Origin: Pseudomonadota bacterium
Lineage (GTDB): Bacteria > Pseudomonadota > Alphaproteobacteria > Sphingomonadales > Sphingomonadaceae
Assembly (NCBI GenBank): GCA_023433445.1
Contig: JAEZCS010000058.1
Coordinates: forward strand, 885 to 64,884
Direction: 5' to 3'
Length of the DNA: 64,000 nt
Shown here: piece by piece, positions 1-64,000 of the stretch
Position numbering within the stretch: the first letter of the stretch is position 1
How the letters are laid out: each line of letters opens with the position of its first letter
The notes under the pieces: model-generated
What the model saw: only the letters and a program-made list of their open reading frames with translations
The model's database searches: none
What the model was told of the DNA's origin: nothing
Program-made: the position numbers and the translations under genes

Positions 1-871
1 TGTCCAACTCGCCGTCCGGCATTTCTACCATATCTGCTTCCGCAGCGGCCCTCGCGATCCGACGATAGATGCCGCTGACGCCTTGGCGGGTCAGCGGCTT
101 TTCCCCAATTGTATAAGTTACCTGGGCCGGGGTCGCAGGGGAGCCCCGCATCCGCTGCTGCCAGTGCCGGGTATTGCCCGGAATGAGATGATAAGGCTGG
201 GGCGGTACAGCCCCCCGTGCACGGCGGCGATCAATGCCGACGCGGCGGAACAGCGGTCCATTCTCTATCCCGCTCAATTGGAGCCAGGCTTGCACCCGTC
301 GCATCGTTTCAGCCGATAGCCATGCCCAGCTTCCTTCCCCTTCCTGATCGGTCTTGGACTGCGCGATAAAGAGAAGGCCTGAGCCGTCTGTCTGGGGTTC
401 GACATGATCGACAGCCACGGCCGTCAGCTCGCTGACGCGCAGACCCGCATCATAGCCAACCGAGAGTAAGGCAGCATCCCGCAATCCTTGCGCGTCTCCG
501 CCGCATGCCGTCAGCATCGCGCTGATCGTAAATCCTTTCACATCGCCCAGTGCGCCACCAAAACGGAGGGGGGCAGCCTGTCTCTGGACCGCGCCTTTCC
601 GGCGCCGATGCGCTCGCAGCGCATTGCGCACCATGGCATGATCGGTAGGAAGCTGATCTTGGTTTCCCGCACCGACGAGCCGGTGTGCGCTGGCTATGCT
701 CGCCATCCGCCGTGATAAGGTCGCAGGTTTATGACCCCGATCTTCCAGCGCGCGAAGATAGCGCACCAGATCCTCTGGAAAGGCCGGAATAGCAGCGCGG
801 CCATGCTTCACGCACCAGTCTGAAAAACAGTCGAGATCGGAGGCGATGGCCGATTTGGTAGCATCGGCCAT
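1..871 (-). CDS. tyrosine recombinase / integrase, partial (3' end runs off the window)
   Basis: My reverse-strand translation is open from 871 down to base 1. It reads MADATKSAIASDLDCFSDWCVKHG..PEDLVRYLRALEDRGHKPATLSRRMASIASAHRLVG (SAM-like core-binding domain), then ..AALLSVGYDAGLRVSELTAV.. (first catalytic Arg box). It is absent from the ORF track because there is no stop inside the window. The first ATG is at 871; the frame stays open to about 1045, so an upstream TTG/GTG start is possible. Confidence 0.8.
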   Translation of the reverse strand, partial: MADATKSAIASDLDCFSDWCVKHGRAAIPAFPEDLVRYLRALEDRGHKPATLSRRMASIASAHRLVGAGNQDQLPTDHAMVRNALRAHRRRKGAVQRQAAPLRFGGALGDVKGFTISAMLTACGGDAQGLRDAALLSVGYDAGLRVSELTAVAVDHVEPQTDGSGLLFIAQSKTDQEGEGSWAWLSAETMRRVQAWLQLSGIENGPLFRRVGIDRRRARGAVPPQPYHLIPGNTRHWQQRMRGSPATPAQVTYTIGEKPLTRQGVSGIYRRIARAAAEADMVEMPDGELD

Positions 872-1198
872 TGCTTCGATGGCCGTTTCCACCCCGATCT
901 GGCTGACAGGCGGGAAGCCGACAGGGAGCAGGGTAGCGATCGTGCGGAGTAGCCGCTGATCAACGGGCTCAGCCGACTTCTTCGCTAGCCGCTGGGGGAG
1001 GGCCGATGCATCTCGACTATAGACAACAATCTCACCGCATTTTCCCTCGGGCAAATCGCAAATCCTCTTTCACCTTCGGGGCTGATCGCTCGTCGCTCGC
1101 CCAATATTGTTACCATAAGCATCGATTATGGAAAGTAGAGTTATAGTTCAAATTCAGAAGCCTAGTAATTTGATAATCACTGTCATACTTCTTTCCCT

Positions 1199-2275
1199 AT
1201 GACCGTCGCCACTGCTCTCATCCGCTATGCCCATGCGCTGGGTCGCTATAAAGCAGCATGGCGCTATGCCCGCGTTAAACTCAGGCAAGCCGCTCAAATC
1301 GCTATGGTTTTCGAGGCATGGGGCATATTCCGTCGGGATGCCGGGGCAGGAGAGACGGGCCCTGAGCATGATGGCGAGGCCATACCTACCCACACAGCCG
1401 ATCCGCGACGGGATGGGTTCCTGTTGTGGCTGGCGGACAATGGCCAACCGGCCATAGCCGACGCCGCCAACCTTATCGTCCATATACTTGGGGCGACTCG
1501 ACGGTTCGACACGCAAGCTCTGACATTGCTCGAGGCAGCGCGCAGGGCAGGGGAGAGTGAACCACGGTCACCCACCGCCCGCCTCCTTGCAACCTATACG
1601 TCCGACGATGACCTGCTTACCCCGCTTTGCACCCTGGCTTCCACAGTGGACCAATTGCGAGGCCACCCTGCCTTTCTCGAGGTGAGGGAGCGCGAGGTTC
1701 GGCATATCGCCAGTCATAGTTTCAGCCACCATGTTCCACCCAACCCTGGCGCTGCTTGGGCCCTCAATTTGATGATGCTGGCGCAAAGCGGCTTGCCCAC
1801 GTCCATGCCATGGCCGCCAGGCCTGGTGAACCGAGCCCTGTTTCATCCAGATTTCGAGCCGGAAGACATTGGCCTGATCCTGATCGACAATGCGACGGCG
1901 GCGCTGACTCGCGCCTATGGCATCATGGAAAGGCTGGAAGCGGAGCTTACCCGCGGCGAGGAGGCATTACGCCACCTCTCCCGCAACAGCCGCGCCCGCG
2001 AAGCCTGGCTTATCCTCGCGGCGACCAGAAGAATCACCAGAATACAGCTCGCGCGCGGACTAAACCTGTCTCGCGCCGGCGCAGATATTCAGGCCCATGC
2101 CCTGGCCAATGCCGGCCTTGCCACCCTTTCCCGGGGCGGGCACATTTCCTGGCGTGCCGCAATACCCATAGACCGGGCCGCCTCACGCTTGGGAAATGAG
2201 ATAGCCAGCCTTGCGATCGAGTTCGATGCAGCAACAGCGGAAATTGACCGGCTGCTTGCTCGCCAATCTGATTAG
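1199..2275 (+). CDS. hypothetical protein with C-terminal winged-HTH-like segment (possibly DUF1612 / RHE_PE00001-like)
   Basis: 358-aa ORF divergent from the integrase. The C-terminal segment ..SRNSRAREAWLILAATRRITRIQLARGLNLSRAGADIQAHALANAGLATL.. looks like a wHTH. The family assignment is from memory only. Confidence 0.5.
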   Translation: MTVATALIRYAHALGRYKAAWRYARVKLRQAAQIAMVFEAWGIFRRDAGAGETGPEHDGEAIPTHTADPRRDGFLLWLADNGQPAIADAANLIVHILGATRRFDTQALTLLEAARRAGESEPRSPTARLLATYTSDDDLLTPLCTLASTVDQLRGHPAFLEVREREVRHIASHSFSHHVPPNPGAAWALNLMMLAQSGLPTSMPWPPGLVNRALFHPDFEPEDIGLILIDNATAALTRAYGIMERLEAELTRGEEALRHLSRNSRAREAWLILAATRRITRIQLARGLNLSRAGADIQAHALANAGLATLSRGGHISWRAAIPIDRAASRLGNEIASLAIEFDAATAEIDRLLARQSD

Positions 2276-2294
2276 GCTCCCACCACCGCTTAGA

Positions 2295-2322
2295 AGATAC
2301 TATAGGATATCGGATAGCTACC
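2295..2322. repeat. AT-rich composite motif, copy A (AGATACTATAGGATATCGGATAGCTACC)
   Basis: Read directly from the sequence. It shares the AGATACTATA + GGATATC + GATAGCTAYC architecture with copies at 32.3, 33.4, 36.6, 39.4, 48.2 and 49.9 kb. Confidence 0.6.
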
Positions 2323-2366
2323 AGTCATAAACTTCTCTATGCGGCTGTGAGGTAAGGCCCCCTAGC

Positions 2367-2582
2367 TCAAAGGCGACGAGCAGCATCCCTGCCCTGGTGC
2401 AGAATACGGATAATCGCGACGCCGTAATCGGTCTGCTGAGAATAGATCATGGTGCTCAGTCCTTTCTGATGCCGCGGCAAGTCATTGCACCTGATCGATA
2501 CACTGCGTCCTGACCCGTCCTGCAAATGCCTCTGATGGATAAACGAAAAGTTGGGCGGTATTCGGCGATGGGGAAGTGAGCG
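2367..2582 (-). pseudogene. ParE/RelE-family toxin remnant (C-terminal part only)
   Basis: Hand translation of the minus strand gives ..SGRSVSIRCNDLPRHQKGLSTMIYSQQTDYGVAIIRILHQGRDAARRL*. This resembles the C-terminal half of ParE toxins (..G.P...L..G.R....GSH.vFY.....v.IiRvLHQ.m..). The frame is open for only 71 codons, has no plausible full-length start and has no cognate antitoxin upstream. Confidence 0.35.
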
Positions 2583-2649
2583 TCATGGTTGAATATCGTG
2601 GCAATTTTTGCCATATTTGGATGATTGGAGGTACCAGCCAGTGGCTACC

Positions 2650-2922
2650 ATGAATGTTTCCCTGCCCGATCCCCTGCGGGACTATGTGCAAAACCGTATC
2701 GACAGCGGCCAATATGCCAGCGTCAGCGATTATGTGCGCGATCTGATCCGCCGCGATCAAAGCGCGATCGTTGACGAAGAACGCTGGCTGAAGGAACTCG
2801 ACGCCTCGATTGACGAAAGCCTTCAGGAGATGCGGGCCGGTGGCGGCCATGATCTCGATGAAGTGTGCGACGCGATCATTGCTGACATCGAGAGAACTGC
2901 GAGCGGTGAAGCGCCTCAATGA
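2650..2922 (+). CDS. parD: ParD-family antitoxin (RHH, type II TA)
   Basis: MNVSLPDPLRDYVQNRIDSGQYASVSDYVRDLIRRDQ is the classic ParD/COG3609 N-terminus. I prefer the ATG at 2650 over the track start at 2608. There is a 4-nt overlap with the downstream toxin gene. Confidence 0.85.
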   Translation: MNVSLPDPLRDYVQNRIDSGQYASVSDYVRDLIRRDQSAIVDEERWLKELDASIDESLQEMRAGGGHDLDEVCDAIIADIERTASGEAPQ

Positions 2923-3215
2923 AGGTTGCGCTGTCCACCCCGGCCAAGCGCGACTTCGAAGGTATCCGAAGACATATCGAGAAAGGCAACCCCGTCCGCG
3001 CAATCTCGTTTGTTGAGGAACTGCGCGATGTCGCAAGGCGCATAGGCGACATGTCACGCGCCTTTCCGCTGATCCCGCGCTACGAACAGCACGGAATCAG
3101 GCGGCGCTCCTACAACGGCTATGGCATCCTCTATTCGGTGCAGCCTGATCGCGTGTTCGTGCATCGCATCATCGGCCCCGGTCAGGATCACGACCGCGCC
3201 TTGCGGCTGAATTGA
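2919..3215 (+). CDS. parE: ParE/RelE-family toxin
   Basis: 98 aa with ..AKRDFEGIRRHIEKGNPVRAISFVEELRDVARRIGDMSRAFPLIP..GIRRRSYNGYGILYSVQPDRVFVHRIIGPGQD. Size, motifs and ATGA coupling to parD are all typical. Confidence 0.85.
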   Translation: MKVALSTPAKRDFEGIRRHIEKGNPVRAISFVEELRDVARRIGDMSRAFPLIPRYEQHGIRRRSYNGYGILYSVQPDRVFVHRIIGPGQDHDRALRLN

Positions 3216-3313
3216 AGGCGGGGCCGGTGAGGGCCGTACTCATCCGGCATGGGGAAAACACGGCCAACACCGGGCTTGCCAGCGCCAATGCGGCGTCTCG
3301 CAAGCTACGTCTA

Positions 3314-4477
3314 TCAGGCTGCACGCGATGCAAAGTAGCCCTTGAAATAGGCCGGTTTACGCCTGTCCTTGTCACGATAGAGCGCTGCATCAGCACGGCG
3401 CACCAGATCTGCTATCCCTTCACCGGGCAGCACGGCAGCGCTGCCCATGCTGGCAGAAACCCGAGCACCACCGGCCGCCTTTCGGATCACAGACGACATT
3501 TCAATCGCTTGGCGGAGGGACGCCTTGAGCGATTCAGACTCATGGAGGTCGCAGCCGCGTAGCAGGATTGCGAACTCATCTCCGCCAAGGCGCCAAAACA
3601 TGTCTGGATCGCGCAATTGTTGGCGGACCACCTGAGCAAAGGTCTTCAGCAAGGTGTCGCCCGCCTGATGGCCGAGCCGGTCATTCACCTTCTTAAACTC
3701 ATCAAGATCAAGGAGAAGCAGCGCAGTCGGAACGCCATCTTCCGTCGCGGGAACGACCCTGCGCATCGTGGCGTCAAACGCTCTTCGGCTGCCGATGCCC
3801 GTCAGGAAGTCGGTGTTGGCCGCGCGCCTTTCCTTAAGGCCCCTTCGCTCCGCGATGGTCCCCACGATGAGCGTCGCCATCGCTGCGGCAAAGAGAACGA
3901 TCTCAAGGGCGATCGCAGCGCCCCATGCGCTCTCAACATCCTCGGTCGCTGCGTTGATCAGGCCGAGCGTGGGCCCGAATGCCGCCCTGATCAGGTAAAA
4001 GAGCGCGTGAGCGGCGCATAGGCCAGCAGCAATCAACCGATTGCGCTCTTCCTTTGTCGCACCATGGACAAGTTCGAATGCAGCCGCGGCAGAATAGCCG
4101 CAGACCAGAATGGAGCAGACCACGACACGGCTTGCAAAACCAAGTTCGAACAGCCCGCAAAGCAGGGGCCATATCGCGAATGCAACGATCAGCGGCCAGA
4201 CAAGCGGCTTGCGTCCGGCAAGGGAGCGTGCACCTGCATGACAACAGCCATAGGCCGACAAAAACAATGTGTTGGCGACGAGAAGCTGAAGACTACCCGG
4301 TCCTGCAGGCGCCAGAACGAGAAGCAGAAACCCGGAAGCCCCGAGCAGGAAACTTGCAATCCACCACAGCCCCGCCCGATCCTCACCTGACCGCCGGACC
4401 ACAACCGCGAGCACCATCCCAAACAGAAACAGCGTCAGGAATGCGGTTGTTAAAAGCGTAGCTGGATCGAATTTCAT
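3314..4477 (-). CDS. membrane-anchored diguanylate cyclase (GGDEF domain)
   Basis: The N-terminal ~190 aa are hydrophobic (about 6 TM segments). The C-terminal part reads DFLTGIGSRRAFD..LLLLDLDEFKKVNDRLGHQAGD..RLGGDEFAILL, with a GGDEF active site. Confidence 0.85.
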   Translation of the reverse strand: MKFDPATLLTTAFLTLFLFGMVLAVVVRRSGEDRAGLWWIASFLLGASGFLLLVLAPAGPGSLQLLVANTLFLSAYGCCHAGARSLAGRKPLVWPLIVAFAIWPLLCGLFELGFASRVVVCSILVCGYSAAAAFELVHGATKEERNRLIAAGLCAAHALFYLIRAAFGPTLGLINAATEDVESAWGAAIALEIVLFAAAMATLIVGTIAERRGLKERRAANTDFLTGIGSRRAFDATMRRVVPATEDGVPTALLLLDLDEFKKVNDRLGHQAGDTLLKTFAQVVRQQLRDPDMFWRLGGDEFAILLRGCDLHESESLKASLRQAIEMSSVIRKAAGGARVSASMGSAAVLPGEGIADLVRRADAALYRDKDRRKPAYFKGYFASRAA

Positions 4478-4573
4478 ACTGCGGTGCCTAGTGAAGGCGC
4501 CGAGTAGCGGTTCGGTCTTAACAGAGGCCTAAACGCCTAAATTGGCGTAGCAGTCCAGCCTTAGCCCAGGCAC

Positions 4574-5269
4574 CTATGGAAATGCCTTCTTCTCATATAC
4601 TTCCGCGATCTCCACCCCATCCCAACGGTAGGTCAGGTGCCGCTCTTGCCGGCAATCGGAAAGGAGACGAGGCCGAAAGATGGCGACGCATGTGCCACCG
4701 GGATCACGCACACTATCGTAGATGATCCCATCCGACCCATTAGCGCGTAGCCTGCGGGCAAAGGCTTGGCTCGCTCCATAATCATCTTTCGCGTAGAGCC
4801 CTGGCCGGGAGCCTTGCAGCTTGCGAATGTCGTGGAGGTCAGCCTTGGCCTTCGCAACATAGACCCGCATATCGACATCGATCGGGGCTTCCCTGGTGCG
4901 GGCCAGGAAGATCTCGCGGTGATGCTTGGTTTCGGCCACGGCCGTCTCAATTTCGAAGCTGGCATAATAGGAACCGAAGCTGTGATCGGTAAAGCGGCCG
5001 CCTTCCGGATTGAGATGGGTGAAGGCAGCCATGATGGGGGTGGAGCCTGGGCCAGTGACGCGATCCGTGAGCGGGACCAGTCTGATGTTCCCGGCTTCAT
5101 CCTCCAACCGGTCATTGGTCATCGCCTCAATGGCGAAAACTGCCTCCAAATCCTCGGGCCGGGCGACGCGATCGAAGACGCTGACCGGCGGAAAGATGGA
5201 GGGGACGATCCGGTAGACACGCCTATCTGTGGCCGTCACTGGCGGCGTGAAATCGCTGGCGTTGATCAT
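4574..5269 (-). CDS. RES-domain toxin (NAD+ phosphorylase family)
   Basis: Arg in EGGRFTD, Glu in IETAVAETKHH and Ser in IIYDSVRDPGG make up the RES signature. The start is chosen at MINASDF (5269), which overlaps the stop of the upstream antitoxin; the track ORF extends to 5323. Confidence 0.85.
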   Translation of the reverse strand: MINASDFTPPVTATDRRVYRIVPSIFPPVSVFDRVARPEDLEAVFAIEAMTNDRLEDEAGNIRLVPLTDRVTGPGSTPIMAAFTHLNPEGGRFTDHSFGSYYASFEIETAVAETKHHREIFLARTREAPIDVDMRVYVAKAKADLHDIRKLQGSRPGLYAKDDYGASQAFARRLRANGSDGIIYDSVRDPGGTCVAIFRPRLLSDCRQERHLTYRWDGVEIAEVYEKKAFP

Positions 5270-5270
5270 G

Positions 5271-5696
5271 TCAGCCTCGCTGGGCGTCCAAATACTGGCG
5301 GACGAGGAAGAGGTCCGAAACATTGCCTCGGGTCATCCGCTCAAGCGCGGTCCCGCCGCCCAGCAGGGGCGCATCGTTAGGCGCGCGCAACCAGGCATCA
5401 GCCCGTTCGCGGTCGGGAAGGAGGATGTTGATTGCCTTGAAGATGCCGAAAATATAGCTGATCCGCTCGAGCGTGTCCCTTGCAAGCCTGGAGACCTTCC
5501 CCGCCTTCCAGCTATGGAGAGTGGATCGACTGGAAAGACCAAGAAGGCTCATCTGCTCAGCCTCGCTCAGATGCCAGGCATCAGCGATGTTGAAGAAGGT
5601 ACGTAACGCAGGACCGCTAAGATCGGCAGTATCCGTGCTGGGTTCCGCCTTGGGCTTCCGGGCAGGCATATACGCTCCGCATTTAACGATGCTCAT
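5271..5696 (-). CDS. Xre/MbcA/ParS-type antitoxin (DUF2384) of the RES toxin
   Basis: The C-terminus ..DRERADAWLRAPNDAPLLGGGTALERMTRGNVSDLFLVRQYLDAQRG is typical of DUF2384 antitoxins. It sits immediately upstream of, and overlaps, the RES gene. An alternative ATG lies at 5669. Confidence 0.8.
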   Translation of the reverse strand: MSIVKCGAYMPARKPKAEPSTDTADLSGPALRTFFNIADAWHLSEAEQMSLLGLSSRSTLHSWKAGKVSRLARDTLERISYIFGIFKAINILLPDRERADAWLRAPNDAPLLGGGTALERMTRGNVSDLFLVRQYLDAQRG

Positions 5697-5765
5697 GATA
5701 TAAACATAATTCTATAATTGTCTAGATGCTGTCACGAATGCCTATTGGAGAGGGTGCGAATTTGA

Positions 5766-6824
5766 AGCCGCCGCACAGCACAACATGATCGGTCGCACTA
5801 TCTCGACCTGGAATCGGAGGCCGACAGGGCTAAGCTGGCCGAACCGGAACTCTACCTGACCGCCCATGAAGACAAACTCGTCATTCTCGATGAGGTGCAT
5901 CGGGTGCCGGAGCTTTTTCAACTTCTGCGCGGCCTGATCGACCGCGGGCGGCGCAAGGGACTGCGAGCCGGACGATTTCTGCTGCTGGGTTCCGCGTCCA
6001 TGGACCTGCTGGCGCAGTCAGGCGAGAGTTTGGCCGGACGCATTAGTTATCTGGAAATGGGGCCGTTGGACGCACTCGAAATAGCGGAACAGGATATCGA
6101 ACGGCTTTGGAGCAGGGGCGGGTTTCCCGACAGCTATCTGGCCGGATCAGACAGATCGAGCCAGCGTTGGCGGCAGGATTTCATCAAAACCTATCTCGAA
6201 CGGGACATTCCGATGATGGGGCCGCGTATCCCGGCCGAAACGTTACGCCGCTTCTGGACCATGCTGGCTCACCATCAATCCGGCCTTCTCAATGCTTCGG
6301 ACTTCGCCCGCAGCCTTGGCGTCACTTCCCAGACGGTCGCCAATTATCTCGACCTTCTGGTTGATCTGCTGCTCGTCCGCCGACTTGCGCCATGGCACAG
6401 CAACGGCGCCAAGCGCCTGGTCAAGTCACCCCGTATCTATGTCCGGGACAGCGGGCTGGTTCATACATTGCTCGGCCTGCCGGATCGGGAGGCGGTCCTT
6501 GGTCATCCCATTGCAGGCGCAAGCTGGGCAGGTTTCGTCATTGAAAGCCTGGTGGCGGCAAAAGCAGAAGGGACAGAAGCCTATTTTTATCGGACATCCG
6601 CCGGCGCGGAAATCGACCTTCTGCTCCAGCGCCCCGATGGCCGCCTATGGGTGTTCGAGATCAAGCGCAGCCTTTCCCCCAAGGTTGAACGCGGCTTCCA
6701 TTCGGCTTGCGAAGATTTGAAGCCTGATCGTCGCATCCTGGTTTACCCTGGATCGGAAACTTTCCCGTTAGGAAATGGCATCGAGGTGATGTCACTATCG
6801 ACCGCCGTCCGCGCCATTCGTTAG
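5766..6824 (+). pseudogene. 5'-truncated AAA+ ATPase, DUF4143 family (COG1373-like)
   Basis: The track ORF 5895..6824 starts at a GTG inside the Walker B box. The in-frame upstream reading ..YLDLESEADRAKLAEPELYLTAHEDKLVILDEVHRVPELF continues back to a stop at 5763-5765. The Walker A part expected in ~400-aa relatives is missing. The C-terminal part (..FFYRTSAGAEIDLLL..VFEIKRS) is the DUF4143 region. Confidence 0.6.
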
Positions 6825-6840
6825 CCCATATCAGGCGGGC

Positions 6841-7536
6841 CTATCTTCCCACCTCAATCGTGCAGCGCACCGTCTTCTCCCCCTTGGCAGCAGCGTCCCG
6901 GCATTTCTCAATCGCCTTTCGGTTGTTATCGATCAGGGTGACGGCGGCGGCGATCTCATTCCAGCTCTGCGGCGAGGCACTGATCATCAAATGCCTGCCC
7001 GCTTCCCAGACCGTGCCTGTACCAAGCAAACGCACGGCCATGCGCTCCGGCCAGTGCCAGCTCGTCGGCATCATCCGCGCCATTGGTCCTGCCAGGACGG
7101 CGTAGAGCAGCAGACCCAAAAGCAACCCACCACCGCCTACGAGCCACAGCCACCGCTTCTGCTCATTGGCGTTGCGCACCGACGCTGTCAGCCTGCGCAA
7201 GTCGCTGATCGCACCATCCAACGCGGACTTCGACGCCTGTGCTTCCCCCCGCACCGCATTTACCGCTTGTGCGACAGAGGCGCTCAGCCGGCTTCCCATG
7301 GTTTCCGGCGTTATCGCCATGGCGGGGCTTGTGCGAATGGCGTTGGATTGTTGCACCAACAGGCCCAGCACCTTCTCCGTGCGGGCCAGCGTTGGCTCAT
7401 AGTCGGGAATGTCGATGGCCTCGCGTGCGGCCGTCAGCCCCTCCACGGCACGGCGGAGCAGCGCCACCTCGCCGCGCAGTTGCTCGAACGCCGCAACCGG
7501 ATCGTCCTGCTCGACGTCGCGATACTGATCGACCAT
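6841..7536 (-). CDS. hypothetical coiled-coil / single-TM protein downstream of traA (DUF6118-like)
   Basis: 231 aa with an N-terminal coiled-coil (..FEQLRGEVALLRRAVEGL..) and a TM segment WLWLVGGGGLLLGLLLYAVL. It is co-directional with traA and lies 11 nt downstream of it. The family name is from memory. Confidence 0.55.
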   Translation of the reverse strand: MVDQYRDVEQDDPVAAFEQLRGEVALLRRAVEGLTAAREAIDIPDYEPTLARTEKVLGLLVQQSNAIRTSPAMAITPETMGSRLSASVAQAVNAVRGEAQASKSALDGAISDLRRLTASVRNANEQKRWLWLVGGGGLLLGLLLYAVLAGPMARMMPTSWHWPERMAVRLLGTGTVWEAGRHLMISASPQSWNEIAAAVTLIDNNRKAIEKCRDAAAKGEKTVRCTIEVGR

Positions 7537-7547
7537 CTATCCTCCTG

Positions 7548-10433
7548 CTATCGCTCCAATCCGCGGTCGCGGCCGAGCCCGAGCCCCAGCTCGCGGCTCA
7601 GATTGCGTTCCTGCCTTATGCCGACCTCCAGCCCCAACTCACGGGCGCGACCTCGTAGCACTGCTTCCATCTGCGGATCGCGTTCGAGGCTCTTTGCCAT
7701 ATTTTCCATGATCTTAGAGGATTTTTCGCCTTCTGTCCTATTGCCAGCGCGGGAGTGCCGATCACGCTCTGCCCCCAGGCTCTGCCAGCGTTCCACGAAC
7801 CTGTCGGCGCGCAGATGCGGATCGGTCCGCACCCGTGCTTCCTGCGCCATGGCGACGAGCAGGGGACCGCTGCGCCCTGATACAGCGTCCCGGATCAAGG
7901 TGGGATTGTGCTCAATCGCTGCGCTCATGTCGCGCGATGCGCCAGGTTGGACTTGGTCGAGTGCGTCGCGTGCTTGTTCTAGAGCCACTTTCTGATGCTC
8001 GAGGATGGGCGCACCTCTCTCCTGCGCCCGGAATACGGCCTCTGTGGCCCGGGCCACACGCTCCACCGCCCGCGTCAGCGTCCGCTCCGCTGCAGCCGGC
8101 CCTGACATTGGTATGGAACCGCGCGACAGGCGCAGGCCGTCGAACATACCGCGCCGAGGCATGGTCTTGGGTTCATCCGGCACGCGGATCTCGCCCGACA
8201 GCCCGCGCAGACCGGCAAAGACGCGGCGCGCTTCGGCGGGATCCCGAGCGTAATCCGAGGCCATATCCTTGGCCCGCTCCCGGCCGAGCGTGCGCACAAG
8301 CTGGCGCTCCCCGGCGAAATCATCCCGGCCATAATGGAGCTGCACCCCGTCCCGATGCCGTGACAGCGCCACATAGGCCGAATGGCGGTCCAGGCCGGGA
8401 GTCGCCAGCACATGGGTGCGATCGACCGTCACCCCCTGCGATTTGTGGATGGTGGCGGCATAACCATGATCGACATGAGCATAATGTTTAAGGTCGAAGG
8501 CCACCGATCGCCCATCGTCGAGCCGCACCGCCATGCGCTCCGGCGAAACCTTCTCGACCGTCCCCAACGTACCGTTCTTCACGCCCAGGCTGCGCTCATT
8601 TTTGAGGAACATGATGCGGTCGCCGCTGGCGAAATCTCGTGCCCCCCGCTCGGCCGAGACGCTTACATCTGCGCCCAGTTCACCGCCATCGCGCAGCCGT
8701 TCGCGCGCGGCAAGATTAAGGTCTCGCACCTCGTCATTGGTGTGGGTGAGGATGATCCGGCTTTGATCCGGGTTGTCACGTCGCTGAACATCCCAACAGT
8801 CGATCAGCTCAGCGCGCGCCTGCTGACGCGTCTCGGCAGCATGCACCATGTCCTTCTGCTCATAGGCATGGAGGGCCTCGCCCGTGCGGCCCGTCGCCAG
8901 CGCCTTGGTCGCGTCCCGCTGCCACTCCTCACGTTGGCGGCGGATTTCGCCGATCTCGGCCCAGCCATGGCGCTCGGCCAAGCTGCGAAAGGCGGCGCCA
9001 GCCTCGATCGCCTGCAACTGCTGCGGGTCGCCCACCAGGACCACCTTCGCCCGGGCATCGGCGGCATGGGACAGTAGCCGCTCCATCTGGCGCGTGCCGA
9101 TCATCCCCGCCTCATCGACCACCAGCACGTCGCGTGCTGAAAGCTGATCGCGCCCCTTTTCCCACTGATATTCAAGGGCCGCTATCGTCCGCGAGGCAAT
9201 GCTGGAGCCAGCCTCCAGATTTTCCGCCGCAATGCCCGACAGCGCCACACCATGCACCTGGTAGCCGGCACGTTCCCAAGCCTCACGCGCCACCCCCAGC
9301 ATCGCCGATTTGCCCGTGCCCGCATAGCCGACGACGGAGGCCAGTCCGTCCCTGCCGGTGATATGCTCCAATGCTCCGCGCTGCTCGGTAGAGAGGACAA
9401 GCCCCTTCGCTTCGGCCGTCGCCAGCGCTTGGGTACGTTGCCGATCATCAAGGCCGTGGCGCGCTTGGCCGGCAAGCCGACCGGCAGCCGTTTCCAACCG
9501 CTGCTCCGCCGCGATCATGTCGCGGGATGTGAAGCGATCATTGCCCTTTCCGTCGGTCCCCAGCGCGACGATGTCCGGGCCAGAGCGCACCGCCCTCAAC
9601 GCCTCGTCAAACTGCGCCTTGCCGTCGCTATGCCGGTGCACGAACATGGCCAGATCACGCGTCGTGAAGGTCGCTTGCTGCCGTGTGATCGCGTCCAGCG
9701 CGATCGAGGGATTGGCGATGATCTTCTCGCCATTTTCCCGCGCAATCCGGACATGATCTTCGGCGCGCTCAGCATTCTCGCCCCGATCAAGCCGCCGCGC
9801 CCCCGCCGGTCCAATCTTGTGCTGCGGTTCAAGGTCGATACCCTGCGCGGCAAGCGTGCGATGATCGATCCGGGCATCGATATCAAGCGCAGCGAGACGC
9901 TCGTTCACATGGGCTTCCCATGCTTCGCGCCATTCCTTCAGCAGCTCCGTGCTGTTCCACTCGCGGACCTTCTTGCCAAAGCTGTCGGGCCCCACTTCGC
10001 GCATCGATAGCATGACATGCGCATGGGGCTTGGGCTGCCCGTCCTTGCCCATGTCCCAATGCACGTTGAGATCCGCAATCATGCCGCGCTTCACGAACTG
10101 CATTTCGACGAAATCCCGCGCCAACTGAACGCCCTGCGCCTGGTTCATCTCGCGCGGAATGGCGAACTCTACCTCGCGGGCAAGCTGTGCGTCCTTGCGC
10201 TTCTCTCCCGCCTCGACTTCGTTCCACAAGGTCGCGCGATCCGCCAAACGTTCTGGCGCCCCTTTAGGCAGCAGCACTTCGGAATGAACAACGCCCGCCT
10301 TATTCGAGAAATCATGGGCACGCCCAAGCCGCTCGTCGTGCAATTCCGACGCCGAACGATATGCGGCCGACGCCACTGCGCTCGACCCATTGGCGCGGCT
10401 GATGACTTTGGCCGAGAAGTGGTAGATCGCCAT
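7548..10433 (-). CDS. traA: Ti-type conjugative relaxase/helicase TraA (MobA/MobL relaxase + RecD-like helicase)
   Basis: The N-terminus MAIYHFSAKVISRANGSSAVASAAYRSA..HVMLS is the MobA/MobL relaxase, with a catalytic Tyr region and a His motif. The central part VVGYAGTGKSAMLG (Walker A) ..VLVVDEAGMIG ..VVLVGDPQQLQAIEAG.. ATIHKSQGVTVD gives the RecD/TraA helicase motifs. The start is set at MAIYHF (10433). Confidence 0.92.
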   Translation of the reverse strand: MAIYHFSAKVISRANGSSAVASAAYRSASELHDERLGRAHDFSNKAGVVHSEVLLPKGAPERLADRATLWNEVEAGEKRKDAQLAREVEFAIPREMNQAQGVQLARDFVEMQFVKRGMIADLNVHWDMGKDGQPKPHAHVMLSMREVGPDSFGKKVREWNSTELLKEWREAWEAHVNERLAALDIDARIDHRTLAAQGIDLEPQHKIGPAGARRLDRGENAERAEDHVRIARENGEKIIANPSIALDAITRQQATFTTRDLAMFVHRHSDGKAQFDEALRAVRSGPDIVALGTDGKGNDRFTSRDMIAAEQRLETAAGRLAGQARHGLDDRQRTQALATAEAKGLVLSTEQRGALEHITGRDGLASVVGYAGTGKSAMLGVAREAWERAGYQVHGVALSGIAAENLEAGSSIASRTIAALEYQWEKGRDQLSARDVLVVDEAGMIGTRQMERLLSHAADARAKVVLVGDPQQLQAIEAGAAFRSLAERHGWAEIGEIRRQREEWQRDATKALATGRTGEALHAYEQKDMVHAAETRQQARAELIDCWDVQRRDNPDQSRIILTHTNDEVRDLNLAARERLRDGGELGADVSVSAERGARDFASGDRIMFLKNERSLGVKNGTLGTVEKVSPERMAVRLDDGRSVAFDLKHYAHVDHGYAATIHKSQGVTVDRTHVLATPGLDRHSAYVALSRHRDGVQLHYGRDDFAGERQLVRTLGRERAKDMASDYARDPAEARRVFAGLRGLSGEIRVPDEPKTMPRRGMFDGLRLSRGSIPMSGPAAAERTLTRAVERVARATEAVFRAQERGAPILEHQKVALEQARDALDQVQPGASRDMSAAIEHNPTLIRDAVSGRSGPLLVAMAQEARVRTDPHLRADRFVERWQSLGAERDRHSRAGNRTEGEKSSKIMENMAKSLERDPQMEAVLRGRARELGLEVGIRQERNLSRELGLGLGRDRGLER

Positions 10434-10454
10434 ACTCAATGATTCTCGCACCTT

Positions 10455-10495
10455 AGCAGCACGTCGGCAACGACGTATAAGCGCGCACTCACACT
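10455..10495. other. candidate oriT (inverted repeat plus nick-region-like core)
   Basis: The perfect hairpin arms ACGTCG-gcaa-CGACGT (10461-10476) are followed directly by ATAAGCGCGCAC. The site lies in the traA / traC divergent intergenic region, the position and architecture of MobQ/Ti-type oriT sites. Confidence 0.5.
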
Positions 10496-10600
10496 CTCTA
10501 CCGCTCCTGTGACTGACTTCACCGCATTTTTAAGCGTGACCGATTCCCTCATAGTGAAGCGCTGATAGTCTCATGCTTTCAACTGGTTAGGGGAAAGCCC

Positions 10601-10849
10601 ATGCGCAAGGTGCGCGACTATGATGCGGAGCTAAAGACGCTGAATGACAAAGCGCGGGCTTTGAAGGCGAAGAAGGTGGAGCAGTTCGGCCAGCTTGTGA
10701 CAGTGACCGGCGCTGATACGCTTGATCTCGATGTGCTCGCCGGCGCCCTCATCGCAGCGGTGGAAACGCCGGACGCGGAAACAAGGGAGGCGTGGCGCGT
10801 GAAGGGCGCGGCATTCTTTCAACAGCGCGGGAAGAAAGCTCGCGCATGA
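10601..10849 (+). CDS. traC: conjugal transfer protein TraC (Ti-type Dtr accessory)
   Basis: 82 aa reading MRKVRDYDAELKTLNDKARALKAKKVEQFGQLVTVTGADTLD... Its size, sequence style and position divergent from traA across oriT match Ti-type traC. Confidence 0.7.
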   Translation: MRKVRDYDAELKTLNDKARALKAKKVEQFGQLVTVTGADTLDLDVLAGALIAAVETPDAETREAWRVKGAAFFQQRGKKARA

Positions 10850-10871
10850 GATTGGGGCAACCGGCAAGGCA

Positions 10872-11162
10872 ATGGGCCGAACGCAGCGTGCCCTCTGCCG
10901 TGCCGAAGCTGCTCAGCGCCGCACCGATGCGCGGGGGTGGGTGATGCGGCGTAGAGAGCGTACGCGTCACCTGATCGAGCTAGGCGGGCTTGTTCAGAAA
11001 GCGGGGCTGGTTGAACTGACTGACGATGATCGGGCAACGCTCTACGGGGCACTGCTCGATCTGGCCATGAAAGCGCGGGAGGATGGTAACCTTCTGGCGC
11101 TCTGGAAGCGGCGCGGCCACCGCGCATTCGATGCGGAAGCGGAACCGAGCGCGCCATGTTGA
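10872..11162 (+). CDS. traD: conjugal transfer protein TraD (Ti-type Dtr accessory)
   Basis: ..RRRERTRHLIELGGLVQKAGLVELTDDDRATLYGALLDLA.. matches the small TraD family motif (..R.TR..I.LGGLV.KAGL..). An alternative ATG lies at 10944. Confidence 0.7.
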   Translation: MGRTQRALCRAEAAQRRTDARGWVMRRRERTRHLIELGGLVQKAGLVELTDDDRATLYGALLDLAMKAREDGNLLALWKRRGHRAFDAEAEPSAPC

Positions 11163-11196
11163 TGCCCCCTCTGCTCAGGCGATTGAAGGAGACGGA

Positions 11197-12756
11197 ATGA
11201 TGGCAGGGCCGCTGGTCGGGGCTGAACGGGGTATCAGCGGCGGTTTCGCTGTCGTCGGCGGCATTATTGTTCTGATCGGCACGCAATGGCTGCTCGGCAA
11301 GCTGCTCCCGGAATCCATCGCCAGCACCATTGCTTGGGCCGCGCTGGTGGCCTTCGGTGTCGCGGTCTGGAGGTTCAACCAGCGGTTGCGCGGCAACACC
11401 CTACTCGGTTCGGCCGCCTTCGGATCGCGGGCCGATGTGCGCGGCCTGGAAAGCAATGGCGGCGATCTGCTCATCGGGCGATCGGCCAAGTCAGGCAAGC
11501 TGCTGCGCTATGACGGTCCCGCCCATCTCCTGACTATGGCTCCAACGCGCAGCGGCAAGGGCGTTGGCACCATCATCCCCAATCTGCTGACCCTCGACCG
11601 TTCGGTGATCTGCGTCGACCCCAAGGGCGAGAACGCCCGCGTCACCGCCAGGGCGCGCGCCACCAAGGGCAAGGTCTGGTGTCTCGACCCGTTCGAGGTT
11701 TCCGGGCAACCCCCTGCCCGCTACAATCCGCTCGACCGGCTCGATCCCACCAGCCTCGACCTGGCCGAAGATGCAATGACGCTGGCCGACGCCCTGGTCC
11801 ACGATCCAGCGGGACAAGGTAGCGATGCCCACTGGAACGAGGAAGCCAAGGCGCTGATCGCCGGGCTGATCCTCTATGCAGTCGTCCATGAGGAGCGCGA
11901 GCATCGTACCTTGGCGACCGTGCGCGACTATCTGACGCTGGCCCCGAAGGCGTTTGCCGATCTGCTCACCCTCATGCAGGACAGCCGCGGCGCCGGTGGT
12001 CTGATCGCCCGCGCCGCCAACCGCCAGCTCGGCAAGTCCGACCGCGAGGCCGCAGGGGTGTTATCCTCGGCCCAGCGGCACACCCATTTTCTCGACAGCC
12101 CCCGGATTGTCGCCAGCACATCGGCGTCGGACTTCACCTTTGCAGGGTTGAAAGAGGGGGTTTCCACGGTGTTTCTGTGCCTACCTCCTGACCGGCTCGA
12201 TGCCTATTCGCGCTGGTTGCGGCTGCTGGTCGCCCAGGCGCTCACCGACATGGCGCGCTCGCCCGCCAAAGCGGCGCGGCCTGTGCTGTTTCTGCTCGAT
12301 GAGTTTGCTGCCTTGGGCAGGCTCGAACCCGTCGAACGCGCTATGGGGCTGATGGCCGGATACGGGTTGCAGCTCTGGCCAATCCTGCAGGACATGCACC
12401 AGTTGCGCGCCCTCTATGGTGAGCGGGCGGGCACCTTCCTGTCGAACGCCGGGGTGTTTCAGGCGTTCGGGGTGAACGACCTCGCCACCGCCGAGCTGCT
12501 GTCCAAGACACTGGGGAAGGAAACCCTCGAATATCAGACGGCGGGCTATTCAAAGGCCAGCATGGTAGACGGCGGCAAGCTCACCCGCTCTGTCAACACG
12601 CAGATCAGCGCCCGCAACCTTATGAACGCTGACGAAGTCATGCGGATGCGGCCCACCGACCAACTGCTGATGCTCCAGGGGCAGGCTCCGTTGCTCGTGG
12701 AGAAGATCCGGTATTACGATCAACGTGAGTTTGTTGGGCTGGCAGATCCCAGCTAA
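11197..12756 (+). CDS. traG: type IV coupling protein TraG/VirD4
   Basis: Two N-terminal TM segments are followed by ..LLTMAPTRSGKGVGTIIPNLL (Walker A) ..VLFLLDEFAALGRLE (Walker B) ..LWPILQDMHQL... The start is set at the ATG at 11197, which follows GAAGGAGA; the track ORF starts at 11083 inside traD. Confidence 0.9.
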   Translation: MMAGPLVGAERGISGGFAVVGGIIVLIGTQWLLGKLLPESIASTIAWAALVAFGVAVWRFNQRLRGNTLLGSAAFGSRADVRGLESNGGDLLIGRSAKSGKLLRYDGPAHLLTMAPTRSGKGVGTIIPNLLTLDRSVICVDPKGENARVTARARATKGKVWCLDPFEVSGQPPARYNPLDRLDPTSLDLAEDAMTLADALVHDPAGQGSDAHWNEEAKALIAGLILYAVVHEEREHRTLATVRDYLTLAPKAFADLLTLMQDSRGAGGLIARAANRQLGKSDREAAGVLSSAQRHTHFLDSPRIVASTSASDFTFAGLKEGVSTVFLCLPPDRLDAYSRWLRLLVAQALTDMARSPAKAARPVLFLLDEFAALGRLEPVERAMGLMAGYGLQLWPILQDMHQLRALYGERAGTFLSNAGVFQAFGVNDLATAELLSKTLGKETLEYQTAGYSKASMVDGGKLTRSVNTQISARNLMNADEVMRMRPTDQLLMLQGQAPLLVEKIRYYDQREFVGLADPS

Positions 12757-12768
12757 GGCGCGATCCGA

Positions 12769-13110
12769 TCAGAACTTCGACGAAATATCCTCACGCATCG
12801 CGTCGATCATGAAGCGCCAAACATTCGCCGCATCGCTTTGATAGCCTGACTGCGATTCCTCTGGACCAACATATCGGATGACTTCGGCCCCTGCCTCCAT
12901 CATGCTCGGGCTTGGTTCATGGATCGCCTCTAGCACGGCGCGGACTTGCGGCGCATAGCTCTGCCACAAGGGCCTACCTTTGCGCTCCTCGTCCTCCTGG
13001 TATCCATCGAGCCTGCACAGGGCGCGGGCAGCGCGTTCCATCAGCGTCATGAGAGGAAGATTGCAGCGGCCCAGCAGTCCAGTCAAGGCCGGAGCAACTG
13101 CTCCATTCAC
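12769..13110 (-). CDS. hypothetical small protein
   Basis: 113-aa ORF with ordinary amino-acid composition. A likely later start is at MTLMERAARAL (13050). I recognise no domain. Confidence 0.4.
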   Translation of the reverse strand: MNGAVAPALTGLLGRCNLPLMTLMERAARALCRLDGYQEDEERKGRPLWQSYAPQVRAVLEAIHEPSPSMMEAGAEVIRYVGPEESQSGYQSDAANVWRFMIDAMREDISSKF

Positions 13111-13219
13111 ACGAGCTTGTCATATACTCGGCGCTCACCCTATCCGGCGTTCACCTTCGGCTCCAAAATGATCTGCGATCATGGAAAGGAAATCCGCAGG
13201 ATAGGCCTTGTTGTCCGGG

Positions 13220-14089
13220 TCAGGAGTCTGTCAATATTCCGCGCAAATAGCGGCCATAATCCGACTTGCCGAGCTTGCCGATAGTCTGTTCCAGTTCCGT
13301 CACGCCAATAAAGCCTTGCCGGAAGGCGACTTCCTCGGGACTGGCGATTTTGAAGCCCTGCCGTTTCTCCAGAACACGGACGAAATCAGCTGCATCGAGC
13401 ATGCTATCAGGCGTCCCTGTGTCCAGCCAAGCAAACCCGCGCCCCATTATCTCTACATTGAGCTGCCCACATTCCAGATAAGCGCGATTGACGTCGGTAA
13501 TCTCAAGCTCCCCACGCGCCGAAGGCTCCAGATTGGCGGCGATGTCCACCACACGCTCGTCATAGAAATAAAGGCCAGTGACCGCCCAACTGGATTGGGG
13601 CTGCGCTGGCTTTTCCTCAATCGAAACGGCTTTCATCGACGCGTCAAAGCTCACCACGCCATACCGCTCCGGATCTTGCACATGATAGGCGAAGATGCTC
13701 GCGCCTTCCTCGCGCGATGAGGCGTTGGCGAGTAGTTCGGGCAGGCCATGGCCATAATAGATGTTATCGCCAAGGATCAGTGCAGACTGCTGCCCGGCCA
13801 CGAAATCCGCCCCGATGATATAGGCCTGCGCTAGGCCGTCGGGGCTTGGCTGCTCGGCATATTCAAAGGTCATACCCCATTGCGATCCATCGCCTAACAG
13901 CACCTGGAAGGCAGGCAGATCGCGCGGGGTCGAAATGATCAGCACCTCACGGATGCCCGCCAGCATCAGCGTACTCAGCGGATAATAGATCATCGGCTTA
14001 TCATAGACCGACATCAGCTGCTTGGAGGTCGCCAGCGTCATCGGGTAAAGGCGGGTGCCGCTGCCACCGGCAAGGATGATACCCTTCAT
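13220..14089 (-). CDS. rmlA: glucose-1-phosphate thymidylyltransferase
   Basis: [55 protein letters not shown] is the canonical RmlA N-terminus. Confidence 0.95.
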
Positions 14090-14114
14090 TTGTCGTTCCC
14101 TTTAGGTAATCAGG

Positions 14115-15005
14115 TCAGATCACTGCGGAGTGCAGGCGGGCCATCATGTCTTCGAGCGATTGGCGCCAGTCCGGCAAAATCACGCCATGGGCCTTGGCAA
14201 TCAGGCTACAGTCGAGCCGTGAATTGGCGGGCCGCTTGGCCGGGGTCGGATAGTCGGCGGTGATGATCCGTTTGACCCGAGCGGAAGGACCGCCCTGTGC
14301 AGCCGAAGCGGCGAAGATGGCCTCAGCAAAGTCCGCCCAGCTGGCTTCCCCACTAGCGGTCATGTGGAAGACGCCGCGCAGTTCAGGATAGCTATCGGCT
14401 ACCATATTGTTAGCGACCCGAATGATGCCGTCGGCGATGTCGAACGCGCTGGTTGGATTGCCGAGTTGATCGGCGACCACGGACACCTCATCCCGGTCAT
14501 CAGCCAAGCGCAGCATCGTCTTTACGAAGTTTGCGCCAAACGGGCTATAGACCCATGCCACGCGCAGGACCGCGCTGTTGTCACCATGGGCAGCCTGCAC
14601 GGCCTGCTCGCCCGCCAGCTTGGAGGCGCCATAGACCCCCGTCGGCCCGGTTAAATCGCTCTCCACATAAGGGCGGCCGAGCGTGCCGTCGAAAACATAG
14701 TCGGTCGAAATATGAACCAGCGGCACGCCCAGCGCCCTAGCCGCCTGCGCGACCGCGCCCGCACCCGCGCCGTTGACCGCGTGGGCAAGGTCGCTTTCGC
14801 TCTCCGCCTTGTCGACCGCCGTATAGGCCGCCGCGGAGACGATGGCGTCCGGCGCCGCAACCTCAAGCGCGCGTGCGACGGACGCCGGATCGGCGAGATC
14901 CAGCTCAGGCCGGCCCAACGCAATTACTTCATAGCCAGCAGCGGTTCCCCGCTCGATCAGGCTGGTGACGACCTGCCCCGCCTTGCCGGTGACCGCAATC
15001 CTCAC
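14115..15005 (-). CDS. rmlD: dTDP-4-dehydrorhamnose reductase
   Basis: [31 protein letters not shown]...[13 protein letters not shown] are RmlD motifs. The start is set at the GTG at 15005, giving a GTGA overlap with the rmlB stop; the track ORF extends to 15089. Confidence 0.9.
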
Positions 15006-16075
15006 GCAGCCACTCCGGCAGGCGCAGGTGCGGCGTTCAGCCCCAGCCTCTGGCCGTCGTAACGATCCCGCAACGGCTTCCACCACCATTCATTGTCCAG
15101 GTACCAGCGCACCGTCTTTTCGATGCCCGTGTCGAAGTTTTCCTGCGCCCGCCAGCCCAGCTCGGTCTCCAGCTTGGTCGCATCGATCGCGTAGCGCGCA
15201 TCATGGCCAGGGCGGTCAGTGACAAACTCGATCAGTTCTTCGCGCGGGGCGTTGGCCGGAACCAGCTCATCCAGCACCGCGCAAATCCGGCGCACGACGT
15301 CGATATTGCGCCGTTCGTTTCGGCCACCGACATTATAGGTTTCGCCGGGCACGCCTTTCTCAATGATGAGGTCGAGCGCGCGGGCATGGTCGTCAACATA
15401 GAGCCAATCGCGCACATTCTCGCCCTTGCCGTAAACTGGCAGCGGACGGCCTGCGAGCGCGTTCAGAATGGTAAGCGGAATCAGCTTTTCGGGGAAATGG
15501 TAGGGGCCGTAATTGTTCGAGCAGTTCGACACGACCACCGGCAGGCCATAGGTCCGCTGCCACGCTTTAGCGAGATGGTCGGACGCGGCTTTGGAGGCAG
15601 AATAGGGCGAGCTGGGGTCGTAGGGCGTCGTTTCCTCGAACAGCCCTTCATCACCGAGCGAGCCGTACACTTCATCGGTTGAGACGTGCAGGAAACGAAA
15701 AGCGTCCTTAGCCTCCCCGGCTAGGCCGTTCCAATAGCAGCGCGCCGCCTCCAGCAAGGTGAAGCTGCCGACGACATTAGTCTGGATGAAATCGGCCGCT
15801 CCGGTGATCGACCGGTCGACATGGCTTTCCGCCGCCAGATGCATGATGCGGTCGGGCCGGAAGCTCGCGATCGCCTCATCCATTGCGGCACGATCGCAGA
15901 TATTGGCTTTGAGAAAGCGGTGGTTGGCCTTGCCCTCGACCGCCTTGAGCGAAGCTTCGCACCCGGCATAGGTGAGCGCGTCGATGGTGAGGACTTCATA
16001 GCCCTTCTCCCGCACCAAATAGCGGACGAGGGCCGAACCGATGAAGCCGGCGCCGCCGGTAACGATCGCGCGCAT
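15002..16075 (-). CDS. rmlB: dTDP-glucose 4,6-dehydratase
   Basis: [53 protein letters not shown] are textbook RmlB motifs. Confidence 0.95.
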
Positions 16076-16079
16076 GGCG

Positions 16080-16643
16080 TCATTTCCCCCAAGTGAAATA
16101 GGCTGGAAGCTCCGCGAGCAGCGACTGCTGCCTGTCCTTCGGCGAAAGTGTATCGGGGTCAGCGACCTCGGGCCAGTCTATGCCAATCGTTGGATCGTCC
16201 CAGCGCAGCCCCTTGTCACATTCGGCGCTGTAATAGCCGGTCACCTTGTAACAAATGACCGTGTTGGGTTCGAGCGAACAGAAGCCATGTGCAAAGCCCG
16301 GCGGAATCCAGAGCTGCTTGCCATTGTCCGGGGTCAGCGTCTCTGCCACCCATTGCCCGAAAGTGGGTGAGCCCTGACGGATGTCGACAGCAACATCAAA
16401 CAGCGCGCCGGCAGTGCAGCGGACCAGTTTGCCTTGGGCGTACGGTTCGCTCTGGAAATGCAGGCCGCGGATAGTGCCCGGGCGGACGCTGCGGGATTCA
16501 TTGTCCTGGACGAAGGCCCAATCCCCGCAGCGCTGGGCGAACAGGTCGGTGCGAAAGGTTTCTGCGAAATAGCCGCGCTCGTCCCCGATATGGCGGGGGG
16601 TCAGGAGCTTGAGGCCAGCGATATTATAGGATTTCGTTTCCAC
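16080..16643 (-). CDS. rmlC: dTDP-4-dehydrorhamnose 3,5-epimerase
   Basis: ..[58 protein letters not shown].. is the RmlC cupin signature. Confidence 0.95.
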
Positions 16644-16686
16644 CTGCTCACTTCATTCGGGACGGCTCTTCGCCATGATCCCACTG

Positions 16687-17823
16687 CTATTTCACCGCCT
16701 GTACTGCAGCAGTAACGGTCAAGACCGGAGAAAATAATTGGCTTATCAGCTGAATAAGCTTGCTGGGCTGGTTGGCTGCCGCATTGCCGAAGTAAAGAAC
16801 ATCCTTGTCCCGCATCGCAAACCGCTGAGCAAGGAAATAAGATCCTGTTTTCATCATGTTAAGATGATAAACCTTTGGAACTTCATTACCTTGCTCGTCC
16901 CGGACATAGCGGAACACGAAGATCGCGGCAGGATTGCCAACGTTGGGATTAGTGCCACCCGCGGTAGCTATCGCCTCCGCAAGAGAAACCGTCGAACGAC
17001 GGAATGGAACCTGTTCCGCCCGTCCGGAAGCCCCTAGAATGGAAAAAGTACGAGGGTCATCGATCAACATAAGCCGATCACCGGGATAGGCCCTTATGTC
17101 CAGCTTAGGATTTTCGATAAGATCATTGATCCGAATATCGACGCTTTGCCCACCCCGGACAATCCGGAGTAACAAATCCTTGGCTTCCCCGCGATACCCC
17201 CCCGCAAGGGCGATCACATCGGAAAGCGTCTCCCGGTTCGTCTGCAATACGAGACGGCCCGGCCTTGCCACGTCTCCCCCGACGATAATCGAATTGGTGA
17301 TGGCTTGGCTTAGCGTCACGATCACCTGCGGGTTTTGCGATAGGCGCGCCAGCGAGTTGCGGATCATCGCCTCAACCTCACCGGTGGTGATCCCCGCCAC
17401 ATGAAGCACGCCAGCATAGGGGATGGTAATGTCACCCAGATCATCAACGCGAGTTGGCGGTAGCTTCTGAACCTGCACGCCCGGGTTTACACCCACTTGG
17501 CTTATCGCTCCAGCACTGCTCCCGTTCGCAAACAGAGTGACACCTGCTTCATAGATGCTGATGTCTAGAACGTCGCCTGGCCCAATCATGTCCGTCGGCG
17601 GAGGCGCAAGGTCAGGCAGCAAGGCAGTCGGCACCGCATTGGTTCCAAAATTGGGCATATCTGCGATCGTCTTGATCGGGACAATATGAATGGGCGGCGA
17701 CCCATCTTTAGGGGATATCGCCGTTTTCTCGATCTGACCACCCGTAGGACCACTGGACGGGAGCGTAGCGCAACCAGCGAGTCCTGCGAGCAGGGTCAGA
17801 TAAACGATATTCTTGATTTGCAT
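16687..17823 (-). CDS. outer-membrane polysaccharide export lipoprotein (OPX, Wza/KpsD family)
   Basis: A lipobox (LLAGLAGC) is followed by the Poly_export motif IGPGDVLDISIYE and by SLBB-like repeats. Confidence 0.85.
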   Translation of the reverse strand: MQIKNIVYLTLLAGLAGCATLPSSGPTGGQIEKTAISPKDGSPPIHIVPIKTIADMPNFGTNAVPTALLPDLAPPPTDMIGPGDVLDISIYEAGVTLFANGSSAGAISQVGVNPGVQVQKLPPTRVDDLGDITIPYAGVLHVAGITTGEVEAMIRNSLARLSQNPQVIVTLSQAITNSIIVGGDVARPGRLVLQTNRETLSDVIALAGGYRGEAKDLLLRIVRGGQSVDIRINDLIENPKLDIRAYPGDRLMLIDDPRTFSILGASGRAEQVPFRRSTVSLAEAIATAGGTNPNVGNPAAIFVFRYVRDEQGNEVPKVYHLNMMKTGSYFLAQRFAMRDKDVLYFGNAAANQPSKLIQLISQLFSPVLTVTAAVQAVK

Positions 17824-18001
17824 CGCTAATGAACTCGGAGACTTGCAGCTTCGACGGCCGTCGCCTTAGCATCGAGATTCAAGAATGGACAATAGTTCCT
17901 CTTGCGATTGCGCCGCCATCACCGCTTGGCCTTGCGCCCTGTCGCATGTTCGCCTAGCGCAAGAACGGTTGTGCCACTCTTAAAGCGCTGCATAGATATT
18001 T

Positions 18002-19165
18002 ATGAACGTTAATCCCTCGTTCCCTGTAGAGGCCGAGATGCCGGCCCGTCGATCCGCGGTTGTGGAGTGGGTGAAGAAACGGCGTTGGTTCGCCCTCTTC
18101 GTTATCGTACCTACCTTGCTGGCAGCGCTGTATTATGGCCTATTCGCCTCGGATATCTATATCTCCGAGTCACGCTTCGTCATCAAGAGCCCCGACCAAA
18201 AGCGATCCCAGATGTCAACGTTGGCCAATCTGGTCCAGACTACAGGGCTGTCGGGAGGCCAGGAACAAGCGAACGAAGTCCTTACCTTTGTCCGCTCTCG
18301 CGACGCTCTCAGAGCATTGGAAAAGAGTGCAGATGTCCGAGGAAAATTCAGCGCTTCCGAAGCAGATATCTTTTCCCGGTTCCCCAAGCCGTTTTCAGAT
18401 GACAGCTTTGAGAGCTTGTTCAAATATTATGGCGATATGGTTGACGCCCGCCTTGATAACGAGAGCGGAACGGCGATGATAAAGGTCCGGGCCTTCGCGC
18501 CACAGGATGCCTATATCATCAATCAACAACTGCTCGACCTCAGCGAAGGACTCGTCAACCGACTCAACGCCCGTGCGCAGACAAGGGCAATCACCGAAGC
18601 ACAGAAGCAGGTCGAACTCGCCACCGCTAGGACCAAAGCCGCTCGTGTGGCGCTTACCCAATATCGCAATGCGCAGGCGCTGATTGACCCGAGCAAGCAG
18701 GCAGTTGGCGTTCTAGATATCGCCAACAAAATGACCGCAGAGCGCGCGACGCTCCAAGCCCAGCTAGACCTGATGCAACGCGTCGCTCCCGCCAATCCTT
18801 CAATTCCCGCCCTGCGCAACCGGATTAATGCCATCTCTGCCCAGATCGCATCACAGGACAGCCGAGTAGTCGGAAATGGAAGCGGCATTGCCTCTAAAAT
18901 GGGCGGATACGAAAATCTTCTGGTGGAGCAGGAATTCGCGACCGAAAGCCTGAATGCCGCCAATGCCGCTCTGGTTCAAGCCCGCGCAGAAGCTCAGCGC
19001 CAGCAGTTCTATCTCGAGCGCGTTGTCGATCCAAATATTCCTGACATGCCGTTGCTGCCAGAACGCCTGCTTAAAGTCATCATTATTGCAGCAACAGCCA
19101 TTTGCTTATATTTTATTGCTTGGATGTTTGTTGTCGGCGTCCTTGAACACGCTTCGGAAGACTGA
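18002..19165 (+). CDS. kpsE: capsule export inner-membrane/periplasmic adaptor (KpsE/CtrB-like, PCP-3)
   Basis: An N-terminal TM (WFALFVIVPTLLAALYYGLFA) is followed by SESRFVIKSP, a long coiled-coil and a C-terminal TM. It sits immediately upstream of the KpsM/KpsT-like genes. Confidence 0.75.
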   Translation: MNVNPSFPVEAEMPARRSAVVEWVKKRRWFALFVIVPTLLAALYYGLFASDIYISESRFVIKSPDQKRSQMSTLANLVQTTGLSGGQEQANEVLTFVRSRDALRALEKSADVRGKFSASEADIFSRFPKPFSDDSFESLFKYYGDMVDARLDNESGTAMIKVRAFAPQDAYIINQQLLDLSEGLVNRLNARAQTRAITEAQKQVELATARTKAARVALTQYRNAQALIDPSKQAVGVLDIANKMTAERATLQAQLDLMQRVAPANPSIPALRNRINAISAQIASQDSRVVGNGSGIASKMGGYENLLVEQEFATESLNAANAALVQARAEAQRQQFYLERVVDPNIPDMPLLPERLLKVIIIAATAICLYFIAWMFVVGVLEHASED

Positions 19166-19167
19166 CA

Positions 19168-19965
19168 ATGTCCCATGCCATCTTACGCAAATTTAGCGAG
19201 GGTTGGGCAGTTCAGACCCGCGTGCTTTACGCCCTGATGATACGTGAACTCACGACACGATTTGGCCGGGAAAATATCGGATTTTTATGGATTATGGCAG
19301 AGCCGCTTCTGTTTGCTGGCCTTGTCGGTATTACTTGGCGGCTGTCAAAAGGGCCAGAGGTACACGGACTTAGTGTATTTGCCTTCATAGCTACCGGATA
19401 CATACCTATTACATTGTTCCGACATGGTGTAGCACGCAGCGTCGCCGTCTTCACTGTTAACAGCAGTTTGCTTTATCATCGCCAAATTAAGGTCGTAGAT
19501 TTCATAGTAGTACGTTTTATTATTGAAATACTTGGCGGTATGATGGCATTTTTCTTCATGGCCGTTGTCTTAGGGGTGTTCGGAGAATTCCCGATGCCTG
19601 CTGACATGGGGCTTCTCCTAGGAGGCTGGGCGCTCTATTCTCTTTTCTGCTTTTCCTTGTGCCTCGTTCTTGCACCATTATCCGAAATGTCGGATGTTCT
19701 AGAAAAGTTCGTACCCGTTACTGTCTATATTATGATTCCTGTTTCGGGGTTATTTTTCATGATTTCGTGGATGGCTCCCAATATTCGACCATATCTTCTC
19801 TTGTCCCCATTTTTAAATGGAATGGAAATGATGCGAAAGGGCATTTGGGGGGATACAGTCACGGCCTATTATAACATTTGGAATCCTTTAGTCTGCTCAA
19901 TGATACTTACTTTGGTTGGCCTTGCTCTCTGCCGCCGCGTGCGCCGGACGTTGACTGTCGAATGA
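19168..19965 (+). CDS. kpsM: ABC-2 type polysaccharide export permease (KpsM-like)
   Basis: 265 aa with ..LYALMIRELTTRFGRENIGFLWIMAEPLLF.. and six hydrophobic segments. It is coupled by an ATGA overlap to the ATPase gene. Confidence 0.85.
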   Translation: MSHAILRKFSEGWAVQTRVLYALMIRELTTRFGRENIGFLWIMAEPLLFAGLVGITWRLSKGPEVHGLSVFAFIATGYIPITLFRHGVARSVAVFTVNSSLLYHRQIKVVDFIVVRFIIEILGGMMAFFFMAVVLGVFGEFPMPADMGLLLGGWALYSLFCFSLCLVLAPLSEMSDVLEKFVPVTVYIMIPVSGLFFMISWMAPNIRPYLLLSPFLNGMEMMRKGIWGDTVTAYYNIWNPLVCSMILTLVGLALCRRVRRTLTVE

Positions 19966-20609
19966 TCATCTGCCGCGATATTTGCAAAAAGTATAAACAT
20001 GGCTCGCGTACCAAGCAGGTTCTGAGCGGAGTGAATCTTATTGTGGAACGAGGTGAACGCGTCGCTCTTCTAGGCCGAAATGGAGCAGGAAAAAGTACCC
20101 TCATCAAGCTGATCGGCGGCGTTGAAATGCCCACATCAGGCAAAATTACACGCAAGATGTCCGTCTCTTGGCCTCTAGGTTTCTCAGGAGGTTTTCAAGG
20201 CAGCCTGACAGGCTACGATAACGCTCGCTTTATTGCACGCATTTACCGACGTGACTATTCAGATATCCGCGCCTTTGTTGAAGATTTTACTGAGCTCGGC
20301 CAGCAGCTAAAAATGCCAGTAAAAACTTACTCATCTGGCATGCGTGCGCGCCTTGCTTTTGCCCTATCATTGTCAATTGAATTCGATTGCTATCTAATTG
20401 ACGAGATCATTTTAGTGGGAGACCAGAATTTTAATCGAAAATGTCACCACGAACTATTTGAAAAGCGAAGTGATCGTGCTTTGATAATAGCATCTCATAG
20501 TACAGATCTGGTACGGGACATTTGCAGTCGAGCAGTCCTTATCCATAAAGGACAGGCAGTTCCTTATGATGACGTCAATCTCGCAGTCGATCTTTATTCA
20601 CAGCTCTGA
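19962..20609 (+). CDS. kpsT: polysaccharide export ABC transporter ATP-binding protein (KpsT-like)
   Basis: GRNGAGKSTL (Walker A), YSSGMRARLAFA (signature) and CYLIDEI (Walker B) are present. The start is set at the ATG at 19962, which overlaps the kpsM stop; the track ORF starts at 19878. Confidence 0.9.
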   Translation: MIICRDICKKYKHGSRTKQVLSGVNLIVERGERVALLGRNGAGKSTLIKLIGGVEMPTSGKITRKMSVSWPLGFSGGFQGSLTGYDNARFIARIYRRDYSDIRAFVEDFTELGQQLKMPVKTYSSGMRARLAFALSLSIEFDCYLIDEIILVGDQNFNRKCHHELFEKRSDRALIIASHSTDLVRDICSRAVLIHKGQAVPYDDVNLAVDLYSQL

Positions 20610-20634
20610 TAGCCATCCCAGATCTGATGACGCT

Positions 20635-21573
20635 TTAGGAAGTTTTTGTCATCCAATAATCGACTGCCATGTCCCAGAAATGGCCTTCAGACCATGTTTG
20701 TGTCGCCAGCATTTGCGGTTCATTGTTAACCCGCACAAGGGGTTCGGAAAAGGCGGTCTGTCGCTCTAGTTCAACCTCAACTGATCTACCGAAACGACGG
20801 CCAAATTCCACCGCGACGCGGTTTGCGAAAGCACCTTGGGTCTCGACATAGCCTGACGGACTGGCCCTGCGAACGACTTGACCAATGACGCCTTGCTCGC
20901 AGAAATTTTGGTAATTTAGGGCAAGCAAATCCACAGGGATATTATCCCTTACATAGTCTGGCGTCCGACATCCAGGAACGCGTCCTTCCTTCCACTCTTT
21001 CACCAAATAGCTGGTGAACCGTGGCTCCTCAAAAGCACCGAAGGGGTTGGGAATGACGAACTTATCAATATGGACCCCGGCTAGCTCTGCCTCCATTCGA
21101 TAGACTTCGAAGGAAAGATGCTTTGACAGACCATAGGGGTTGAAGGCGCGGCTCCCCGCATCCCCTTCCCCTTCATACGGTTCGAAAACGCTGCCCGTCA
21201 TAATGAGCCTACGGCATCCACGATCCGACAGAGAACGCAGGATCGCCCGCGCGCTTCGCGTATTTTTAGAGGTCGCCTCCAGCGGATCAAAATTCCAACT
21301 GCGATAATCTGACATCTCTGCCGCATGATGACAGTAAAGGTCAAAATCGCAGCTAGCTACAAGATCAAGAAATTTCTGATCCCCCACTTCCAGTGACCAG
21401 ACTGCATCCACGTCATTCCCAAGACCGTCGACGCGCATTCTCCGCACGCCCTCGTAACTAGCTCGTTCGCCGCGGAAACAAGCCGTAACCTGATGCCCTG
21501 CTTCTACCAGTTTCCGAACAAACCAATAGCCAGTGAAAGAGCTGGCGCCCGTAAATAGGACACGCATGATCAA
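20635..21573 (-). CDS. NAD-dependent epimerase/dehydratase (SDR) family protein, likely NDP-4-keto-sugar reductase
   Basis: MRVLFTGASSFTGYWFVRKL is a Rossmann N-terminus and YGLSKHL is the YxxxK motif. There is a 4-nt overlap with the upstream RmlC-like gene. Confidence 0.7.
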   Translation of the reverse strand: MIMRVLFTGASSFTGYWFVRKLVEAGHQVTACFRGERASYEGVRRMRVDGLGNDVDAVWSLEVGDQKFLDLVASCDFDLYCHHAAEMSDYRSWNFDPLEATSKNTRSARAILRSLSDRGCRRLIMTGSVFEPYEGEGDAGSRAFNPYGLSKHLSFEVYRMEAELAGVHIDKFVIPNPFGAFEEPRFTSYLVKEWKEGRVPGCRTPDYVRDNIPVDLLALNYQNFCEQGVIGQVVRRASPSGYVETQGAFANRVAVEFGRRFGRSVEVELERQTAFSEPLVRVNNEPQMLATQTWSEGHFWDMAVDYWMTKTS

Positions 21574-22121
21574 TATCCCGAAAGATGGCGAAGACGGTCG
21601 AAATCAGGAGCGCTCGCATCCTTGTCCGACAGCACCGCAGGATTGCGCGGCCAGACGATGCCTAAGACCGGGTCATTCCAACGTAGCCCCCGCTCATGAT
21701 CCCCCGCATAAGGGGCAGACACTGGATACATGACCTCAGTCTGATCTTCGAGCGTCATGAAGCCGTGCGCGCACCCTTTAGGCACATAGAGCATCGACCG
21801 ATTTTGCGCCGTTAGTTCTATGCCAAACCATTGCATGAAGCTTGCGGACGTTTCCCGCATGTCGACGATGACGTCGAAAATCGCACCCTTTAAACACTTC
21901 ACCAATTTCGCTTCGCCCTTAGGAGCAGCCTGATAATGGAGGCCTCGAAGCGTTCCCGCGTGCTCACTCAAAGATGTATTGATCTGAGGGAAGACATGGT
22001 CCAGTCCTTGGCTGGCAAATTCTTCGCTGTCAAAAAGGCGAGCGAAGAACCCTCGCTCATCACCGCGTGGTTCAAGATCAACAACATAAGAGCCAATAAT
22101 CGGGGTCTTCGTATAACGCAT
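21570..22121 (-). CDS. second dTDP-4-dehydrorhamnose 3,5-epimerase-family (RmlC-like cupin) protein
   Basis: ..GDERGFFARLFD..SLSEHAGTLRGLHYQ..EAKLVKCLKGAIFDVIVDMR..PKGCAHGF.. resembles RmlC but is clearly diverged from the rmlC at 16080-16643. Confidence 0.8.
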   Translation of the reverse strand: MRYTKTPIIGSYVVDLEPRGDERGFFARLFDSEEFASQGLDHVFPQINTSLSEHAGTLRGLHYQAAPKGEAKLVKCLKGAIFDVIVDMRETSASFMQWFGIELTAQNRSMLYVPKGCAHGFMTLEDQTEVMYPVSAPYAGDHERGLRWNDPVLGIVWPRNPAVLSDKDASAPDFDRLRHLSGY

Positions 22122-22144
22122 GGCTATCCCTGTATTCTGTCGGT

Positions 22145-23491
22145 TTAGGCAACATTTCTCCGGCCGATGGAGAGATATTGCGCATTTACTAGGCCGTTTG
22201 GATCGAGTGTACGCCGCGCATCGAAAACCGCTTTCCCACTCAAATCCTGTTTAGTCAGCGCACCATATTCCGGCCATTTGGTCGCAATGATGACCACAGC
22301 GCTGTCCGCCAACTCCGCATGCCAGTCTTCCACGAACCCTATCTCTTCCGCTCGAGCCCCGAAGGCTTGGCGAAAATGTGGCGTTGCGATCGGATCATGT
22401 GCAATTACCTTGGCTCCTTCATCAAGGAGTGCGGCAGCAATCTTCAGCGAAGCGGATTCGCGAACATCATCTGTTTCTGGCTTGAAAGCGAGGCCTAGCA
22501 GCAGCACGCGGAGTCCTTGAAGAGACCCGCGTTCGCGTCGCAGAATATCGATGACCTGGAATGGCTGCCGCTCATTCACATCCAGCACAGCGTTCAGCAG
22601 GTTCATCGACAACCCCTGCTGCTCTCCTTGGGAACGAAGCGCCTGAACATCTTTGGGGAAGCACGATCCGCCGAACCCACAGCCCGGTACTAAATAGGTG
22701 AGGATCTGAGGATTGGCGCGACCTTCGGATACTAGCGGGTTCCACCGCTTATCGAGATGGACGCCGCGCATAACGTCAAGCACGTCAATCCCGCCCAGCG
22801 CCGCTGCCAAATTGGCGATCTCATTGACCGCCGATATCTGCGTCGCCAGAAGCGCATTATTGGCATATTTTATGAGTTCAGCGGTACGGGTGTTAACCCG
22901 GACCTTGTCAACATCCCAGGAAGCGTAAATTTCCTCCAGCACTGCCAACGTGCGGGCATCTTCATGGCCCAGCACGATACGGTCAGGATAGGCGAAATCC
23001 TCAATAGCCTCTCCCTCACGCAGGAATTCTGGATTCATGCCGAGGCCGAACTGACCAATTGTTTTGCCGGATGCCTGCTCAAGTTCTTCACGTACAACCG
23101 TGTCGGTCGTGCCCGGAATGACCGTGCTCTTGACGATAACCGAAAGGAAACGATCGTGCGCTCCGATCCACTGACCAATCTCACGCGACACAGCGCGGAT
23201 ATATTTAAGATCGATAACACCATTTTCTGAAGGCGTGCCGACAGCAATGATAACGGCGTCTGCATCCTCGAGGGCCTCCGCCAGATCTGTCGTTGCTCGA
23301 AAGCGCTCAGCCGCGCGCACCTCCCCAAGCAAGTCGGGAAGCCCCCGTTCATAGATAGTGGGTTCCCCGGCATTCAACCGCCGCACGATATCTGGATTGA
23401 GGTCTACACAAACGACCTCGTGCCCGCGCGAGGCAAGGCACACCCCCGAAACCAACCCAACATAGCCGGTGCCTGCTACCGCGATCTTCAT
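22145..23491 (-). CDS. ugd: nucleotide-sugar 6-dehydrogenase (UDP-glucose dehydrogenase family)
   Basis: MKIAVAGTGYVGLVSGVCLASRGHEVVCVD..; ..GFGGSCFPKD (catalytic Cys); a length of 448 aa is typical. Confidence 0.9.
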   Translation of the reverse strand: MKIAVAGTGYVGLVSGVCLASRGHEVVCVDLNPDIVRRLNAGEPTIYERGLPDLLGEVRAAERFRATTDLAEALEDADAVIIAVGTPSENGVIDLKYIRAVSREIGQWIGAHDRFLSVIVKSTVIPGTTDTVVREELEQASGKTIGQFGLGMNPEFLREGEAIEDFAYPDRIVLGHEDARTLAVLEEIYASWDVDKVRVNTRTAELIKYANNALLATQISAVNEIANLAAALGGIDVLDVMRGVHLDKRWNPLVSEGRANPQILTYLVPGCGFGGSCFPKDVQALRSQGEQQGLSMNLLNAVLDVNERQPFQVIDILRRERGSLQGLRVLLLGLAFKPETDDVRESASLKIAAALLDEGAKVIAHDPIATPHFRQAFGARAEEIGFVEDWHAELADSAVVIIATKWPEYGALTKQDLSGKAVFDARRTLDPNGLVNAQYLSIGRRNVA

Positions 23492-24576
23492 TGTGCAGCC
23501 TCGTTCTTAAGGAAAGTCAGATAACGGCGCACGCCTTCTTCGACTAGAACTTGGGGCGCATAGCCCAACACATCTCGCGCCTTGGCTATGATCGGGCAGC
23601 GCCGATTAGGATTGTCTGTCAGATAAGCGGGATCGTCACTCTGCTGATAGTGAACTTCGCCCTTGTAACCATAAATCTCTGCGGCAGATTCCTTGTAGAT
23701 CCGGGCGAGGTCGCGCACCATGATCTCCGGCTTTTCCACGCCGATATTGAAATAATCATATTTGCCATGAAGCAGGCAGAGCAAGTACCCGGTGATTGCG
23801 TCCGAAACATAGCAGAAGGTCCGCGTCGGTGTGCCGTCCGACAGGATAACAAGATCGCGACCTTCGATCACCGCCTTGGCAAAATCAGCAGGCAAACGCT
23901 TATCGCCTAGCCGCATGCCAGGGCCGTAATTGTTGAACGGCCGCGCGATCGTGATCGGCATTCCATATTGCTGAGCGTAAACCCAAGACATGGTTTCGCC
24001 AAACCGCTTGGATTCATCATAACAAGCGCGTGGGCCATGGCAGGAGACATTGCCCCGATACTCCTCGTCCGTCGGGATCGAAGCTGGATCGGGATCGCCG
24101 TAAATCTCACTCGAGGAGAAGAAGAGCAGACCCTTGAGACTATCCTTACCCCGATACATGTCGAGAATCCGGCGCAGGCCCCAGATATTGGCATCAATCG
24201 TTTCTACTGGATATTGGCGGTAGAAAGTTGGTGAGGCGATAGAGGCACCATGAACCACATAGCCTGCATCCTGCACACCAGGAATCGCAGAAAATTCATC
24301 CTTCGAGATATCGAAAGTTCTAACGTCGATCAATTCCCCGCAGGACTGGGCTAGGCGCTTGAGCCATTCCGGCTCCTCGAGGAGGAATGTATCAAGTGCA
24401 ATAATCTTCTTGATGCCTAACTCATCGGCGTAGTGAGCAAAATATTGTGTCAGGTAAAAGCCAAGAAACCCGGCACAGCCCGTGATTACGATCGTCTGTC
24501 CGGCAAAAGCCTCGCGCTTACCGGCTAATCCTGCATGAATGCGCGCAAGATCTTCCTCAACAATGATATTCGTCAT
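23488..24576 (-). CDS. UDP-glucuronate decarboxylase-like SDR (UXS/ArnA-C-like)
   Basis: IVITGCAGFLGFYL..SSSEIYGDP..EEYRGNVSCHGPRACYDESKRFGETM..RPFNNYGPGM..GTPTRTFCYVSD parallels the UXS signature ([39 protein letters not shown].D). Confidence 0.75.
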   Translation of the reverse strand: MTNIIVEEDLARIHAGLAGKREAFAGQTIVITGCAGFLGFYLTQYFAHYADELGIKKIIALDTFLLEEPEWLKRLAQSCGELIDVRTFDISKDEFSAIPGVQDAGYVVHGASIASPTFYRQYPVETIDANIWGLRRILDMYRGKDSLKGLLFFSSSEIYGDPDPASIPTDEEYRGNVSCHGPRACYDESKRFGETMSWVYAQQYGMPITIARPFNNYGPGMRLGDKRLPADFAKAVIEGRDLVILSDGTPTRTFCYVSDAITGYLLCLLHGKYDYFNIGVEKPEIMVRDLARIYKESAAEIYGYKGEVHYQQSDDPAYLTDNPNRRCPIIAKARDVLGYAPQVLVEEGVRRYLTFLKNEAAQ

Positions 24577-24578
24577 TT

Positions 24579-25400
24579 TTAGCGCCCTTCCGCTGCATTC
24601 TGGTTGTCACGCACCGCCCATGGCGCCTTACCCTGGTTCCACATTCCGTCCAGTTGTTCCTTGTCGCGCTGAGTATCCATGCACTGCCAGAAGCCCGAAT
24701 GGCGATAAATCTGGAGCTGGCCGTCCGCAGCCAGCTTAGTCAACGGCTGCTGCTCCAGAACTAGGGCAACATCCTCGCTAACATAGTTCGCAAAATCGCG
24801 ACGGAAGAAGAAATAACCTCCATTGATCCACGAATGAGCCAATTCTGGCTTTTCGCTGAAGCTGTTGATCTCGTCCCCATCAGTAATCAATTCACCGAAG
24901 CGAGATGGGGGGTTGATCCCCAGGAGAGTGCCGGTCTTTCCATGGCCAAGGTGGAAATCATATTCCTTGCCAAGGTCTGCGTCGGTGACGCCATCGCCGT
25001 AGGTGACTGCGAAATGCTCAGCATCCCCCAGATAACGCCTGACAGCGCGGCCAATACGGCCGCCAGTCATCGTTTCCTCTCCAGTATAAGCGACCGTCAC
25101 TTCCCAATCATCATCATGATGAAGCCCGTGATACTTTACTGCTTCGCCGGTCAAGGAGACCGTAAAGTCTGAATTACGTGCGTGGTAATTCAGGAAATAA
25201 TCCTTGATTACTTCAGATTTGAAGCCGGAACAGATAACAAAACGACGAAATCCATGGCTCGCATAAGTACGCATGATATGCCACAATATGGGCTTACCGC
25301 CGACTTCCACCATAGGCTTCGGCCGAAATTCAGTATGCTCCTTAAGCCGCGTCCCTAGTCCGCCTGCCAGAATGAATACTGGCACGTCTTTCTTCATCAT
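24579..25400 (-). CDS. rfbF: glucose-1-phosphate cytidylyltransferase
   Basis: MMKKDVPVFILAGGLGTRLKEHTEFRPKPMVEVGGKPILWHIMRTYASHGFRRFVICSGFK is the RfbF N-terminus. The start is set at the ATG at 25400; the track ORF uses the GTG at 25439. Confidence 0.85.
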   Translation of the reverse strand: MMKKDVPVFILAGGLGTRLKEHTEFRPKPMVEVGGKPILWHIMRTYASHGFRRFVICSGFKSEVIKDYFLNYHARNSDFTVSLTGEAVKYHGLHHDDDWEVTVAYTGEETMTGGRIGRAVRRYLGDAEHFAVTYGDGVTDADLGKEYDFHLGHGKTGTLLGINPPSRFGELITDGDEINSFSEKPELAHSWINGGYFFFRRDFANYVSEDVALVLEQQPLTKLAADGQLQIYRHSGFWQCMDTQRDKEQLDGMWNQGKAPWAVRDNQNAAEGR

Positions 25401-25454
25401 CCCTTTACCTCTGATTTTTACAAATACCTGATCACGCACGAATTCTTATCAAGA

Positions 25455-28118
25455 CTATACTTTTGCTGTTCCAAAAATATGGCCTGCCTTTATTCTTTTC
25501 ATATGTCCAGATATCAATTCGGCGTCATAACTAGTGCTTTTTTTGACTACGGCCAAGATATCAGCTATATCTATGCCAAGAGGATTGTCACGCAACAATT
25601 CTACCTTAATTGCCGGACAATCAAATTCTTCTATGGCCAATTTCCAGGCATTATGCATGACATTGGCATCCCGCCCCAAGCTATGACCGTCCTTGCGGAC
25701 AGCGGCTATGATCCGATCCGCCTCCATCCACGATCCGGTCTTGTAGCCTGCTTGGCGGATCATACCAGGGTACCGCATTTCGAAATTCCGGATCTGCTCC
25801 CACTTGGAATAACCAGGTGAAAAATCCCGCAGATATCGATCAAAGAAATTGCTGGAAACCAAAGATCGGTCAAACGCCCAGAACCAGCTCATAACATGAT
25901 GATTTTCGAGATGGGAATCCACTAGTCCCCAGAAATCGAAACCCTTCATCCTTTCAAAGATAGGTTTCGGGTCTATCAGAGGGAAATAGATGGAATCATT
26001 CACCCATATGACCGTTGCATAATTTGCGAACATTGGTCGGCAATGCTCAATTGCCAACGCCCACGAGCCAAAGTCTCTGGCTACGTCGGTCTTTACAAGC
26101 ACGCGGGTCGCATGACGCCTTGCCTCTGCCCAACAGCGTTCGTCTTTTGAACCAGTTACGAACAATATATCGCAATCCGCGGAGCGGAGTTGCTCCATCA
26201 TATAGATCACATGAGGGTCAAGAACGCCCTGCGGATCATAATGCGCGAGGATAATCAGGTGGCGCCCTGCGGTTGGAACCCCTTTAAGATCATGAATTAG
26301 ACGTAATTCAGTATATGGCTCCGAAGCGGCATGCTGGCGCGATAAAGGAGCGGCACTTAATCCCTTCTGGCGGGCAGCATGGGCGGTAACGACTGGCTTC
26401 ATCCTGCGATCAAGCAGATCCGAGTAACGATCAACATTCGCTGCTTGCTTGGGATTGTCGCGCACAAGCTCCAGCTTCAATGCAGGGCAATGGTACCGTT
26501 CAATAATCAAATCCCAAAGATCATGCGTCGGATTAACTTTGTCTATACAATTGGCCAAATGTCTCCAATGAAGTAGATCCGATTTGTTGAGCAAATCTTC
26601 TCTAAGATCTGCTATAGAGCACCAAGCTCCTAGGGAAAGATTGCACCTTCTGGCGTCTGCTGTTAGCCCTAGCTCATACTCTGCAATCTGACCCCATTTT
26701 TTCAAGTAAATATTGCGCTCATAAGTTGATATAAAATTCCTAAGTACAGTTTTCTGCGCACTTTTACCAAATACTAAAAACCAGCTTTGAAGATGGTATT
26801 GTCCTAATTCATGCGTGTCCGTGATGCCCCACATATCAAAACTGCCGCGCATTTGCGCAAACATAGGTGCAGGATCGTTGACAGGAAAATATACACTGTC
26901 ATTAACAAACATGACTTCTTCATAGTTTTCGAAGAAGTCCACACGTAATTCTTTGAGCGCAATGTACCACGATCCGAAATCGCGACCCGCTTCATTTTTG
27001 AACAAGATGTAACGGCAGATTTCAGATAGTTTGATTCTGTCACTGGGACGACAGCCTGACGTAATGAAAACAATATCTACATCGCATTTCCGAAGCGCTT
27101 CCAGATATAAATACACATAATCGTCTACTACCCCGTCCGCATCATAATGCGCAAACAGGGCAATGCTACGACCCGATCCAGGGGCATTGCCCTTCTCCAT
27201 GCCGGTAAGCTTTACCATGCGTTTCGCCGCAAAAGGCACGCGCAGACCGCTCAGACACTGCGCCATGCCCTCACGAAAGAAGTGCAACAAGCCATCTTGA
27301 TAGCGCCCTTCCGCTATGAGACGCGCCACATCTGGATTGTCTGCCAGATAGACGCTTTCTTCATAGTCGATCAGCTTGCCATTGAGCAAAAATGGCAATC
27401 GCCGATGCGCCCAATTCCTGAGTTCCTGATAGCCTTGTGCACAAAAATGCTCGTATCCCGAGCGATAGCCGCCTTCATGCAAGGCTTTCTCCATCTCGAG
27501 ATTGCCCCGTATGTACTCTGCCTCAAACCATGCCGGATGTGGCCAGCAATTAAGATGCCGGCCAACCGCCATGAAATGCTCCAGAGGGGTCATCCAGGAA
27601 GGACACCCTTCCATGAAACGCGCCTGATACCAGGCTCCATCAAAGAAGGGATTGGGATCAACGCCCCTTGCGTGACCATGCTTAAGATAATGGGCGACGA
27701 TATTCTCGTTATCTTTTAGCCCTTGCTCCTGAGCATACCATGATTTGTGGAGGAAGAGATTGGGCATTCTTCCTTCGCCATAACCGTGGCGCGCGTAATG
27801 CTCTGCAGCCGCAAGCCTTGTTACTTGCCCTAAATCACGATTGGTCTTCAGATACCATGCTACGTCGACCAACGCAGCCAGCCTCATCACCATCGCCGGC
27901 TCTTGTTCGGGCCACATGGGGGCTAAGGTTCGGACTGGTTTACCTGCCGAAAAATTCTCGCCGGGCAAGCGGTTCAACTTGCGTCCGATTTCGATAAAAT
28001 GTTCTGCGGGATCGATATTCAGAAGGCCGACATCCGGATAGCGCTTCACATACCAGTCCGCATCGAACAGGCCGGACTTGTAGATCGCCTCAGCAGCTTG
28101 GGATAGTTGTTGCTTCAC
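25455..28118 (-). CDS. two-domain rhamnan-synthesis-F (RgpF)-like glycosyltransferase with N-terminal repeat region
   Basis: Two copies of the RgpF-like pattern are present: ..LFAHYDADGVVDDYVYLYLEAL..DIVFITS..NEAGRDFGSWYIAL..VNDSVYFP.. and ..ILAHYDPQGVLDPHVIYMMEQL..DILFVTGS..DVARDFGSWALAI..VNDSIYFP... The N-terminal ~300 aa carry about 5 short repeats of the type Y....NPDV......P..H....G..EGR. Confidence 0.7.
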   Translation of the reverse strand: MKQQLSQAAEAIYKSGLFDADWYVKRYPDVGLLNIDPAEHFIEIGRKLNRLPGENFSAGKPVRTLAPMWPEQEPAMVMRLAALVDVAWYLKTNRDLGQVTRLAAAEHYARHGYGEGRMPNLFLHKSWYAQEQGLKDNENIVAHYLKHGHARGVDPNPFFDGAWYQARFMEGCPSWMTPLEHFMAVGRHLNCWPHPAWFEAEYIRGNLEMEKALHEGGYRSGYEHFCAQGYQELRNWAHRRLPFLLNGKLIDYEESVYLADNPDVARLIAEGRYQDGLLHFFREGMAQCLSGLRVPFAAKRMVKLTGMEKGNAPGSGRSIALFAHYDADGVVDDYVYLYLEALRKCDVDIVFITSGCRPSDRIKLSEICRYILFKNEAGRDFGSWYIALKELRVDFFENYEEVMFVNDSVYFPVNDPAPMFAQMRGSFDMWGITDTHELGQYHLQSWFLVFGKSAQKTVLRNFISTYERNIYLKKWGQIAEYELGLTADARRCNLSLGAWCSIADLREDLLNKSDLLHWRHLANCIDKVNPTHDLWDLIIERYHCPALKLELVRDNPKQAANVDRYSDLLDRRMKPVVTAHAARQKGLSAAPLSRQHAASEPYTELRLIHDLKGVPTAGRHLIILAHYDPQGVLDPHVIYMMEQLRSADCDILFVTGSKDERCWAEARRHATRVLVKTDVARDFGSWALAIEHCRPMFANYATVIWVNDSIYFPLIDPKPIFERMKGFDFWGLVDSHLENHHVMSWFWAFDRSLVSSNFFDRYLRDFSPGYSKWEQIRNFEMRYPGMIRQAGYKTGSWMEADRIIAAVRKDGHSLGRDANVMHNAWKLAIEEFDCPAIKVELLRDNPLGIDIADILAVVKKSTSYDAELISGHMKRIKAGHIFGTAKV

Positions 28119-28708
28119 GACTTATCCCTGCTCATGAGACCAACAGAACGGCCTTCCGCTAACCCGTGCACTACGTAATGGTGCAAGGGCTCTACGCCTT
28201 CTGCTGCAACATCAGGGTTGGCAGCCAAATAAGCTGCTTCATCAAATATGGCACGAGAAGCGAGCTTGTTCAGCAATCTGCGCTTAAGTACCGAGCCAGG
28301 CAAAAATTGTCCGGGCGTACGGGAAAGGCTCCTGAGCACCGACAGCAAAACCTGTGTCAGCCAATCAACTCGCCGTTCTAGATTAGCTATAAGCCGATCC
28401 CTTTCCCAGATCATTTCAGTAAGAGCAGCAATTTCCCTGACACGCTCATCTATAAGACTGTCACGCTCGATTGTCGGCCGCTGCACGGCGAGGAAATCCG
28501 CATTGCGCACCGTTGCTCGCTCATGCAGCCGAGCCATTTCCTTTTCCCTATTCGCAAGGGAATGTGTCAATTTCGCCACTTCCTCTCGCAAGGATGCCTC
28601 AGTGTCATTCATTAGCGGAACCGGCGTATTGTGCTCAAAAGCGGGAGATTCTGACGAGTTAGGCATGAGGACACCTTGTAGACTAGAATGCCATAGTGCG
28701 TTGCACAA
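28115..28708 (-). CDS. hypothetical coiled-coil protein with C-terminal NPDVA..HY..G..EGR motif
   Basis: 197-aa ORF with a 4-nt overlap with the RgpF-like gene. It has a coiled-coil middle and ends ..AYLAANPDVAAEGVEPLHHYVVHGLAEGRS. The probable start is MPNSSES (28666). Confidence 0.45.
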   Translation of the reverse strand: MCNALWHSSLQGVLMPNSSESPAFEHNTPVPLMNDTEASLREEVAKLTHSLANREKEMARLHERATVRNADFLAVQRPTIERDSLIDERVREIAALTEMIWERDRLIANLERRVDWLTQVLLSVLRSLSRTPGQFLPGSVLKRRLLNKLASRAIFDEAAYLAANPDVAAEGVEPLHHYVVHGLAEGRSVGLMSRDKS

Positions 28709-28793
28709 AAATTTGACGGAGTGAAGCGTTAGTGGGAGCCAGAGACGTCGAAAACCCGAGCAAATGACGCATGAACTGCGGCTTCTTGAGCGT

Positions 28794-29753
28794 TCACTTT
28801 GATCCCTTCAACAGCCGCATCAGGCGCCGTCGGAAAGACACTCGGCGGGCCTTCATCTCGTGTGAGGTTAAACTCTCTAGTATTTCACCAGCGTATGTAC
28901 TTTTTCGGCATAATCCATCATTTATTGCAGTCACGTTTCTCAGATCAAGATGCCCTAACGTCTCATCTGAAAATGCAGGCGTGTAATAAATGCAGTCATC
29001 AAAATAGTAATGTGTTACCTGTGACCATCGGGTTAATCTTTCATTATACTGTCGGCTGCCTCCATGAAGCAAATTTGCACACCATATTATCGTCTGCCCT
29101 TTTCGAGCTACAAAGGTTTCTTTCTGTGAACTCTGCGCATCACACAGCGCTCGCCAAGCAGGTTCAAATGGCTCTTGAGCAGATGTCGACAAACTGCCGT
29201 ATCCGCGCCGTCCGATCAGCGCGTTAGTGATGATCGGCCAGCGATGGGAACCCGGATAATAAAATAGCGGGCCTGCATCAGGATCCACATCCTCCATTGC
29301 CAGCCAGACTCCGCACATGAAGCGCTCAGGCAAGCTGGAAAAATGGACCGAGTCCGAATGAGCTTCCTGCTGGGTACCGACTGGGAAGTTCAGCGTCTGG
29401 AACGGAAAAGCCCTACGGCCGTACAGCTTACTTAGCAGGTCTAGAATCGCATCGTTCGACGCAATCGCTCGGACATCCTCATCGAATGTCCATGCATCCT
29501 GAATGCGGCGTTCTCCTAAAGTTTTGTTACTTTGCGGATTTTCGAAATTAATCCCATAGCGTGGCGCCAAGTGGCGCTTGATCCGATCTATCCGCGCATC
29601 AAGATCTGGATCTGGAAAATCGAAAACCGCATAGCCTTTCTCATATAAGCTGGTAGCAATTCCCTCCTCCACCGGGGTTAACCCTTGCGACGCCTTAAGC
29701 GCCGGGAACAAAGGAGACTCGATCAGTGGCAAGCCTGGAAGGACATTGGTCAC
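28794..29753 (-). CDS. phytanoyl-CoA dioxygenase (PhyH)-family Fe(II)/2-oxoglutarate oxygenase-like protein
   Basis: ..QEAHSDSVHFSS.. (HxD), ..GPLFYYPGSHRW.., ..WCANLLHGGS.. fit the PhyH facial-triad layout. The assignment is from motif recall. Confidence 0.6.
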   Translation of the reverse strand: MTNVLPGLPLIESPLFPALKASQGLTPVEEGIATSLYEKGYAVFDFPDPDLDARIDRIKRHLAPRYGINFENPQSNKTLGERRIQDAWTFDEDVRAIASNDAILDLLSKLYGRRAFPFQTLNFPVGTQQEAHSDSVHFSSLPERFMCGVWLAMEDVDPDAGPLFYYPGSHRWPIITNALIGRRGYGSLSTSAQEPFEPAWRALCDAQSSQKETFVARKGQTIIWCANLLHGGSRQYNERLTRWSQVTHYYFDDCIYYTPAFSDETLGHLDLRNVTAINDGLCRKSTYAGEILESLTSHEMKARRVSFRRRLMRLLKGSK

Positions 29754-29799
29754 AGCTCATCAGCCCTTCTGTTTAGGCAATGGACGATATGCGCGATCA

Positions 29800-30588
29800 T
29801 TACCCTCGACCTATCCCCATTAGATGCTTCATGCGATCGAAAATCATTCGCGCCATGCGTAGGGAGCCGCCCGATCCACGTCCCATATCTTTTAAAATGG
29901 TGGGAAAATCATGTCGGATTGTGCCGCAGTCATCCAGAGTACGATAAATTTCCCAGAAGGCGTCATTCCCGACTGTGTGGGGCATATTCCACACACCATG
30001 ATAGCCGAAGCAGGTCTTCAAACTGCCACATCGCTCGGCCGCGAAGAGATTAGCGAGTTCCCGTGGCGCAAAGCGGAATCCCCTACCCTCCAACCAACGA
30101 CGGTTTCCTCGACCAATAGCTAGATCTTCGGGATGAGAGGTATGGAACTGAGGGTGCCTGCAAGCTTCCATCAGCCGCCGGCTACGCAAAGAAAATCCTC
30201 CGTTTCCAACATCATGGCCATCGTCAAACTGCGGCCAGCTCGCGCCGATATAGTCATAATCGAGAAACTCCCAACGCCATCTTCCCGCATCGACCACATG
30301 GCCGTCCCACTGCGCTACGAGGCAATAAGGTGTCTCTACATAATCCACCATCCGCGACAGCAGAAAATGGGAATAAGCCGCTGCAGAGTCTAGTCGCGCG
30401 ATCGGCACGACCGAAATGCTGGGATGCACGGGTTCTACTGCCGCGTCGGTGAACAGCTTGCACGCCGCGAAATCGATTTGGGCTAGGCTAACCTCCAAGG
30501 CGCGGAGCGTAGCCTTCACATTCACCGAAGTGGCTGCGCACAACGTCACCTGTGGCAATGAAAGTCGATTAGAGAGCGTAACTGCCAT
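29800..30588 (-). CDS. DUF5672-like protein (putative glycosyltransferase-fold)
   Basis: ..VTLCAATSVNVKATLRALEVSLAQIDFAACKLFTD..YSHFLLSRMVDYVETPYCLVAQWDGHV..DYIGA.W..GNGGFSLRS is the pattern I associate with DUF5672. Confidence 0.5.
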   Translation of the reverse strand: MAVTLSNRLSLPQVTLCAATSVNVKATLRALEVSLAQIDFAACKLFTDAAVEPVHPSISVVPIARLDSAAAYSHFLLSRMVDYVETPYCLVAQWDGHVVDAGRWRWEFLDYDYIGASWPQFDDGHDVGNGGFSLRSRRLMEACRHPQFHTSHPEDLAIGRGNRRWLEGRGFRFAPRELANLFAAERCGSLKTCFGYHGVWNMPHTVGNDAFWEIYRTLDDCGTIRHDFPTILKDMGRGSGGSLRMARMIFDRMKHLMGIGRG

Positions 30589-30596
30589 GGCCCGCC

Positions 30597-32273
30597 CTAC
30601 AGCTTCACCACAAAGCGTTCGCTAACGCGGCTAAGCTCAGGATGATGAAAAGGATCTGTTCTATCCTCCGTACGCCATAGCCGTTTAAGCGCCGCAAGCT
30701 CCTTGGCGAGCCGCGCTGCGCCCACTGGATCGCGGTCTTGGCCGCGGGAAACTGATTCATGATGGATCAGCGTTGCGCGGGGCTCATAAAGCGACTGCCA
30801 GCCCCGCTGATTGAGGCGCAGGCACAGGTCGACATCATTGAACGCGACTGAAAAATTGCTTTCGTCCAAGCCGTTGACTGCCAAGAAACGCTCCCGCACT
30901 ACTACCAGACAGGCCGCCGTTACCGCCGAAACAAACTGCGGCAGCGCGTGACGGTGAAAATAGCCTTCCTTAGCGGGATTAAGCAGTCGGTGGGCATGCC
31001 CTGCTGCGCCGCCCATGCCAATTACCACCCCGGCATGCTGTATGCGCCCATCGGGATAGAGCAGCCGCGCTCCCACCGCACCGACATCCTCGCGGATGGC
31101 CTGAGCAGCCATCGAGGCCAGCCAGTTAGGCTCGATCACCTCAATGTCGTTGTTAAGCAAGCACAACAGCCGGCCACTCGCCTGTTCTACAGCTCGATTG
31201 TTGATTGCAGAGTAGTTGAACGCGCCCGCATGTCGCAGAACCCGATGACGCGCTGGATCAAGACCAGCAAGAAAATCCAATGTCCAGGGATCATCACTGT
31301 CATTGTCCACAACAATGATCTCGATATTAGGGTATTCTGTCGCTGCGATGCCATTCAGACATGTTTGGAGCAGGTCCACACGATTGCGCGTAGGGATGAT
31401 GATGCTAACCGGAGGCAAGTCCCGCGTCGGGAGCTCGACAGCTGCTGGCACCCTCGGGCGAGGACGCGTTCTGCGGTGGTGCAACATTTCGCGCACATGC
31501 AATGGCGCTTCCTGCTTTGCTGAATGTATAATGAGATGCTGGGCCCAATCTCTGATTCCTACGACCCCCTCCAGTTCATGCTGCGATGCGCGGAGGATGC
31601 AGGCACCCGAAAGATAGTCGAAATGGCGGAACAGCTCTCTGTTCCAATCCGGTTTAAAATGGGGCGAGGTACGACGCCCTCTTTTGTCCAGCAAGTCATC
31701 GTCGGCATAGACAATCCGGGTTTCCGCCCGGATGTTTGAACTCCGATAGCTCCTTACTGCTCCCGGCGCGAGCCTATCGCCGGAGGATAGTGGCATGAGC
31801 CAAGGGCCTTCGTTCCAGTCGATCAGGTGGGCAGCGTCGACTAATTCCGGTGTATCACTCGAGCCAATTAGAAACGCTTGCACACCTTCGGCTGACAGAC
31901 TGCTCAGAGTTTCATCTAATCTCTCCTGCCCTGCCCTGAGGTCGATCAACGCTACAATCGGGAACCCCGCATCTGTCACAGGATTGGTAGGCTCTCCCCG
32001 GTCCTCTCGAAGCAACCACAAATCATAAGCTTTTCGTGAAGCCCCAAGCAACGGTGCCAACTGGCTGCGTGAACGAAGCCACTTCCGACGCAGCCACCAC
32101 CATAAGGCAGTCAGATAAGCACGAGGAGCGTGTCGGAAAGCATCAAAATGAACCGACAGCTTTATCCAGAAACCGGAACCTTTTGTGAGATATCGATCTG
32201 TACGGTTCGACTGCATGGCCGGCGGCGATAGCGGATTGGAGGGCAGGAACAAAGAAAAAGCAGACGTTCGCAC
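30597..32273 (-). CDS. glycosyltransferase family 2 (rhamnosyltransferase-like)
   Basis: ..PPVSIIIPTRNRVDLLQTCLNGI..IEIIVVDNDSDD..LLCLLNNDIEV..NGLDESNFSVAFNDVDLCLRL.. are GT-A fold GT2 motifs (DxD, ED). Confidence 0.8.
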   Translation of the reverse strand: MRTSAFSLFLPSNPLSPPAMQSNRTDRYLTKGSGFWIKLSVHFDAFRHAPRAYLTALWWWLRRKWLRSRSQLAPLLGASRKAYDLWLLREDRGEPTNPVTDAGFPIVALIDLRAGQERLDETLSSLSAEGVQAFLIGSSDTPELVDAAHLIDWNEGPWLMPLSSGDRLAPGAVRSYRSSNIRAETRIVYADDDLLDKRGRRTSPHFKPDWNRELFRHFDYLSGACILRASQHELEGVVGIRDWAQHLIIHSAKQEAPLHVREMLHHRRTRPRPRVPAAVELPTRDLPPVSIIIPTRNRVDLLQTCLNGIAATEYPNIEIIVVDNDSDDPWTLDFLAGLDPARHRVLRHAGAFNYSAINNRAVEQASGRLLCLLNNDIEVIEPNWLASMAAQAIREDVGAVGARLLYPDGRIQHAGVVIGMGGAAGHAHRLLNPAKEGYFHRHALPQFVSAVTAACLVVVRERFLAVNGLDESNFSVAFNDVDLCLRLNQRGWQSLYEPRATLIHHESVSRGQDRDPVGAARLAKELAALKRLWRTEDRTDPFHHPELSRVSERFVVKL

Positions 32274-32312
32274 ACAGAAGATTTTGTAGTACTCACGCCC
32301 TAGCGATGTCCA

Positions 32313-32367
32313 AGATACTAGATAGGTACCATTGACGTGATAGCCACCAGATAGCTAGATGGTATCC
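32313..32367. repeat. AT-rich composite motif cluster, copy B, immediately upstream of parA
   Basis: AGATACTAGATAGGTACC (32313-32330) and GATAGCCACCAGATAGCTAGATGGTATCC (32339-32367) lie 17 nt before the parA ATG. Confidence 0.6.
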
Positions 32368-32383
32368 GAAGGGGGAAGCTATC

Positions 32384-33079
32384 ATGCCCACAGTCGCATT
32401 CATCAGCCCTAAGGGCGGCGTCGGCAAGACCACCGCAGCACTCCTGCTCGCGTCCGAAATCGCGCGCGGCGCTAATGTGACGGTGATCGACGCGGATCCC
32501 AACCATCCGATCCATGCCTGGAGCAGAGGCGCTACCCTGCCCGAAAATCTCTCCGTCGTTGCAAATGTCGACGAAGACAACATCCTCGACCGCATCGAGG
32601 AAGCTGCGGAGCAGACGCCCTTCGTCATTGTCGACCTTGAAGGCACCGCCGCCAAGATCGTGCTGCTTGCCGTCAGTCAGGCCGATCTGGTCATCATTCC
32701 CATGCAAGGATCTCAACTCGACGCCGAGCAGGCGGGCCGCGCTATCAAGGTACTCAAACAGCATGAGAAGATGACGGGCCGCGCTGTGCCCTATGGCGTG
32801 CTGCTCACCCGCACCAGCCCGATCATCCGCACGCGGACCATGGGGCACATCCAGAGTGGCCTTAGCGACGCCGGTGTGCCGGTGTTCGCCACGCAACTTC
32901 ATGAGCGCGAGGCCTTTCGCGCAATCTTCTCGTTCCAGAAGACGCTCGAGGATCTCGACGAGAAGGATGTGCCCAATCTCGACAAGGCGATTGTCAACGC
33001 AGAGCAGTTCGCGGTCGAGGTGATTGAGCGCCTGCGGGACAGCCGGAGCGCGACTGCAACCAAGACGGAGATGGCATGA
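32384..33079 (+). CDS. parA: plasmid partition ATPase ParA (small, type Ib-like)
   Basis: MPTVAFISPKGGVGKTTAALLLASEIA carries the deviant Walker A KGGxGKT. The 231-aa length and ..FVIVDLEGTA.. (Walker B region) also fit. Confidence 0.92.
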   Translation: MPTVAFISPKGGVGKTTAALLLASEIARGANVTVIDADPNHPIHAWSRGATLPENLSVVANVDEDNILDRIEEAAEQTPFVIVDLEGTAAKIVLLAVSQADLVIIPMQGSQLDAEQAGRAIKVLKQHEKMTGRAVPYGVLLTRTSPIIRTRTMGHIQSGLSDAGVPVFATQLHEREAFRAIFSFQKTLEDLDEKDVPNLDKAIVNAEQFAVEVIERLRDSRSATATKTEMA

Positions 33080-33399
33080 TGAGCAGAGCCAACCCTTTTG
33101 GCGATCTGGACGATTTTGCACCGGAAGCCCCTTCCCGCCCTATTGCGCCCGAAGCGATCGACCAGCTCGCACAGGTGAGCGGCTTTCCGAGCCGTAAGGC
33201 ACAAAGCGCTCCCTCCCCTGCCCCGACGCGCCAGCCTCGACGTCACACAACTGGGCGCAATCGCCAGATCAACATCAAGGCTACAGAGGAAACGATCACG
33301 ACGCTCTACAGCATCGCTGATGACATGAACCTTCCGCTGGGTGCGGTGCTGGAGCAAGCCCTCGCGGCCTTAGCCGAGAAGCAGAAGGGCGGCGCCTGA
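33076..33399 (+). CDS. small ribbon-helix-helix partition/centromere-binding protein (ParG/ParB-like)
   Basis: 107 aa with a 4-nt overlap with parA. It has a disordered N-terminus and a C-terminal RNRQINIKATEETITTLYSIADDMNLPLGAVLEQALAALAEK, a beta-strand plus two helices typical of RHH. Confidence 0.65.
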   Translation: MMSRANPFGDLDDFAPEAPSRPIAPEAIDQLAQVSGFPSRKAQSAPSPAPTRQPRRHTTGRNRQINIKATEETITTLYSIADDMNLPLGAVLEQALAALAEKQKGGA

Positions 33400-33400
33400 A

Positions 33401-33444
33401 TATCGAATAGCTATCGGGTACCTGATGGATATCCGATAGCTATC
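33401..33444. repeat. AT-rich composite motif cluster, copy C, immediately downstream of the RHH gene
   Basis: TATCGAATAGCTATCGGGTACCTGATGGATATCCGATAGCTATC starts 2 nt after the stop codon. Confidence 0.6.
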
Positions 33445-33501
33445 TTGACGAACTGCATATATTCAGGAGGAGACGCCATCAGGGCATCGCTCCTCCCAGG
33501 C

Positions 33502-34797
33502 TCACGCGGCGGCGGACAGTGCCTGGTCGATGTCAGCCAGAATATCGCTGATATGCTCGATCCCTATGGAGAGACGGACGTAACCCGGTGATACACCGGA
33601 CGCGAGTTGCTCAGCCTCGTTCAGCTGTGAGTGGGTCGTGGAGCCAGGATGGATCGCCAGGCTTCGCGCGTCACCAATATTCGCGACATGATAGAAAAGC
33701 TGTAAGGCATCGATAAAGCGTCGTCCTGCAGCGAGCCCGCCGGCCAGTTCGAAGCCAACAAGACCGCCCTGCCCGCCTGTCAGATAACGATCCGCCAACT
33801 CGCGTGCGCGCCCTTCCTGCTGTGAGGGATGGATCACTCGAGTGACCGCGGGATGCCGCGCCAGATGTTCGGCCACGCTGACCGCATTGGCGCAATGCCG
33901 CTCCATGCGCAGCGCGACGGTCTCGATACCCTGGATCAGCTGGAAGGCGTTGAAGGGCGAGAGCGCCGCGCCAAGGTCGCGCAACAGGATGACCCTTGCC
34001 CGCAAAACATAGGCGATGGGGCCAAGCGGCTTTGCCGCCTCCGCCCAGACCGCGCCATGATAGGAGGGATCGGGCGTGTTGAGCAACGGCTGCCGGTCCG
34101 GGAAAGCCGCCCAGTCGAAATTGCCGCCATCGACAATCAGGCCGCCAATCGACGTGCCATGACCGCCCAGATATTTGGTTGCGGAATAGACCACCACCGC
34201 CGCGCCATGGTCGAACGGCCGACACAGCAGCGGCGCTGCCGTATTGTCCATGATGAGCGGGATGCCCTGTTCCCGCCCGATGGCGGCCACATCCGCGATC
34301 GGGAACACCTCCAGTTTCGGATTGGGCAGGGTCTCGGCATAATAGGCGCGGGTGCGCGCATCGGTTGCGCGGCGAAAATTTTCAGGATCGGACGGATCGA
34401 CGAAGCGCACTTCGATACCCTGATCCTTGAGCGTGTTGGCGAACAGATTGTAGGTGCCGCCGTAAAGAGCCGTCGAACTGACGATATTGTCGCCAGCGCG
34501 CGCCAGATTCTGGATCGCATAGGCCGAAGCCGCCTGCCCCGACGCCACCGCCAGGGCTGCTGCACCGCCCTCCAGCGCAGCAATGCGCTTTTCCAGCACA
34601 TCGGTCGTGGGATTCATGATCCGGGTATTGATGTTCCCCATTTCCTGCAGCGCGAAGAGCGACGCTGCATGATCGGCATCGCTGAACTGGTAGGAGGTCG
34701 TCTGATGAATGGGCACCGCGACCGAACCCGTCGTCGGATCGGCCCGCCAACCTGCATGAACGGCAAGCGTTTCCGGTCTTGGCCTCGTTTCAGACAT
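33502..34797 (-). CDS. metY: O-acetylhomoserine sulfhydrylase / aminocarboxypropyltransferase (PLP, MetY family)
   Basis: MSETRPRPETLAVHAGWRADPTTGSVAVPIHQTTSYQF..NPTTDVLEKRIAALEGG..YSATKYLGGHG (PLP Lys). The start is set at the ATG at 34797; the track ORF extends to 34857. Confidence 0.9.
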   Translation of the reverse strand: MSETRPRPETLAVHAGWRADPTTGSVAVPIHQTTSYQFSDADHAASLFALQEMGNINTRIMNPTTDVLEKRIAALEGGAAALAVASGQAASAYAIQNLARAGDNIVSSTALYGGTYNLFANTLKDQGIEVRFVDPSDPENFRRATDARTRAYYAETLPNPKLEVFPIADVAAIGREQGIPLIMDNTAAPLLCRPFDHGAAVVVYSATKYLGGHGTSIGGLIVDGGNFDWAAFPDRQPLLNTPDPSYHGAVWAEAAKPLGPIAYVLRARVILLRDLGAALSPFNAFQLIQGIETVALRMERHCANAVSVAEHLARHPAVTRVIHPSQQEGRARELADRYLTGGQGGLVGFELAGGLAAGRRFIDALQLFYHVANIGDARSLAIHPGSTTHSQLNEAEQLASGVSPGYVRLSIGIEHISDILADIDQALSAAA

Positions 34798-34987
34798 ATA
34801 AACTCCGTGGAATGAAAGACGAACCTCCAGGGTGGCTTTGAAGGCCAGCGAAAGCAAGACATGCCGACCCTTGGCACCGCTTACACGCAGAGAGGCGCAA
34901 GCTGACTGGCTTAAAGCGCCAGCCTAAGTAGAAGGCTTCCTTCCGCGGGCCGACGGGCTCGCTTAGAGCGCACGGGAGTTTTCAATC

Positions 34988-36592
34988 TTGCTTCTCACCC
35001 GCTTCAGCGCCCTTGGCATCGCGCTGATCAGCACCATCGTCGCTGGCTATTATCTGCCTGGCGTCTGGGCGGTTCCCTTGTTCGTGATCGGCGCGATCCT
35101 GTCGGTGGCCGGCATCTACGACCTTTTCCAACCGCTCCATTCGGTGCGGCGCAACTATCCCATTATTGGGCGGCTGCGGTGGTATTTCGAGGATATACGC
35201 CCCGAAATTCGCCAATATCTGATCGAGGGCGAATATGACGAGACGCCCTTTTCCCGTAGCCAGCGGTCGCTGGTCTATGCGAGGTCGAAGAATGAAAGCA
35301 GCGAGCGGGCCTTTGGAACCCAGCTCGATGTTTACGGAAATGGGTATGAGTTCATCGGCCACTCGACGCGGCCTGCCCCACCGGCAGATCCTGCCACATT
35401 CCGTGTTTTGATCGGCGGGAGCGATTGCACCCAGCCCTATTCCGCATCCATCTTCAACATATCGGCGATGAGCTTTGGATCGCTCAGCGCCAATGCCATT
35501 CGCGCGCTTAATCTGGGCGCAAAGATGGGCGGCTTCGCCCATGATACGGGCGAAGGCAGCATCAGCCCCTATCACCGTGAACATGGCGGCGACCTGATAT
35601 GGGAGTTGGGAAGCGGCTATTTCGGTTGCAGGACGACTGACGGCAATTTCGATCCCGATGCCTTCGCCATCAAGGCTACCGATCCACAGGTGAAGATGGT
35701 TGAAATCAAGCTCAGCCAAGGCGCAAAGCCTGGCCATGGCGGCATCCTCCCCGGCAGCAAGGTAACGGAGGAAATTTCCCTCACCCGAGGCGTGCCCATC
35801 GGGGAAGACTGCGTCTCCCCTGCCCGCCACCGCGCCTTTTCAACGCCGATCGAAATGATGCAGTTCATCGCCCTTCTTCGGAAGCTGTCGGGCGGCAAGC
35901 CGGTGGGTTTCAAGCTCTGTATCGGCCAGCCATGGGAGTTTATGGGCATGGTGAAAGCCATGCGCGAGACGCGCATTTTCCCCGATTTCATCGTCGTGGA
36001 TGGCGCGGAAGGCGGCACTGGCGCTGCTCCCCTGGAGTTCACCGATCATCTGGGCACACCCATGCGGGAGGGGCTACTGTTCGTCCACAATACCCTAGTT
36101 GGCGCGGGTGTAAGAGACAGGATCAAGGTCGGAGCCGCTGGAAAGATCGTCAGCGCCTTCGATATCGCGGCCGCGCATGCTCTGGGGGCTGACTGGGTCA
36201 ATGCCGGGCGGGGTTTCATGTTCGCGATCGGCTGCATCCAGTCGCTGACCTGCAATACCAACCGCTGTCCTGTAGGCGTCGCGACACAAGATCCCATGCG
36301 CCAGAGGGCGCTGGTCGTGCCTGAGAAGGCGGATCGCGTCTTCCATTTCCACCGCAACACGCTGCACGCTCTTTCGGAAATGATCGCTGCAGCGGGGCTC
36401 CAGCATCCAAGCGAGATCGGGCCCCATCATCTAGTCCGGCGCGTAAGTCCAACCGAGATCCGCCTCTTTGCGCAGCTTCATACTTTCCTGATGCCGGGCG
36501 ATTTGATCTCGGGCGGAGAAGGCAATGAATTTTATCGGTCAAGCTGGAGCCTGGCGCGGGCGGACAGTTTCGATCTTGCGCGGGCAGGCTAA
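34988..36592 (+). CDS. FMN-binding glutamate synthase family protein (GltB domain-2-like, membrane-anchored)
   Basis: N-terminal TM segments are followed by ..ISAMSFGSLSANAIRALNLGAK..KLSQGAKPGHGGILPG..VVDGAEGGTGAAP..GCIQSLTCNTNRCPVGVATQD, the conserved pattern of the ~530-aa glutamate-synthase-related family. Confidence 0.85.
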   Translation: MLLTRFSALGIALISTIVAGYYLPGVWAVPLFVIGAILSVAGIYDLFQPLHSVRRNYPIIGRLRWYFEDIRPEIRQYLIEGEYDETPFSRSQRSLVYARSKNESSERAFGTQLDVYGNGYEFIGHSTRPAPPADPATFRVLIGGSDCTQPYSASIFNISAMSFGSLSANAIRALNLGAKMGGFAHDTGEGSISPYHREHGGDLIWELGSGYFGCRTTDGNFDPDAFAIKATDPQVKMVEIKLSQGAKPGHGGILPGSKVTEEISLTRGVPIGEDCVSPARHRAFSTPIEMMQFIALLRKLSGGKPVGFKLCIGQPWEFMGMVKAMRETRIFPDFIVVDGAEGGTGAAPLEFTDHLGTPMREGLLFVHNTLVGAGVRDRIKVGAAGKIVSAFDIAAAHALGADWVNAGRGFMFAIGCIQSLTCNTNRCPVGVATQDPMRQRALVVPEKADRVFHFHRNTLHALSEMIAAAGLQHPSEIGPHHLVRRVSPTEIRLFAQLHTFLMPGDLISGGEGNEFYRSSWSLARADSFDLARAG

Positions 36593-36614
36593 TAGGCTGA
36601 CGGCTGCCCCAAAA

Positions 36615-36666
36615 GGATATCCTAAAGCTACCCTAGAGATACCATTTGGATAGGTCGAGAGTATCC
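36615..36666. repeat. AT-rich composite motif cluster, copy D
   Basis: GGATATCCTAAAGCTACCCTAGAGATACCATTTGGATAGGTCGAGAGTATCC lies between two convergent 3' ends, so it is unlikely to be a promoter. Confidence 0.6.
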
Positions 36667-36881
36667 GCTTGTCCGATCATGATCGCCACAGGACGCGTTG
36701 ATCACTGACCATCGAACCTTAGGCTTCTTCATCAAAAGCCTCTCCTCCAGCGCCTTGGCCGGTGTTGCGGATGCCATAACCGCTTGCTCCCGCTGGGGAG
36801 CATTCGCGCCGCGTAGCGGTGCGTTTCATCTTCCCGGATTATGCTGCTCTTTGAGGATGGGGTGAGGGTAGAGCTGGGTTT

Positions 36882-37775
36882 TCATGTGGAATGACGTTGT
36901 TGGCCGGCTAGGCCAACTCCGCTGATTTCTCTTATAAATGAATCCAGTAGCGGTTGAGGTTCTTTTTGAGACTCACGCTCTTTGCGTTCTAGCGCCGCGT
37001 CGAGACGGGCCAAGACCTTGGCGAGGGGGCCTTTGAGCGCGGTCTTGGCCTGCTCATGGGCTGGCAGGCGGGCGTGCATTTGCTCGATCGCCTCGATCCG
37101 GTCGGTTTCGCGCTGCAACTCATCGTCGGGGATGGGGGTAGGGCGCATCCAGCGGGGCAGATAGGCCTGGACGATCTTGGGCAGGAAAGCGCGATAGGCG
37201 TTGGAGGTCTGCTCATAGCGAGGGCCGGGGCCGTCGCCCTCGACGCGCTTGAAACGGCGCTGGCGGACGAGGAAGCCGATGCTCTCCAATATACGCAAAG
37301 CCCGCGCGACGGTGGCGCGGCCCAGGCTGGTGGCTTGCGTCAGATGATCATAGCTCGGGAAGACGCGGCCCTTGTTGAGACGGGCGAGGGTCAGGATTTC
37401 CTCGAACACGCGCACGCTGGCGGCGGTGAGCGATGTCAGCAACCGTTCCGCCGGGGTCAGTTCCCGCCCATCGCGCCGGGCTTCGCTGCGCAGCTGGCGG
37501 CCAGCGTCGAGGATGCGGCGGGCGGCGCGCAGAAGGCGGTCTGTTTCGCCCTTGGCGGGCGCGACGAAGAAGACATGTTCGAACGTGCCCGCTTCCACGC
37601 TGTCGCGCAGCACGGGCGCGCCGGTTGGATGCGGCGCGCCCGACTTTGGCTTGCGGGCGCCTTCCTTCCTTGCCGTCCCGTTTCTTCCGGGCGTTTTTAC
37701 AGCGGCGAGCGCGCCCACCATCGCCTCGCCAAAGCCAAGCGTTCCCATTCGTCCCTCCATGCGGAAGGCCGTCAC
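36882..37775 (-). CDS. winged-helix DNA-binding protein, replication-module associated
   Basis: ..LTPAERLLTSLTAASVRVFEEILTLARLNKGRVFPSYDHLTQATSLGRATVARALRILESIGFLVRQRR.. is a clear wHTH. The gene lies directly downstream of the iteron array. The probable start is MGTLGF (37748). Confidence 0.6.
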   Translation of the reverse strand: MTAFRMEGRMGTLGFGEAMVGALAAVKTPGRNGTARKEGARKPKSGAPHPTGAPVLRDSVEAGTFEHVFFVAPAKGETDRLLRAARRILDAGRQLRSEARRDGRELTPAERLLTSLTAASVRVFEEILTLARLNKGRVFPSYDHLTQATSLGRATVARALRILESIGFLVRQRRFKRVEGDGPGPRYEQTSNAYRAFLPKIVQAYLPRWMRPTPIPDDELQRETDRIEAIEQMHARLPAHEQAKTALKGPLAKVLARLDAALERKERESQKEPQPLLDSFIREISGVGLAGQQRHST

Positions 37776-38026
37776 CAGACAAAAAGATACCGTGGCGCGA
37801 AGCGCGCATCCTTGAAACGGCGTTCGATCTGGCGTAGGGAGAAGGGAGTGATTGTTCCCGGTTCGACGTTTGGCGACGTCGCTCCACCACCCAAATGGAT
37901 GCCCGGCCTTCGTGCCGGGCTTTCTATTATGTGGTCACAGCCACCCCTTCAGTCATCTTCCGCTCAGCCCCCATGGCCAGCTGCAACATATTCGCAGCAA
38001 TATCCGCGTGGTGGAAGGCTTTACGG

Positions 38027-38149
38027 TTCGTGCTTTCGAGTAGGAAAGCGAAATTTCACCCTATTTGATTCGTGCTTTCGAGTAGAAATTGCCCCTCGAT
38101 TCGTGCTTTCGAGTAGAATTAGGACGGCCAAATTCGTGCTTTCGAGTAG
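38027..38149 (+). repeat. iteron array: four direct copies of TTCGTGCTTTCGAGTAG (candidate oriV)
   Basis: Perfect 17-mers start at 38027, 38069, 38100 and 38133, with spacings of 42, 31 and 33 bp. The array lies just downstream of repA. Confidence 0.85.
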
Positions 38150-38234
38150 AAATTAGCCCACCAAAAGGGTGCAGGCGCGAATCAGGAAGGGCTTAGCAAA
38201 ACCCTTTGCAGGTCGGCGGTAGGAAAGGGGGCTT

Positions 38235-39122
38235 TCAGGCCTCTTCGACCTGATCCTCGATCATCAGTTCAGGGCCCGGCTGCGGCCGGCGGGAGAGAAT
38301 GACCCGCGCCTTGGCAGGCCTGCGTCCTACCTTGCGGGGGCCGTCTTCTGCCGGAGCGTCCTCGATCAGGCTGATGTCATAGTCGGGGATGGCATTGGCC
38401 GCCGCGATCTGGCGCATGGCGATGCGGAAATTGGACAGCGGGTTCTGGAAGCCGATCTGCAGCTTAAGCGTCTGGAGGTCCATCTCCAGCGGTTCACCAT
38501 CGGCGCAGGTCGAGTGCGCCACCTCGTAAATGCGGCGCTCGATCGGGCCAAGCTGGAAATAAGTTGAGGCATAATCAAGCACTTGCCGGTCGCGCAGGAT
38601 GGCACGGAACAGCCAGTCGCACAGCCGAACCTTGACCGCCTTCAGCCGCTTTTCACCCTTGCCCGAGCGCGCATATTGCAACCTGGCTTCGGACAACCAG
38701 GAGAAGAAACCGTCTTCGCCTTCGCCTCCAGCCTCGATATTCGTCTTGATCTGCGTGCCCTGCAGCCGCTCCAGCGCGTCGGCCAGGCGCGAGTAGGAAC
38801 GGGCGCTGTGGTTGGAGCCTGTGACGCTGAACAGGTCGTGGGCGGTGAAGGTGAAATCCTGAGAAACCGCCGCGCCTTCGTCGATCTTCGACGCCATGAG
38901 GCTGGCGATATAGAGGACGATTTCCTTGTCGTAGATGGTCGCAACGCCCCGCGCGCTCGGCCGTACCTCGATCGAAACGGTGGGGGTGGCGTAGGCGAGG
39001 GGCTTCATCCAGGCATTCTTGCTAAGCGCAAAGAAGGGAAAGGCCATCAGCGACCGCTCGCCGCGGATCTCGCCGATAAGGGGGCTATCGAGCTTGAACA
39101 GTTCGCCTTGCGGGGTGCCCAT
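38235..39122 (-). CDS. repA: replication initiator protein RepA (RPA family)
   Basis: MGTPQGELFKLDSPLIGEIRGERSLMAFPFFALSKN..IEVRPSARGVATIYDKEIVLYIASLM is the hallmark N-terminus of the alphaproteobacterial Replication initiator protein A family. The start is set at the ATG at 39122; the track ORF extends to 39158. Confidence 0.88.
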   Translation of the reverse strand: MGTPQGELFKLDSPLIGEIRGERSLMAFPFFALSKNAWMKPLAYATPTVSIEVRPSARGVATIYDKEIVLYIASLMASKIDEGAAVSQDFTFTAHDLFSVTGSNHSARSYSRLADALERLQGTQIKTNIEAGGEGEDGFFSWLSEARLQYARSGKGEKRLKAVKVRLCDWLFRAILRDRQVLDYASTYFQLGPIERRIYEVAHSTCADGEPLEMDLQTLKLQIGFQNPLSNFRIAMRQIAAANAIPDYDISLIEDAPAEDGPRKVGRRPAKARVILSRRPQPGPELMIEDQVEEA

Positions 39123-39161
39123 TATGATCGTTCCTTGCCCATTATGCCGCTCTGGCAATTT

Positions 39162-39178
39162 CTACTCGAAAGCACGAA
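39162..39178 (-). repeat. fifth iteron copy, inverted, in the repA upstream region (candidate autoregulatory operator)
   Basis: CTACTCGAAAGCACGAA is the exact reverse complement of the 17-mer iteron. It lies 40 nt upstream of the preferred repA ATG. Confidence 0.75.
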
Positions 39179-39383
39179 TTGCAGTTCAGGCACCAGTCCT
39201 CTCCCGCATTCACGCGCCTATACGCCGTCTGCGCAGGGGTGGCGATAGGTGAGCTTTCGCAACCAGCAAGCCTTCGCCATGTCTTTCGAATGAAAGGCCA
39301 TCGCACCGCAGGCCTGGAGAGGCGGCAAGGCCAGGGTGCGGGTCTGCGGAAGGCGAGTTCGCCCTTGATGCTGCCGAGGCATA

Positions 39384-39411
39384 AGATACTATATAGTATC
39401 CTTTAGCTATC
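39384..39411. repeat. AT-rich composite motif, copy E (AGATACTATATAGTATCCTTTAGCTATC)
   Basis: Read directly. It lies between the rep module and the 3' end of the first membrane glycosyltransferase-like gene. Confidence 0.6.
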
Positions 39412-40930
39412 TCGCGCCGTTCAGCGCTGCCCCCTCGGCGCGCAGGGCGAAGCGATCGGACGGCAATCGGCGTAGGCTAAACAGCCCCAGCAGGAGCAGC
39501 CCGCCCAAGCTGACAAGCGCGCCCGTCCATTCCTGCCAGAGCCAGACGCGCTCGATCCGGTAATGGCCAGGTTGCGCCTGGAAACGGATGACGGCTCCTT
39601 GATAGGGCACGACCTCCTCACCTCGCATGACGCGCCAGATTGGGAAGGCCGCGCGGCGCATCATCACTTCGCCCGGCTTGTTCACCACCAATTCGTCGCC
39701 AGCCTTGACGCCACGCCAGGCGGTGAGGTCCGGTTTCCGATCATGCTCGCGGATGAGCCGGGTATCGAATCCGGCAGGCAGATATTCAAGGGCATCGGGC
39801 AAATCGCGTGCGATCATGGCATAAGGCACCGGCTTGGTCAGATACTCCGCTGCCTGCGGTGCCCATTTCATGTAAGAGAACAGGACCAGACCCAGGCCCA
39901 ATCCGAACATGATCGGCTTGGGTCGGCAGGTGAGTACGGCCGTTATCGCGGCAAACTCAAGCAGACCCAGCAACCGCCATGGAAATTGTGCTCGGCTGAG
40001 TGGTGGAATGTCCCATATGAAAGGGATGAGGCCAAGAGCGGCCAGCCCGGCTAGAATGCTTATCACAGCCCAGATCGACCGTTCTTTGAGGGACAGCAGG
40101 ACAAGTCCCGCGGTAAGGGCCGGAATTGACAGCACTTGGAGCAGGGAACCCGGCACCAACAACGCCCAGGATGACGGCCGATACCATGGTCCCCAGAGCA
40201 ACTGCGAGGAAATCTGATCCTGCAGGGTAAGCGCAGGGAGGAGATAGAAAGCGGCAAGGCTTAGGGCCAGCGCTCCGCTCACGACAATGGGCCAGAAGGC
40301 ACGACGATCTTGCGATAGCCTGTACAGGCCGAACGGAGCGATCAGAAAAAAGCCGGTTAGCATCGCCATAGGCAGATGCGTCAATATGAGGCCGCTATAA
40401 GACAGCGCCAGCATGATGATACCCCGCCGATCCGGAAGGCGTGTTATCGCCAGGGCAATGAGCGGATACCATATGAAGGCAAAATATTCCGCCAATGTAC
40501 CTCGCACATAAAAATCCATGAGGTGATAGGGGGCCGCCATATAGAGGATGGCGCCAAGTAGCGGATAGGTGCCGCGTTCCAAAAGCCAGTGGTACATGGT
40601 GACGCCAGACAACAGCAGCGCGACATAACCGGCCATGTTGATCGCGGCGAAAGTGGAAAGGCCGGACGCATCGAAGGCTCCCGCCACCCAATAGGCGACC
40701 GGCGGATAGAAGTAGAAGGCGGGGCTGCCCAACCCTTCAAAACTGTCCGGCAACCAGCGGGGATAGAGATTGCCTTTCGCCATCTCCGTCCCGAACTGAC
40801 TGGTCCAGATGTAATTATAACTGACCGAATGGGAGGCACCGGGGCCCAGCAGGAAAGTGGGCAACATGATGATCATTGCCACCAGCGCGAGAACGCCGAT
40901 ATTCCGAAGGCCGTTCCTGCTCGTCATCAT
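39407..40930 (-). CDS. polytopic membrane protein, GT-C-like (PTPS-related / YfhO-like family)
   Basis: From MMTSRNGLRNIGVLALVAMIIMLP the protein has more than 10 hydrophobic segments. ..EMAKGNLYPRWLPDSFEGLGSPAFYFYPPVAYW.. is the motif I associate with the 6-pyruvoyl-tetrahydropterin-synthase-related membrane family. The 118-aa Arg/Ser-rich N-terminal extension in the track ORF (to 41284) is rejected. Confidence 0.7.
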   Translation of the reverse strand: MMTSRNGLRNIGVLALVAMIIMLPTFLLGPGASHSVSYNYIWTSQFGTEMAKGNLYPRWLPDSFEGLGSPAFYFYPPVAYWVAGAFDASGLSTFAAINMAGYVALLLSGVTMYHWLLERGTYPLLGAILYMAAPYHLMDFYVRGTLAEYFAFIWYPLIALAITRLPDRRGIIMLALSYSGLILTHLPMAMLTGFFLIAPFGLYRLSQDRRAFWPIVVSGALALSLAAFYLLPALTLQDQISSQLLWGPWYRPSSWALLVPGSLLQVLSIPALTAGLVLLSLKERSIWAVISILAGLAALGLIPFIWDIPPLSRAQFPWRLLGLLEFAAITAVLTCRPKPIMFGLGLGLVLFSYMKWAPQAAEYLTKPVPYAMIARDLPDALEYLPAGFDTRLIREHDRKPDLTAWRGVKAGDELVVNKPGEVMMRRAAFPIWRVMRGEEVVPYQGAVIRFQAQPGHYRIERVWLWQEWTGALVSLGGLLLLGLFSLRRLPSDRFALRAEGAALNGAR

Positions 40931-41072
40931 TCCCCCGATCTCGCGCAACGTTCGCTTCCTGAACGAAAATGGTAAATAATATGTCACCCTTCGCCTGGGT
41001 GACGGATCGTTAACCATTTTCCCCGATAGCCTTAGAGGGGCGCCAACCCCGTGTTTGAGGGGCTCAGAAGGA

Positions 41073-42095
41073 ATGGTTAAGCCATCGCTGCTGTCGATCG
41101 TCGTTCCGGTCTTCAACGAACAGGAAAGCATTTCCCTGTTCCTGGATGCCGCGCGCCCCGCAGTAGCAGAGGCTCTCGCCCTTGTCGGGCCGGACGCCCG
41201 CGCCGAGTTTCTGTTCGTCAATGACGGCAGCACGGACCGGACCGGCGACATATTGTCGATCCTGTCCCGGCTGAACCCCGACATCCGTCATGTCACGCTG
41301 TCGCGCAATTTCGGCAAGGAAGCCGCGCTGGCCGCAGGCATTGACCGGGCGAGGGGGGACGCGGTCATCCCGATCGATGTCGACCTGCAGGATCCACCCG
41401 AAGTCATCGTCGAAATCGTGCGCCATTGGCTAGCAGGCGCGAAGGTGGTCAACGCGCGCCGCGCCGATCGGTCGAGCGACGACTGGTTCAAGCGCTGGAG
41501 CGCGCAGGGCTTTTATCGCCTGATCAACCGTCTTTCCGATCATCCCATTCCTGAAAATGTCGGCGATTTCCGGCTGCTCGACCGTCAGGCTGTCGATGTC
41601 ATCAAGCAGCTGGGCGAGCAGGCGCGCTTCACCAAGGGGCTTTTCTCTTGGGTGGGTTTCCGCGTCGCCACCGTCGATTACGAGCGAGCACCGCGCGAAG
41701 CTGGGATCAGCAAGTGGCGGGTCAGCAAGCTTTGGGGACTTGCGATCGATGGCATCACCGCCTCCACCACCATGCCCTTGCGCATCTGGTCCTATATCGG
41801 TGGAGGCATCGCCCTGATGGCCTTTGCCTATGCCGCTTTCCTGGTGCTGCACACGCTGCTGACCGGGATCGATTCACCGGGCTATGCGTCGATTATGGTC
41901 GCCGTGCTGATGCTGGGCGGCCTTAACCTGATGAGCCTTGGCATCATCGGCGAATATCTGGGCCGGGTCGCACAGGAAGTGCGCAATCGGCCGCTTTATG
42001 TCGTGGCCGAGGAAAGCGAGACCGCGCCGCCGCCCGCCACACAGCCCCATTTGGAGGAAGAAGAAAAATGGACCGCTCAGCCTATGCGAGCATGA
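41073..42095 (+). CDS. polyprenyl-phosphate sugar synthase, GT2 (GtrB/ArnC/DPM1-like)
   Basis: MVKPSLLSIVVPVFNEQESI..FVNDGSTDRT..LSRNFGKEAALAAGI..PIDVDLQDPPE..GDFRLLDR.., plus two C-terminal TM segments. The ATG at 41073 follows GAAGGA. Confidence 0.85.
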   Translation: MVKPSLLSIVVPVFNEQESISLFLDAARPAVAEALALVGPDARAEFLFVNDGSTDRTGDILSILSRLNPDIRHVTLSRNFGKEAALAAGIDRARGDAVIPIDVDLQDPPEVIVEIVRHWLAGAKVVNARRADRSSDDWFKRWSAQGFYRLINRLSDHPIPENVGDFRLLDRQAVDVIKQLGEQARFTKGLFSWVGFRVATVDYERAPREAGISKWRVSKLWGLAIDGITASTTMPLRIWSYIGGGIALMAFAYAAFLVLHTLLTGIDSPGYASIMVAVLMLGGLNLMSLGIIGEYLGRVAQEVRNRPLYVVAEESETAPPPATQPHLEEEEKWTAQPMRA

Positions 42096-42793
42096 GCGCG
42101 CAGGAGCAGGATCATTGGTGGTTCGTCGCACGCCGCGCCATCATCGACAGCCTGGTCCGCACCCATGTTTCGCTATCCCCTGACGCCCAGATCTTGGAAG
42201 CAGGTTGCGGCACGGGCGGCAACCTCGCCCTGCTGGCGCAATATGGCGCACTCGATGCGATGGAATATGACGCCGATGCACGCGCCCTTGCCACCGCGCG
42301 GGGCCTGTGCCGGGTGGAGGCGGGCGCCTTGCCGGGCGCGATCGGCTTTGACGATAAGCGCTACGACCTGATCGCGTTGCTCGACGTTCTGGAGCATATC
42401 GATGAGGATGACGCATCGCTGCGCGCTCTTGGCGCAAGGCTGGTGCCGCAAGGGCGCATCCTTTTGACCGTTCCCGCCGCGCCATGGCTCTGGTCGGACC
42501 ATGACGTGCTGCACCATCACAAGCGCCGCTACACGCATGAGGGCTTATTGGATGTCGTCCGCGCAGCGGGGTTGAAAGTCGAGGTCTCAGGCTATTTCAA
42601 CAGCCTGCTGTTCCCACTCGCGGTGGCACAGCGTGTCGCCCACCAGCTGCTGCGGCGCGACGCGCCGCTGGATGCGCGGCCATCCCCGCTCGTCAATGCG
42701 ACGCTTCAGCGGGTCTTTGCGGCGGAGCGGCATTTGCTTGGTCGCATTCCCTTTCCGACGGGCCTGTCACTTTACGCCATCCTCTCGGCCTGA
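42092..42793 (+). CDS. class I SAM-dependent methyltransferase
   Basis: ..ILEAGCGTGGNLALLAQYG (motif I) ..YDLIALLDVLEHIDED... The start is set at the ATG at 42092, giving an ATGA overlap with the GT2 stop; the track start is 42068. Confidence 0.8.
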   Translation: MSAQEQDHWWFVARRAIIDSLVRTHVSLSPDAQILEAGCGTGGNLALLAQYGALDAMEYDADARALATARGLCRVEAGALPGAIGFDDKRYDLIALLDVLEHIDEDDASLRALGARLVPQGRILLTVPAAPWLWSDHDVLHHHKRRYTHEGLLDVVRAAGLKVEVSGYFNSLLFPLAVAQRVAHQLLRRDAPLDARPSPLVNATLQRVFAAERHLLGRIPFPTGLSLYAILSA

Positions 42794-44338
42794 CGGCTCA
42801 TTGCGCGGATCATAGGGGAGGGGCCAAGGCCCGTCCCAGCAGCGCATTGGCTCTGTTGCTGCGGCGCGAGTGGGATCAGTCGGACGAATGAGCGTCGGGA
42901 CCTTCTCGATCGGGGCCAGATAGGACCCCTTGGGGTAGGATGTGAAGCTCTGGTCCCAAGCCTTGAAGAAGCTGCAACGCACCTCCGGCGCTGCCGGCTC
43001 GACCAGCGCGCGGCGGATCTCGGCCAGCCCCGTCAGGCTGCCGATCGCCAGCACCACGACAAGCCAGCGTCTCCTCTCACCCTTTTGCGCGATATGATCG
43101 CTGGTCATCACCGCGAGCAGGGTCAGGGCTGTGATAGAGCCGCGCATCATGAAATCAGTCGACCAGCCAATCTGCACGAATGGGATAACCATGAGCCAGG
43201 CAAAGACCAGCCACAGGCTTTCCCGCCCGAACCGCACCGACCGTCCTGCGAGTGCCAAGGGTATCAGGAAGGGCAGCGTCTCAAAGGACTGGAAAAGCAG
43301 CCATTGGACAAAGGGGAGGGGCTGGTAGCGAAGCCCGACATCCTCTCCCGCAGCTCCGAGATAGATTAGTGTCGGAATACACAGAAGGAGCGCGACGGTA
43401 GGAACCAGGACATCCCTCCACCGCAGCGCCCGTGCGATCAGGGTCCGCACCCCCGCCAGGACGACGAAGGGCATGGCGCCCATCAGCCCTAGCGGAGACC
43501 AGAGTGCCGTCAGCGGCAGCAACGCCAGCCATGGAGCGAGCGGCAGCCGGCCCTCGCGCCACAACATATATCCGATTGCACCTATCCAACCCGAAAGTGC
43601 GTGCTGCGGCACCCAGAAAAGCAAGGTGATGGTCGAGGAATATTGGATGTCGGCCCAATCTTCCATGTGATCGGTCAACATTCCCTGCAGCAGCAGGTCG
43701 CCAATAGCATCCATGCCGGAAAACAGGACGAACACCAAAAGGCCGATCAGGCGTGAGCGCCGATCGGCGAACAGCAGGCTGCCGAGCGCAAGCAGCAGTC
43801 CGATCAGCGTCGCATTCTGCAGCAGCAAGGCGATATCCGCCGCACGGGGACCAAGAGCCTTGAAGACCAGCGCCGGCGCCAGGAACATGCCGATGGGCGC
43901 GCGCAACAGGTCGGGATCGGGGCGCGCCGTATAGACGAAGGGCCATGGATTAAGCCCCATGTCCCGCAGCACGGCAAAGCGCACCTGCCAATCCGCATTG
44001 GCATAGAAGAACCGCCCTTCCCCGCTCAGGATCAGCAGGAACAGCGCCACCAGCAAGCATGTCAGCAGCGTGCCAAGGCTAATCTCGCGGCTGTCCCTGG
44101 TAATTTTCGCAGTGAAGAAACAAAGCCCGGCGATGGCCACGCCACCCAGAACATAGGCCCAGGCAGGCGCGATATCGAGGAACCGCCATAGCAGCAGCTG
44201 ACTGCCGCCCAGCCAGGCGACAAGAACAGCCCAGATCCAGCGTGGGGCTATGGAAGCGGATAGCCAATTACGTGGCAAACCCGCGGCATTGACGCCGCTG
44301 AATGGCTCAGCCTGTTCCGCCAGAATGGATGTGCCCAC
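42767..44338 (-). CDS. polytopic membrane protein (GT-C / polymerase-like), unknown family
   Basis: 523 aa with about 12 or more hydrophobic segments and normal membrane-protein composition. It is the last gene of the minus-strand operon. I recognise no motif. Confidence 0.6.
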   Translation of the reverse strand: MGTSILAEQAEPFSGVNAAGLPRNWLSASIAPRWIWAVLVAWLGGSQLLLWRFLDIAPAWAYVLGGVAIAGLCFFTAKITRDSREISLGTLLTCLLVALFLLILSGEGRFFYANADWQVRFAVLRDMGLNPWPFVYTARPDPDLLRAPIGMFLAPALVFKALGPRAADIALLLQNATLIGLLLALGSLLFADRRSRLIGLLVFVLFSGMDAIGDLLLQGMLTDHMEDWADIQYSSTITLLFWVPQHALSGWIGAIGYMLWREGRLPLAPWLALLPLTALWSPLGLMGAMPFVVLAGVRTLIARALRWRDVLVPTVALLLCIPTLIYLGAAGEDVGLRYQPLPFVQWLLFQSFETLPFLIPLALAGRSVRFGRESLWLVFAWLMVIPFVQIGWSTDFMMRGSITALTLLAVMTSDHIAQKGERRRWLVVVLAIGSLTGLAEIRRALVEPAAPEVRCSFFKAWDQSFTSYPKGSYLAPIEKVPTLIRPTDPTRAAATEPMRCWDGPWPLPYDPRNEPSGREDGVK

Positions 44339-44352
44339 GATATCTCAGGCCC

Positions 44353-45969
44353 CTAAAGAGACGGACATTTTGCTTCTGAGGCTGGGGCAGCAGAGGGCCA
44401 ACGCAGGAGAAGTCCACCGATCCTTTCTTCCTGAGGATAGGCCGACAGGATCGCTGCAGCTACCGGGGGATTGTAGCGAGCCAGGAACGGCGACCGGTCC
44501 GTTTTCCCTTCGATCACGAACAAGCCGAAACAATGGGCACGTATCAGCTTGGCGAAAGCAAGTTGGTCATATTTGCCCAGTTGCCCAAGTTCGGCAGTTA
44601 TAGCTGATTCCCATTCGACATTCCTGCCAGCCCGAATGAGCAACGTCATGTCATCAGAAATGGTTGGTCGCGTGGACGACGCAATCCTCTCTACAATGCG
44701 GCTGCGCGCTTTGGTTTGCTGCTCCACCACCTGCATACCGGGAAAATATATGGGCAAGACGGCCAATTGCAGAGGCAGAGCGACAAGGGCGAGCGCCACA
44801 AGGATCGGTGACAACCTCGGTGCAAGAGGTGTGGGGCCCATCGCCCGCACTACCAAAGGGGCGAGCGCCAGCCCCGCAAAGATTGCGACCACGGAGAACC
44901 ATTCGATCATATAGTTGAAACTGGCCCCCGATTTCAGGATCCCCAGCAGCATAATCGTCTTCAGCCCAAGGAAAATCAGCAGCATCAGTACGGCGATCAT
45001 GGTCCGGTCCCGAGCCAGAACCTCGAGGCCTAAGGTAGGTGAGCCGCTTCCAGCAAGATTCCTACGAATAGCCCGCCAGCTTGTCCCAACACCCAGAATC
45101 GATAGCAGGATTAGCGCCATGTGCATGACTAGCTGCGGGAACAGGATGTCGCCGAACGACGATGGCATGAAGCGATTGATGTTATAAGACAGGATATGCG
45201 TCAGAAACCCGCCATCTGTGGCCAAGCTCAACCATGCGAGCGCCAGCAGGCCGAATAAGAGGGAAACGATGATACCACGTACAGCCAGCCCCGGACGCAC
45301 CAGCAGCAGCACCGAAAAAGCCGCCATGGGCGCTGCGATCGATATCTGCTTTGTATAAACCGACAGGAGGAACATTGCTGCCGCGCCGTATATGCACGCG
45401 GGGCGATCAAGCGCACGCAAGGCGAGTAACATGCCTCCCAAGGCCAACGCACCTGACAACATGTCTACCCGCATCAAGGGGGTCCAGACCAATACGGGAT
45501 AGCTGGTGAGGAAGAACAATCCGGCCATTGTTGCACAGATGACCCGGACGCGATTCTCCACCTCCGCGGGCATCGCGCGCGCCGCCAGCAGTCCCACCAT
45601 ATAGACGGTGGCAAAGGAGGAAAAAATCGAGACGAGCCGGCCTGCTACCAGTTGATCTGCGCCTGTGAGCCCCGCCAGCGCGGCTGACGTCATGTGATAG
45701 ACAGGAGGATAGTGATAGACGATCGCTGGATAGACCTGAAGCGGGCCATAGGCAGTGCCGCCCACCATGTCCCGCATCTGCTGCCAGACAATGCCTTCGC
45801 CGTAATCAAGCGCGTAGGGGTAGAAGAGGACAGCCTTCAGATAGGCTAGCAACTCGCCAGCATGCCAGATCATGATGGCCAAGAGGATGCTGAACCCAGC
45901 AACAAGCAGGACCATAGTCCGATCGGGAGCTACGCCCGTGTTTCGAGCGATTCTCACGCCTTTAGCCAC
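44353..45969 (-). CDS. polytopic membrane protein, GT-C-like glycosyltransferase candidate
   Basis: 538 aa. The first loop, ..FYPYALDYGEGIVWQQMRDM..VYHYPPVYH.., resembles the acidic first periplasmic loop of ArnT/PMT/GT87-type enzymes. More than 10 TM segments follow. Confidence 0.65.
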   Translation of the reverse strand: MAKGVRIARNTGVAPDRTMVLLVAGFSILLAIMIWHAGELLAYLKAVLFYPYALDYGEGIVWQQMRDMVGGTAYGPLQVYPAIVYHYPPVYHMTSAALAGLTGADQLVAGRLVSIFSSFATVYMVGLLAARAMPAEVENRVRVICATMAGLFFLTSYPVLVWTPLMRVDMLSGALALGGMLLALRALDRPACIYGAAAMFLLSVYTKQISIAAPMAAFSVLLLVRPGLAVRGIIVSLLFGLLALAWLSLATDGGFLTHILSYNINRFMPSSFGDILFPQLVMHMALILLSILGVGTSWRAIRRNLAGSGSPTLGLEVLARDRTMIAVLMLLIFLGLKTIMLLGILKSGASFNYMIEWFSVVAIFAGLALAPLVVRAMGPTPLAPRLSPILVALALVALPLQLAVLPIYFPGMQVVEQQTKARSRIVERIASSTRPTISDDMTLLIRAGRNVEWESAITAELGQLGKYDQLAFAKLIRAHCFGLFVIEGKTDRSPFLARYNPPVAAAILSAYPQEERIGGLLLRWPSAAPASEAKCPSL

Positions 45970-46609
45970 GATGTTTCGCCGGACGCGCCACGATCAGCAT
46001 CTGTTTGCCCATCGGTTTGACGGGTGAGCGCAGATAGGCGCCTACCAGCATCTTCCATGTGGGAAGGCGCGATTTGATGCTGAGTGGCAGGAAACGCGGA
46101 TGCACTTCCAGAACTTCCCATCCGTGCGCCGTCATCAGGTCAGCCAGACTGATGTGCGAGTAGGCGGTAACATGCGTGTAATCATCGAAATATTCGCGGA
46201 AGGCATAGCGGTAATTGGGCTGGAGGATGGTGAGCCTGCCTCGATCCGATAATTTCGTCTCGAGCGAAGAGAGGACGTTAACCAGTTCCTGCTGCGACAG
46301 ATGTTCGAACAAATTGGAAGCAAACGCGAAATCGACGGTACCATCCTGAATGGCTGTCAGATCCTCGGCAGGGCCAATGATTGTCTCCACATCCGACGTC
46401 ACGTGCTGACGCATGCCCGGCCACATATCGAGTGCGATCCTGCGCGATGCAGTCACACTATTGATAAAGTCCCCATAGCCCGCTCCCAAATCGAGCACGC
46501 AATCCGCTGGCGTGATGCGATAGCGGAAATAATAGTGCCACAGAGCGCCCCACACACCGGCGCGGCGCGCGTCGGCTGTCAGACGGGATTCATGATAATT
46601 GCCGGTCAT
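45962..46609 (-). CDS. class I SAM-dependent methyltransferase
   Basis: MTGNYHESRL..CVLDLGAGYGDFIN (motif I)..VDFAFASNLFEHL... The start is set at the ATG at 46609, giving an ATGA overlap with the upstream GT2 stop. The 79-aa Arg/Pro/Gln-rich extension of the track ORF is rejected. Confidence 0.75.
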   Translation of the reverse strand: MTGNYHESRLTADARRAGVWGALWHYYFRYRITPADCVLDLGAGYGDFINSVTASRRIALDMWPGMRQHVTSDVETIIGPAEDLTAIQDGTVDFAFASNLFEHLSQQELVNVLSSLETKLSDRGRLTILQPNYRYAFREYFDDYTHVTAYSHISLADLMTAHGWEVLEVHPRFLPLSIKSRLPTWKMLVGAYLRSPVKPMGKQMLIVARPAKHRG

Positions 46610-47631
46610 GCATAGCGCTTCCAATTGTCGAGCATGCCGAAAATCATGCGCATGCCCACCGAAAAACCGCGCCAGTTGTTGACGTTGCCGCCCTTGCTGA
46701 CCCCAACCCGCGGATGGAAAGTGATGGGGCACTCGAGCAGGACCAGTCCGTTGCCGAGCGCGGTATCGAGGAAATGGGCGTTGAATTCGAGATTTACCGC
46801 AGGCTTCAGGCTGCCGAGCAGGGGGATCAGGGATTCCCGTCGGCACAGCTTGTAGGTCGTGCCGACATCGGTGATCGTGCCGCGGCCCAAATGCTTCGCT
46901 TCCAGGAGCTTGCCGACAAAGATATTGCCGTAATACATGAAGGTGGAAAGCTGCGTGAAGTACTGGCGCAGAGGCTCAACCGTCCTTGTGCCATTTACTA
47001 TGTCGGCATGTGGCGCATAGGCCAGCAGCTTTTCTATGTCATAGGCGCGAAAGGTGCTGTCGCCTTCGCATAGGACAACAAATTCGGTATCCTCGAACTT
47101 CACCGCTTCTGAAAGGCAGCGAAAGACACAACGGCCATAGCCCGGCGCCAATTCGTTGAAGGTGATAGCGCCTGCACTTTCCGCCCGCTGGAAAGTGCGG
47201 TCGCTGCTGTTGTTGCTGACAACAATCACGCGCTCCACCAGTGGATGATCCAGAAAATCCCTGACCGCAGGCGCGATACTATCCTCATCATTATAGGCCG
47301 TCAGCGCCACGGTTACGCGACGTCGACTGACAGGCTGAAAGCGGACGGGTTCATTGGGCTTCTTGCCTCCGAACAGGAAGAGGAGATCGAAGAGAGCAAA
47401 GGCTAGTCCCAGCACGATCGGAACGCCACTGTACCATACAAGCCAGGCAGAAACCGGATCGAGCAGATCACGCAGGCCTAGTAAATACCGGGGAAAAACC
47501 AGCAGAACGCCGATTAGATAGGCACCGAAGCCGAGGATCAACAACAAGACGCCATAGAGCAGAAAGGGCGTATGATTATTCTGTTTCGTGGCGTTCTTCA
47601 TTGTGCCCCCAGCCAATGGTGCTGAAGACAC
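46606..47631 (-). CDS. membrane-anchored glycosyltransferase family 2 (polyprenyl-phosphate sugar synthase-like)
   Basis: Two N-terminal TM segments are followed by ..VTVALTAYNDEDSIAPAVRDFL..VIVVSNNSSDRT..VVLCEGDSTF... Confidence 0.75.
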   Translation of the reverse strand: MSSAPLAGGTMKNATKQNNHTPFLLYGVLLLILGFGAYLIGVLLVFPRYLLGLRDLLDPVSAWLVWYSGVPIVLGLAFALFDLLFLFGGKKPNEPVRFQPVSRRRVTVALTAYNDEDSIAPAVRDFLDHPLVERVIVVSNNSSDRTFQRAESAGAITFNELAPGYGRCVFRCLSEAVKFEDTEFVVLCEGDSTFRAYDIEKLLAYAPHADIVNGTRTVEPLRQYFTQLSTFMYYGNIFVGKLLEAKHLGRGTITDVGTTYKLCRRESLIPLLGSLKPAVNLEFNAHFLDTALGNGLVLLECPITFHPRVGVSKGGNVNNWRGFSVGMRMIFGMLDNWKRYA

Positions 47632-47674
47632 TTAAATTTCATATGGTTAATTATGCGTAATGAGGCTGCAATTC

Positions 47675-48073
47675 TCAGGCGGTCCGAAAGACCCAATGGC
47701 GCGCGACGAGGAATGTCATGAAGGGAGTGGCGGCGATCATCAATATGATCGGGGTCCAGCTTGCCAAACCCAACCTGCCGGTCAACAGCCAGACCCACAG
47801 TGAGTTAAGCCCGAAGGCAGCGACCGACATCACCAAATATCGTACCATGCTGGGGAAATTGATGTTGCTCTGCCGAAAACTGTAGAGCCGGTGCATCTGA
47901 TAGCCCAAAGCCAGTTGCGTGGTATAGGCCACGTAATTGGCTAGCAGCGGCGCCCAGCCTAGCAAGACCGCGCACATATAATAGGTCGCAACTGCAACCA
48001 GTGCGACGCCGCCACCATTAATGGCAAAGCGGAGAAACGCCGCCCAGCAAGACTGGCTCAAAATGGCCCTCAT
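47675..48073 (-). CDS. gtrA: GtrA-family membrane protein (polyprenyl-phosphate-sugar flippase-like)
   Basis: 132 aa with four TM segments and ..RFAINGGGVALVAVATYY..ANYVAYTTQLALGYQMHRLYSFR.. typical of GtrA-like proteins. Confidence 0.8.
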   Translation of the reverse strand: MRAILSQSCWAAFLRFAINGGGVALVAVATYYMCAVLLGWAPLLANYVAYTTQLALGYQMHRLYSFRQSNINFPSMVRYLVMSVAAFGLNSLWVWLLTGRLGLASWTPIILMIAATPFMTFLVARHWVFRTA

Positions 48074-48155
48074 GACGATATCATGAATAGGGAAGCAGCG
48101 TTAACGGCTCGTTGATATACTCCTGCAGCAAACCGCTCGTCGACTTGTTCCATTC

Positions 48156-48187
48156 GGTATCTTTCAGATACTAGATGGATACTATTC
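48156..48187. repeat. AT-rich composite motif, copy F (GGTATCTTTCAGATACTAGATGGATACTATTC)
   Basis: Read directly. It lies in the 133-bp gap between the 527-aa membrane gene and gtrA. Confidence 0.55.
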
Positions 48188-48206
48188 AAACTAATTGCTG
48201 CGATGC

Positions 48207-49790
48207 TTATACAGCTGGAACGAAATTCGGGCATTCCGGGTCATAATGCGCCGGTTCACGAGGCGTGATGCGATCATAGGCATAAAACCAAGGCGTTGGT
48301 TTCCGTTCGCGATAATTATGCCCCAGATAAGAGCGGATATCCGCACGGCGCAGGAAAAACGCCCGAACATCGAAGCTTGATGGCTGATATGTGTAATTGG
48401 CGCGGCGCTCGAACAGGATCAAGGCAGGCGAGGAACAGCGTATTTCCAGCGCTGCTTCTTCCTGCACCCGCTTCGCCAAGGCGCGTAGCGGCCCTGGATT
48501 GGGGCCAATTACCTCACCATGCGCTATCGCCGGTATCATCCAGTAAGCATAGAGGCGCGATGGCCAGGCAAGTCCATGATCTCCAACCGTCGGCCATCCC
48601 CACATTGGTTCGCTTGACGCAATGAAGACGGGGCTCCCCTCTGGCAATGTAGCCAAAACCGGATCAATCTTGCCCCTGAAGAAGTTAAAATAGGGACCGG
48701 TCATGACTGGCATCAATATGGGCAGTGCCAGCATGAGCAGTCCAATGCCGGTCGGGATCAACCGACGCATGTCGGCCATCCCCAATCGTACGCCCAGCGC
48801 CAATGCCGCCGCGCCCGTCACAGGCACGCTGTGATAGAGCCACCCCTTGCGCTGAAGAAAATAGGCAAAGCCATAGCCAATGGCGACAATCAGCAGGGTA
48901 GAAACCAATGGGTTCGCTTTCCTGCCGAACGCTCCACCAAAAGTCAGGAAAAATGCGGCGATGAAGGCCCAGATCACGATCCAGGGCCGCAACAATATCG
49001 CCTCCCATGATGATTCAAAGCCGTGGTAAGCCATGCGGACCATCGGCAGATTGTCAGTGAAAAAAGCAGGGGTGAGCAAGATCACCGCGGCTGCATAGAC
49101 CAAGGCGAAAAGCCCCAGCGCGACGGTTTCCGGCCGGACAGGGCGCCATTGGGAGCGATTGCACGCGGCTAGCCACAATTCCAGCAACACCGGAATGATC
49201 ACGAAATAATGCTTTAACGCAAATCCGTAAGCGGCTGCGATGCCCACAAGAAGCGCCAATGCCGGGGACACGCCTCCCCCTGTGGTCCGGCGCGCGATCA
49301 ATGCTGCGTAAGCAACAGAGCAAATCAACGTGATATGTTCGCGCTGGCCGAAGTCATAGAGTGGCCCAACCAAGATGAGCCAGAATGACAGGAGCATCAC
49401 CGCAAGCCGCGCGATTGGGGATGGAAAGGCCGATAGCCGCCCGATCGCCAGTACAGACAAGGTGGCGAGGCCTATGATTCCGATCACCAGCAGGCGCAGC
49501 GGCGGCATGGATAGCCATGCCGCGGTGTCCCGCACCGGCATGGCCGACCAGAACCAGAGAGGGGGGTTTACTTCCCACACATCACGGTAGAGCAGCGCGC
49601 CATTGATCATCTGGCGGGCGACCCAAAACTGCCACACGACATCATGCGTGAGCGGAATATCGTATAGCAATATCGCCGAGATGCCGGATACCACGCAAAT
49701 CAGGATTTCCGGCAGATAGCGTTTCGCCCAGGAACCCACCGCACCATCAAGGTCAGTGCGGTACAGCCATTCTAGCAGATTGCTCCTCAT
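48207..49790 (-). CDS. polytopic membrane protein, GT-C-like glycosyltransferase candidate
   Basis: 527 aa. The first loop is ..LTHDVVWQFWVARQMINGALLYRDVWEVNPPLWFW.., followed by more than 10 TM segments. The overall layout is ArnT/GT83/GT87-like. Confidence 0.65.
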   Translation of the reverse strand: MRSNLLEWLYRTDLDGAVGSWAKRYLPEILICVVSGISAILLYDIPLTHDVVWQFWVARQMINGALLYRDVWEVNPPLWFWSAMPVRDTAAWLSMPPLRLLVIGIIGLATLSVLAIGRLSAFPSPIARLAVMLLSFWLILVGPLYDFGQREHITLICSVAYAALIARRTTGGGVSPALALLVGIAAAYGFALKHYFVIIPVLLELWLAACNRSQWRPVRPETVALGLFALVYAAAVILLTPAFFTDNLPMVRMAYHGFESSWEAILLRPWIVIWAFIAAFFLTFGGAFGRKANPLVSTLLIVAIGYGFAYFLQRKGWLYHSVPVTGAAALALGVRLGMADMRRLIPTGIGLLMLALPILMPVMTGPYFNFFRGKIDPVLATLPEGSPVFIASSEPMWGWPTVGDHGLAWPSRLYAYWMIPAIAHGEVIGPNPGPLRALAKRVQEEAALEIRCSSPALILFERRANYTYQPSSFDVRAFFLRRADIRSYLGHNYRERKPTPWFYAYDRITPREPAHYDPECPNFVPAV

Positions 49791-49881
49791 GGCAATTTTG
49801 TACCAACGGCAAATTGATGAATGATAAAGAATAGTTGGTAACCATGGGCGGTCGCTAGGCTAATGCTGCCCCCCAGCAGGT

Positions 49882-49909
49882 GGATAACCGATAGCTATCC
49901 AATATCTAC
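49882..49909. repeat. AT-rich composite motif, copy G (GGATAACCGATAGCTATCCAATATCTAC)
   Basis: Read directly, about 90 bp upstream of the 527-aa membrane gene start. The overlapping GGTGGATAAC is also 8/9 to a DnaA-box-like sequence (see the rejected list). Confidence 0.55.
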
Positions 49910-50044
49910 TCTCTGCGATAATTATCCTGAGCAGCAGCGCGGCATAGATTCCCATGACAAAGAACGAAGCGGCTCATCAAAGAAGGCGCCGAACAGCGCC
50001 TTCTCCGCGACAGGAGCCCTTTCCTCCTTCTGCCACGACTGATA

Positions 50045-50082
50045 GGAGTCGTTTGCGGGAGGGGGCGGAATCCTACGCTAAG
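50045..50082 (+). repeat. Tn3-family left terminal inverted repeat
   Basis: GGAGTCGTTTGCGGGAGGGGGCGGAATCCTACGCTAAG. Its inner end, ..ACGCTAAG, matches the family hallmark ACGYTAAG. Confidence 0.85.
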
Positions 50083-50108
50083 CTGTCATCATCCTTGCTT
50101 GGCGCGGG

Positions 50109-51638
50109 TCAGTTTTCTGAGCGATCAGGCTTATCCGGATGGATCTGGATGATGACGCGCCGGTAGCGTGTCAGGGCTGGCGTACCATCATCGGTAATTT
50201 GGAGAATTACATGGATTTCGCCTGGCTTGCAGGCGGACGTGCAAGTGGATGCGATCCGCGCACGCGGATTGTTCTCATCGGTCAGGCTGACCTTTGGCAG
50301 TATCCGACCGAATGTTGAACCGGCCTCCTGATACACGGACCATCGATAGATGAGGGCCTGCCCTCGATCCTTATCGTAGCTGGCCGAAGCATCAAGGTCG
50401 ATCACTCCGCCGGGCGTCAATTGCATGGTGATCGGCGCCAGCCCCTTTGAGCCGTTGACGACCGGCACGGGTGGGTGATTTGCCTCGGCAAACGGCTTGA
50501 TGGTCCAGTCCATGCGTGCGGCGAAGTCATTCTGGAAGGCGCTGCGCCAGCGCCAGATCGTGGCCTGGTCCGAACGATGCAGGCGTCCATCGATACCGCC
50601 CACTTCGTCGCGTGAATCGAGTCCGGCAGAAGGAAAGCCCCCCTGCGTCCAGATCGGCCCGCCGGCCAGCGGATGACGCCGCCATATGTAACGTCCGCCC
50701 CATCCACCCCAACCGGGGCTCATCGCGCTGCCCAGTCCGTTGGGAATCAGGTTGAGGAAGGACGGCGTATCCCCCTCCATAATGGCATAGGCATAGGGAT
50801 AGCGACCGCCAAGCGGCCCCTTACGGACGTTCCGCCCCAACCATCCGTTGGTGACGATCGAACTATCCGCGCCATCGCCATTGCGATAGAAGACATCGCC
50901 CGAAATGCCTGACCAGGTTGCCGATCCGTAGTCGAGCACATCGTCCGACGAGGGCGAGACGATATAGCGCAGGTTCGGGAAGCCGCGACGTATCCATAGG
51001 CCGGCATCGTCCTGATCGGAGATCGAGTAGATTCGTAGCTTCGCCACGAATTTCGCCAGAGCAGCCGGTGTCCTTGTCACACGGACCCTTTCAAGCGCTT
51101 CGGCCAGCACATTGGCGCCGCCCCAGATCGCAACCCAGAGCGGCCTGCCGTCCGCGCGATCGACGGCGGCGATCAGGGCCAAGGCCCCCGACGAGGGGTG
51201 CGCGGCGTCGATTGCCGCCATGCCATAGGCTTTAGGACCAGAGGAGATGCGGGAGCGTAGGTCCGCCGCAGACGGCCATCCCTCCGCATTCTTCAGCAAC
51301 ATCGGTCGCACACTTCCATATGTGTCGATGATCGACGTTAGCGTCTCGGGATGCGTTTCATTGGGTAAATGGATGGACGTAGTGGCGGCGACCCCCTCGA
51401 TATCGATTTCATTGGCGTAGAGGAGCAGACGAATGAACGACATCTGGTCGTCGGGCTCGTTGCCGATGTCGGTGAGTACGAACAGGCGTGATTTGTCTGC
51501 ATAAGCGTCAGCAGGCGGAGGCCGCCGTTCAACCGTCCAGGCCGGACCCGAATTGGCAGCGGTGCAAATCACCATTGCGAGTGTTGCGAGGAGCGTCTGT
51601 CCACTATTTCGAACCACTCGGAGATGGCGTGCCATCAT
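50109..51638 (-). CDS. secreted DUF1593-type protein (nucleoside-hydrolase-like N-domain), transposon passenger
   Basis: A signal peptide is followed by ..LFVLTDIGNEPDDQMSFIRLLLYANEIDIEGVAATTS.., the motif I associate with DUF1593. It lies entirely inside the Tn3-family element. Confidence 0.7.
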   Translation of the reverse strand: MMARHLRVVRNSGQTLLATLAMVICTAANSGPAWTVERRPPPADAYADKSRLFVLTDIGNEPDDQMSFIRLLLYANEIDIEGVAATTSIHLPNETHPETLTSIIDTYGSVRPMLLKNAEGWPSAADLRSRISSGPKAYGMAAIDAAHPSSGALALIAAVDRADGRPLWVAIWGGANVLAEALERVRVTRTPAALAKFVAKLRIYSISDQDDAGLWIRRGFPNLRYIVSPSSDDVLDYGSATWSGISGDVFYRNGDGADSSIVTNGWLGRNVRKGPLGGRYPYAYAIMEGDTPSFLNLIPNGLGSAMSPGWGGWGGRYIWRRHPLAGGPIWTQGGFPSAGLDSRDEVGGIDGRLHRSDQATIWRWRSAFQNDFAARMDWTIKPFAEANHPPVPVVNGSKGLAPITMQLTPGGVIDLDASASYDKDRGQALIYRWSVYQEAGSTFGRILPKVSLTDENNPRARIASTCTSACKPGEIHVILQITDDGTPALTRYRRVIIQIHPDKPDRSEN

Positions 51639-51759
51639 TATTTTGTTCCTTCATCGATGACCAGTAAGTCCTTGGCCGACATGTCACTACTCCTTTTAAT
51701 GCCATGCTGGTTCATGCATCGGACGTTACCTGAGCGAGAGGGCGCCTCGGGGTTCATTC

Positions 51760-52380
51760 TTATTCTATCGCTATGCCGAGGACGCGCTTTCCGTAAATCC
51801 TCAACTCGCCTTTAGGGCCGACGTAACGGTATAGCGTGACGCGCTCGATCCCGAGTTCCTTGCAGAGATCGGAGACGGAGGTGTCGCGCTGGGCCATGGC
51901 GGCCTGGGCCAGACGCACCTGCGCCTTGGAGAGAGCGAATTTGCGTCCGCCCTTGCGGCCGCGCGCGCGGGCCGCGGCGAGGCCCGCCATGGTGCGTTCG
52001 CGGATCATATCCCGCTCGAACTCCGCCAAGGTGGCGAAAATGCCGAACACCATGCGGCCTGATGGCGTGGTGTTGTCAATCTGCGCTCCCTTGCCGGTGA
52101 GGACGCGCAAGCCGATGCCGCGATGCGACAGGTTCTGCACAGTGCTGACCAAGTGGGTGAGCGTTCGACCGAGCCGGTCGAGTTTCCAAACGATCAGAAT
52201 ATCGCCATCGCGCAGCGATTTGAGGCAGGCGGCGAGACCTGGGCGATCATCGCGGCTGCCGGATGCGCGATCGTCATAGATATTCTCGGGCTCGACGCCG
52301 GCAGCGCGAAGGGCATCATGCTGCAGGTCGAGCGACTGCGAGCCATCGGCTTTCGACACGCGGGCGTAGCCGATCAGCAT
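51760..52380 (-). CDS. tnpR: serine recombinase / resolvase TnpR
   Basis: MLIGYARVSKADGSQSLDLQHDAL (catalytic Ser) ..LIVWKLDRLGR.. with a C-terminal HTH ..VSDLCKELGIERVTLYRYV. Confidence 0.93.
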   Translation of the reverse strand: MLIGYARVSKADGSQSLDLQHDALRAAGVEPENIYDDRASGSRDDRPGLAACLKSLRDGDILIVWKLDRLGRTLTHLVSTVQNLSHRGIGLRVLTGKGAQIDNTTPSGRMVFGIFATLAEFERDMIRERTMAGLAAARARGRKGGRKFALSKAQVRLAQAAMAQRDTSVSDLCKELGIERVTLYRYVGPKGELRIYGKRVLGIAIE

Positions 52381-52505
52381 GGATCACAAACGAAGGTTTG
52401 AGGTGGCGGGGCGAGCATAGGCATTTGACTACGCCATGGCGTATCTCAACCAGCATCGCAATCAAGCTATCTCAAAGATTGAGACGGAAAGAAAAAGGAA
52501 CATGC
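52381..52505. promoter_or_regulatory. candidate res site and divergent tnpR/tnpA promoters
   Basis: A 125-bp intergenic region containing the 12-bp palindrome ACGCCATGGCGT (52431-52442), the palindrome TCTCAA-aga-TTGAGA (52480-52494) and a repeated TATCTCAA half-site (52442-52449 and 52478-52485). Confidence 0.5.
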
Positions 52506-55397
52506 ATGCCCCGTCGCGTGACCCTGACCGATCGCCAGCGCGACGCGCTACTTCGTTTGCCGGTCGATCAGGGCGAGTTGCTGCGGCATTACACCCTCAG
52601 CGATGAGGATCTCGGACATATCCGGCAGCGCCGCAGACCTCACAATCGTTTCGGCTTCGCGCTGCAACTGTGCGTGCTGCGTTACCCCGGTCGGGTGCTG
52701 CCGCCGGGCGAAGTGATCCCGGCGCCAGTAACGGATTTTATCGCGGCCCAACTCGGGCTGAGCGGCGATGATCTGCTTCTCTATGCCATGCGCGAGGAAA
52801 CGCGGCATGAGCATCTGGCGGACCTGCGCAGGATCTACGGCTACCGCGCCTTTTCAGGTCGCGGTGCCCGCGATCTGCGTGAATGGATCGCGCGGGAGGC
52901 CGAGACGGCGACATCAAATGAGGATCTTGCTCGCCGCTTTGTCGGAGAATGCCGTCGTTTACGCACGATCCTACCAGCTCCATCGACGATCGAGCGGCTG
53001 TGCGCCGACGCATTGGTCGACGCCGAGCGCCGGATTGAGGATCGTATCGCCCGCCGCGTCACGCCCGCTCTGGGCGAGCAGTTGGCCACCTTGCTGGAAG
53101 ATACGATGGACGGTCGCATTACCCGGTTTGTCTGGCTGCGGCAATTTGAGGCAGGCGCGAACTCCGCCGCCGCCAACCGACTGATGGATCGACTGGAGTA
53201 TCTCCAGGACATCGATCTTCCCACAGACCTCGTGGTCGGCGTGCCGCCGCACAGAGTCAGCCGGTTGCGCCGGCAAGGCGAGCGCTATTATGCCGATGGT
53301 ATGCGCGATCTGCCCGAAGAAAGGCGGCTAGCGATCCTCGCGGTGTGTGCGCTGGAATGGCGGGCATCGCTGGCCGATGTCGTCGTGGAAACCCATGATC
53401 GCATTGTCGGCCGCCTCTATCGGGCGTCCGAGCGCCTTTGCAGCACCAGGATCGCCGACGAAAAGGCGGCCGTGCGGGACACACTGAAATCCTTTGCCGA
53501 CATTGGAGGTGCGCTGCTCGGGGCGCAGGACGATGGCGCGGCGCTGGAAAGAGTCATCATCACGGGGCCTGGCTGGGAACGATTGAGAACCCTCGTCGCC
53601 ACGGCCTCGGCTCTGACCAACGTCCTTGCGGCCGATCCCCTCAGCCGCGTGCTGGACGGCTATCACCGTTTCCGCCTCTATGTGCCCCGGATGCTGCGAC
53701 TGCTCGACATGCAGGGCGCGCCGATCGCCACGCCCCTTCTGGCGGCCGTCGCGATCCTGCGGAACGGGATCAGGGCCGACCCTCCCATGGATTTTCTGCG
53801 CCCCAACTCCAAATGGCATCGCCATCTCCGCGCCGGGCCCGCCGGTGACTACCGGCTTTGGGAAATCGCGGTGCTGTTCCATATCCGCGACGCCTTTCGG
53901 TCCGGCGACATATGGCTGGTGGGTTCGCGTCGCTATGCCGACCTCAAGCAGATACTACTCCCAGCCCAAGCGATAGAACATACCGCTCGCCTTACCGTGC
54001 CGCTGCGGCCCCATGAGTGGCTCGCGGAACGTAAGGCGCGAATGGATGAACGGCTGAAGGAACTGGGTCGTGCGGCGCGGGCCGGGGCGATCCCCGGCGG
54101 CATCATAGAAAATGGCAGGCTTCATATCGACAAGCTCAAGGCCGACACGCCGGAAGGCGCAGAGAATCTCGTGCTCGATCTATACCAACAGCTTCCGCCC
54201 GCCAGGATCACCGACCTGTTGCTGGAAGTCGATGAGCGAACCGGATTTTCCGAAGCCTTCACCCATTTGCGCACCGGGGCGCCCTGTGTGGACCGGATCG
54301 GGCTGATGAACGTCCTGCTGGCGGAAGGCGTCAATCTTGGCCTGCGCAAGATGGCGGCGGCGACCAACACGCACAGCTTCTGGGAATTGCTGCGAATTGC
54401 CCGCTGGCATGTCGAAGGCAGCGCCTATGATAGGGCGCTTGCCATGATAGTCGAGGCGCATGGTGCGCTTCCCATGGCGGCGTTCTGGGGCCAGGGCCAC
54501 TCCGCCTCCAGCGATGGGCAGTTCTTCGTCGCCACTGAACAGGGCGAAGCGATGAACATGGTCAACGCGAAATATGGCAATGTCCCGGGCCTAAAAGGAT
54601 ACAGCCATGTCTCCGATCAATACGCGCCATTCGCCACGCAGGTCATCCCGGCAACCGTCAGCGAGGCACCCTATATTCTCGACGGGCTGCTCATGAACGA
54701 CGCAGGCCGCCTTGTCCGTCAGCACTTTGCCGACACAGGTGGCTTTACCGATCATGTGTTCGCGGCATGCGCGCTCCTCGGCTACAGGTTCGCGCCGCGC
54801 ATCCGTGACCTGCCTCAAAAGCGGCTCTATGCCTTCGCTCCTGGTGCTACGCCCGCCAATGTGCGGGGGCTGGTCGGCGGAAAAATCAACGAACCGCTCA
54901 TCGAGCGGAACTGGCCTGACATCTTGCGGGTCATGGCCACGATCGCGGCGGGCATCGTTGCGCCCAGCCAGATTCTGCGCAAGCTGGCCTCCTATCCTCG
55001 CCAAAATGAATTGGCCCTTGCCCTGCGAGAAGTCGGCCGTGTCGAGCGAACCTTGTTCATGATCGACTGGATTCTCGACGCGGGCCTACAACGCCAGGCT
55101 CAGATCGGCCTCAATAAAGGCGAAGCCCATCATGCCCTGAAGCGGGCCATCAGCTTTCATCGGCGCGGTGAAATCCGGGACCGATCGGGCGAAGGCCAGC
55201 ATTATCGCATCGCCGGCATGAACCTGTTGGCCGCCATCATCATATTCTGGAACACAATGAAACTCGGAGATGTTGTCAGAAGCCGAGCCGCTGACGGCGC
55301 TGCCATCCCGCCCGATCTTCTCGCTCATGTCTCGCCGCTGGGCTGGGAGCACATCAACCTGACTGGCGAATATCGCTGGCCAAAATCCTTAGCGTAG
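52506..55397 (+). CDS. tnpA: Tn3-family transposase
   Basis: MPRRVTLTDRQRDALLRLPVDQGELLRHYTLSDEDL..FGFALQLCVLRYPGR is the typical Tn3 TnpA N-terminus. The length is about 963 aa and the C-terminal DDE region includes ..SSDGQFF... The start is set at the ATG at 52506; the track ORF begins at 52263 inside tnpR. Confidence 0.95.
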   Translation: MPRRVTLTDRQRDALLRLPVDQGELLRHYTLSDEDLGHIRQRRRPHNRFGFALQLCVLRYPGRVLPPGEVIPAPVTDFIAAQLGLSGDDLLLYAMREETRHEHLADLRRIYGYRAFSGRGARDLREWIAREAETATSNEDLARRFVGECRRLRTILPAPSTIERLCADALVDAERRIEDRIARRVTPALGEQLATLLEDTMDGRITRFVWLRQFEAGANSAAANRLMDRLEYLQDIDLPTDLVVGVPPHRVSRLRRQGERYYADGMRDLPEERRLAILAVCALEWRASLADVVVETHDRIVGRLYRASERLCSTRIADEKAAVRDTLKSFADIGGALLGAQDDGAALERVIITGPGWERLRTLVATASALTNVLAADPLSRVLDGYHRFRLYVPRMLRLLDMQGAPIATPLLAAVAILRNGIRADPPMDFLRPNSKWHRHLRAGPAGDYRLWEIAVLFHIRDAFRSGDIWLVGSRRYADLKQILLPAQAIEHTARLTVPLRPHEWLAERKARMDERLKELGRAARAGAIPGGIIENGRLHIDKLKADTPEGAENLVLDLYQQLPPARITDLLLEVDERTGFSEAFTHLRTGAPCVDRIGLMNVLLAEGVNLGLRKMAAATNTHSFWELLRIARWHVEGSAYDRALAMIVEAHGALPMAAFWGQGHSASSDGQFFVATEQGEAMNMVNAKYGNVPGLKGYSHVSDQYAPFATQVIPATVSEAPYILDGLLMNDAGRLVRQHFADTGGFTDHVFAACALLGYRFAPRIRDLPQKRLYAFAPGATPANVRGLVGGKINEPLIERNWPDILRVMATIAAGIVAPSQILRKLASYPRQNELALALREVGRVERTLFMIDWILDAGLQRQAQIGLNKGEAHHALKRAISFHRRGEIRDRSGEGQHYRIAGMNLLAAIIIFWNTMKLGDVVRSRAADGAAIPPDLLAHVSPLGWEHINLTGEYRWPKSLA

Positions 55398-55425
55398 GAT
55401 TTCGCCCCCTCCCGCAAACGCCCCC
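55388..55425 (-). repeat. Tn3-family right terminal inverted repeat
   Basis: The reverse complement reads GGGGGCGTTTGCGGGAGGGGGCGAAATCCTACGCTAAG. Confidence 0.85.
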
Positions 55426-56190
55426 TGATATGGATCAAGCCGCGAATATGGGTCACTTCCCCTTCTTCGCTCGACTGGGCGCAAGGTCGGGGACGTCTCC
55501 AAACTCTTCCTACCTTTCCCCAGTCGATTCCAGGCCTCGCCGCCTGCCTGCGCGCCTCCGCTTCGCTGCATAAGGGGCTCGGTATGAAAACCTGCCCCCG
55601 GCTCGATCCTTTCCCCAAAACCATGCGCCTTGGCGATGTGCCAATTCTGGACGAGTAAAGTTTTGCTAAAAAAATATGTCGATGCGTTAACTTTCTTACC
55701 CCTAGGAAAGCCGTGAGTTTGATGATGAACGCCCCAGTTTCTAGGTGCTTATCGGGCAAGAATAAGGGTCCATACTCAACTTTGGGTATATATCATCTGT
55801 TAGCTTTTTGTTAATTACTCACCCAGCGAAGGGGTAGTCTAAAAGAAAGTCGCCACCCTTACAGCGAGGCACTGATCAGTCGCTCCCAATGGAGACGGGG
55901 ACGATGGTTCAGCTACGTTGAAAGTTGGGGAAGTGGTCTATGTCGAAGAAGCACCTGACGGACAGGGCGATGCTGTTCATGACGCAGCCTTACTCTGCTT
56001 ATTCAGGAGTTCACCCGTCGCTCTGACGCGATGATCTGCGCCCCGACCGGGGGTCCATCCTTCTTAAAATTAGCTGCTGCCCCGGACGCTCACCCGTTCG
56101 GGCACTGACGACACGCATCTTCGCGTGACCTTTTGCCGGGGCCTGCCCCTGCGAAGCGACGCACGTGAAGCAAGCAAAAGGGCTTGAATA

Positions 56191-56703
56191 GTGAAGCATC
56201 TACGACTGGCCGTTCTTGGGATAGCCGTTTTGGCAACCCCCGTTTCAGCGCAAGAACTGAAATTTGAGTTCCGCAATCCTTCTTTCGGCGGAAACCCTTT
56301 CAACTCCGACCATCTGCTCGCCACGGCGACCGCGCAGCGGCCACCGCAAAAGTCGAACGGCGCTAACGGCACCGGGGAACTGACCGAGGCGCAGCTGTTC
56401 GCCCGTCAGATTCAGAGCCGGCTGCTGTCAGCCCTGTCGTCGAGCGTGGTGGAAGCCATCACCGGATCGGATCCGGGCACGTCGGGCGAGTTCACCGTGG
56501 GCGACCAGAAAATCTCCTTCGAACGTACGCTGCGCGAAATCCGCCTGAGCATCTTCGACAATTCGACCGGCGAGACGACCGACATCGTCGTTCCGGTGCT
56601 GACACTCAACACCGCGAACGCAGCCGCAGCATCGACCAACGGCTCGGTCGAAAGCTCGCTAGCCGCCAGCCTCACCGGCAACACCAGTCTGACGGGGCAG
56701 TAA
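56191..56703 (+). CDS. csgF: curli assembly component CsgF
   Basis: A signal peptide is followed by QELKFEFRNPSFGGNPFNSDHLLATATAQ, which parallels E. coli CsgF [29 protein letters not shown]. The later part, ..FARQIQSRLLSALSS.., also aligns. Confidence 0.88.
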   Translation: MKHLRLAVLGIAVLATPVSAQELKFEFRNPSFGGNPFNSDHLLATATAQRPPQKSNGANGTGELTEAQLFARQIQSRLLSALSSSVVEAITGSDPGTSGEFTVGDQKISFERTLREIRLSIFDNSTGETTDIVVPVLTLNTANAAAASTNGSVESSLAASLTGNTSLTGQ

Positions 56704-56704
56704 G

Positions 56705-57775
56705 ATGAACATCAGGGGGAATATCGTGAAGCGTTCGGCTGCTGCTGCGCTTGTCGGCTGCATGGCGGCCACTCTTGGGGGTTGTGCGGTCCCGCACGAA
56801 CTGGTGGCATCCGCCAGCTCCGCGCCGCAGATCGCGCCTGTCACGCCGGTCCAGCGTGACCTCATCTACCTACCGCCGCCGCCGCAGCCGGTGCCGATCG
56901 CAGTCTACAGCTTCACTGACCAGACCGGCCAGCTGAAGCCCTCGGAAAACATCCAGAGCCTCTCGCGCGCCGTGACCCAGGGCGGCACCAGCGTCCTTAT
57001 CAAGGCGCTGCGCGACGCGGGCAACGGCAACTGGTTCACCGTGGTGGAGCGCGAACGGCTCGATAACCTGCTCAAAGAGCGCCAGATCATCCGCGAAATG
57101 CGCCAGCGCTACCTGGGCGAGGCGGAAACGCCCTCCAGCGTCCTGCCCTCGCTGCTCTTCGCCGGCATCCTGCTCGAAGGCGGCATCATCGGCTATGACA
57201 GCAACACCCAGACCGGTGGCCTCGGCGCCCGGTTCCTCGGCATCGGCGGCGACATGCAGTATCGCCAGAACACGGTCACCGTCTATCTGCGCGCCATCAG
57301 CGTGAAGACGGGCGAAGTGCTGGGCAATGTCGTGACGTCGAAGACCGTCGCGTCTGTCGCGCTCAACACCAACGTCTTCAAGTTCGTCCAGTTCGACGAA
57401 CTGCTGGAAGGTGAAGCGGGCGTATCGGCCAACGAACCGGTGCAGATCGCGACGCAGGCCGCCATCGAAAAAGCGGTCTACGCCCTCATCATGGAAGGCG
57501 CGCAGCCCGGTGGCCGCCAGCTGTGGAGCTTTGCCGACACCGCTGCGGGCCAGACCTACCTCAATCATTATAAGGAAGAGAAGGAACGCGCCATCGCCGC
57601 CGCCTTCCGTCGGACGGGCCCCTATTACACTGACCCGATCGACGATCCGAAAAAGACCGCACGCGCCAAGGCCGCAAAGCCCCAGGCACGCGCATCTGAC
57701 GCCCGCCAGGCCGCACCGGCCAAGGTCGCCATCAACAACAAACCGAATTCCGCCGGTCAAACGACCGCGCGGTGA
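56705..57775 (+). CDS. csgG: curli secretion channel lipoprotein CsgG
   Basis: A lipobox (ATLGGC) is followed by ..PIAVYSFTDQTGQLKPS..SRAVTQGGTSVLIKALRDAG..WFTVVERERLDNLLKERQIIR.., which matches the CsgG core (VYN..DETGQ.KP..ST.V.Q.A..ML..AL..S.WF..LER..L.NLL.ER.I.R). A C-terminal Ala/Lys/Pro-rich tail of about 70 aa is extra. Confidence 0.92.
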   Translation: MNIRGNIVKRSAAAALVGCMAATLGGCAVPHELVASASSAPQIAPVTPVQRDLIYLPPPPQPVPIAVYSFTDQTGQLKPSENIQSLSRAVTQGGTSVLIKALRDAGNGNWFTVVERERLDNLLKERQIIREMRQRYLGEAETPSSVLPSLLFAGILLEGGIIGYDSNTQTGGLGARFLGIGGDMQYRQNTVTVYLRAISVKTGEVLGNVVTSKTVASVALNTNVFKFVQFDELLEGEAGVSANEPVQIATQAAIEKAVYALIMEGAQPGGRQLWSFADTAAGQTYLNHYKEEKERAIAAAFRRTGPYYTDPIDDPKKTARAKAAKPQARASDARQAAPAKVAINNKPNSAGQTTAR

Positions 57776-57925
57776 AGAAACTCATCCCTCCCGAGCGGGG
57801 GGAGAGTGTGACGAGCGGGCAAGGAAAATCGAAGGCCTGCCCGCCCGGCGCTACCGAATTGGGGAGCCGGTAAGCCTAGCCGCCGCACAACATCGCGGCA
57901 CTTGAGTTGAAACAGGAGGATTAAC

Positions 57926-59941
57926 ATGATCAAGAAGCTTCTTATCGGCGCTTCGGCGCTGGCATTGGCGACAGGCGTCGCTAATGCGCAGGTTGTTGGC
58001 ACGACGCCACCAATCAGCGGCAGCTACAACACGGCGACCATCGGAAACAACTATTCCGAAGTCGTTCAGAACGAGAACAACAACAGCGCGACGGTCGACC
58101 AGACCGCTCAGACGGGCCCCGCCAAGGCACGCTCGACCGTCGTGCAGGGCGTGGATGGTGTTGCCGGTTCGGGCGACAACCATGCCAAGGTGACGCAGTC
58201 GGGTACGGGCAAGAACTCTTCCTACGTCAAGCAAATCGGCACGAACCGTACCAACCTCGGTTACGAACCCGGCCTGTATCCCGTCCCCGCTGGTATCCCT
58301 GCTGGTTATGAGCAAAGCGTTGACATCAAGCAGAACAACAGCGGCAACTCGTCCAGCAATGCAAACAAGGCTGTTGTTCTTCAGGGCTCGCTGAACGCCG
58401 GCGGCCTCGCAAACCGCGCGGAAGTCGACCAGGACGGCCGCGGCAACGATGCAACGATCCAGCAGGGCGCCTTCAGCGGCGGCACTGACCCTGAAGAAGA
58501 CGGGCGCATGTTTGGCCGCATCGAACAGGACGGCAGCAACAACAAGGCGCAGACCCTGCAGGGCGAAATCGACTATTCGACCACCAAGCAGGACGGCGAA
58601 AGCAACGTTGCCTATGTGTCCCAGTCCCCTGGCAACGTGAACGGCAGCGACACTCTTGGCCGCCGCAGCACGGTTGACCAGGATGGCGACGATAACGGCG
58701 CCTACGTCCTTCAGACCGCCAACGACACGCGCAGCAGCGTCGAGCAAGACGGTGACGACAATGATGCTTTCGTGACCCAGACGGGCACGACCGCTTTCAG
58801 CGACATCAAGCAGGATGGCGATCGCAACCGTTCCGACGTGGTCCAAGGTGGTGCTCGCGCCAACAGCGACGTCGACCAGGTCGGCAACCGCAACTCTGCC
58901 AAGGTCACGCAGAATGGCGCTGATGGCATCAGCAAGGTCGATCAGTCGGGCAGCAGCTACGCAGTGATCTTCCCGATCGAAAATCACAAGGCGACCGTAA
59001 CTCAGAACTCAGCCGCCACTTCCTCCGACAGCTATGTCAAGCAGAGCGGCAACATCCACACGGCGACCGTCAACCAAGGCGCAAACCGCAACGACAGCGA
59101 CATCGTACAGTCGGGTCGTGGCAGCAGCGCTCTGGTCAACCAGAACGCCAACTCGGATTATGCCAAGAGCGACATCAACCAGTCGGGCAACCGCCACAAC
59201 GCGACGGTCAACCAGAACGCCAGCTATAACGACAGCAAGATCATTCAGAAGAATGGTTCGCTGCTCGTCGGTGGCAGCACTGCCACTGTAAATCAGCTAG
59301 CGGGCTCGGCCAACGCATCCAGCGAGATCCAGCAGAATGGCGAACTCAACCGGGCAACCGTCAACCAGTCGGGTCTGGGGATCGCTGGTGCTGGCACGCC
59401 TGAGAGCTACATCGAACAGGTCGGCACCGCGAACTTGGCCACGCTGAACCAGTCCGGCGACTTTTCTGAAAGCAACGTCAATCAGGACGGTCTGACTAAT
59501 GGTGCGCTCGTTACGCAGTCGGGTGCTCGCTCAGTGAGCGACATCGACCAGGTCGGCACGCTGAACGGCGCTCAGGTCACTCAGTCGGCTGCAAATGCGG
59601 TCAGCAGCACGACCACTAGCATCGTCAACCAGAACGGCACGGGCAACCTCAGCCTCGTCAGCCAGTCTGGCAACGCTGCCGGTGCGCGCAGCGAAATCAC
59701 CCAAAAGGGTGAGCTGAACTTCGCCGATGTTGCACAGTCGGGTTCGAAGGCGAAGAGCACGATCGTTCAGGACGGGCTCGCTAACCAGACCTTCGTGACT
59801 CAGACGAAATCCGACGTCGTCAGCATCGTCGGCCAGGACGGCATCGGCAACTACGCCACTGTTTTGCAGACTGCACAGGGCGCATCGTACAGCACGATCT
59901 CGCAGAACGGCAACGGCAACGTCGCCTCTGTCTCGCAGTAA
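57926..59941 (+). CDS. csgA: giant curlin-repeat amyloid subunit (CsgA-like), 671 aa
   Basis: A signal peptide (..ATGVANA) is followed by about 49 strand motifs of the form (S/A)x(V/I)xQ separated by xGxxN (my count). Examples: NSATVDQTAQ.., NHAKVTQSGTGKNSSYVKQ, GNRNSAKVTQNGADGISKVDQ, GNRHNATVNQNASYNDSKIIQ. Confidence 0.85.
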   Translation: MIKKLLIGASALALATGVANAQVVGTTPPISGSYNTATIGNNYSEVVQNENNNSATVDQTAQTGPAKARSTVVQGVDGVAGSGDNHAKVTQSGTGKNSSYVKQIGTNRTNLGYEPGLYPVPAGIPAGYEQSVDIKQNNSGNSSSNANKAVVLQGSLNAGGLANRAEVDQDGRGNDATIQQGAFSGGTDPEEDGRMFGRIEQDGSNNKAQTLQGEIDYSTTKQDGESNVAYVSQSPGNVNGSDTLGRRSTVDQDGDDNGAYVLQTANDTRSSVEQDGDDNDAFVTQTGTTAFSDIKQDGDRNRSDVVQGGARANSDVDQVGNRNSAKVTQNGADGISKVDQSGSSYAVIFPIENHKATVTQNSAATSSDSYVKQSGNIHTATVNQGANRNDSDIVQSGRGSSALVNQNANSDYAKSDINQSGNRHNATVNQNASYNDSKIIQKNGSLLVGGSTATVNQLAGSANASSEIQQNGELNRATVNQSGLGIAGAGTPESYIEQVGTANLATLNQSGDFSESNVNQDGLTNGALVTQSGARSVSDIDQVGTLNGAQVTQSAANAVSSTTTSIVNQNGTGNLSLVSQSGNAAGARSEITQKGELNFADVAQSGSKAKSTIVQDGLANQTFVTQTKSDVVSIVGQDGIGNYATVLQTAQGASYSTISQNGNGNVASVSQ

Positions 59942-59956
59942 TCGCGCACAAGAAGT

Positions 59957-59981
59957 GCGGGGCGGCGTCACGCCGTCCCGC
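59957..59981 (+). terminator. GC-rich hairpin after the 671-aa curlin gene (terminator/attenuator candidate)
   Basis: GCGGGGCGGCG-tca-CGCCGTCCCGC is an 11-bp stem with one mismatch, 16 nt after the stop. It is followed by pyrimidine-rich ATCCTTCTCCTC but no clean U-tract. Confidence 0.45.
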
Positions 59982-60068
59982 ATCCTTCTCCTCAGCGAAG
60001 CCGGGCGCTTTGTTCAGGTGAAGGATGATCGGCCATCTAAGGCCCGGAATGCCGAGAAGGAGCATGAC

Positions 60069-60992
60069 ATGCAGACGACAGGCAATTGGACGCGCAAGGC
60101 ACGCTTGATCGCGGCGCTCGGTTCGGCGGCGATGGCTACGCTGGCCGCATGCTCCGGCGCCAGCGCCCAGTCGATCGCCTTCATCGAGCAGGTGGGCGAT
60201 CGCAATGAAACCAGCATTACGCAACGTGGCGAAAACAACAGCGCTGCGGTTACGATCAAGGGCAGCGACAATGGCGCAGGAGTCGTGTCTTCACAGACCC
60301 GATCGCTGGTAGCCTATAATCGCCAGTCCTTGTTCGGAACGACGCTTCCCATCCTCTCCCCCCGTTCCGGCCCATCGGGCGGCACGCTCACCACGCCGGA
60401 GCTGGAAAGCGGCGTCGTTGACCAGAATGGCAAGGGCAATGTCGCCCGGGTCAACATCTTCGGCGATCAGAACCAATATCATGTCACGCAAAACGGTAAT
60501 TACAACGCGGCCGTTCAGGCGGTGCGCGGCGCTGACAACCAGGTCGGCATCGTCCAGAACGGCGTCGGCAGCGGCAACCTTGCCGTGCAGGCCCAGGCCG
60601 GTAACCTCAACAGCGCCATTGCCCTGCAGAATGGCGGCAACAATGTCGCGGTTCAGCTTCAGGGCGGCGTTGGAGCAGGGATCTTAGGCGCTTCTGTCAA
60701 ATTCGGCGCTGTTTCCCCAGCCGCCCTAGCTTCCAATCTCGGGGCCGCCAACTCTGCCGAAGTCAGCTTGTCGGCGATGTCTGGCGGCAGCGGCAATGTT
60801 TCGCTGCTCGAACAGAATGGTGACAACAACACTGCGCTGCTGGTGCAGGCCGGTAACAACAACAGCATCGCTTTGCGCCAACCGGGCGACAGCTATGCTG
60901 TCGTCACCCAGCTAGGCAACAACCACTCGATCGGCATTGATCAGCGCGCGGGTACGATGGGCACCAGCCCGATCAGCGTCACCCAATATTGA
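60069..60992 (+). CDS. curlin-repeat protein, 307 aa (CsgA/CsgB-like)
   Basis: The ATG at 60069 follows GAGAAGGAG. After a signal peptide (..ACSGASAQ) come SIAFIEQVGDRNETSITQRGENNSAAVTIKG.., ..NGKGNVARVNIFGDQNQYHVTQNGNYNAAVQ.. and ..NGDNNTALLVQAGNNNSIALRQ... It ends ..ISVTQY, like the E. coli CsgA C-terminus ..HQY. Confidence 0.8.
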   Translation: MQTTGNWTRKARLIAALGSAAMATLAACSGASAQSIAFIEQVGDRNETSITQRGENNSAAVTIKGSDNGAGVVSSQTRSLVAYNRQSLFGTTLPILSPRSGPSGGTLTTPELESGVVDQNGKGNVARVNIFGDQNQYHVTQNGNYNAAVQAVRGADNQVGIVQNGVGSGNLAVQAQAGNLNSAIALQNGGNNVAVQLQGGVGAGILGASVKFGAVSPAALASNLGAANSAEVSLSAMSGGSGNVSLLEQNGDNNTALLVQAGNNNSIALRQPGDSYAVVTQLGNNHSIGIDQRAGTMGTSPISVTQY

Positions 60993-60996
60993 CGCT

Positions 60997-61017
60997 TGGC
61001 CCGTCCCTGACGGGCCA
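60997..61017 (+). terminator. hairpin after the second curlin gene
   Basis: TGGCCCGT-ccctg-ACGGGCCA is an 8-bp perfect stem, 5 nt after the stop. There is no U-tract. Confidence 0.4.
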
Positions 61018-61051
61018 GCTCATCCACCCGCTACGGGCTCAGGAGTAGAAA

Positions 61052-62401
61052 ATGCGCATCAGGAACAATCTCTGGCTGCTCGGCGCGGGTGTTTCCTTGA
61101 GCCTGTCGCTGGCTACCCAAGCCGCCGCCCAGACCATAACCGCAGGCGACGGCATCCTCGTCACCGACATCCAGATCGCAGATACGCCGCAAAGCTTCAT
61201 CCAGGATCAGGTCTTCGCCAACGCGCTCGGCAAGTCGCAGGATGCCGGGCTCGTCAGCGATAATGCGCCCGACCGCAGCGACGTGCGCGGCTTCAACAAG
61301 GGCGATGTGCGCGGTGCCATCATCTCGGCCTTCAACTCCAGCGCCTCCTCGATCATCGGCAGCTTCAATCTCGATCAGGTGCCAGGGCTCCAGTTCACCA
61401 CCTTGGGCAACAAGGCGGCGGTCGAGCAGGACGGCCTGCGCAACCTTGCCAATATCAACCAGGCTGCGGGTAATGCAGGCTGGTCCGTCGTCAACCAGGC
61501 GGGCGAGGACAATGCGGCCCTCATTGAACAGGCCGACACCCGCGCGCCGGGTCAGCGTTCGCTCAACCGTGCCTATGTCGGGCAGGTCGGATCGGCGATC
61601 GGCTCGGGCAGCCTGCGCTATTCCAACTATGGCCGCATCCAGCAAACCCACCGCAGCTTCGACCTGTCGGCAGGCGCATTCAGCGGCAACAATCTCGCCA
61701 ACAATGCGACCATTCAGCAAGGCGGTTTCCGCGACGTCACGTTGCGCGAGGTGCCGGTCCAGTTCAACGCCGTCGCCGCGCGCAACGACGCCTTGATCGA
61801 GCAGGAGGGCGCCGAAAATGACGCGGTAATTCAGCAGGGCGCGGAAAGCCCCAATACCTTCGCCTTTGAAGTCGGCGACACGATCGGCCGCAACAATCGC
61901 GCCATCGTCAGACAGATCGGCTTCGGCAACCGAGGCGTCATTCTTCAGGAGGACGACGCCAACGCCATCACCCATCAGTATGGCTCCGACAATCTCGCCT
62001 TCGTCCGGCAGGATGGCGACGTCGTCGATGGCGGCCAATATAGCCTGATCGAACAAGGCCGCCTGGAAAATGGCGATGTGTCGTCCAACTTCGCGTCGGT
62101 GTTCCAGCGGGGCATCCTGCAGGAATCGACGATCCGCCAGAACAGCAACGGCAACGACGCCCATGTCTACCAGACAGCCGAGTCCGGCTATGCCCGGTCG
62201 ACGATCGAGCAGGGCGGCGGCAACGGCAATTATGCCAGCGTGCTGCAAAGCGCTGTCGCTGGCACTGTCGACATGGCGGTCGTCAGCCTTATTTCCCAAA
62301 CCGGCGCCAGCAATGAAGCCTTCGTGTCGCAACGAACCGCCGGAAGCATCAGCACGGTCGCCCAGAATGGCGATCGCAATTTTGCGCAGGTCCGCCAATA
62401 G
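61052..62401 (+). CDS. curlin-repeat-like secreted protein, 449 aa
   Basis: A signal peptide (..ATQAAAQ) is followed by degenerate repeats such as GNKAAVEQDGLRNLANINQAAGN.., GEDNAALIEQAD.., NNATIQQGG.., RNDALIEQEGAENDAVIQQGA.., GNDAHVYQTA.. and GDRNFAQVRQ at the C-terminus. Confidence 0.7.
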   Translation: MRIRNNLWLLGAGVSLSLSLATQAAAQTITAGDGILVTDIQIADTPQSFIQDQVFANALGKSQDAGLVSDNAPDRSDVRGFNKGDVRGAIISAFNSSASSIIGSFNLDQVPGLQFTTLGNKAAVEQDGLRNLANINQAAGNAGWSVVNQAGEDNAALIEQADTRAPGQRSLNRAYVGQVGSAIGSGSLRYSNYGRIQQTHRSFDLSAGAFSGNNLANNATIQQGGFRDVTLREVPVQFNAVAARNDALIEQEGAENDAVIQQGAESPNTFAFEVGDTIGRNNRAIVRQIGFGNRGVILQEDDANAITHQYGSDNLAFVRQDGDVVDGGQYSLIEQGRLENGDVSSNFASVFQRGILQESTIRQNSNGNDAHVYQTAESGYARSTIEQGGGNGNYASVLQSAVAGTVDMAVVSLISQTGASNEAFVSQRTAGSISTVAQNGDRNFAQVRQ

Positions 62402-62442
62402 ACTATAATGACCTGCGCACTTTCCCTCGACCGTTCAGCGAG

Positions 62443-63141
62443 ATGCCCATGCGAACCTTTCTGGCCCTGACGGCCCTGCTGGCCGGCCTATCACCGGCGC
62501 TTGCCCAGCGCAGCGACCTGGCTGTGGAACAATTGCCGGCGCGGTCGCCGGGTAGGGCTGTGCCGCAGGTCGGGGAGACAGGCGCGCGCGAGGCGGCCGG
62601 GCAGATATCCAGCAGCGCCAGCCAGGCGCCTGCGCTTCAGGGGCAGCTTTCTTCCCCCCGCACGGGCGGCGAGCCCGCGCTGCGGCAGATTGCGCCTCGC
62701 GTCGTCGGATCAGCCCCGACCTCGCAGCTCGCTGACCGCAATGTCAGCCCCCGGATCAACGCGCTTCCCCCCGGCCTGGTCGATGCCTGCGCGCGCGCCG
62801 CCGAAGGCAAGGGAGAGCCGCCCAAGGGCATCGATTGCACCACCGTGATAGAGGCCGCGCCGCCGCCGCCGCCAATGTCCGCGGAGGAAGCTCTGCTCAC
62901 CAGTGACGAAGAGCGTACGGCCCAGCGCACCGCGAGCGGTCAGCAGGCGCGCGGACGGGCCCCCGACGCCGCTGAAGTCGCGCGCCGCCTCAGCTCGGGC
63001 GACGTTTCCAACTCCCCGGTGGCGCAGGCAGTCGCAGCCGAAGCGGCCGCCAACACGCTCGCCAACTCTCGGCCGGCGGGCAATGGCCAGCCCGTCATCG
63101 TGCCCGGCGGCGGCACGGTCATCGTGCCGAGGGGAAATTGA
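62443..63141 (+). CDS. secreted Ala/Pro/Ser-rich low-complexity protein, unknown function
   Basis: 232 aa with a signal peptide (MPMRTFLALTALLAGLSPALAQ). The sequence is largely low-complexity, with one Cys pair (..LVDACARAAEGKGEPPKGIDCTT..). There is a 4-nt overlap with the CsgH-like gene. Confidence 0.5.
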   Translation: MPMRTFLALTALLAGLSPALAQRSDLAVEQLPARSPGRAVPQVGETGAREAAGQISSSASQAPALQGQLSSPRTGGEPALRQIAPRVVGSAPTSQLADRNVSPRINALPPGLVDACARAAEGKGEPPKGIDCTTVIEAAPPPPPMSAEEALLTSDEERTAQRTASGQQARGRAPDAAEVARRLSSGDVSNSPVAQAVAAEAAANTLANSRPAGNGQPVIVPGGGTVIVPRGN

Positions 63142-63506
63142 TCATGATCCGCCGCGTTTTCCTTTTATTGACCGGATGCCTGATGATCGCTCCTGCGCAC
63201 GCTGCCGAACCAGAGCTGAAAGCCAGCATCCTGGTCGAGGACGCGCCCAATGCCAGCAAGCAGTTCGTCGCCTATGTGACGACGCAGAAGCCCTTTGAGG
63301 GACGCTATGAACTGATCGGCGAAAAGAAGGGCGTGGCCGGCAACGCCCGCGTCAAGCAGGCGGGCGCGGTGAAGGCTGCTCCCCGTCAGAATGTGCGACT
63401 GTCGCATCTCGCATTCGGCGCGATTGCCGCCGACGATCATTATTCGGTGCTGTTGAAGATTTATCGCGGCAATGAACTGGTAGCCCAAGACCAGATAGTC
63501 AAATAG
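63138..63506 (+). CDS. csgH: CsgC/CsgH-family curli chaperone-like protein
   Basis: 122 aa with a signal peptide (..IAPAHA). The ~100-aa mature part, ..FEGRYELIGEKKGVAGNARVKQAGAVKAAPRQNVRLSHLAFGAIAADDHYSVLLKIYRGNELVA.., fits the G.Y.L...K.G..G.S...Q.G.......LS.......D.Y...L.v pattern I recall for alphaproteobacterial CsgH. The assignment is from memory only. Confidence 0.55.
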   Translation: MIMIRRVFLLLTGCLMIAPAHAAEPELKASILVEDAPNASKQFVAYVTTQKPFEGRYELIGEKKGVAGNARVKQAGAVKAAPRQNVRLSHLAFGAIAADDHYSVLLKIYRGNELVAQDQIVK

Positions 63507-63598
63507 TCCCAAAAAGGGACATTGCCCGACAGTAAATCGCGCTAACGATATTTTCATCCTGCATTTTTAGTCTGTTCCCGGGGACTGCCGGAGGACAA

Positions 63599-64000
63599 AT
63601 GATGCAGATTAGTTTTATTGGTAAAAAGCCCCTTGCGGTCTGGGGCGCTATGGCGGTTCTTGCTGCATCTTCTTCTGCTTTCGCGACGCAATCTGATGTC
63701 CTGATCGAACAGATTGGAGAAACCCCGGCATGGGCCGCGCCGATGAGGCAGATCGTATCGCCATCCGCTGGCAGCGCATTCGTTGCGCAGGCACAGTTGA
63801 AGCAGGGGCCGGCCATAGGAACGTTCCAAGCCAATCCGGGCGGCTATTCGCTTGCGCAGGCGGCCAGCACCGAGCAGCTTTCGCAGCAGCTCGCCTCGAC
63901 CGGGGCGCCTGTGGAGCTGGCTTTCCTGGGCTTTGCGCTTGATCTTGGCAGCTATGCGCGCAGCGGTTCGGGCACCTTGGTGACGGAAGACGCTAGTGGC
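63599..64000 (+). CDS. secreted protein, partial (runs off the window); possible further curli-locus component
   Basis: Hand translation from the ATG at 63599 (after GGAGGA) gives MMQISFIGKKPLAVWGAMAVLAASSSAFATQSDVLIEQIGETPAWAAPMRQIVSPSAGSAFVAQAQLKQGPAIGTFQANPGG... The frame is open to base 64000. It is not in the ORF track because it has no stop. Confidence 0.45.
   Translation, partial: MMQISFIGKKPLAVWGAMAVLAASSSAFATQSDVLIEQIGETPAWAAPMRQIVSPSAGSAFVAQAQLKQGPAIGTFQANPGGYSLAQAASTEQLSQQLASTGAPVELAFLGFALDLGSYARSGSGTLVTEDASG

Follow-up and report, generated by a model that had tools for sequence, protein, structure and literature searches.

Centromere-like repeat arrays on both sides of a type Ib parA-parB operon are known from par2 of pB171, where they are called parC1 and parC2. 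Sites of partition proteins can also be spread over a whole replicon, as with the OB sites of RK2 KorB and the scattered centromeres of prophage N15, which are numerous and in part lie near promoters of unrelated operons; each of these sites is one palindrome, and it is bound by a type Ia ParB protein with a helix-turn-helix. A different type of recurrent element is represented by the pdif (XerC/XerD) modules of Acinetobacter plasmids, where a site of about 28 bp is repeated between the gene modules. In the type Ib system parFG-parH of TP228, the centromere-binding protein ParG has an arginine finger (PMC3130281). In the delta-omega system of pSM19035, the omega protein binds the centromere and also acts as a global regulator, and its arrays are located at the promoters of partition, copy-control and toxin-antitoxin genes (PMC9499535).

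The window, a stretch of 64,000 nucleotides of a 70-kb sphingomonad plasmid, contains seven related AT-rich elements of about 28 bp, here called arrays A to G. They had been described in an earlier note, and it was verified that each of the seven strings quoted there occurs exactly once and at the position given. All seven copies are intergenic, as had been claimed, and E overlaps the stop codon of a 625-aa gene. The core consensus proposed in that note captured a recurrent motif, but it could be improved: each unit consists of three boxes, GATAYC-N-GRTAGCTAYC-N-GATAYC, whose centres are spaced at about 9 bp. This unit is almost palindromic, and therefore the copies match on both strands. AGATACTA was found five times in the window versus 0.33 expected occurrences and GATAGCTA 11 times versus 1.1, which made them the top over-represented 8-mers once the repA iterons had been set aside. 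With up to three mismatches, GATATCNGATAGCTATC yielded 12 matches in the window compared to 0.29 in shuffles, including A, B, C, D and G, and a box-count rule (at least three boxes of GATATC, TAGCTA, GATAC or GTATC inside 34 bp) picked up A, E and F versus 0.04 expected.

The copies are unequal. A 24-mer weight matrix was trained exclusively on other plasmids, the window being excluded, and the threshold was 14.3, the 95th percentile of the top scores obtained for the individual shuffles. G (30.8), C (27.8 and 25.6), A (21.9) and B (20.1) scored far above any shuffle. Because of this threshold D (14.2) was borderline and E (8.3) and F (11.0) remained below it; E and F are GATAC-rich variants of the motif. 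One further match (14380-14403, GGATAGCTATCGGCTACC, score 15.0) was detected inside an rfb-like ORF (14115-15089, minus strand). The additional match may be due to chance or non-functional.

Two of the arrays flank a type Ib partition operon that spans positions 32384-33399. The first gene, parA (32384-33079, plus strand), encodes a Walker-type partition ATPase of 231 aa, which is devoid of an N-terminal DNA-binding domain and matched VirC1, CbiA and AAA_31 of Pfam as well as ParA_partition of NCBIfam (NF041546, E = 1.4e-33). The start of the second, parG-like gene (33076-33399, plus strand) overlaps the parA stop, and its product of 107 aa is the proposed array binder. Pfam, NCBIfam and PDB sequence searches gave no match for the window's own 107-aa protein, and literature searches revealed no described member of its family or of its site; in close relatives a faint match to PF01402 (RHH_1) was present. 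A single-sequence AF2 model predicted helices at residues 71-84 and 88-104 (pLDDT about 90), and the top Foldseek matches of this model were nearly all ribbon-helix-helix proteins, including ParG (1p94), CopG and Arc, at weak E-values of 0.95 or worse. The protein has a disordered N-terminal tail followed by a C-terminal strand-helix-helix. In the alignment R4, P7 and F14 of the tail and T59, G60, R61, N62, Q64, N66, K68 and T70 are invariant, and the conserved arginine in the tail parallels the arginine finger of ParG. The putative DNA-reading strand, TGRNxQxNxKxT, showed no variation across alpha- and betaproteobacterial homologues. An invariant strand thus goes together with invariant boxes, which supports a ParG-type binder. 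Two homologues have the variant strand GRSEQVNIKTT, and at their loci the boxes read GGTACCA or AGTACCA and TAGCTA boxes are absent.

Array B (32313-32367) is composed of two half-composites, AGATACTAGATAGGTACC and GATAGCCACCAGATAGCTAGATGGTATCC, and is located in the divergent GT2/parA promoter region, 40 bp from the start of the GT2 gene. A putative parA promoter could be read from the sequence at 32332-32360 on the plus strand (TTGACG at 32332-32337, N17, CTAGAT at 32355-32360), and the boxes of array B cover its spacer and its -10 hexamer. Equivalents, TTGACN-N17 with boxes in the spacer, were found in pTomTYG71b and at three further loci (L003, L013 and L031). Array C (33399-33445) directly follows the parG stop codon and comprises two triple-box units in inverted orientation, which form a long hairpin if single-stranded (z = -6.1). 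Both positions are conserved. Among 26 genomic loci that had been retrieved with the 107-aa protein sequence alone, about 20 had clustered boxes at -730 to -790 relative to the start of parG, just upstream of parA as is array B, and about 17 had an array at +330 to +400. The density of box matches was 2.2-2.8 per kb at these two spots versus 0.009 per kb in the distal flanks.

The association with ParA/ParG extends to other plasmids and to metagenomes. Sphingomonad plasmids encoding a ParG-like protein of 52-90% identity carry boxes on both sides of the operon, upstream of parA and directly behind parG. The same arrangement was found in Sphingopyxis pRW412b and in plasmids of B. cenocepacia (pTY921B), Pandoraea commovens and C. 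pauculus, the latter three with unrelated replicons of the TrfA type. A BLAST search with element A against 72,556 plasmids retrieved nine records, and in at least seven of them a homologue of the 107-aa protein was encoded within about 2 kb of the match. Furthermore, 120 metagenomic stretches with an exact GATATCNGATAGCTATC were split by their number of matrix matches: ParA/ParG genes adjoined in 30 of 34 stretches with at least three matches, but in only 1 of 71 stretches with one match at most. Tandem arrays directly upstream of parA reached 26 matrix matches in 5.3 kb. At 36 array-bearing loci, which had mostly been retrieved via ParG, homologues of ParG were present in all 36 cases, of the HTH_36 protein in 17, and of ORF 1199 and of the integrase in two each; independent of this retrieval are the metagenome test and four loci found via the DNA motif (L007-L010).

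Judged from these sequence comparisons, the positions of B, C and D are part of a conserved backbone and that of E is conserved in four lineages. Array D (36615-36670) is degenerate (GGATATCCTAAAGCTACC ... GAGATACC ... GGATAGG ... GTATCC) and is located about 210 bp downstream of the HTH_36 gene. In the window it lies between two convergent 3' ends, as noted before, while in relatives it is found upstream of a small gene; its position is kept in pTomTYG71b and at L004-L006, L011, L012, L016, L024, L160 and L162. Array E (39384-39411, AGATACTATATAGTATCCTTTAGCTATC) adjoins the YfhO-like gene of 625 aa, with whose stop codon it overlaps, and is separated by 204 bp from the repA start region, which lies downstream. 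Its columns GATAC..G.TATCC..TAGCTATC are invariant in the four lineages, and the flanks are not alignable. GATAC-only arrays that resemble E and F adjoin parAB at three loci (L020, L022 and L026), which supports that E and F are members of the family. The ParG-like proteins of these loci have the N-x-Q-x-N-x-K strand of the window protein; the strand of L022 is identical, and those of L020 and L026 deviate only at the variable R/Q position.

The remaining copies are remote from the par operon. Array A (2295-2322, AGATACTATAGGATATCGGATAGCTACC) stands alone; ORF 1199-2275 ends 20 bp before it, and a toxin-antitoxin pair of the parDE type (ParE Pfam match; ParD/ParE homology) lies about 290 bp downstream. 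Integrase, ORF and array follow each other in this order, in synteny with pRW412b, in which a near-identical unit is found 17 bp before parA; A at least looks like an orphaned parA-proximal unit left by mosaic evolution. Array F (48157-48187, GTATCTTTCAGATACTAGATGGATACTATTC) has boxes of the GATAC type only, is the weakest member and lies about 90 bp upstream of gtrA. It resembles the array upstream of parA at L022 (AGTATCTTTTAGATACC). Array G (49882-49909, GGATAACCGATAGCTATCCAATATCTAC), the best match to the family matrix, precedes a 527-aa gene by 92-120 bp and has a Tn3-family inverted-repeat remnant about 130 bp away. An eighth stand-alone copy was detected beyond the window, in the remaining 5.9 kb of the replicon. 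These four copies are near toxin-antitoxin (parDE, hipBA) or glycosyltransferase genes, and no promoter overlap was visible for A, F and G. The number of boxes is only about three in each of A, E, F and G, while full activation of ParA in pSM19035 takes at least four contiguous repeats (PMC9499535), and thus they are perhaps weak as centromeres.

Taken together, the elements are probably arrays bound by a centromere-binding protein of the ParG type that the plasmid itself encodes, namely the 107-aa product of 33076-33399, which is the partner of the small ParA. The comparative results support the proposal of the earlier note that they are dispersed operator or centromere sites of one plasmid-encoded protein, resembling omega arrays, and of the candidates named there the 107-aa protein is the most likely binder. 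The motif and its enrichment, the strict association with ParA/ParG genes and the conserved positions are directly shown by the sequences; we infer that the protein binds the arrays, as well as the stoichiometry and any regulation by the remote copies. Adjacent dimers would coat the boxes cooperatively, as ParG, omega and CopG suggest by analogy. B and C, which bracket the operon, would form the partition complex. Because the boxes of B lie over the spacer and the -10 hexamer of the parA promoter, binding would also auto-repress the operon, and the divergent GT2 gene would probably be affected as well. D and E are further conserved arrays of the partition-replication backbone. A, F, G and the eighth copy are stand-alone secondary sites, which the same protein should be able to occupy and which would then serve either for additional loading or, locally, as operators or roadblocks.

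In most relatives the arrays are confined to the partition-replication backbone, and thus A, F, G and the eighth copy, and perhaps also E, are possibly relics of former par loci or backbone pieces, which ParG may bind but which have no selected role. The nearly array-free distal flanks of the 26 homologous loci, two complete small plasmids with arrays in the backbone only (L003 and L004), the Tn3-family remnant next to G and the module of A, which precedes parA-parG in pRW412b but not in the window, fit this explanation. It is nevertheless rather doubtful: E was kept in four lineages although the flanks were rearranged, G is the best match of the window and not decayed, no remnants of par genes were found beside A, F or G, and pTomTYG71b independently carries four remote copies. 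It is quite unlikely that the elements are core sites of a tyrosine recombinase and demarcate exchangeable cassettes in the manner of pdif. Such a recombinase is indeed encoded at the start of the window, its gene adjoins A here and in pRW412b, and the unit has a suitable length of about 28 bp and an imperfect dyad symmetry. The segment between C and D is variable, as expected for cassettes: it contains metY and a gltB-like gene in the window, a small ORF in pTomTYG71b and at L004-L006, and an extra autotransporter-fragment cassette at L011, where a duplicated 66-bp remnant of the parG 3' end abuts a box. The arrays do lie between transcription units, but the homology breakpoints with the nearest relatives (39180, 48059 and 36771) are mostly 100-200 bp away from E, F and D, and in pTomTYG71b the place that corresponds to the gene flanked by F and G lacks an element, so that the proposed cassette borders hold only loosely. 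Moreover, the arrays track ParA/ParG and not the integrase, the long tandem arrays upstream of parA are centromere-like and not core-site-like, and the palindromic central box would give a recombinase no directionality.

Binding by another protein is very unlikely, be it the HTH_36 protein (36882-37775), the 358-aa ORF beside A or a host factor. Array D borders the HTH_36 gene, which belongs to the same backbone, and ORF 1199-2275 contains a helix-turn-helix-like stretch and has a homologue that directly adjoins the array of pRW412b. However, both families are much less frequent than ParG at the array-bearing loci, the HTH_36 protein, formerly considered a candidate, is missing from betaproteobacterial plasmids with the same arrays, the helix-turn-helix gene next to the B. 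cenocepacia array is unrelated, and the arrays are not a genome-wide motif. A role as promoters, intrinsic terminators or insulators that need no dedicated binding protein is most improbable. On the minus strand AGATACTA reads as a -10-like TAGTAT in A, B, E and F, and genes on this strand lie downstream of B, E and F, but a conserved -35 element at a fixed distance is missing and the orientation towards genes is inconsistent, G being inverted. Hairpins are possible in C and F only, while the other five of the seven copies fold no better than shuffles and a T-run is present in none, which argues against the terminator or insulator considered before. The strict association with parA-parG would also be left unexplained.

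As arrays of a ParG-type protein the elements are of an ordinary kind; it is their layout that is unusually dispersed over the plasmid. The window shares arrays on both sides of the operon with pB171 par2, but the repeat sequence and the protein differ, and pB171 is not known to have remote copies. With RK2 KorB and N15 it shares many sites over the replicon, some of them near unrelated operons, whereas a ParB domain is absent from the 107-aa protein (Pfam). Like pdif sites the elements recur between gene modules, but they go with ParA/ParG, form tandem arrays and miss the exact module junctions. The likeness to pSM19035 lies in one ribbon-helix-helix protein that would serve several separate arrays, which in the window plasmid occur at parA and in the vicinity of repA and of the parDE and hipBA loci, and in a relative near vapBC. 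In contrast, omega sites consist of 7-10 contiguous 7-bp heptads (WATCACW; PMC9499535), while several window arrays have about three boxes, some are located between convergent genes or by cargo glycosyltransferase genes, and promoter overlap is evident at parA only. With TP228 parFG-parH the window shares a small ParA-type ATPase gene followed by a gene for a small protein with a flexible, arginine-bearing tail and a ribbon-helix-helix(-like) domain, and an array of short degenerate boxes, direct and inverted, upstream of the operon, which overlaps the promoter and would thus unite operator and centromere (PMC3130281). The window protein has no detectable sequence similarity to ParG, its boxes are GATAYC/GRTAGCTAYC triple units with a spacing of about 9 bp instead of ACTC tetramers with 4-bp AT spacers, and the plasmid carries a second array after the operon and at least five more elsewhere on the replicon.

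It was verified that each of the seven AT-rich strings quoted in the earlier note as a recurrent composite motif is present exactly once and in its place, and the copies are located at 2295 (A), 32313 (B), 33399 (C), 36615 (D), 39384 (E), 48157 (F) and 49882 (G). In the window, which has a G+C content of 58.5%, an 8-mer count revealed five copies of AGATACTA versus 0.33 expected and eleven copies of GATAGCTA versus 1.1 expected. No other 8-mers in the window, the iterons of repA (38030-38160, 39160) aside, were over-represented as strongly, showing that the frequency of these words exceeds the expectation from composition. Clusters of at least four GATA/TATC tetramers per 45 bp were found at only seven places in the window, five of which are A, B, C, D and G. 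The repeated 9-mer AATTACGTG was devoid of extended similarity. The seven copies matched the consensus nearly equally well on either strand, indicating that the element is nearly palindromic.

The unit is visible in the arrays of distant plasmids. On the Burkholderia cenocepacia plasmid pTY921B the unit GATACC-G-GGTAGCTATC-G-GATACC recurs with a period of about 31 bp upstream of parA, and a Pandoraea plasmid contains about ten copies of GATATC-N-GATAGCTATC-N-GATA across 1.2 kb upstream of parA. Based on these arrays, the proposed composite of about 28 bp was retained as a real element and was recast as a triple box, GATAYC-N-GRTAGCTAYC-N-GATAYC, in which each box is dyad-like and the centre-to-centre spacing is about 9 bp. 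The former left arm, AGATACTAKA, turned out to be a variant of the central box that is one base shorter (GATAC-TAT). A 24-mer matrix was trained on 291 instances from other loci, leaving out the window and the near Sphingobium plasmid pTomTYG71b, and the threshold, taken as the 95th percentile of the per-shuffle maxima, was 14.3. The seven copies are unequal, with scores of 30.8 for G, 27.8 and 25.6 for C, 21.9 for A, 20.1 for B, 14.2 for D, 11.0 for F and 8.3 for E. A two-box match, GGATAGCTATCGGCTACC at 14380-14403 (score 15.0), is situated within an rfb-like ORF (14115-15089, minus strand). The largest array seen, with 26 matrix hits in 5.3 kb, adjoins a ParA/ParG pair on a metagenome contig (L101, FTJL01019972.1), and it might serve as a model centromere.

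Arrays B and C flank a putative partition operon, which consists of parA (32384-33079, plus strand) and a gene for a ParG-like protein of 107 aa (33076-33399, plus strand). The second gene overlaps the parA stop codon by 4 nt, and the order of parA followed by a small gene was found in 36 of 36 loci. ParA has 231 aa and matches NCBIfam ParA_partition (E = 1.4e-33) as well as Pfam VirC1, CbiA and AAA_31; as is typical of type Ib loci, it is a small Walker-type ParA (class range about 200-230 aa) that lacks an N-terminal DNA-binding domain. The N-terminal half of the 107-aa protein is of low complexity, and its C-terminal segment is RQINIKATEETITTLYSIADDMNLPLGAVLEQALAALAEK. An alignment of alpha- and betaproteobacterial homologues revealed that R4, P7 and F14 of the tail are invariant, as are T59, G60, R61, N62, Q64, N66, K68 and T70. 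The latter residues form an alternating pattern, which fits the strand by which ribbon-helix-helix proteins read DNA. A single-sequence AlphaFold (AF2) model comprised two helices behind an extended segment, with a pLDDT of about 90. Its Foldseek neighbours were nearly all ribbon-helix-helix proteins (ParG 1p94, CopG, Arc, CdbA, AmrZ and several antitoxins) and were weak, with E values of at least 0.95; close relatives had a faint match to Pfam RHH_1, and the window protein itself had no sequence match in Pfam, NCBIfam or PDB. Therefore, the modelled ribbon-helix-helix fold is likely rather than proven. In two homologues with the strand GRSEQVNIKTT the par genes are ringed by GGTACCA/AGTACCA boxes and TAGCTA boxes are absent, which would be a small piece of evidence for a co-variation of strand and box.

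The association of the motif with the partition genes was analyzed in both directions. In the plasmid collection, 74 plasmids encode a homologue of the 107-aa protein next to a small parA. A forward test comprised sphingomonad plasmids (52-90% protein identity), three betaproteobacterial TrfA-replicon plasmids and the Sphingopyxis plasmid pRW412b; boxes were present upstream of parA in all of them and just 3' of the small gene in most. For a second forward test 26 loci were retrieved by a genome search that used only the protein, and they were scanned with the pattern GATATCNGATAGCTATC, allowing up to three mismatches. In about 20 of the 26 loci the hits clustered just upstream of parA (-730 to -790 relative to the small-gene start), and in about 17 they clustered directly 3' of the stop codon (+330 to +400). 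The density was 2.2-2.8 hits/kb at both par flanks, versus 0.009/kb in the distal flanks. In the reverse test a 30-nt query with element A matched 9 of 72,556 plasmids, and at least seven of the nine matches were on plasmids encoding the protein, each within about 2 kb of the gene. In metagenomes an exact GATATCNGATAGCTATC was found in 120 stretches, 34 of which have at least three matrix hits. ParA/ParG homologues were present beside the match in 30 of these 34, versus 1 of 71 stretches with at most one hit. The forward and reverse tests thus indicate that the motif travels with the ParA/small-protein pair and is not a general intergenic word, in line with the proposal of the earlier note that the copies are dispersed sites of one plasmid-encoded binder.

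The low-scoring copies E and F are composed mostly of GATAC/GTATC boxes. In a box-count test three arrays were found versus 0.04 expected, and both E and F passed. In addition, GATAC-only arrays bracket parAB at three comparison loci (L020, L022 and L026), the proteins of which keep the N-x-Q-x-N-x-K residues of the window strand; the strand of L022 is identical, and L020 and L026 have NQQ at the place of NRQ. These results make it plausible that E and F are members. E is the better supported of the two in sequence comparisons. The window, pTomTYG71b, S. agri and a close metagenomic relative share its columns GATAC..G.TATCC..TAGCTATC without variation, and in all four lineages E abuts the stop codon of a large YfhO-like gene, with flanks that cannot be aligned. 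F, about 90 bp upstream of gtrA, had no comparator region.

The window represents 64 kb of a metagenomic contig of 70,041 bp, and the further 5.9 kb connect both of its ends, so that the replicon is probably circular. The nearest deposited plasmids are from Sphingobium, e.g., pTomTYG71b, the par and rep genes of which are about 86% identical to those of the window. A tyrosine recombinase gene (1-1069, minus strand) is located at the window start, as had been noticed before. An ORF of no assigned function (1199-2275, plus strand) follows, and A is situated 3' of this integrase-ORF module. The same module of pRW412b precedes the par array and parA-parG, and that array closes with the unit GATACTACCGGATATCAGATAGCTACCAG, which is near-identical to A and lies 17 bp before parA. 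In the window, this place is taken by a parDE-type toxin-antitoxin locus (2608-3215, plus strand), which has a Pfam hit for ParE and 83-91% identity to annotated ParD/ParE of Sphingobium plasmids. A tblastn analysis did not yield fragments of further par genes near A, F or G or elsewhere in the window. A RES/Xre pair is encoded at about 4574-5696.

B occupies a divergent region of 110 bp between a GT2 glycosyltransferase gene (30597-32273, minus strand) and parA. It contains a putative parA promoter, TTGACG-N17-CTAGAT, the spacer and -10 hexamer of which are filled by boxes, and the boxes of relatives are arranged likewise. The divergent orientation of parA and the GT2 gene, behind which DUF5672 and PhyH genes are located, is conserved throughout this family of sphingomonad plasmids, and thus polysaccharide genes and the par operon share an array-filled promoter region. 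C begins at the stop codon of the 107-aa gene and is an inverted duplication of the unit. It is followed by a metY-like gene (33502-34857, minus strand) and a glutamate-synthase-like gene (34988-36592, plus strand). D is kept about 150-300 bp downstream of a gene for an HTH_36 protein (36882-37775, minus strand); in most relatives it is upstream of a small gene, instead of which the window and close relatives have the metY/glutamate-synthase pair. Downstream of the RPA-type repA (38235-39158, minus strand), four direct iterons of TTCGTGCTTTCGAGTAG(A/G)AA are spaced 31-42 bp apart (38021-38160). One inverted iteron (39150-39185) overlaps the region of the repA start, suggesting that repA is autoregulated.

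A cluster of glycosyltransferase, methyltransferase and gtrA genes on both strands (39407-48073) follows E; an exact look-up of the gtrA product did not yield a match. G is 92-120 bp upstream of a gene for a 527-aa membrane protein (48207-49790, minus strand) and about 130 bp outside the inverted repeat of a Tn3-family transposon, which starts at about 50040. The remnant of its terminal inverted repeat (50031-50082) ends with ...GGGGGCGGAATCCTACGCTAAG and has matches in more than 4000 plasmids. The transposon encodes a serine resolvase (51760-52380) and a 1044-aa Tn3-type transposase (52263-55397), and an Sde182-like gene (50109-51638) is inside it. An eighth array (score 15.3) is present in the 5.9 kb outside the window, adjoining a tRNA-Val gene and a hipBA pair. 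This tRNA-Val(GAC) gene is also present on pTomTYG71b, where it was confirmed by ARAGORN, and a second tRNA-like sequence is found on the opposite strand near the integrase gene (L157, the part of the source contig outside the window, 5650-6000 and 7860-7960; L002, 11697-11771). Remote copies of the motif are likewise found on pTomTYG71b (4088, 4730 and 47662), and at one comparison locus (L012) an array is 65-110 bp upstream of vapB. E is 204 bp away from the repA start and A is about 290 bp away from parDE, and overlap with a promoter is evident only at parA.

The earlier note had also considered that the arrays are recombination sites. Sites of the pdif or integron type would be expected exactly at the cassette junctions, with a single site left at empty positions. 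The C-D segment is indeed variable, and in Sphingobium quisquiliarum P25 (L011, contig158) a duplicated 3' remnant of parG abuts a box. An extra segment of that contig (3190-4280), between parG and a metY remnant, encodes a fragment of an autotransporter beta-domain; arrays bound this segment, the duplicated parG remnant (66 bp) comes next, and the junction abuts the box GATATCTGGTAGCTATCC. This junction may be the trace of a recombination event beside an array. However, the arrays are long and tandem and follow ParA/ParG, while integrase homologues were present at only 2 of 36 array-bearing loci. The synteny breakpoints to relatives, which the earlier note had proposed to compare with the motif, are 100-200 bp away from E, F and D, and pTomTYG71b has no empty-site copy at the position of the F/G-flanked gene; a tRNA-Val gene is located there. 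The variable C-D segment and the parG remnant leave this reading a small probability.

The proposed function as terminator or insulator was rejected, because only C and F folded better than shuffled sequences and a T-run was present in none of the arrays. Promoters are unlikely as well, because a conserved -35 element is absent and the orientation is inconsistent; sigma-70 promoter and terminator scans were uninformative, and their rules miss even the likely parA promoter. The HTH_36 protein, the winged helix-turn-helix candidate of the earlier note, was dismissed as common binder because it is absent from the betaproteobacterial array-bearing plasmids. REP or MITE-type elements do not account for the difference in density between par and distal flanks, and isolated metagenomic matches were devoid of arrays.

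By analogy to ParG of TP228 and omega of pSM19035, dimers of the 107-aa protein would coat the boxes cooperatively. B and C would form the partition complex, which would activate ParA through the N-terminal tail, and B would also repress parA and probably the divergent GT2 operon. The remaining arrays would be extra binding sites, which might tune their neighbours (repA, toxin-antitoxin and glycosyltransferase genes), contribute to the partition complex, or be relics. If the four-repeat rule of omega holds here, arrays of three boxes may not suffice to activate ParA fully. It is tempting to speculate, although we regard it as rather unlikely, that the ParG-like protein is a plasmid-wide organiser and that the arrays mark nearly every transcription-unit boundary of the backbone, the toxin-antitoxin loci and the glycosyltransferase cargo operons, including GT2. 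In this speculation the arrays would also be portable homology for the exchange of cassettes such as the C-D segment, since they are the most conserved non-coding DNA common to related plasmids. If it were true, partition, replication, addiction and surface-polysaccharide expression would be coupled by one protein.

Systems of this general kind, in which a type Ib locus has a ribbon-helix-helix binder and its repeat arrays are in part located at other promoters, are well known. ParG of TP228 binds tetramer boxes, direct and inverted, which serve as operator and centromere, and its flexible tail carries an arginine finger (PMC3130281). The likeness to type Ib loci includes a repeat array at the operon that overlaps the parA promoter, as seen for B and at about 20 of the 26 loci. 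The 107-aa protein lacks the ParB/Srx N-terminal domain of a helix-turn-helix ParB, and no other ParB was found beside the arrays, which speaks against type Ia ParB/KorB sites. The distinguishing features here are a new site that is well defined and widespread, and an unusual scattering of eight arrays over 70 kb. Literature searches did not yield an account of the box sequence, the protein family or its centromere. The triple box would define the cis-acting site of a type Ib ParA/ParG-like family that is widespread on plasmids of Sphingomonadaceae, Burkholderiaceae and other Proteobacteria. With it, centromeres, incompatibility determinants and genes that may be co-regulated can be predicted for such plasmids, many of which bear capsule or O-antigen gene clusters. 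On pSM19035, six heptad arrays of omega are located at the promoters of copS, delta and omega (PMC9499535). The omega sites are contiguous 7-bp WATCACW heptads, at least four per functional site, whereas the boxes found here, GATAYC and GRTAGCTAYC, are about 9 bp apart and several arrays have only about three of them. Moreover, the omega arrays are at the promoters of copy-control, partition and toxin-antitoxin genes, while overlap is evident here at parA only. With some of its eight arrays beside toxin-antitoxin and glycosyltransferase genes, this plasmid offers a way to test whether a ribbon-helix-helix partition protein acts past its own operon, as omega does in Gram-positive plasmids.
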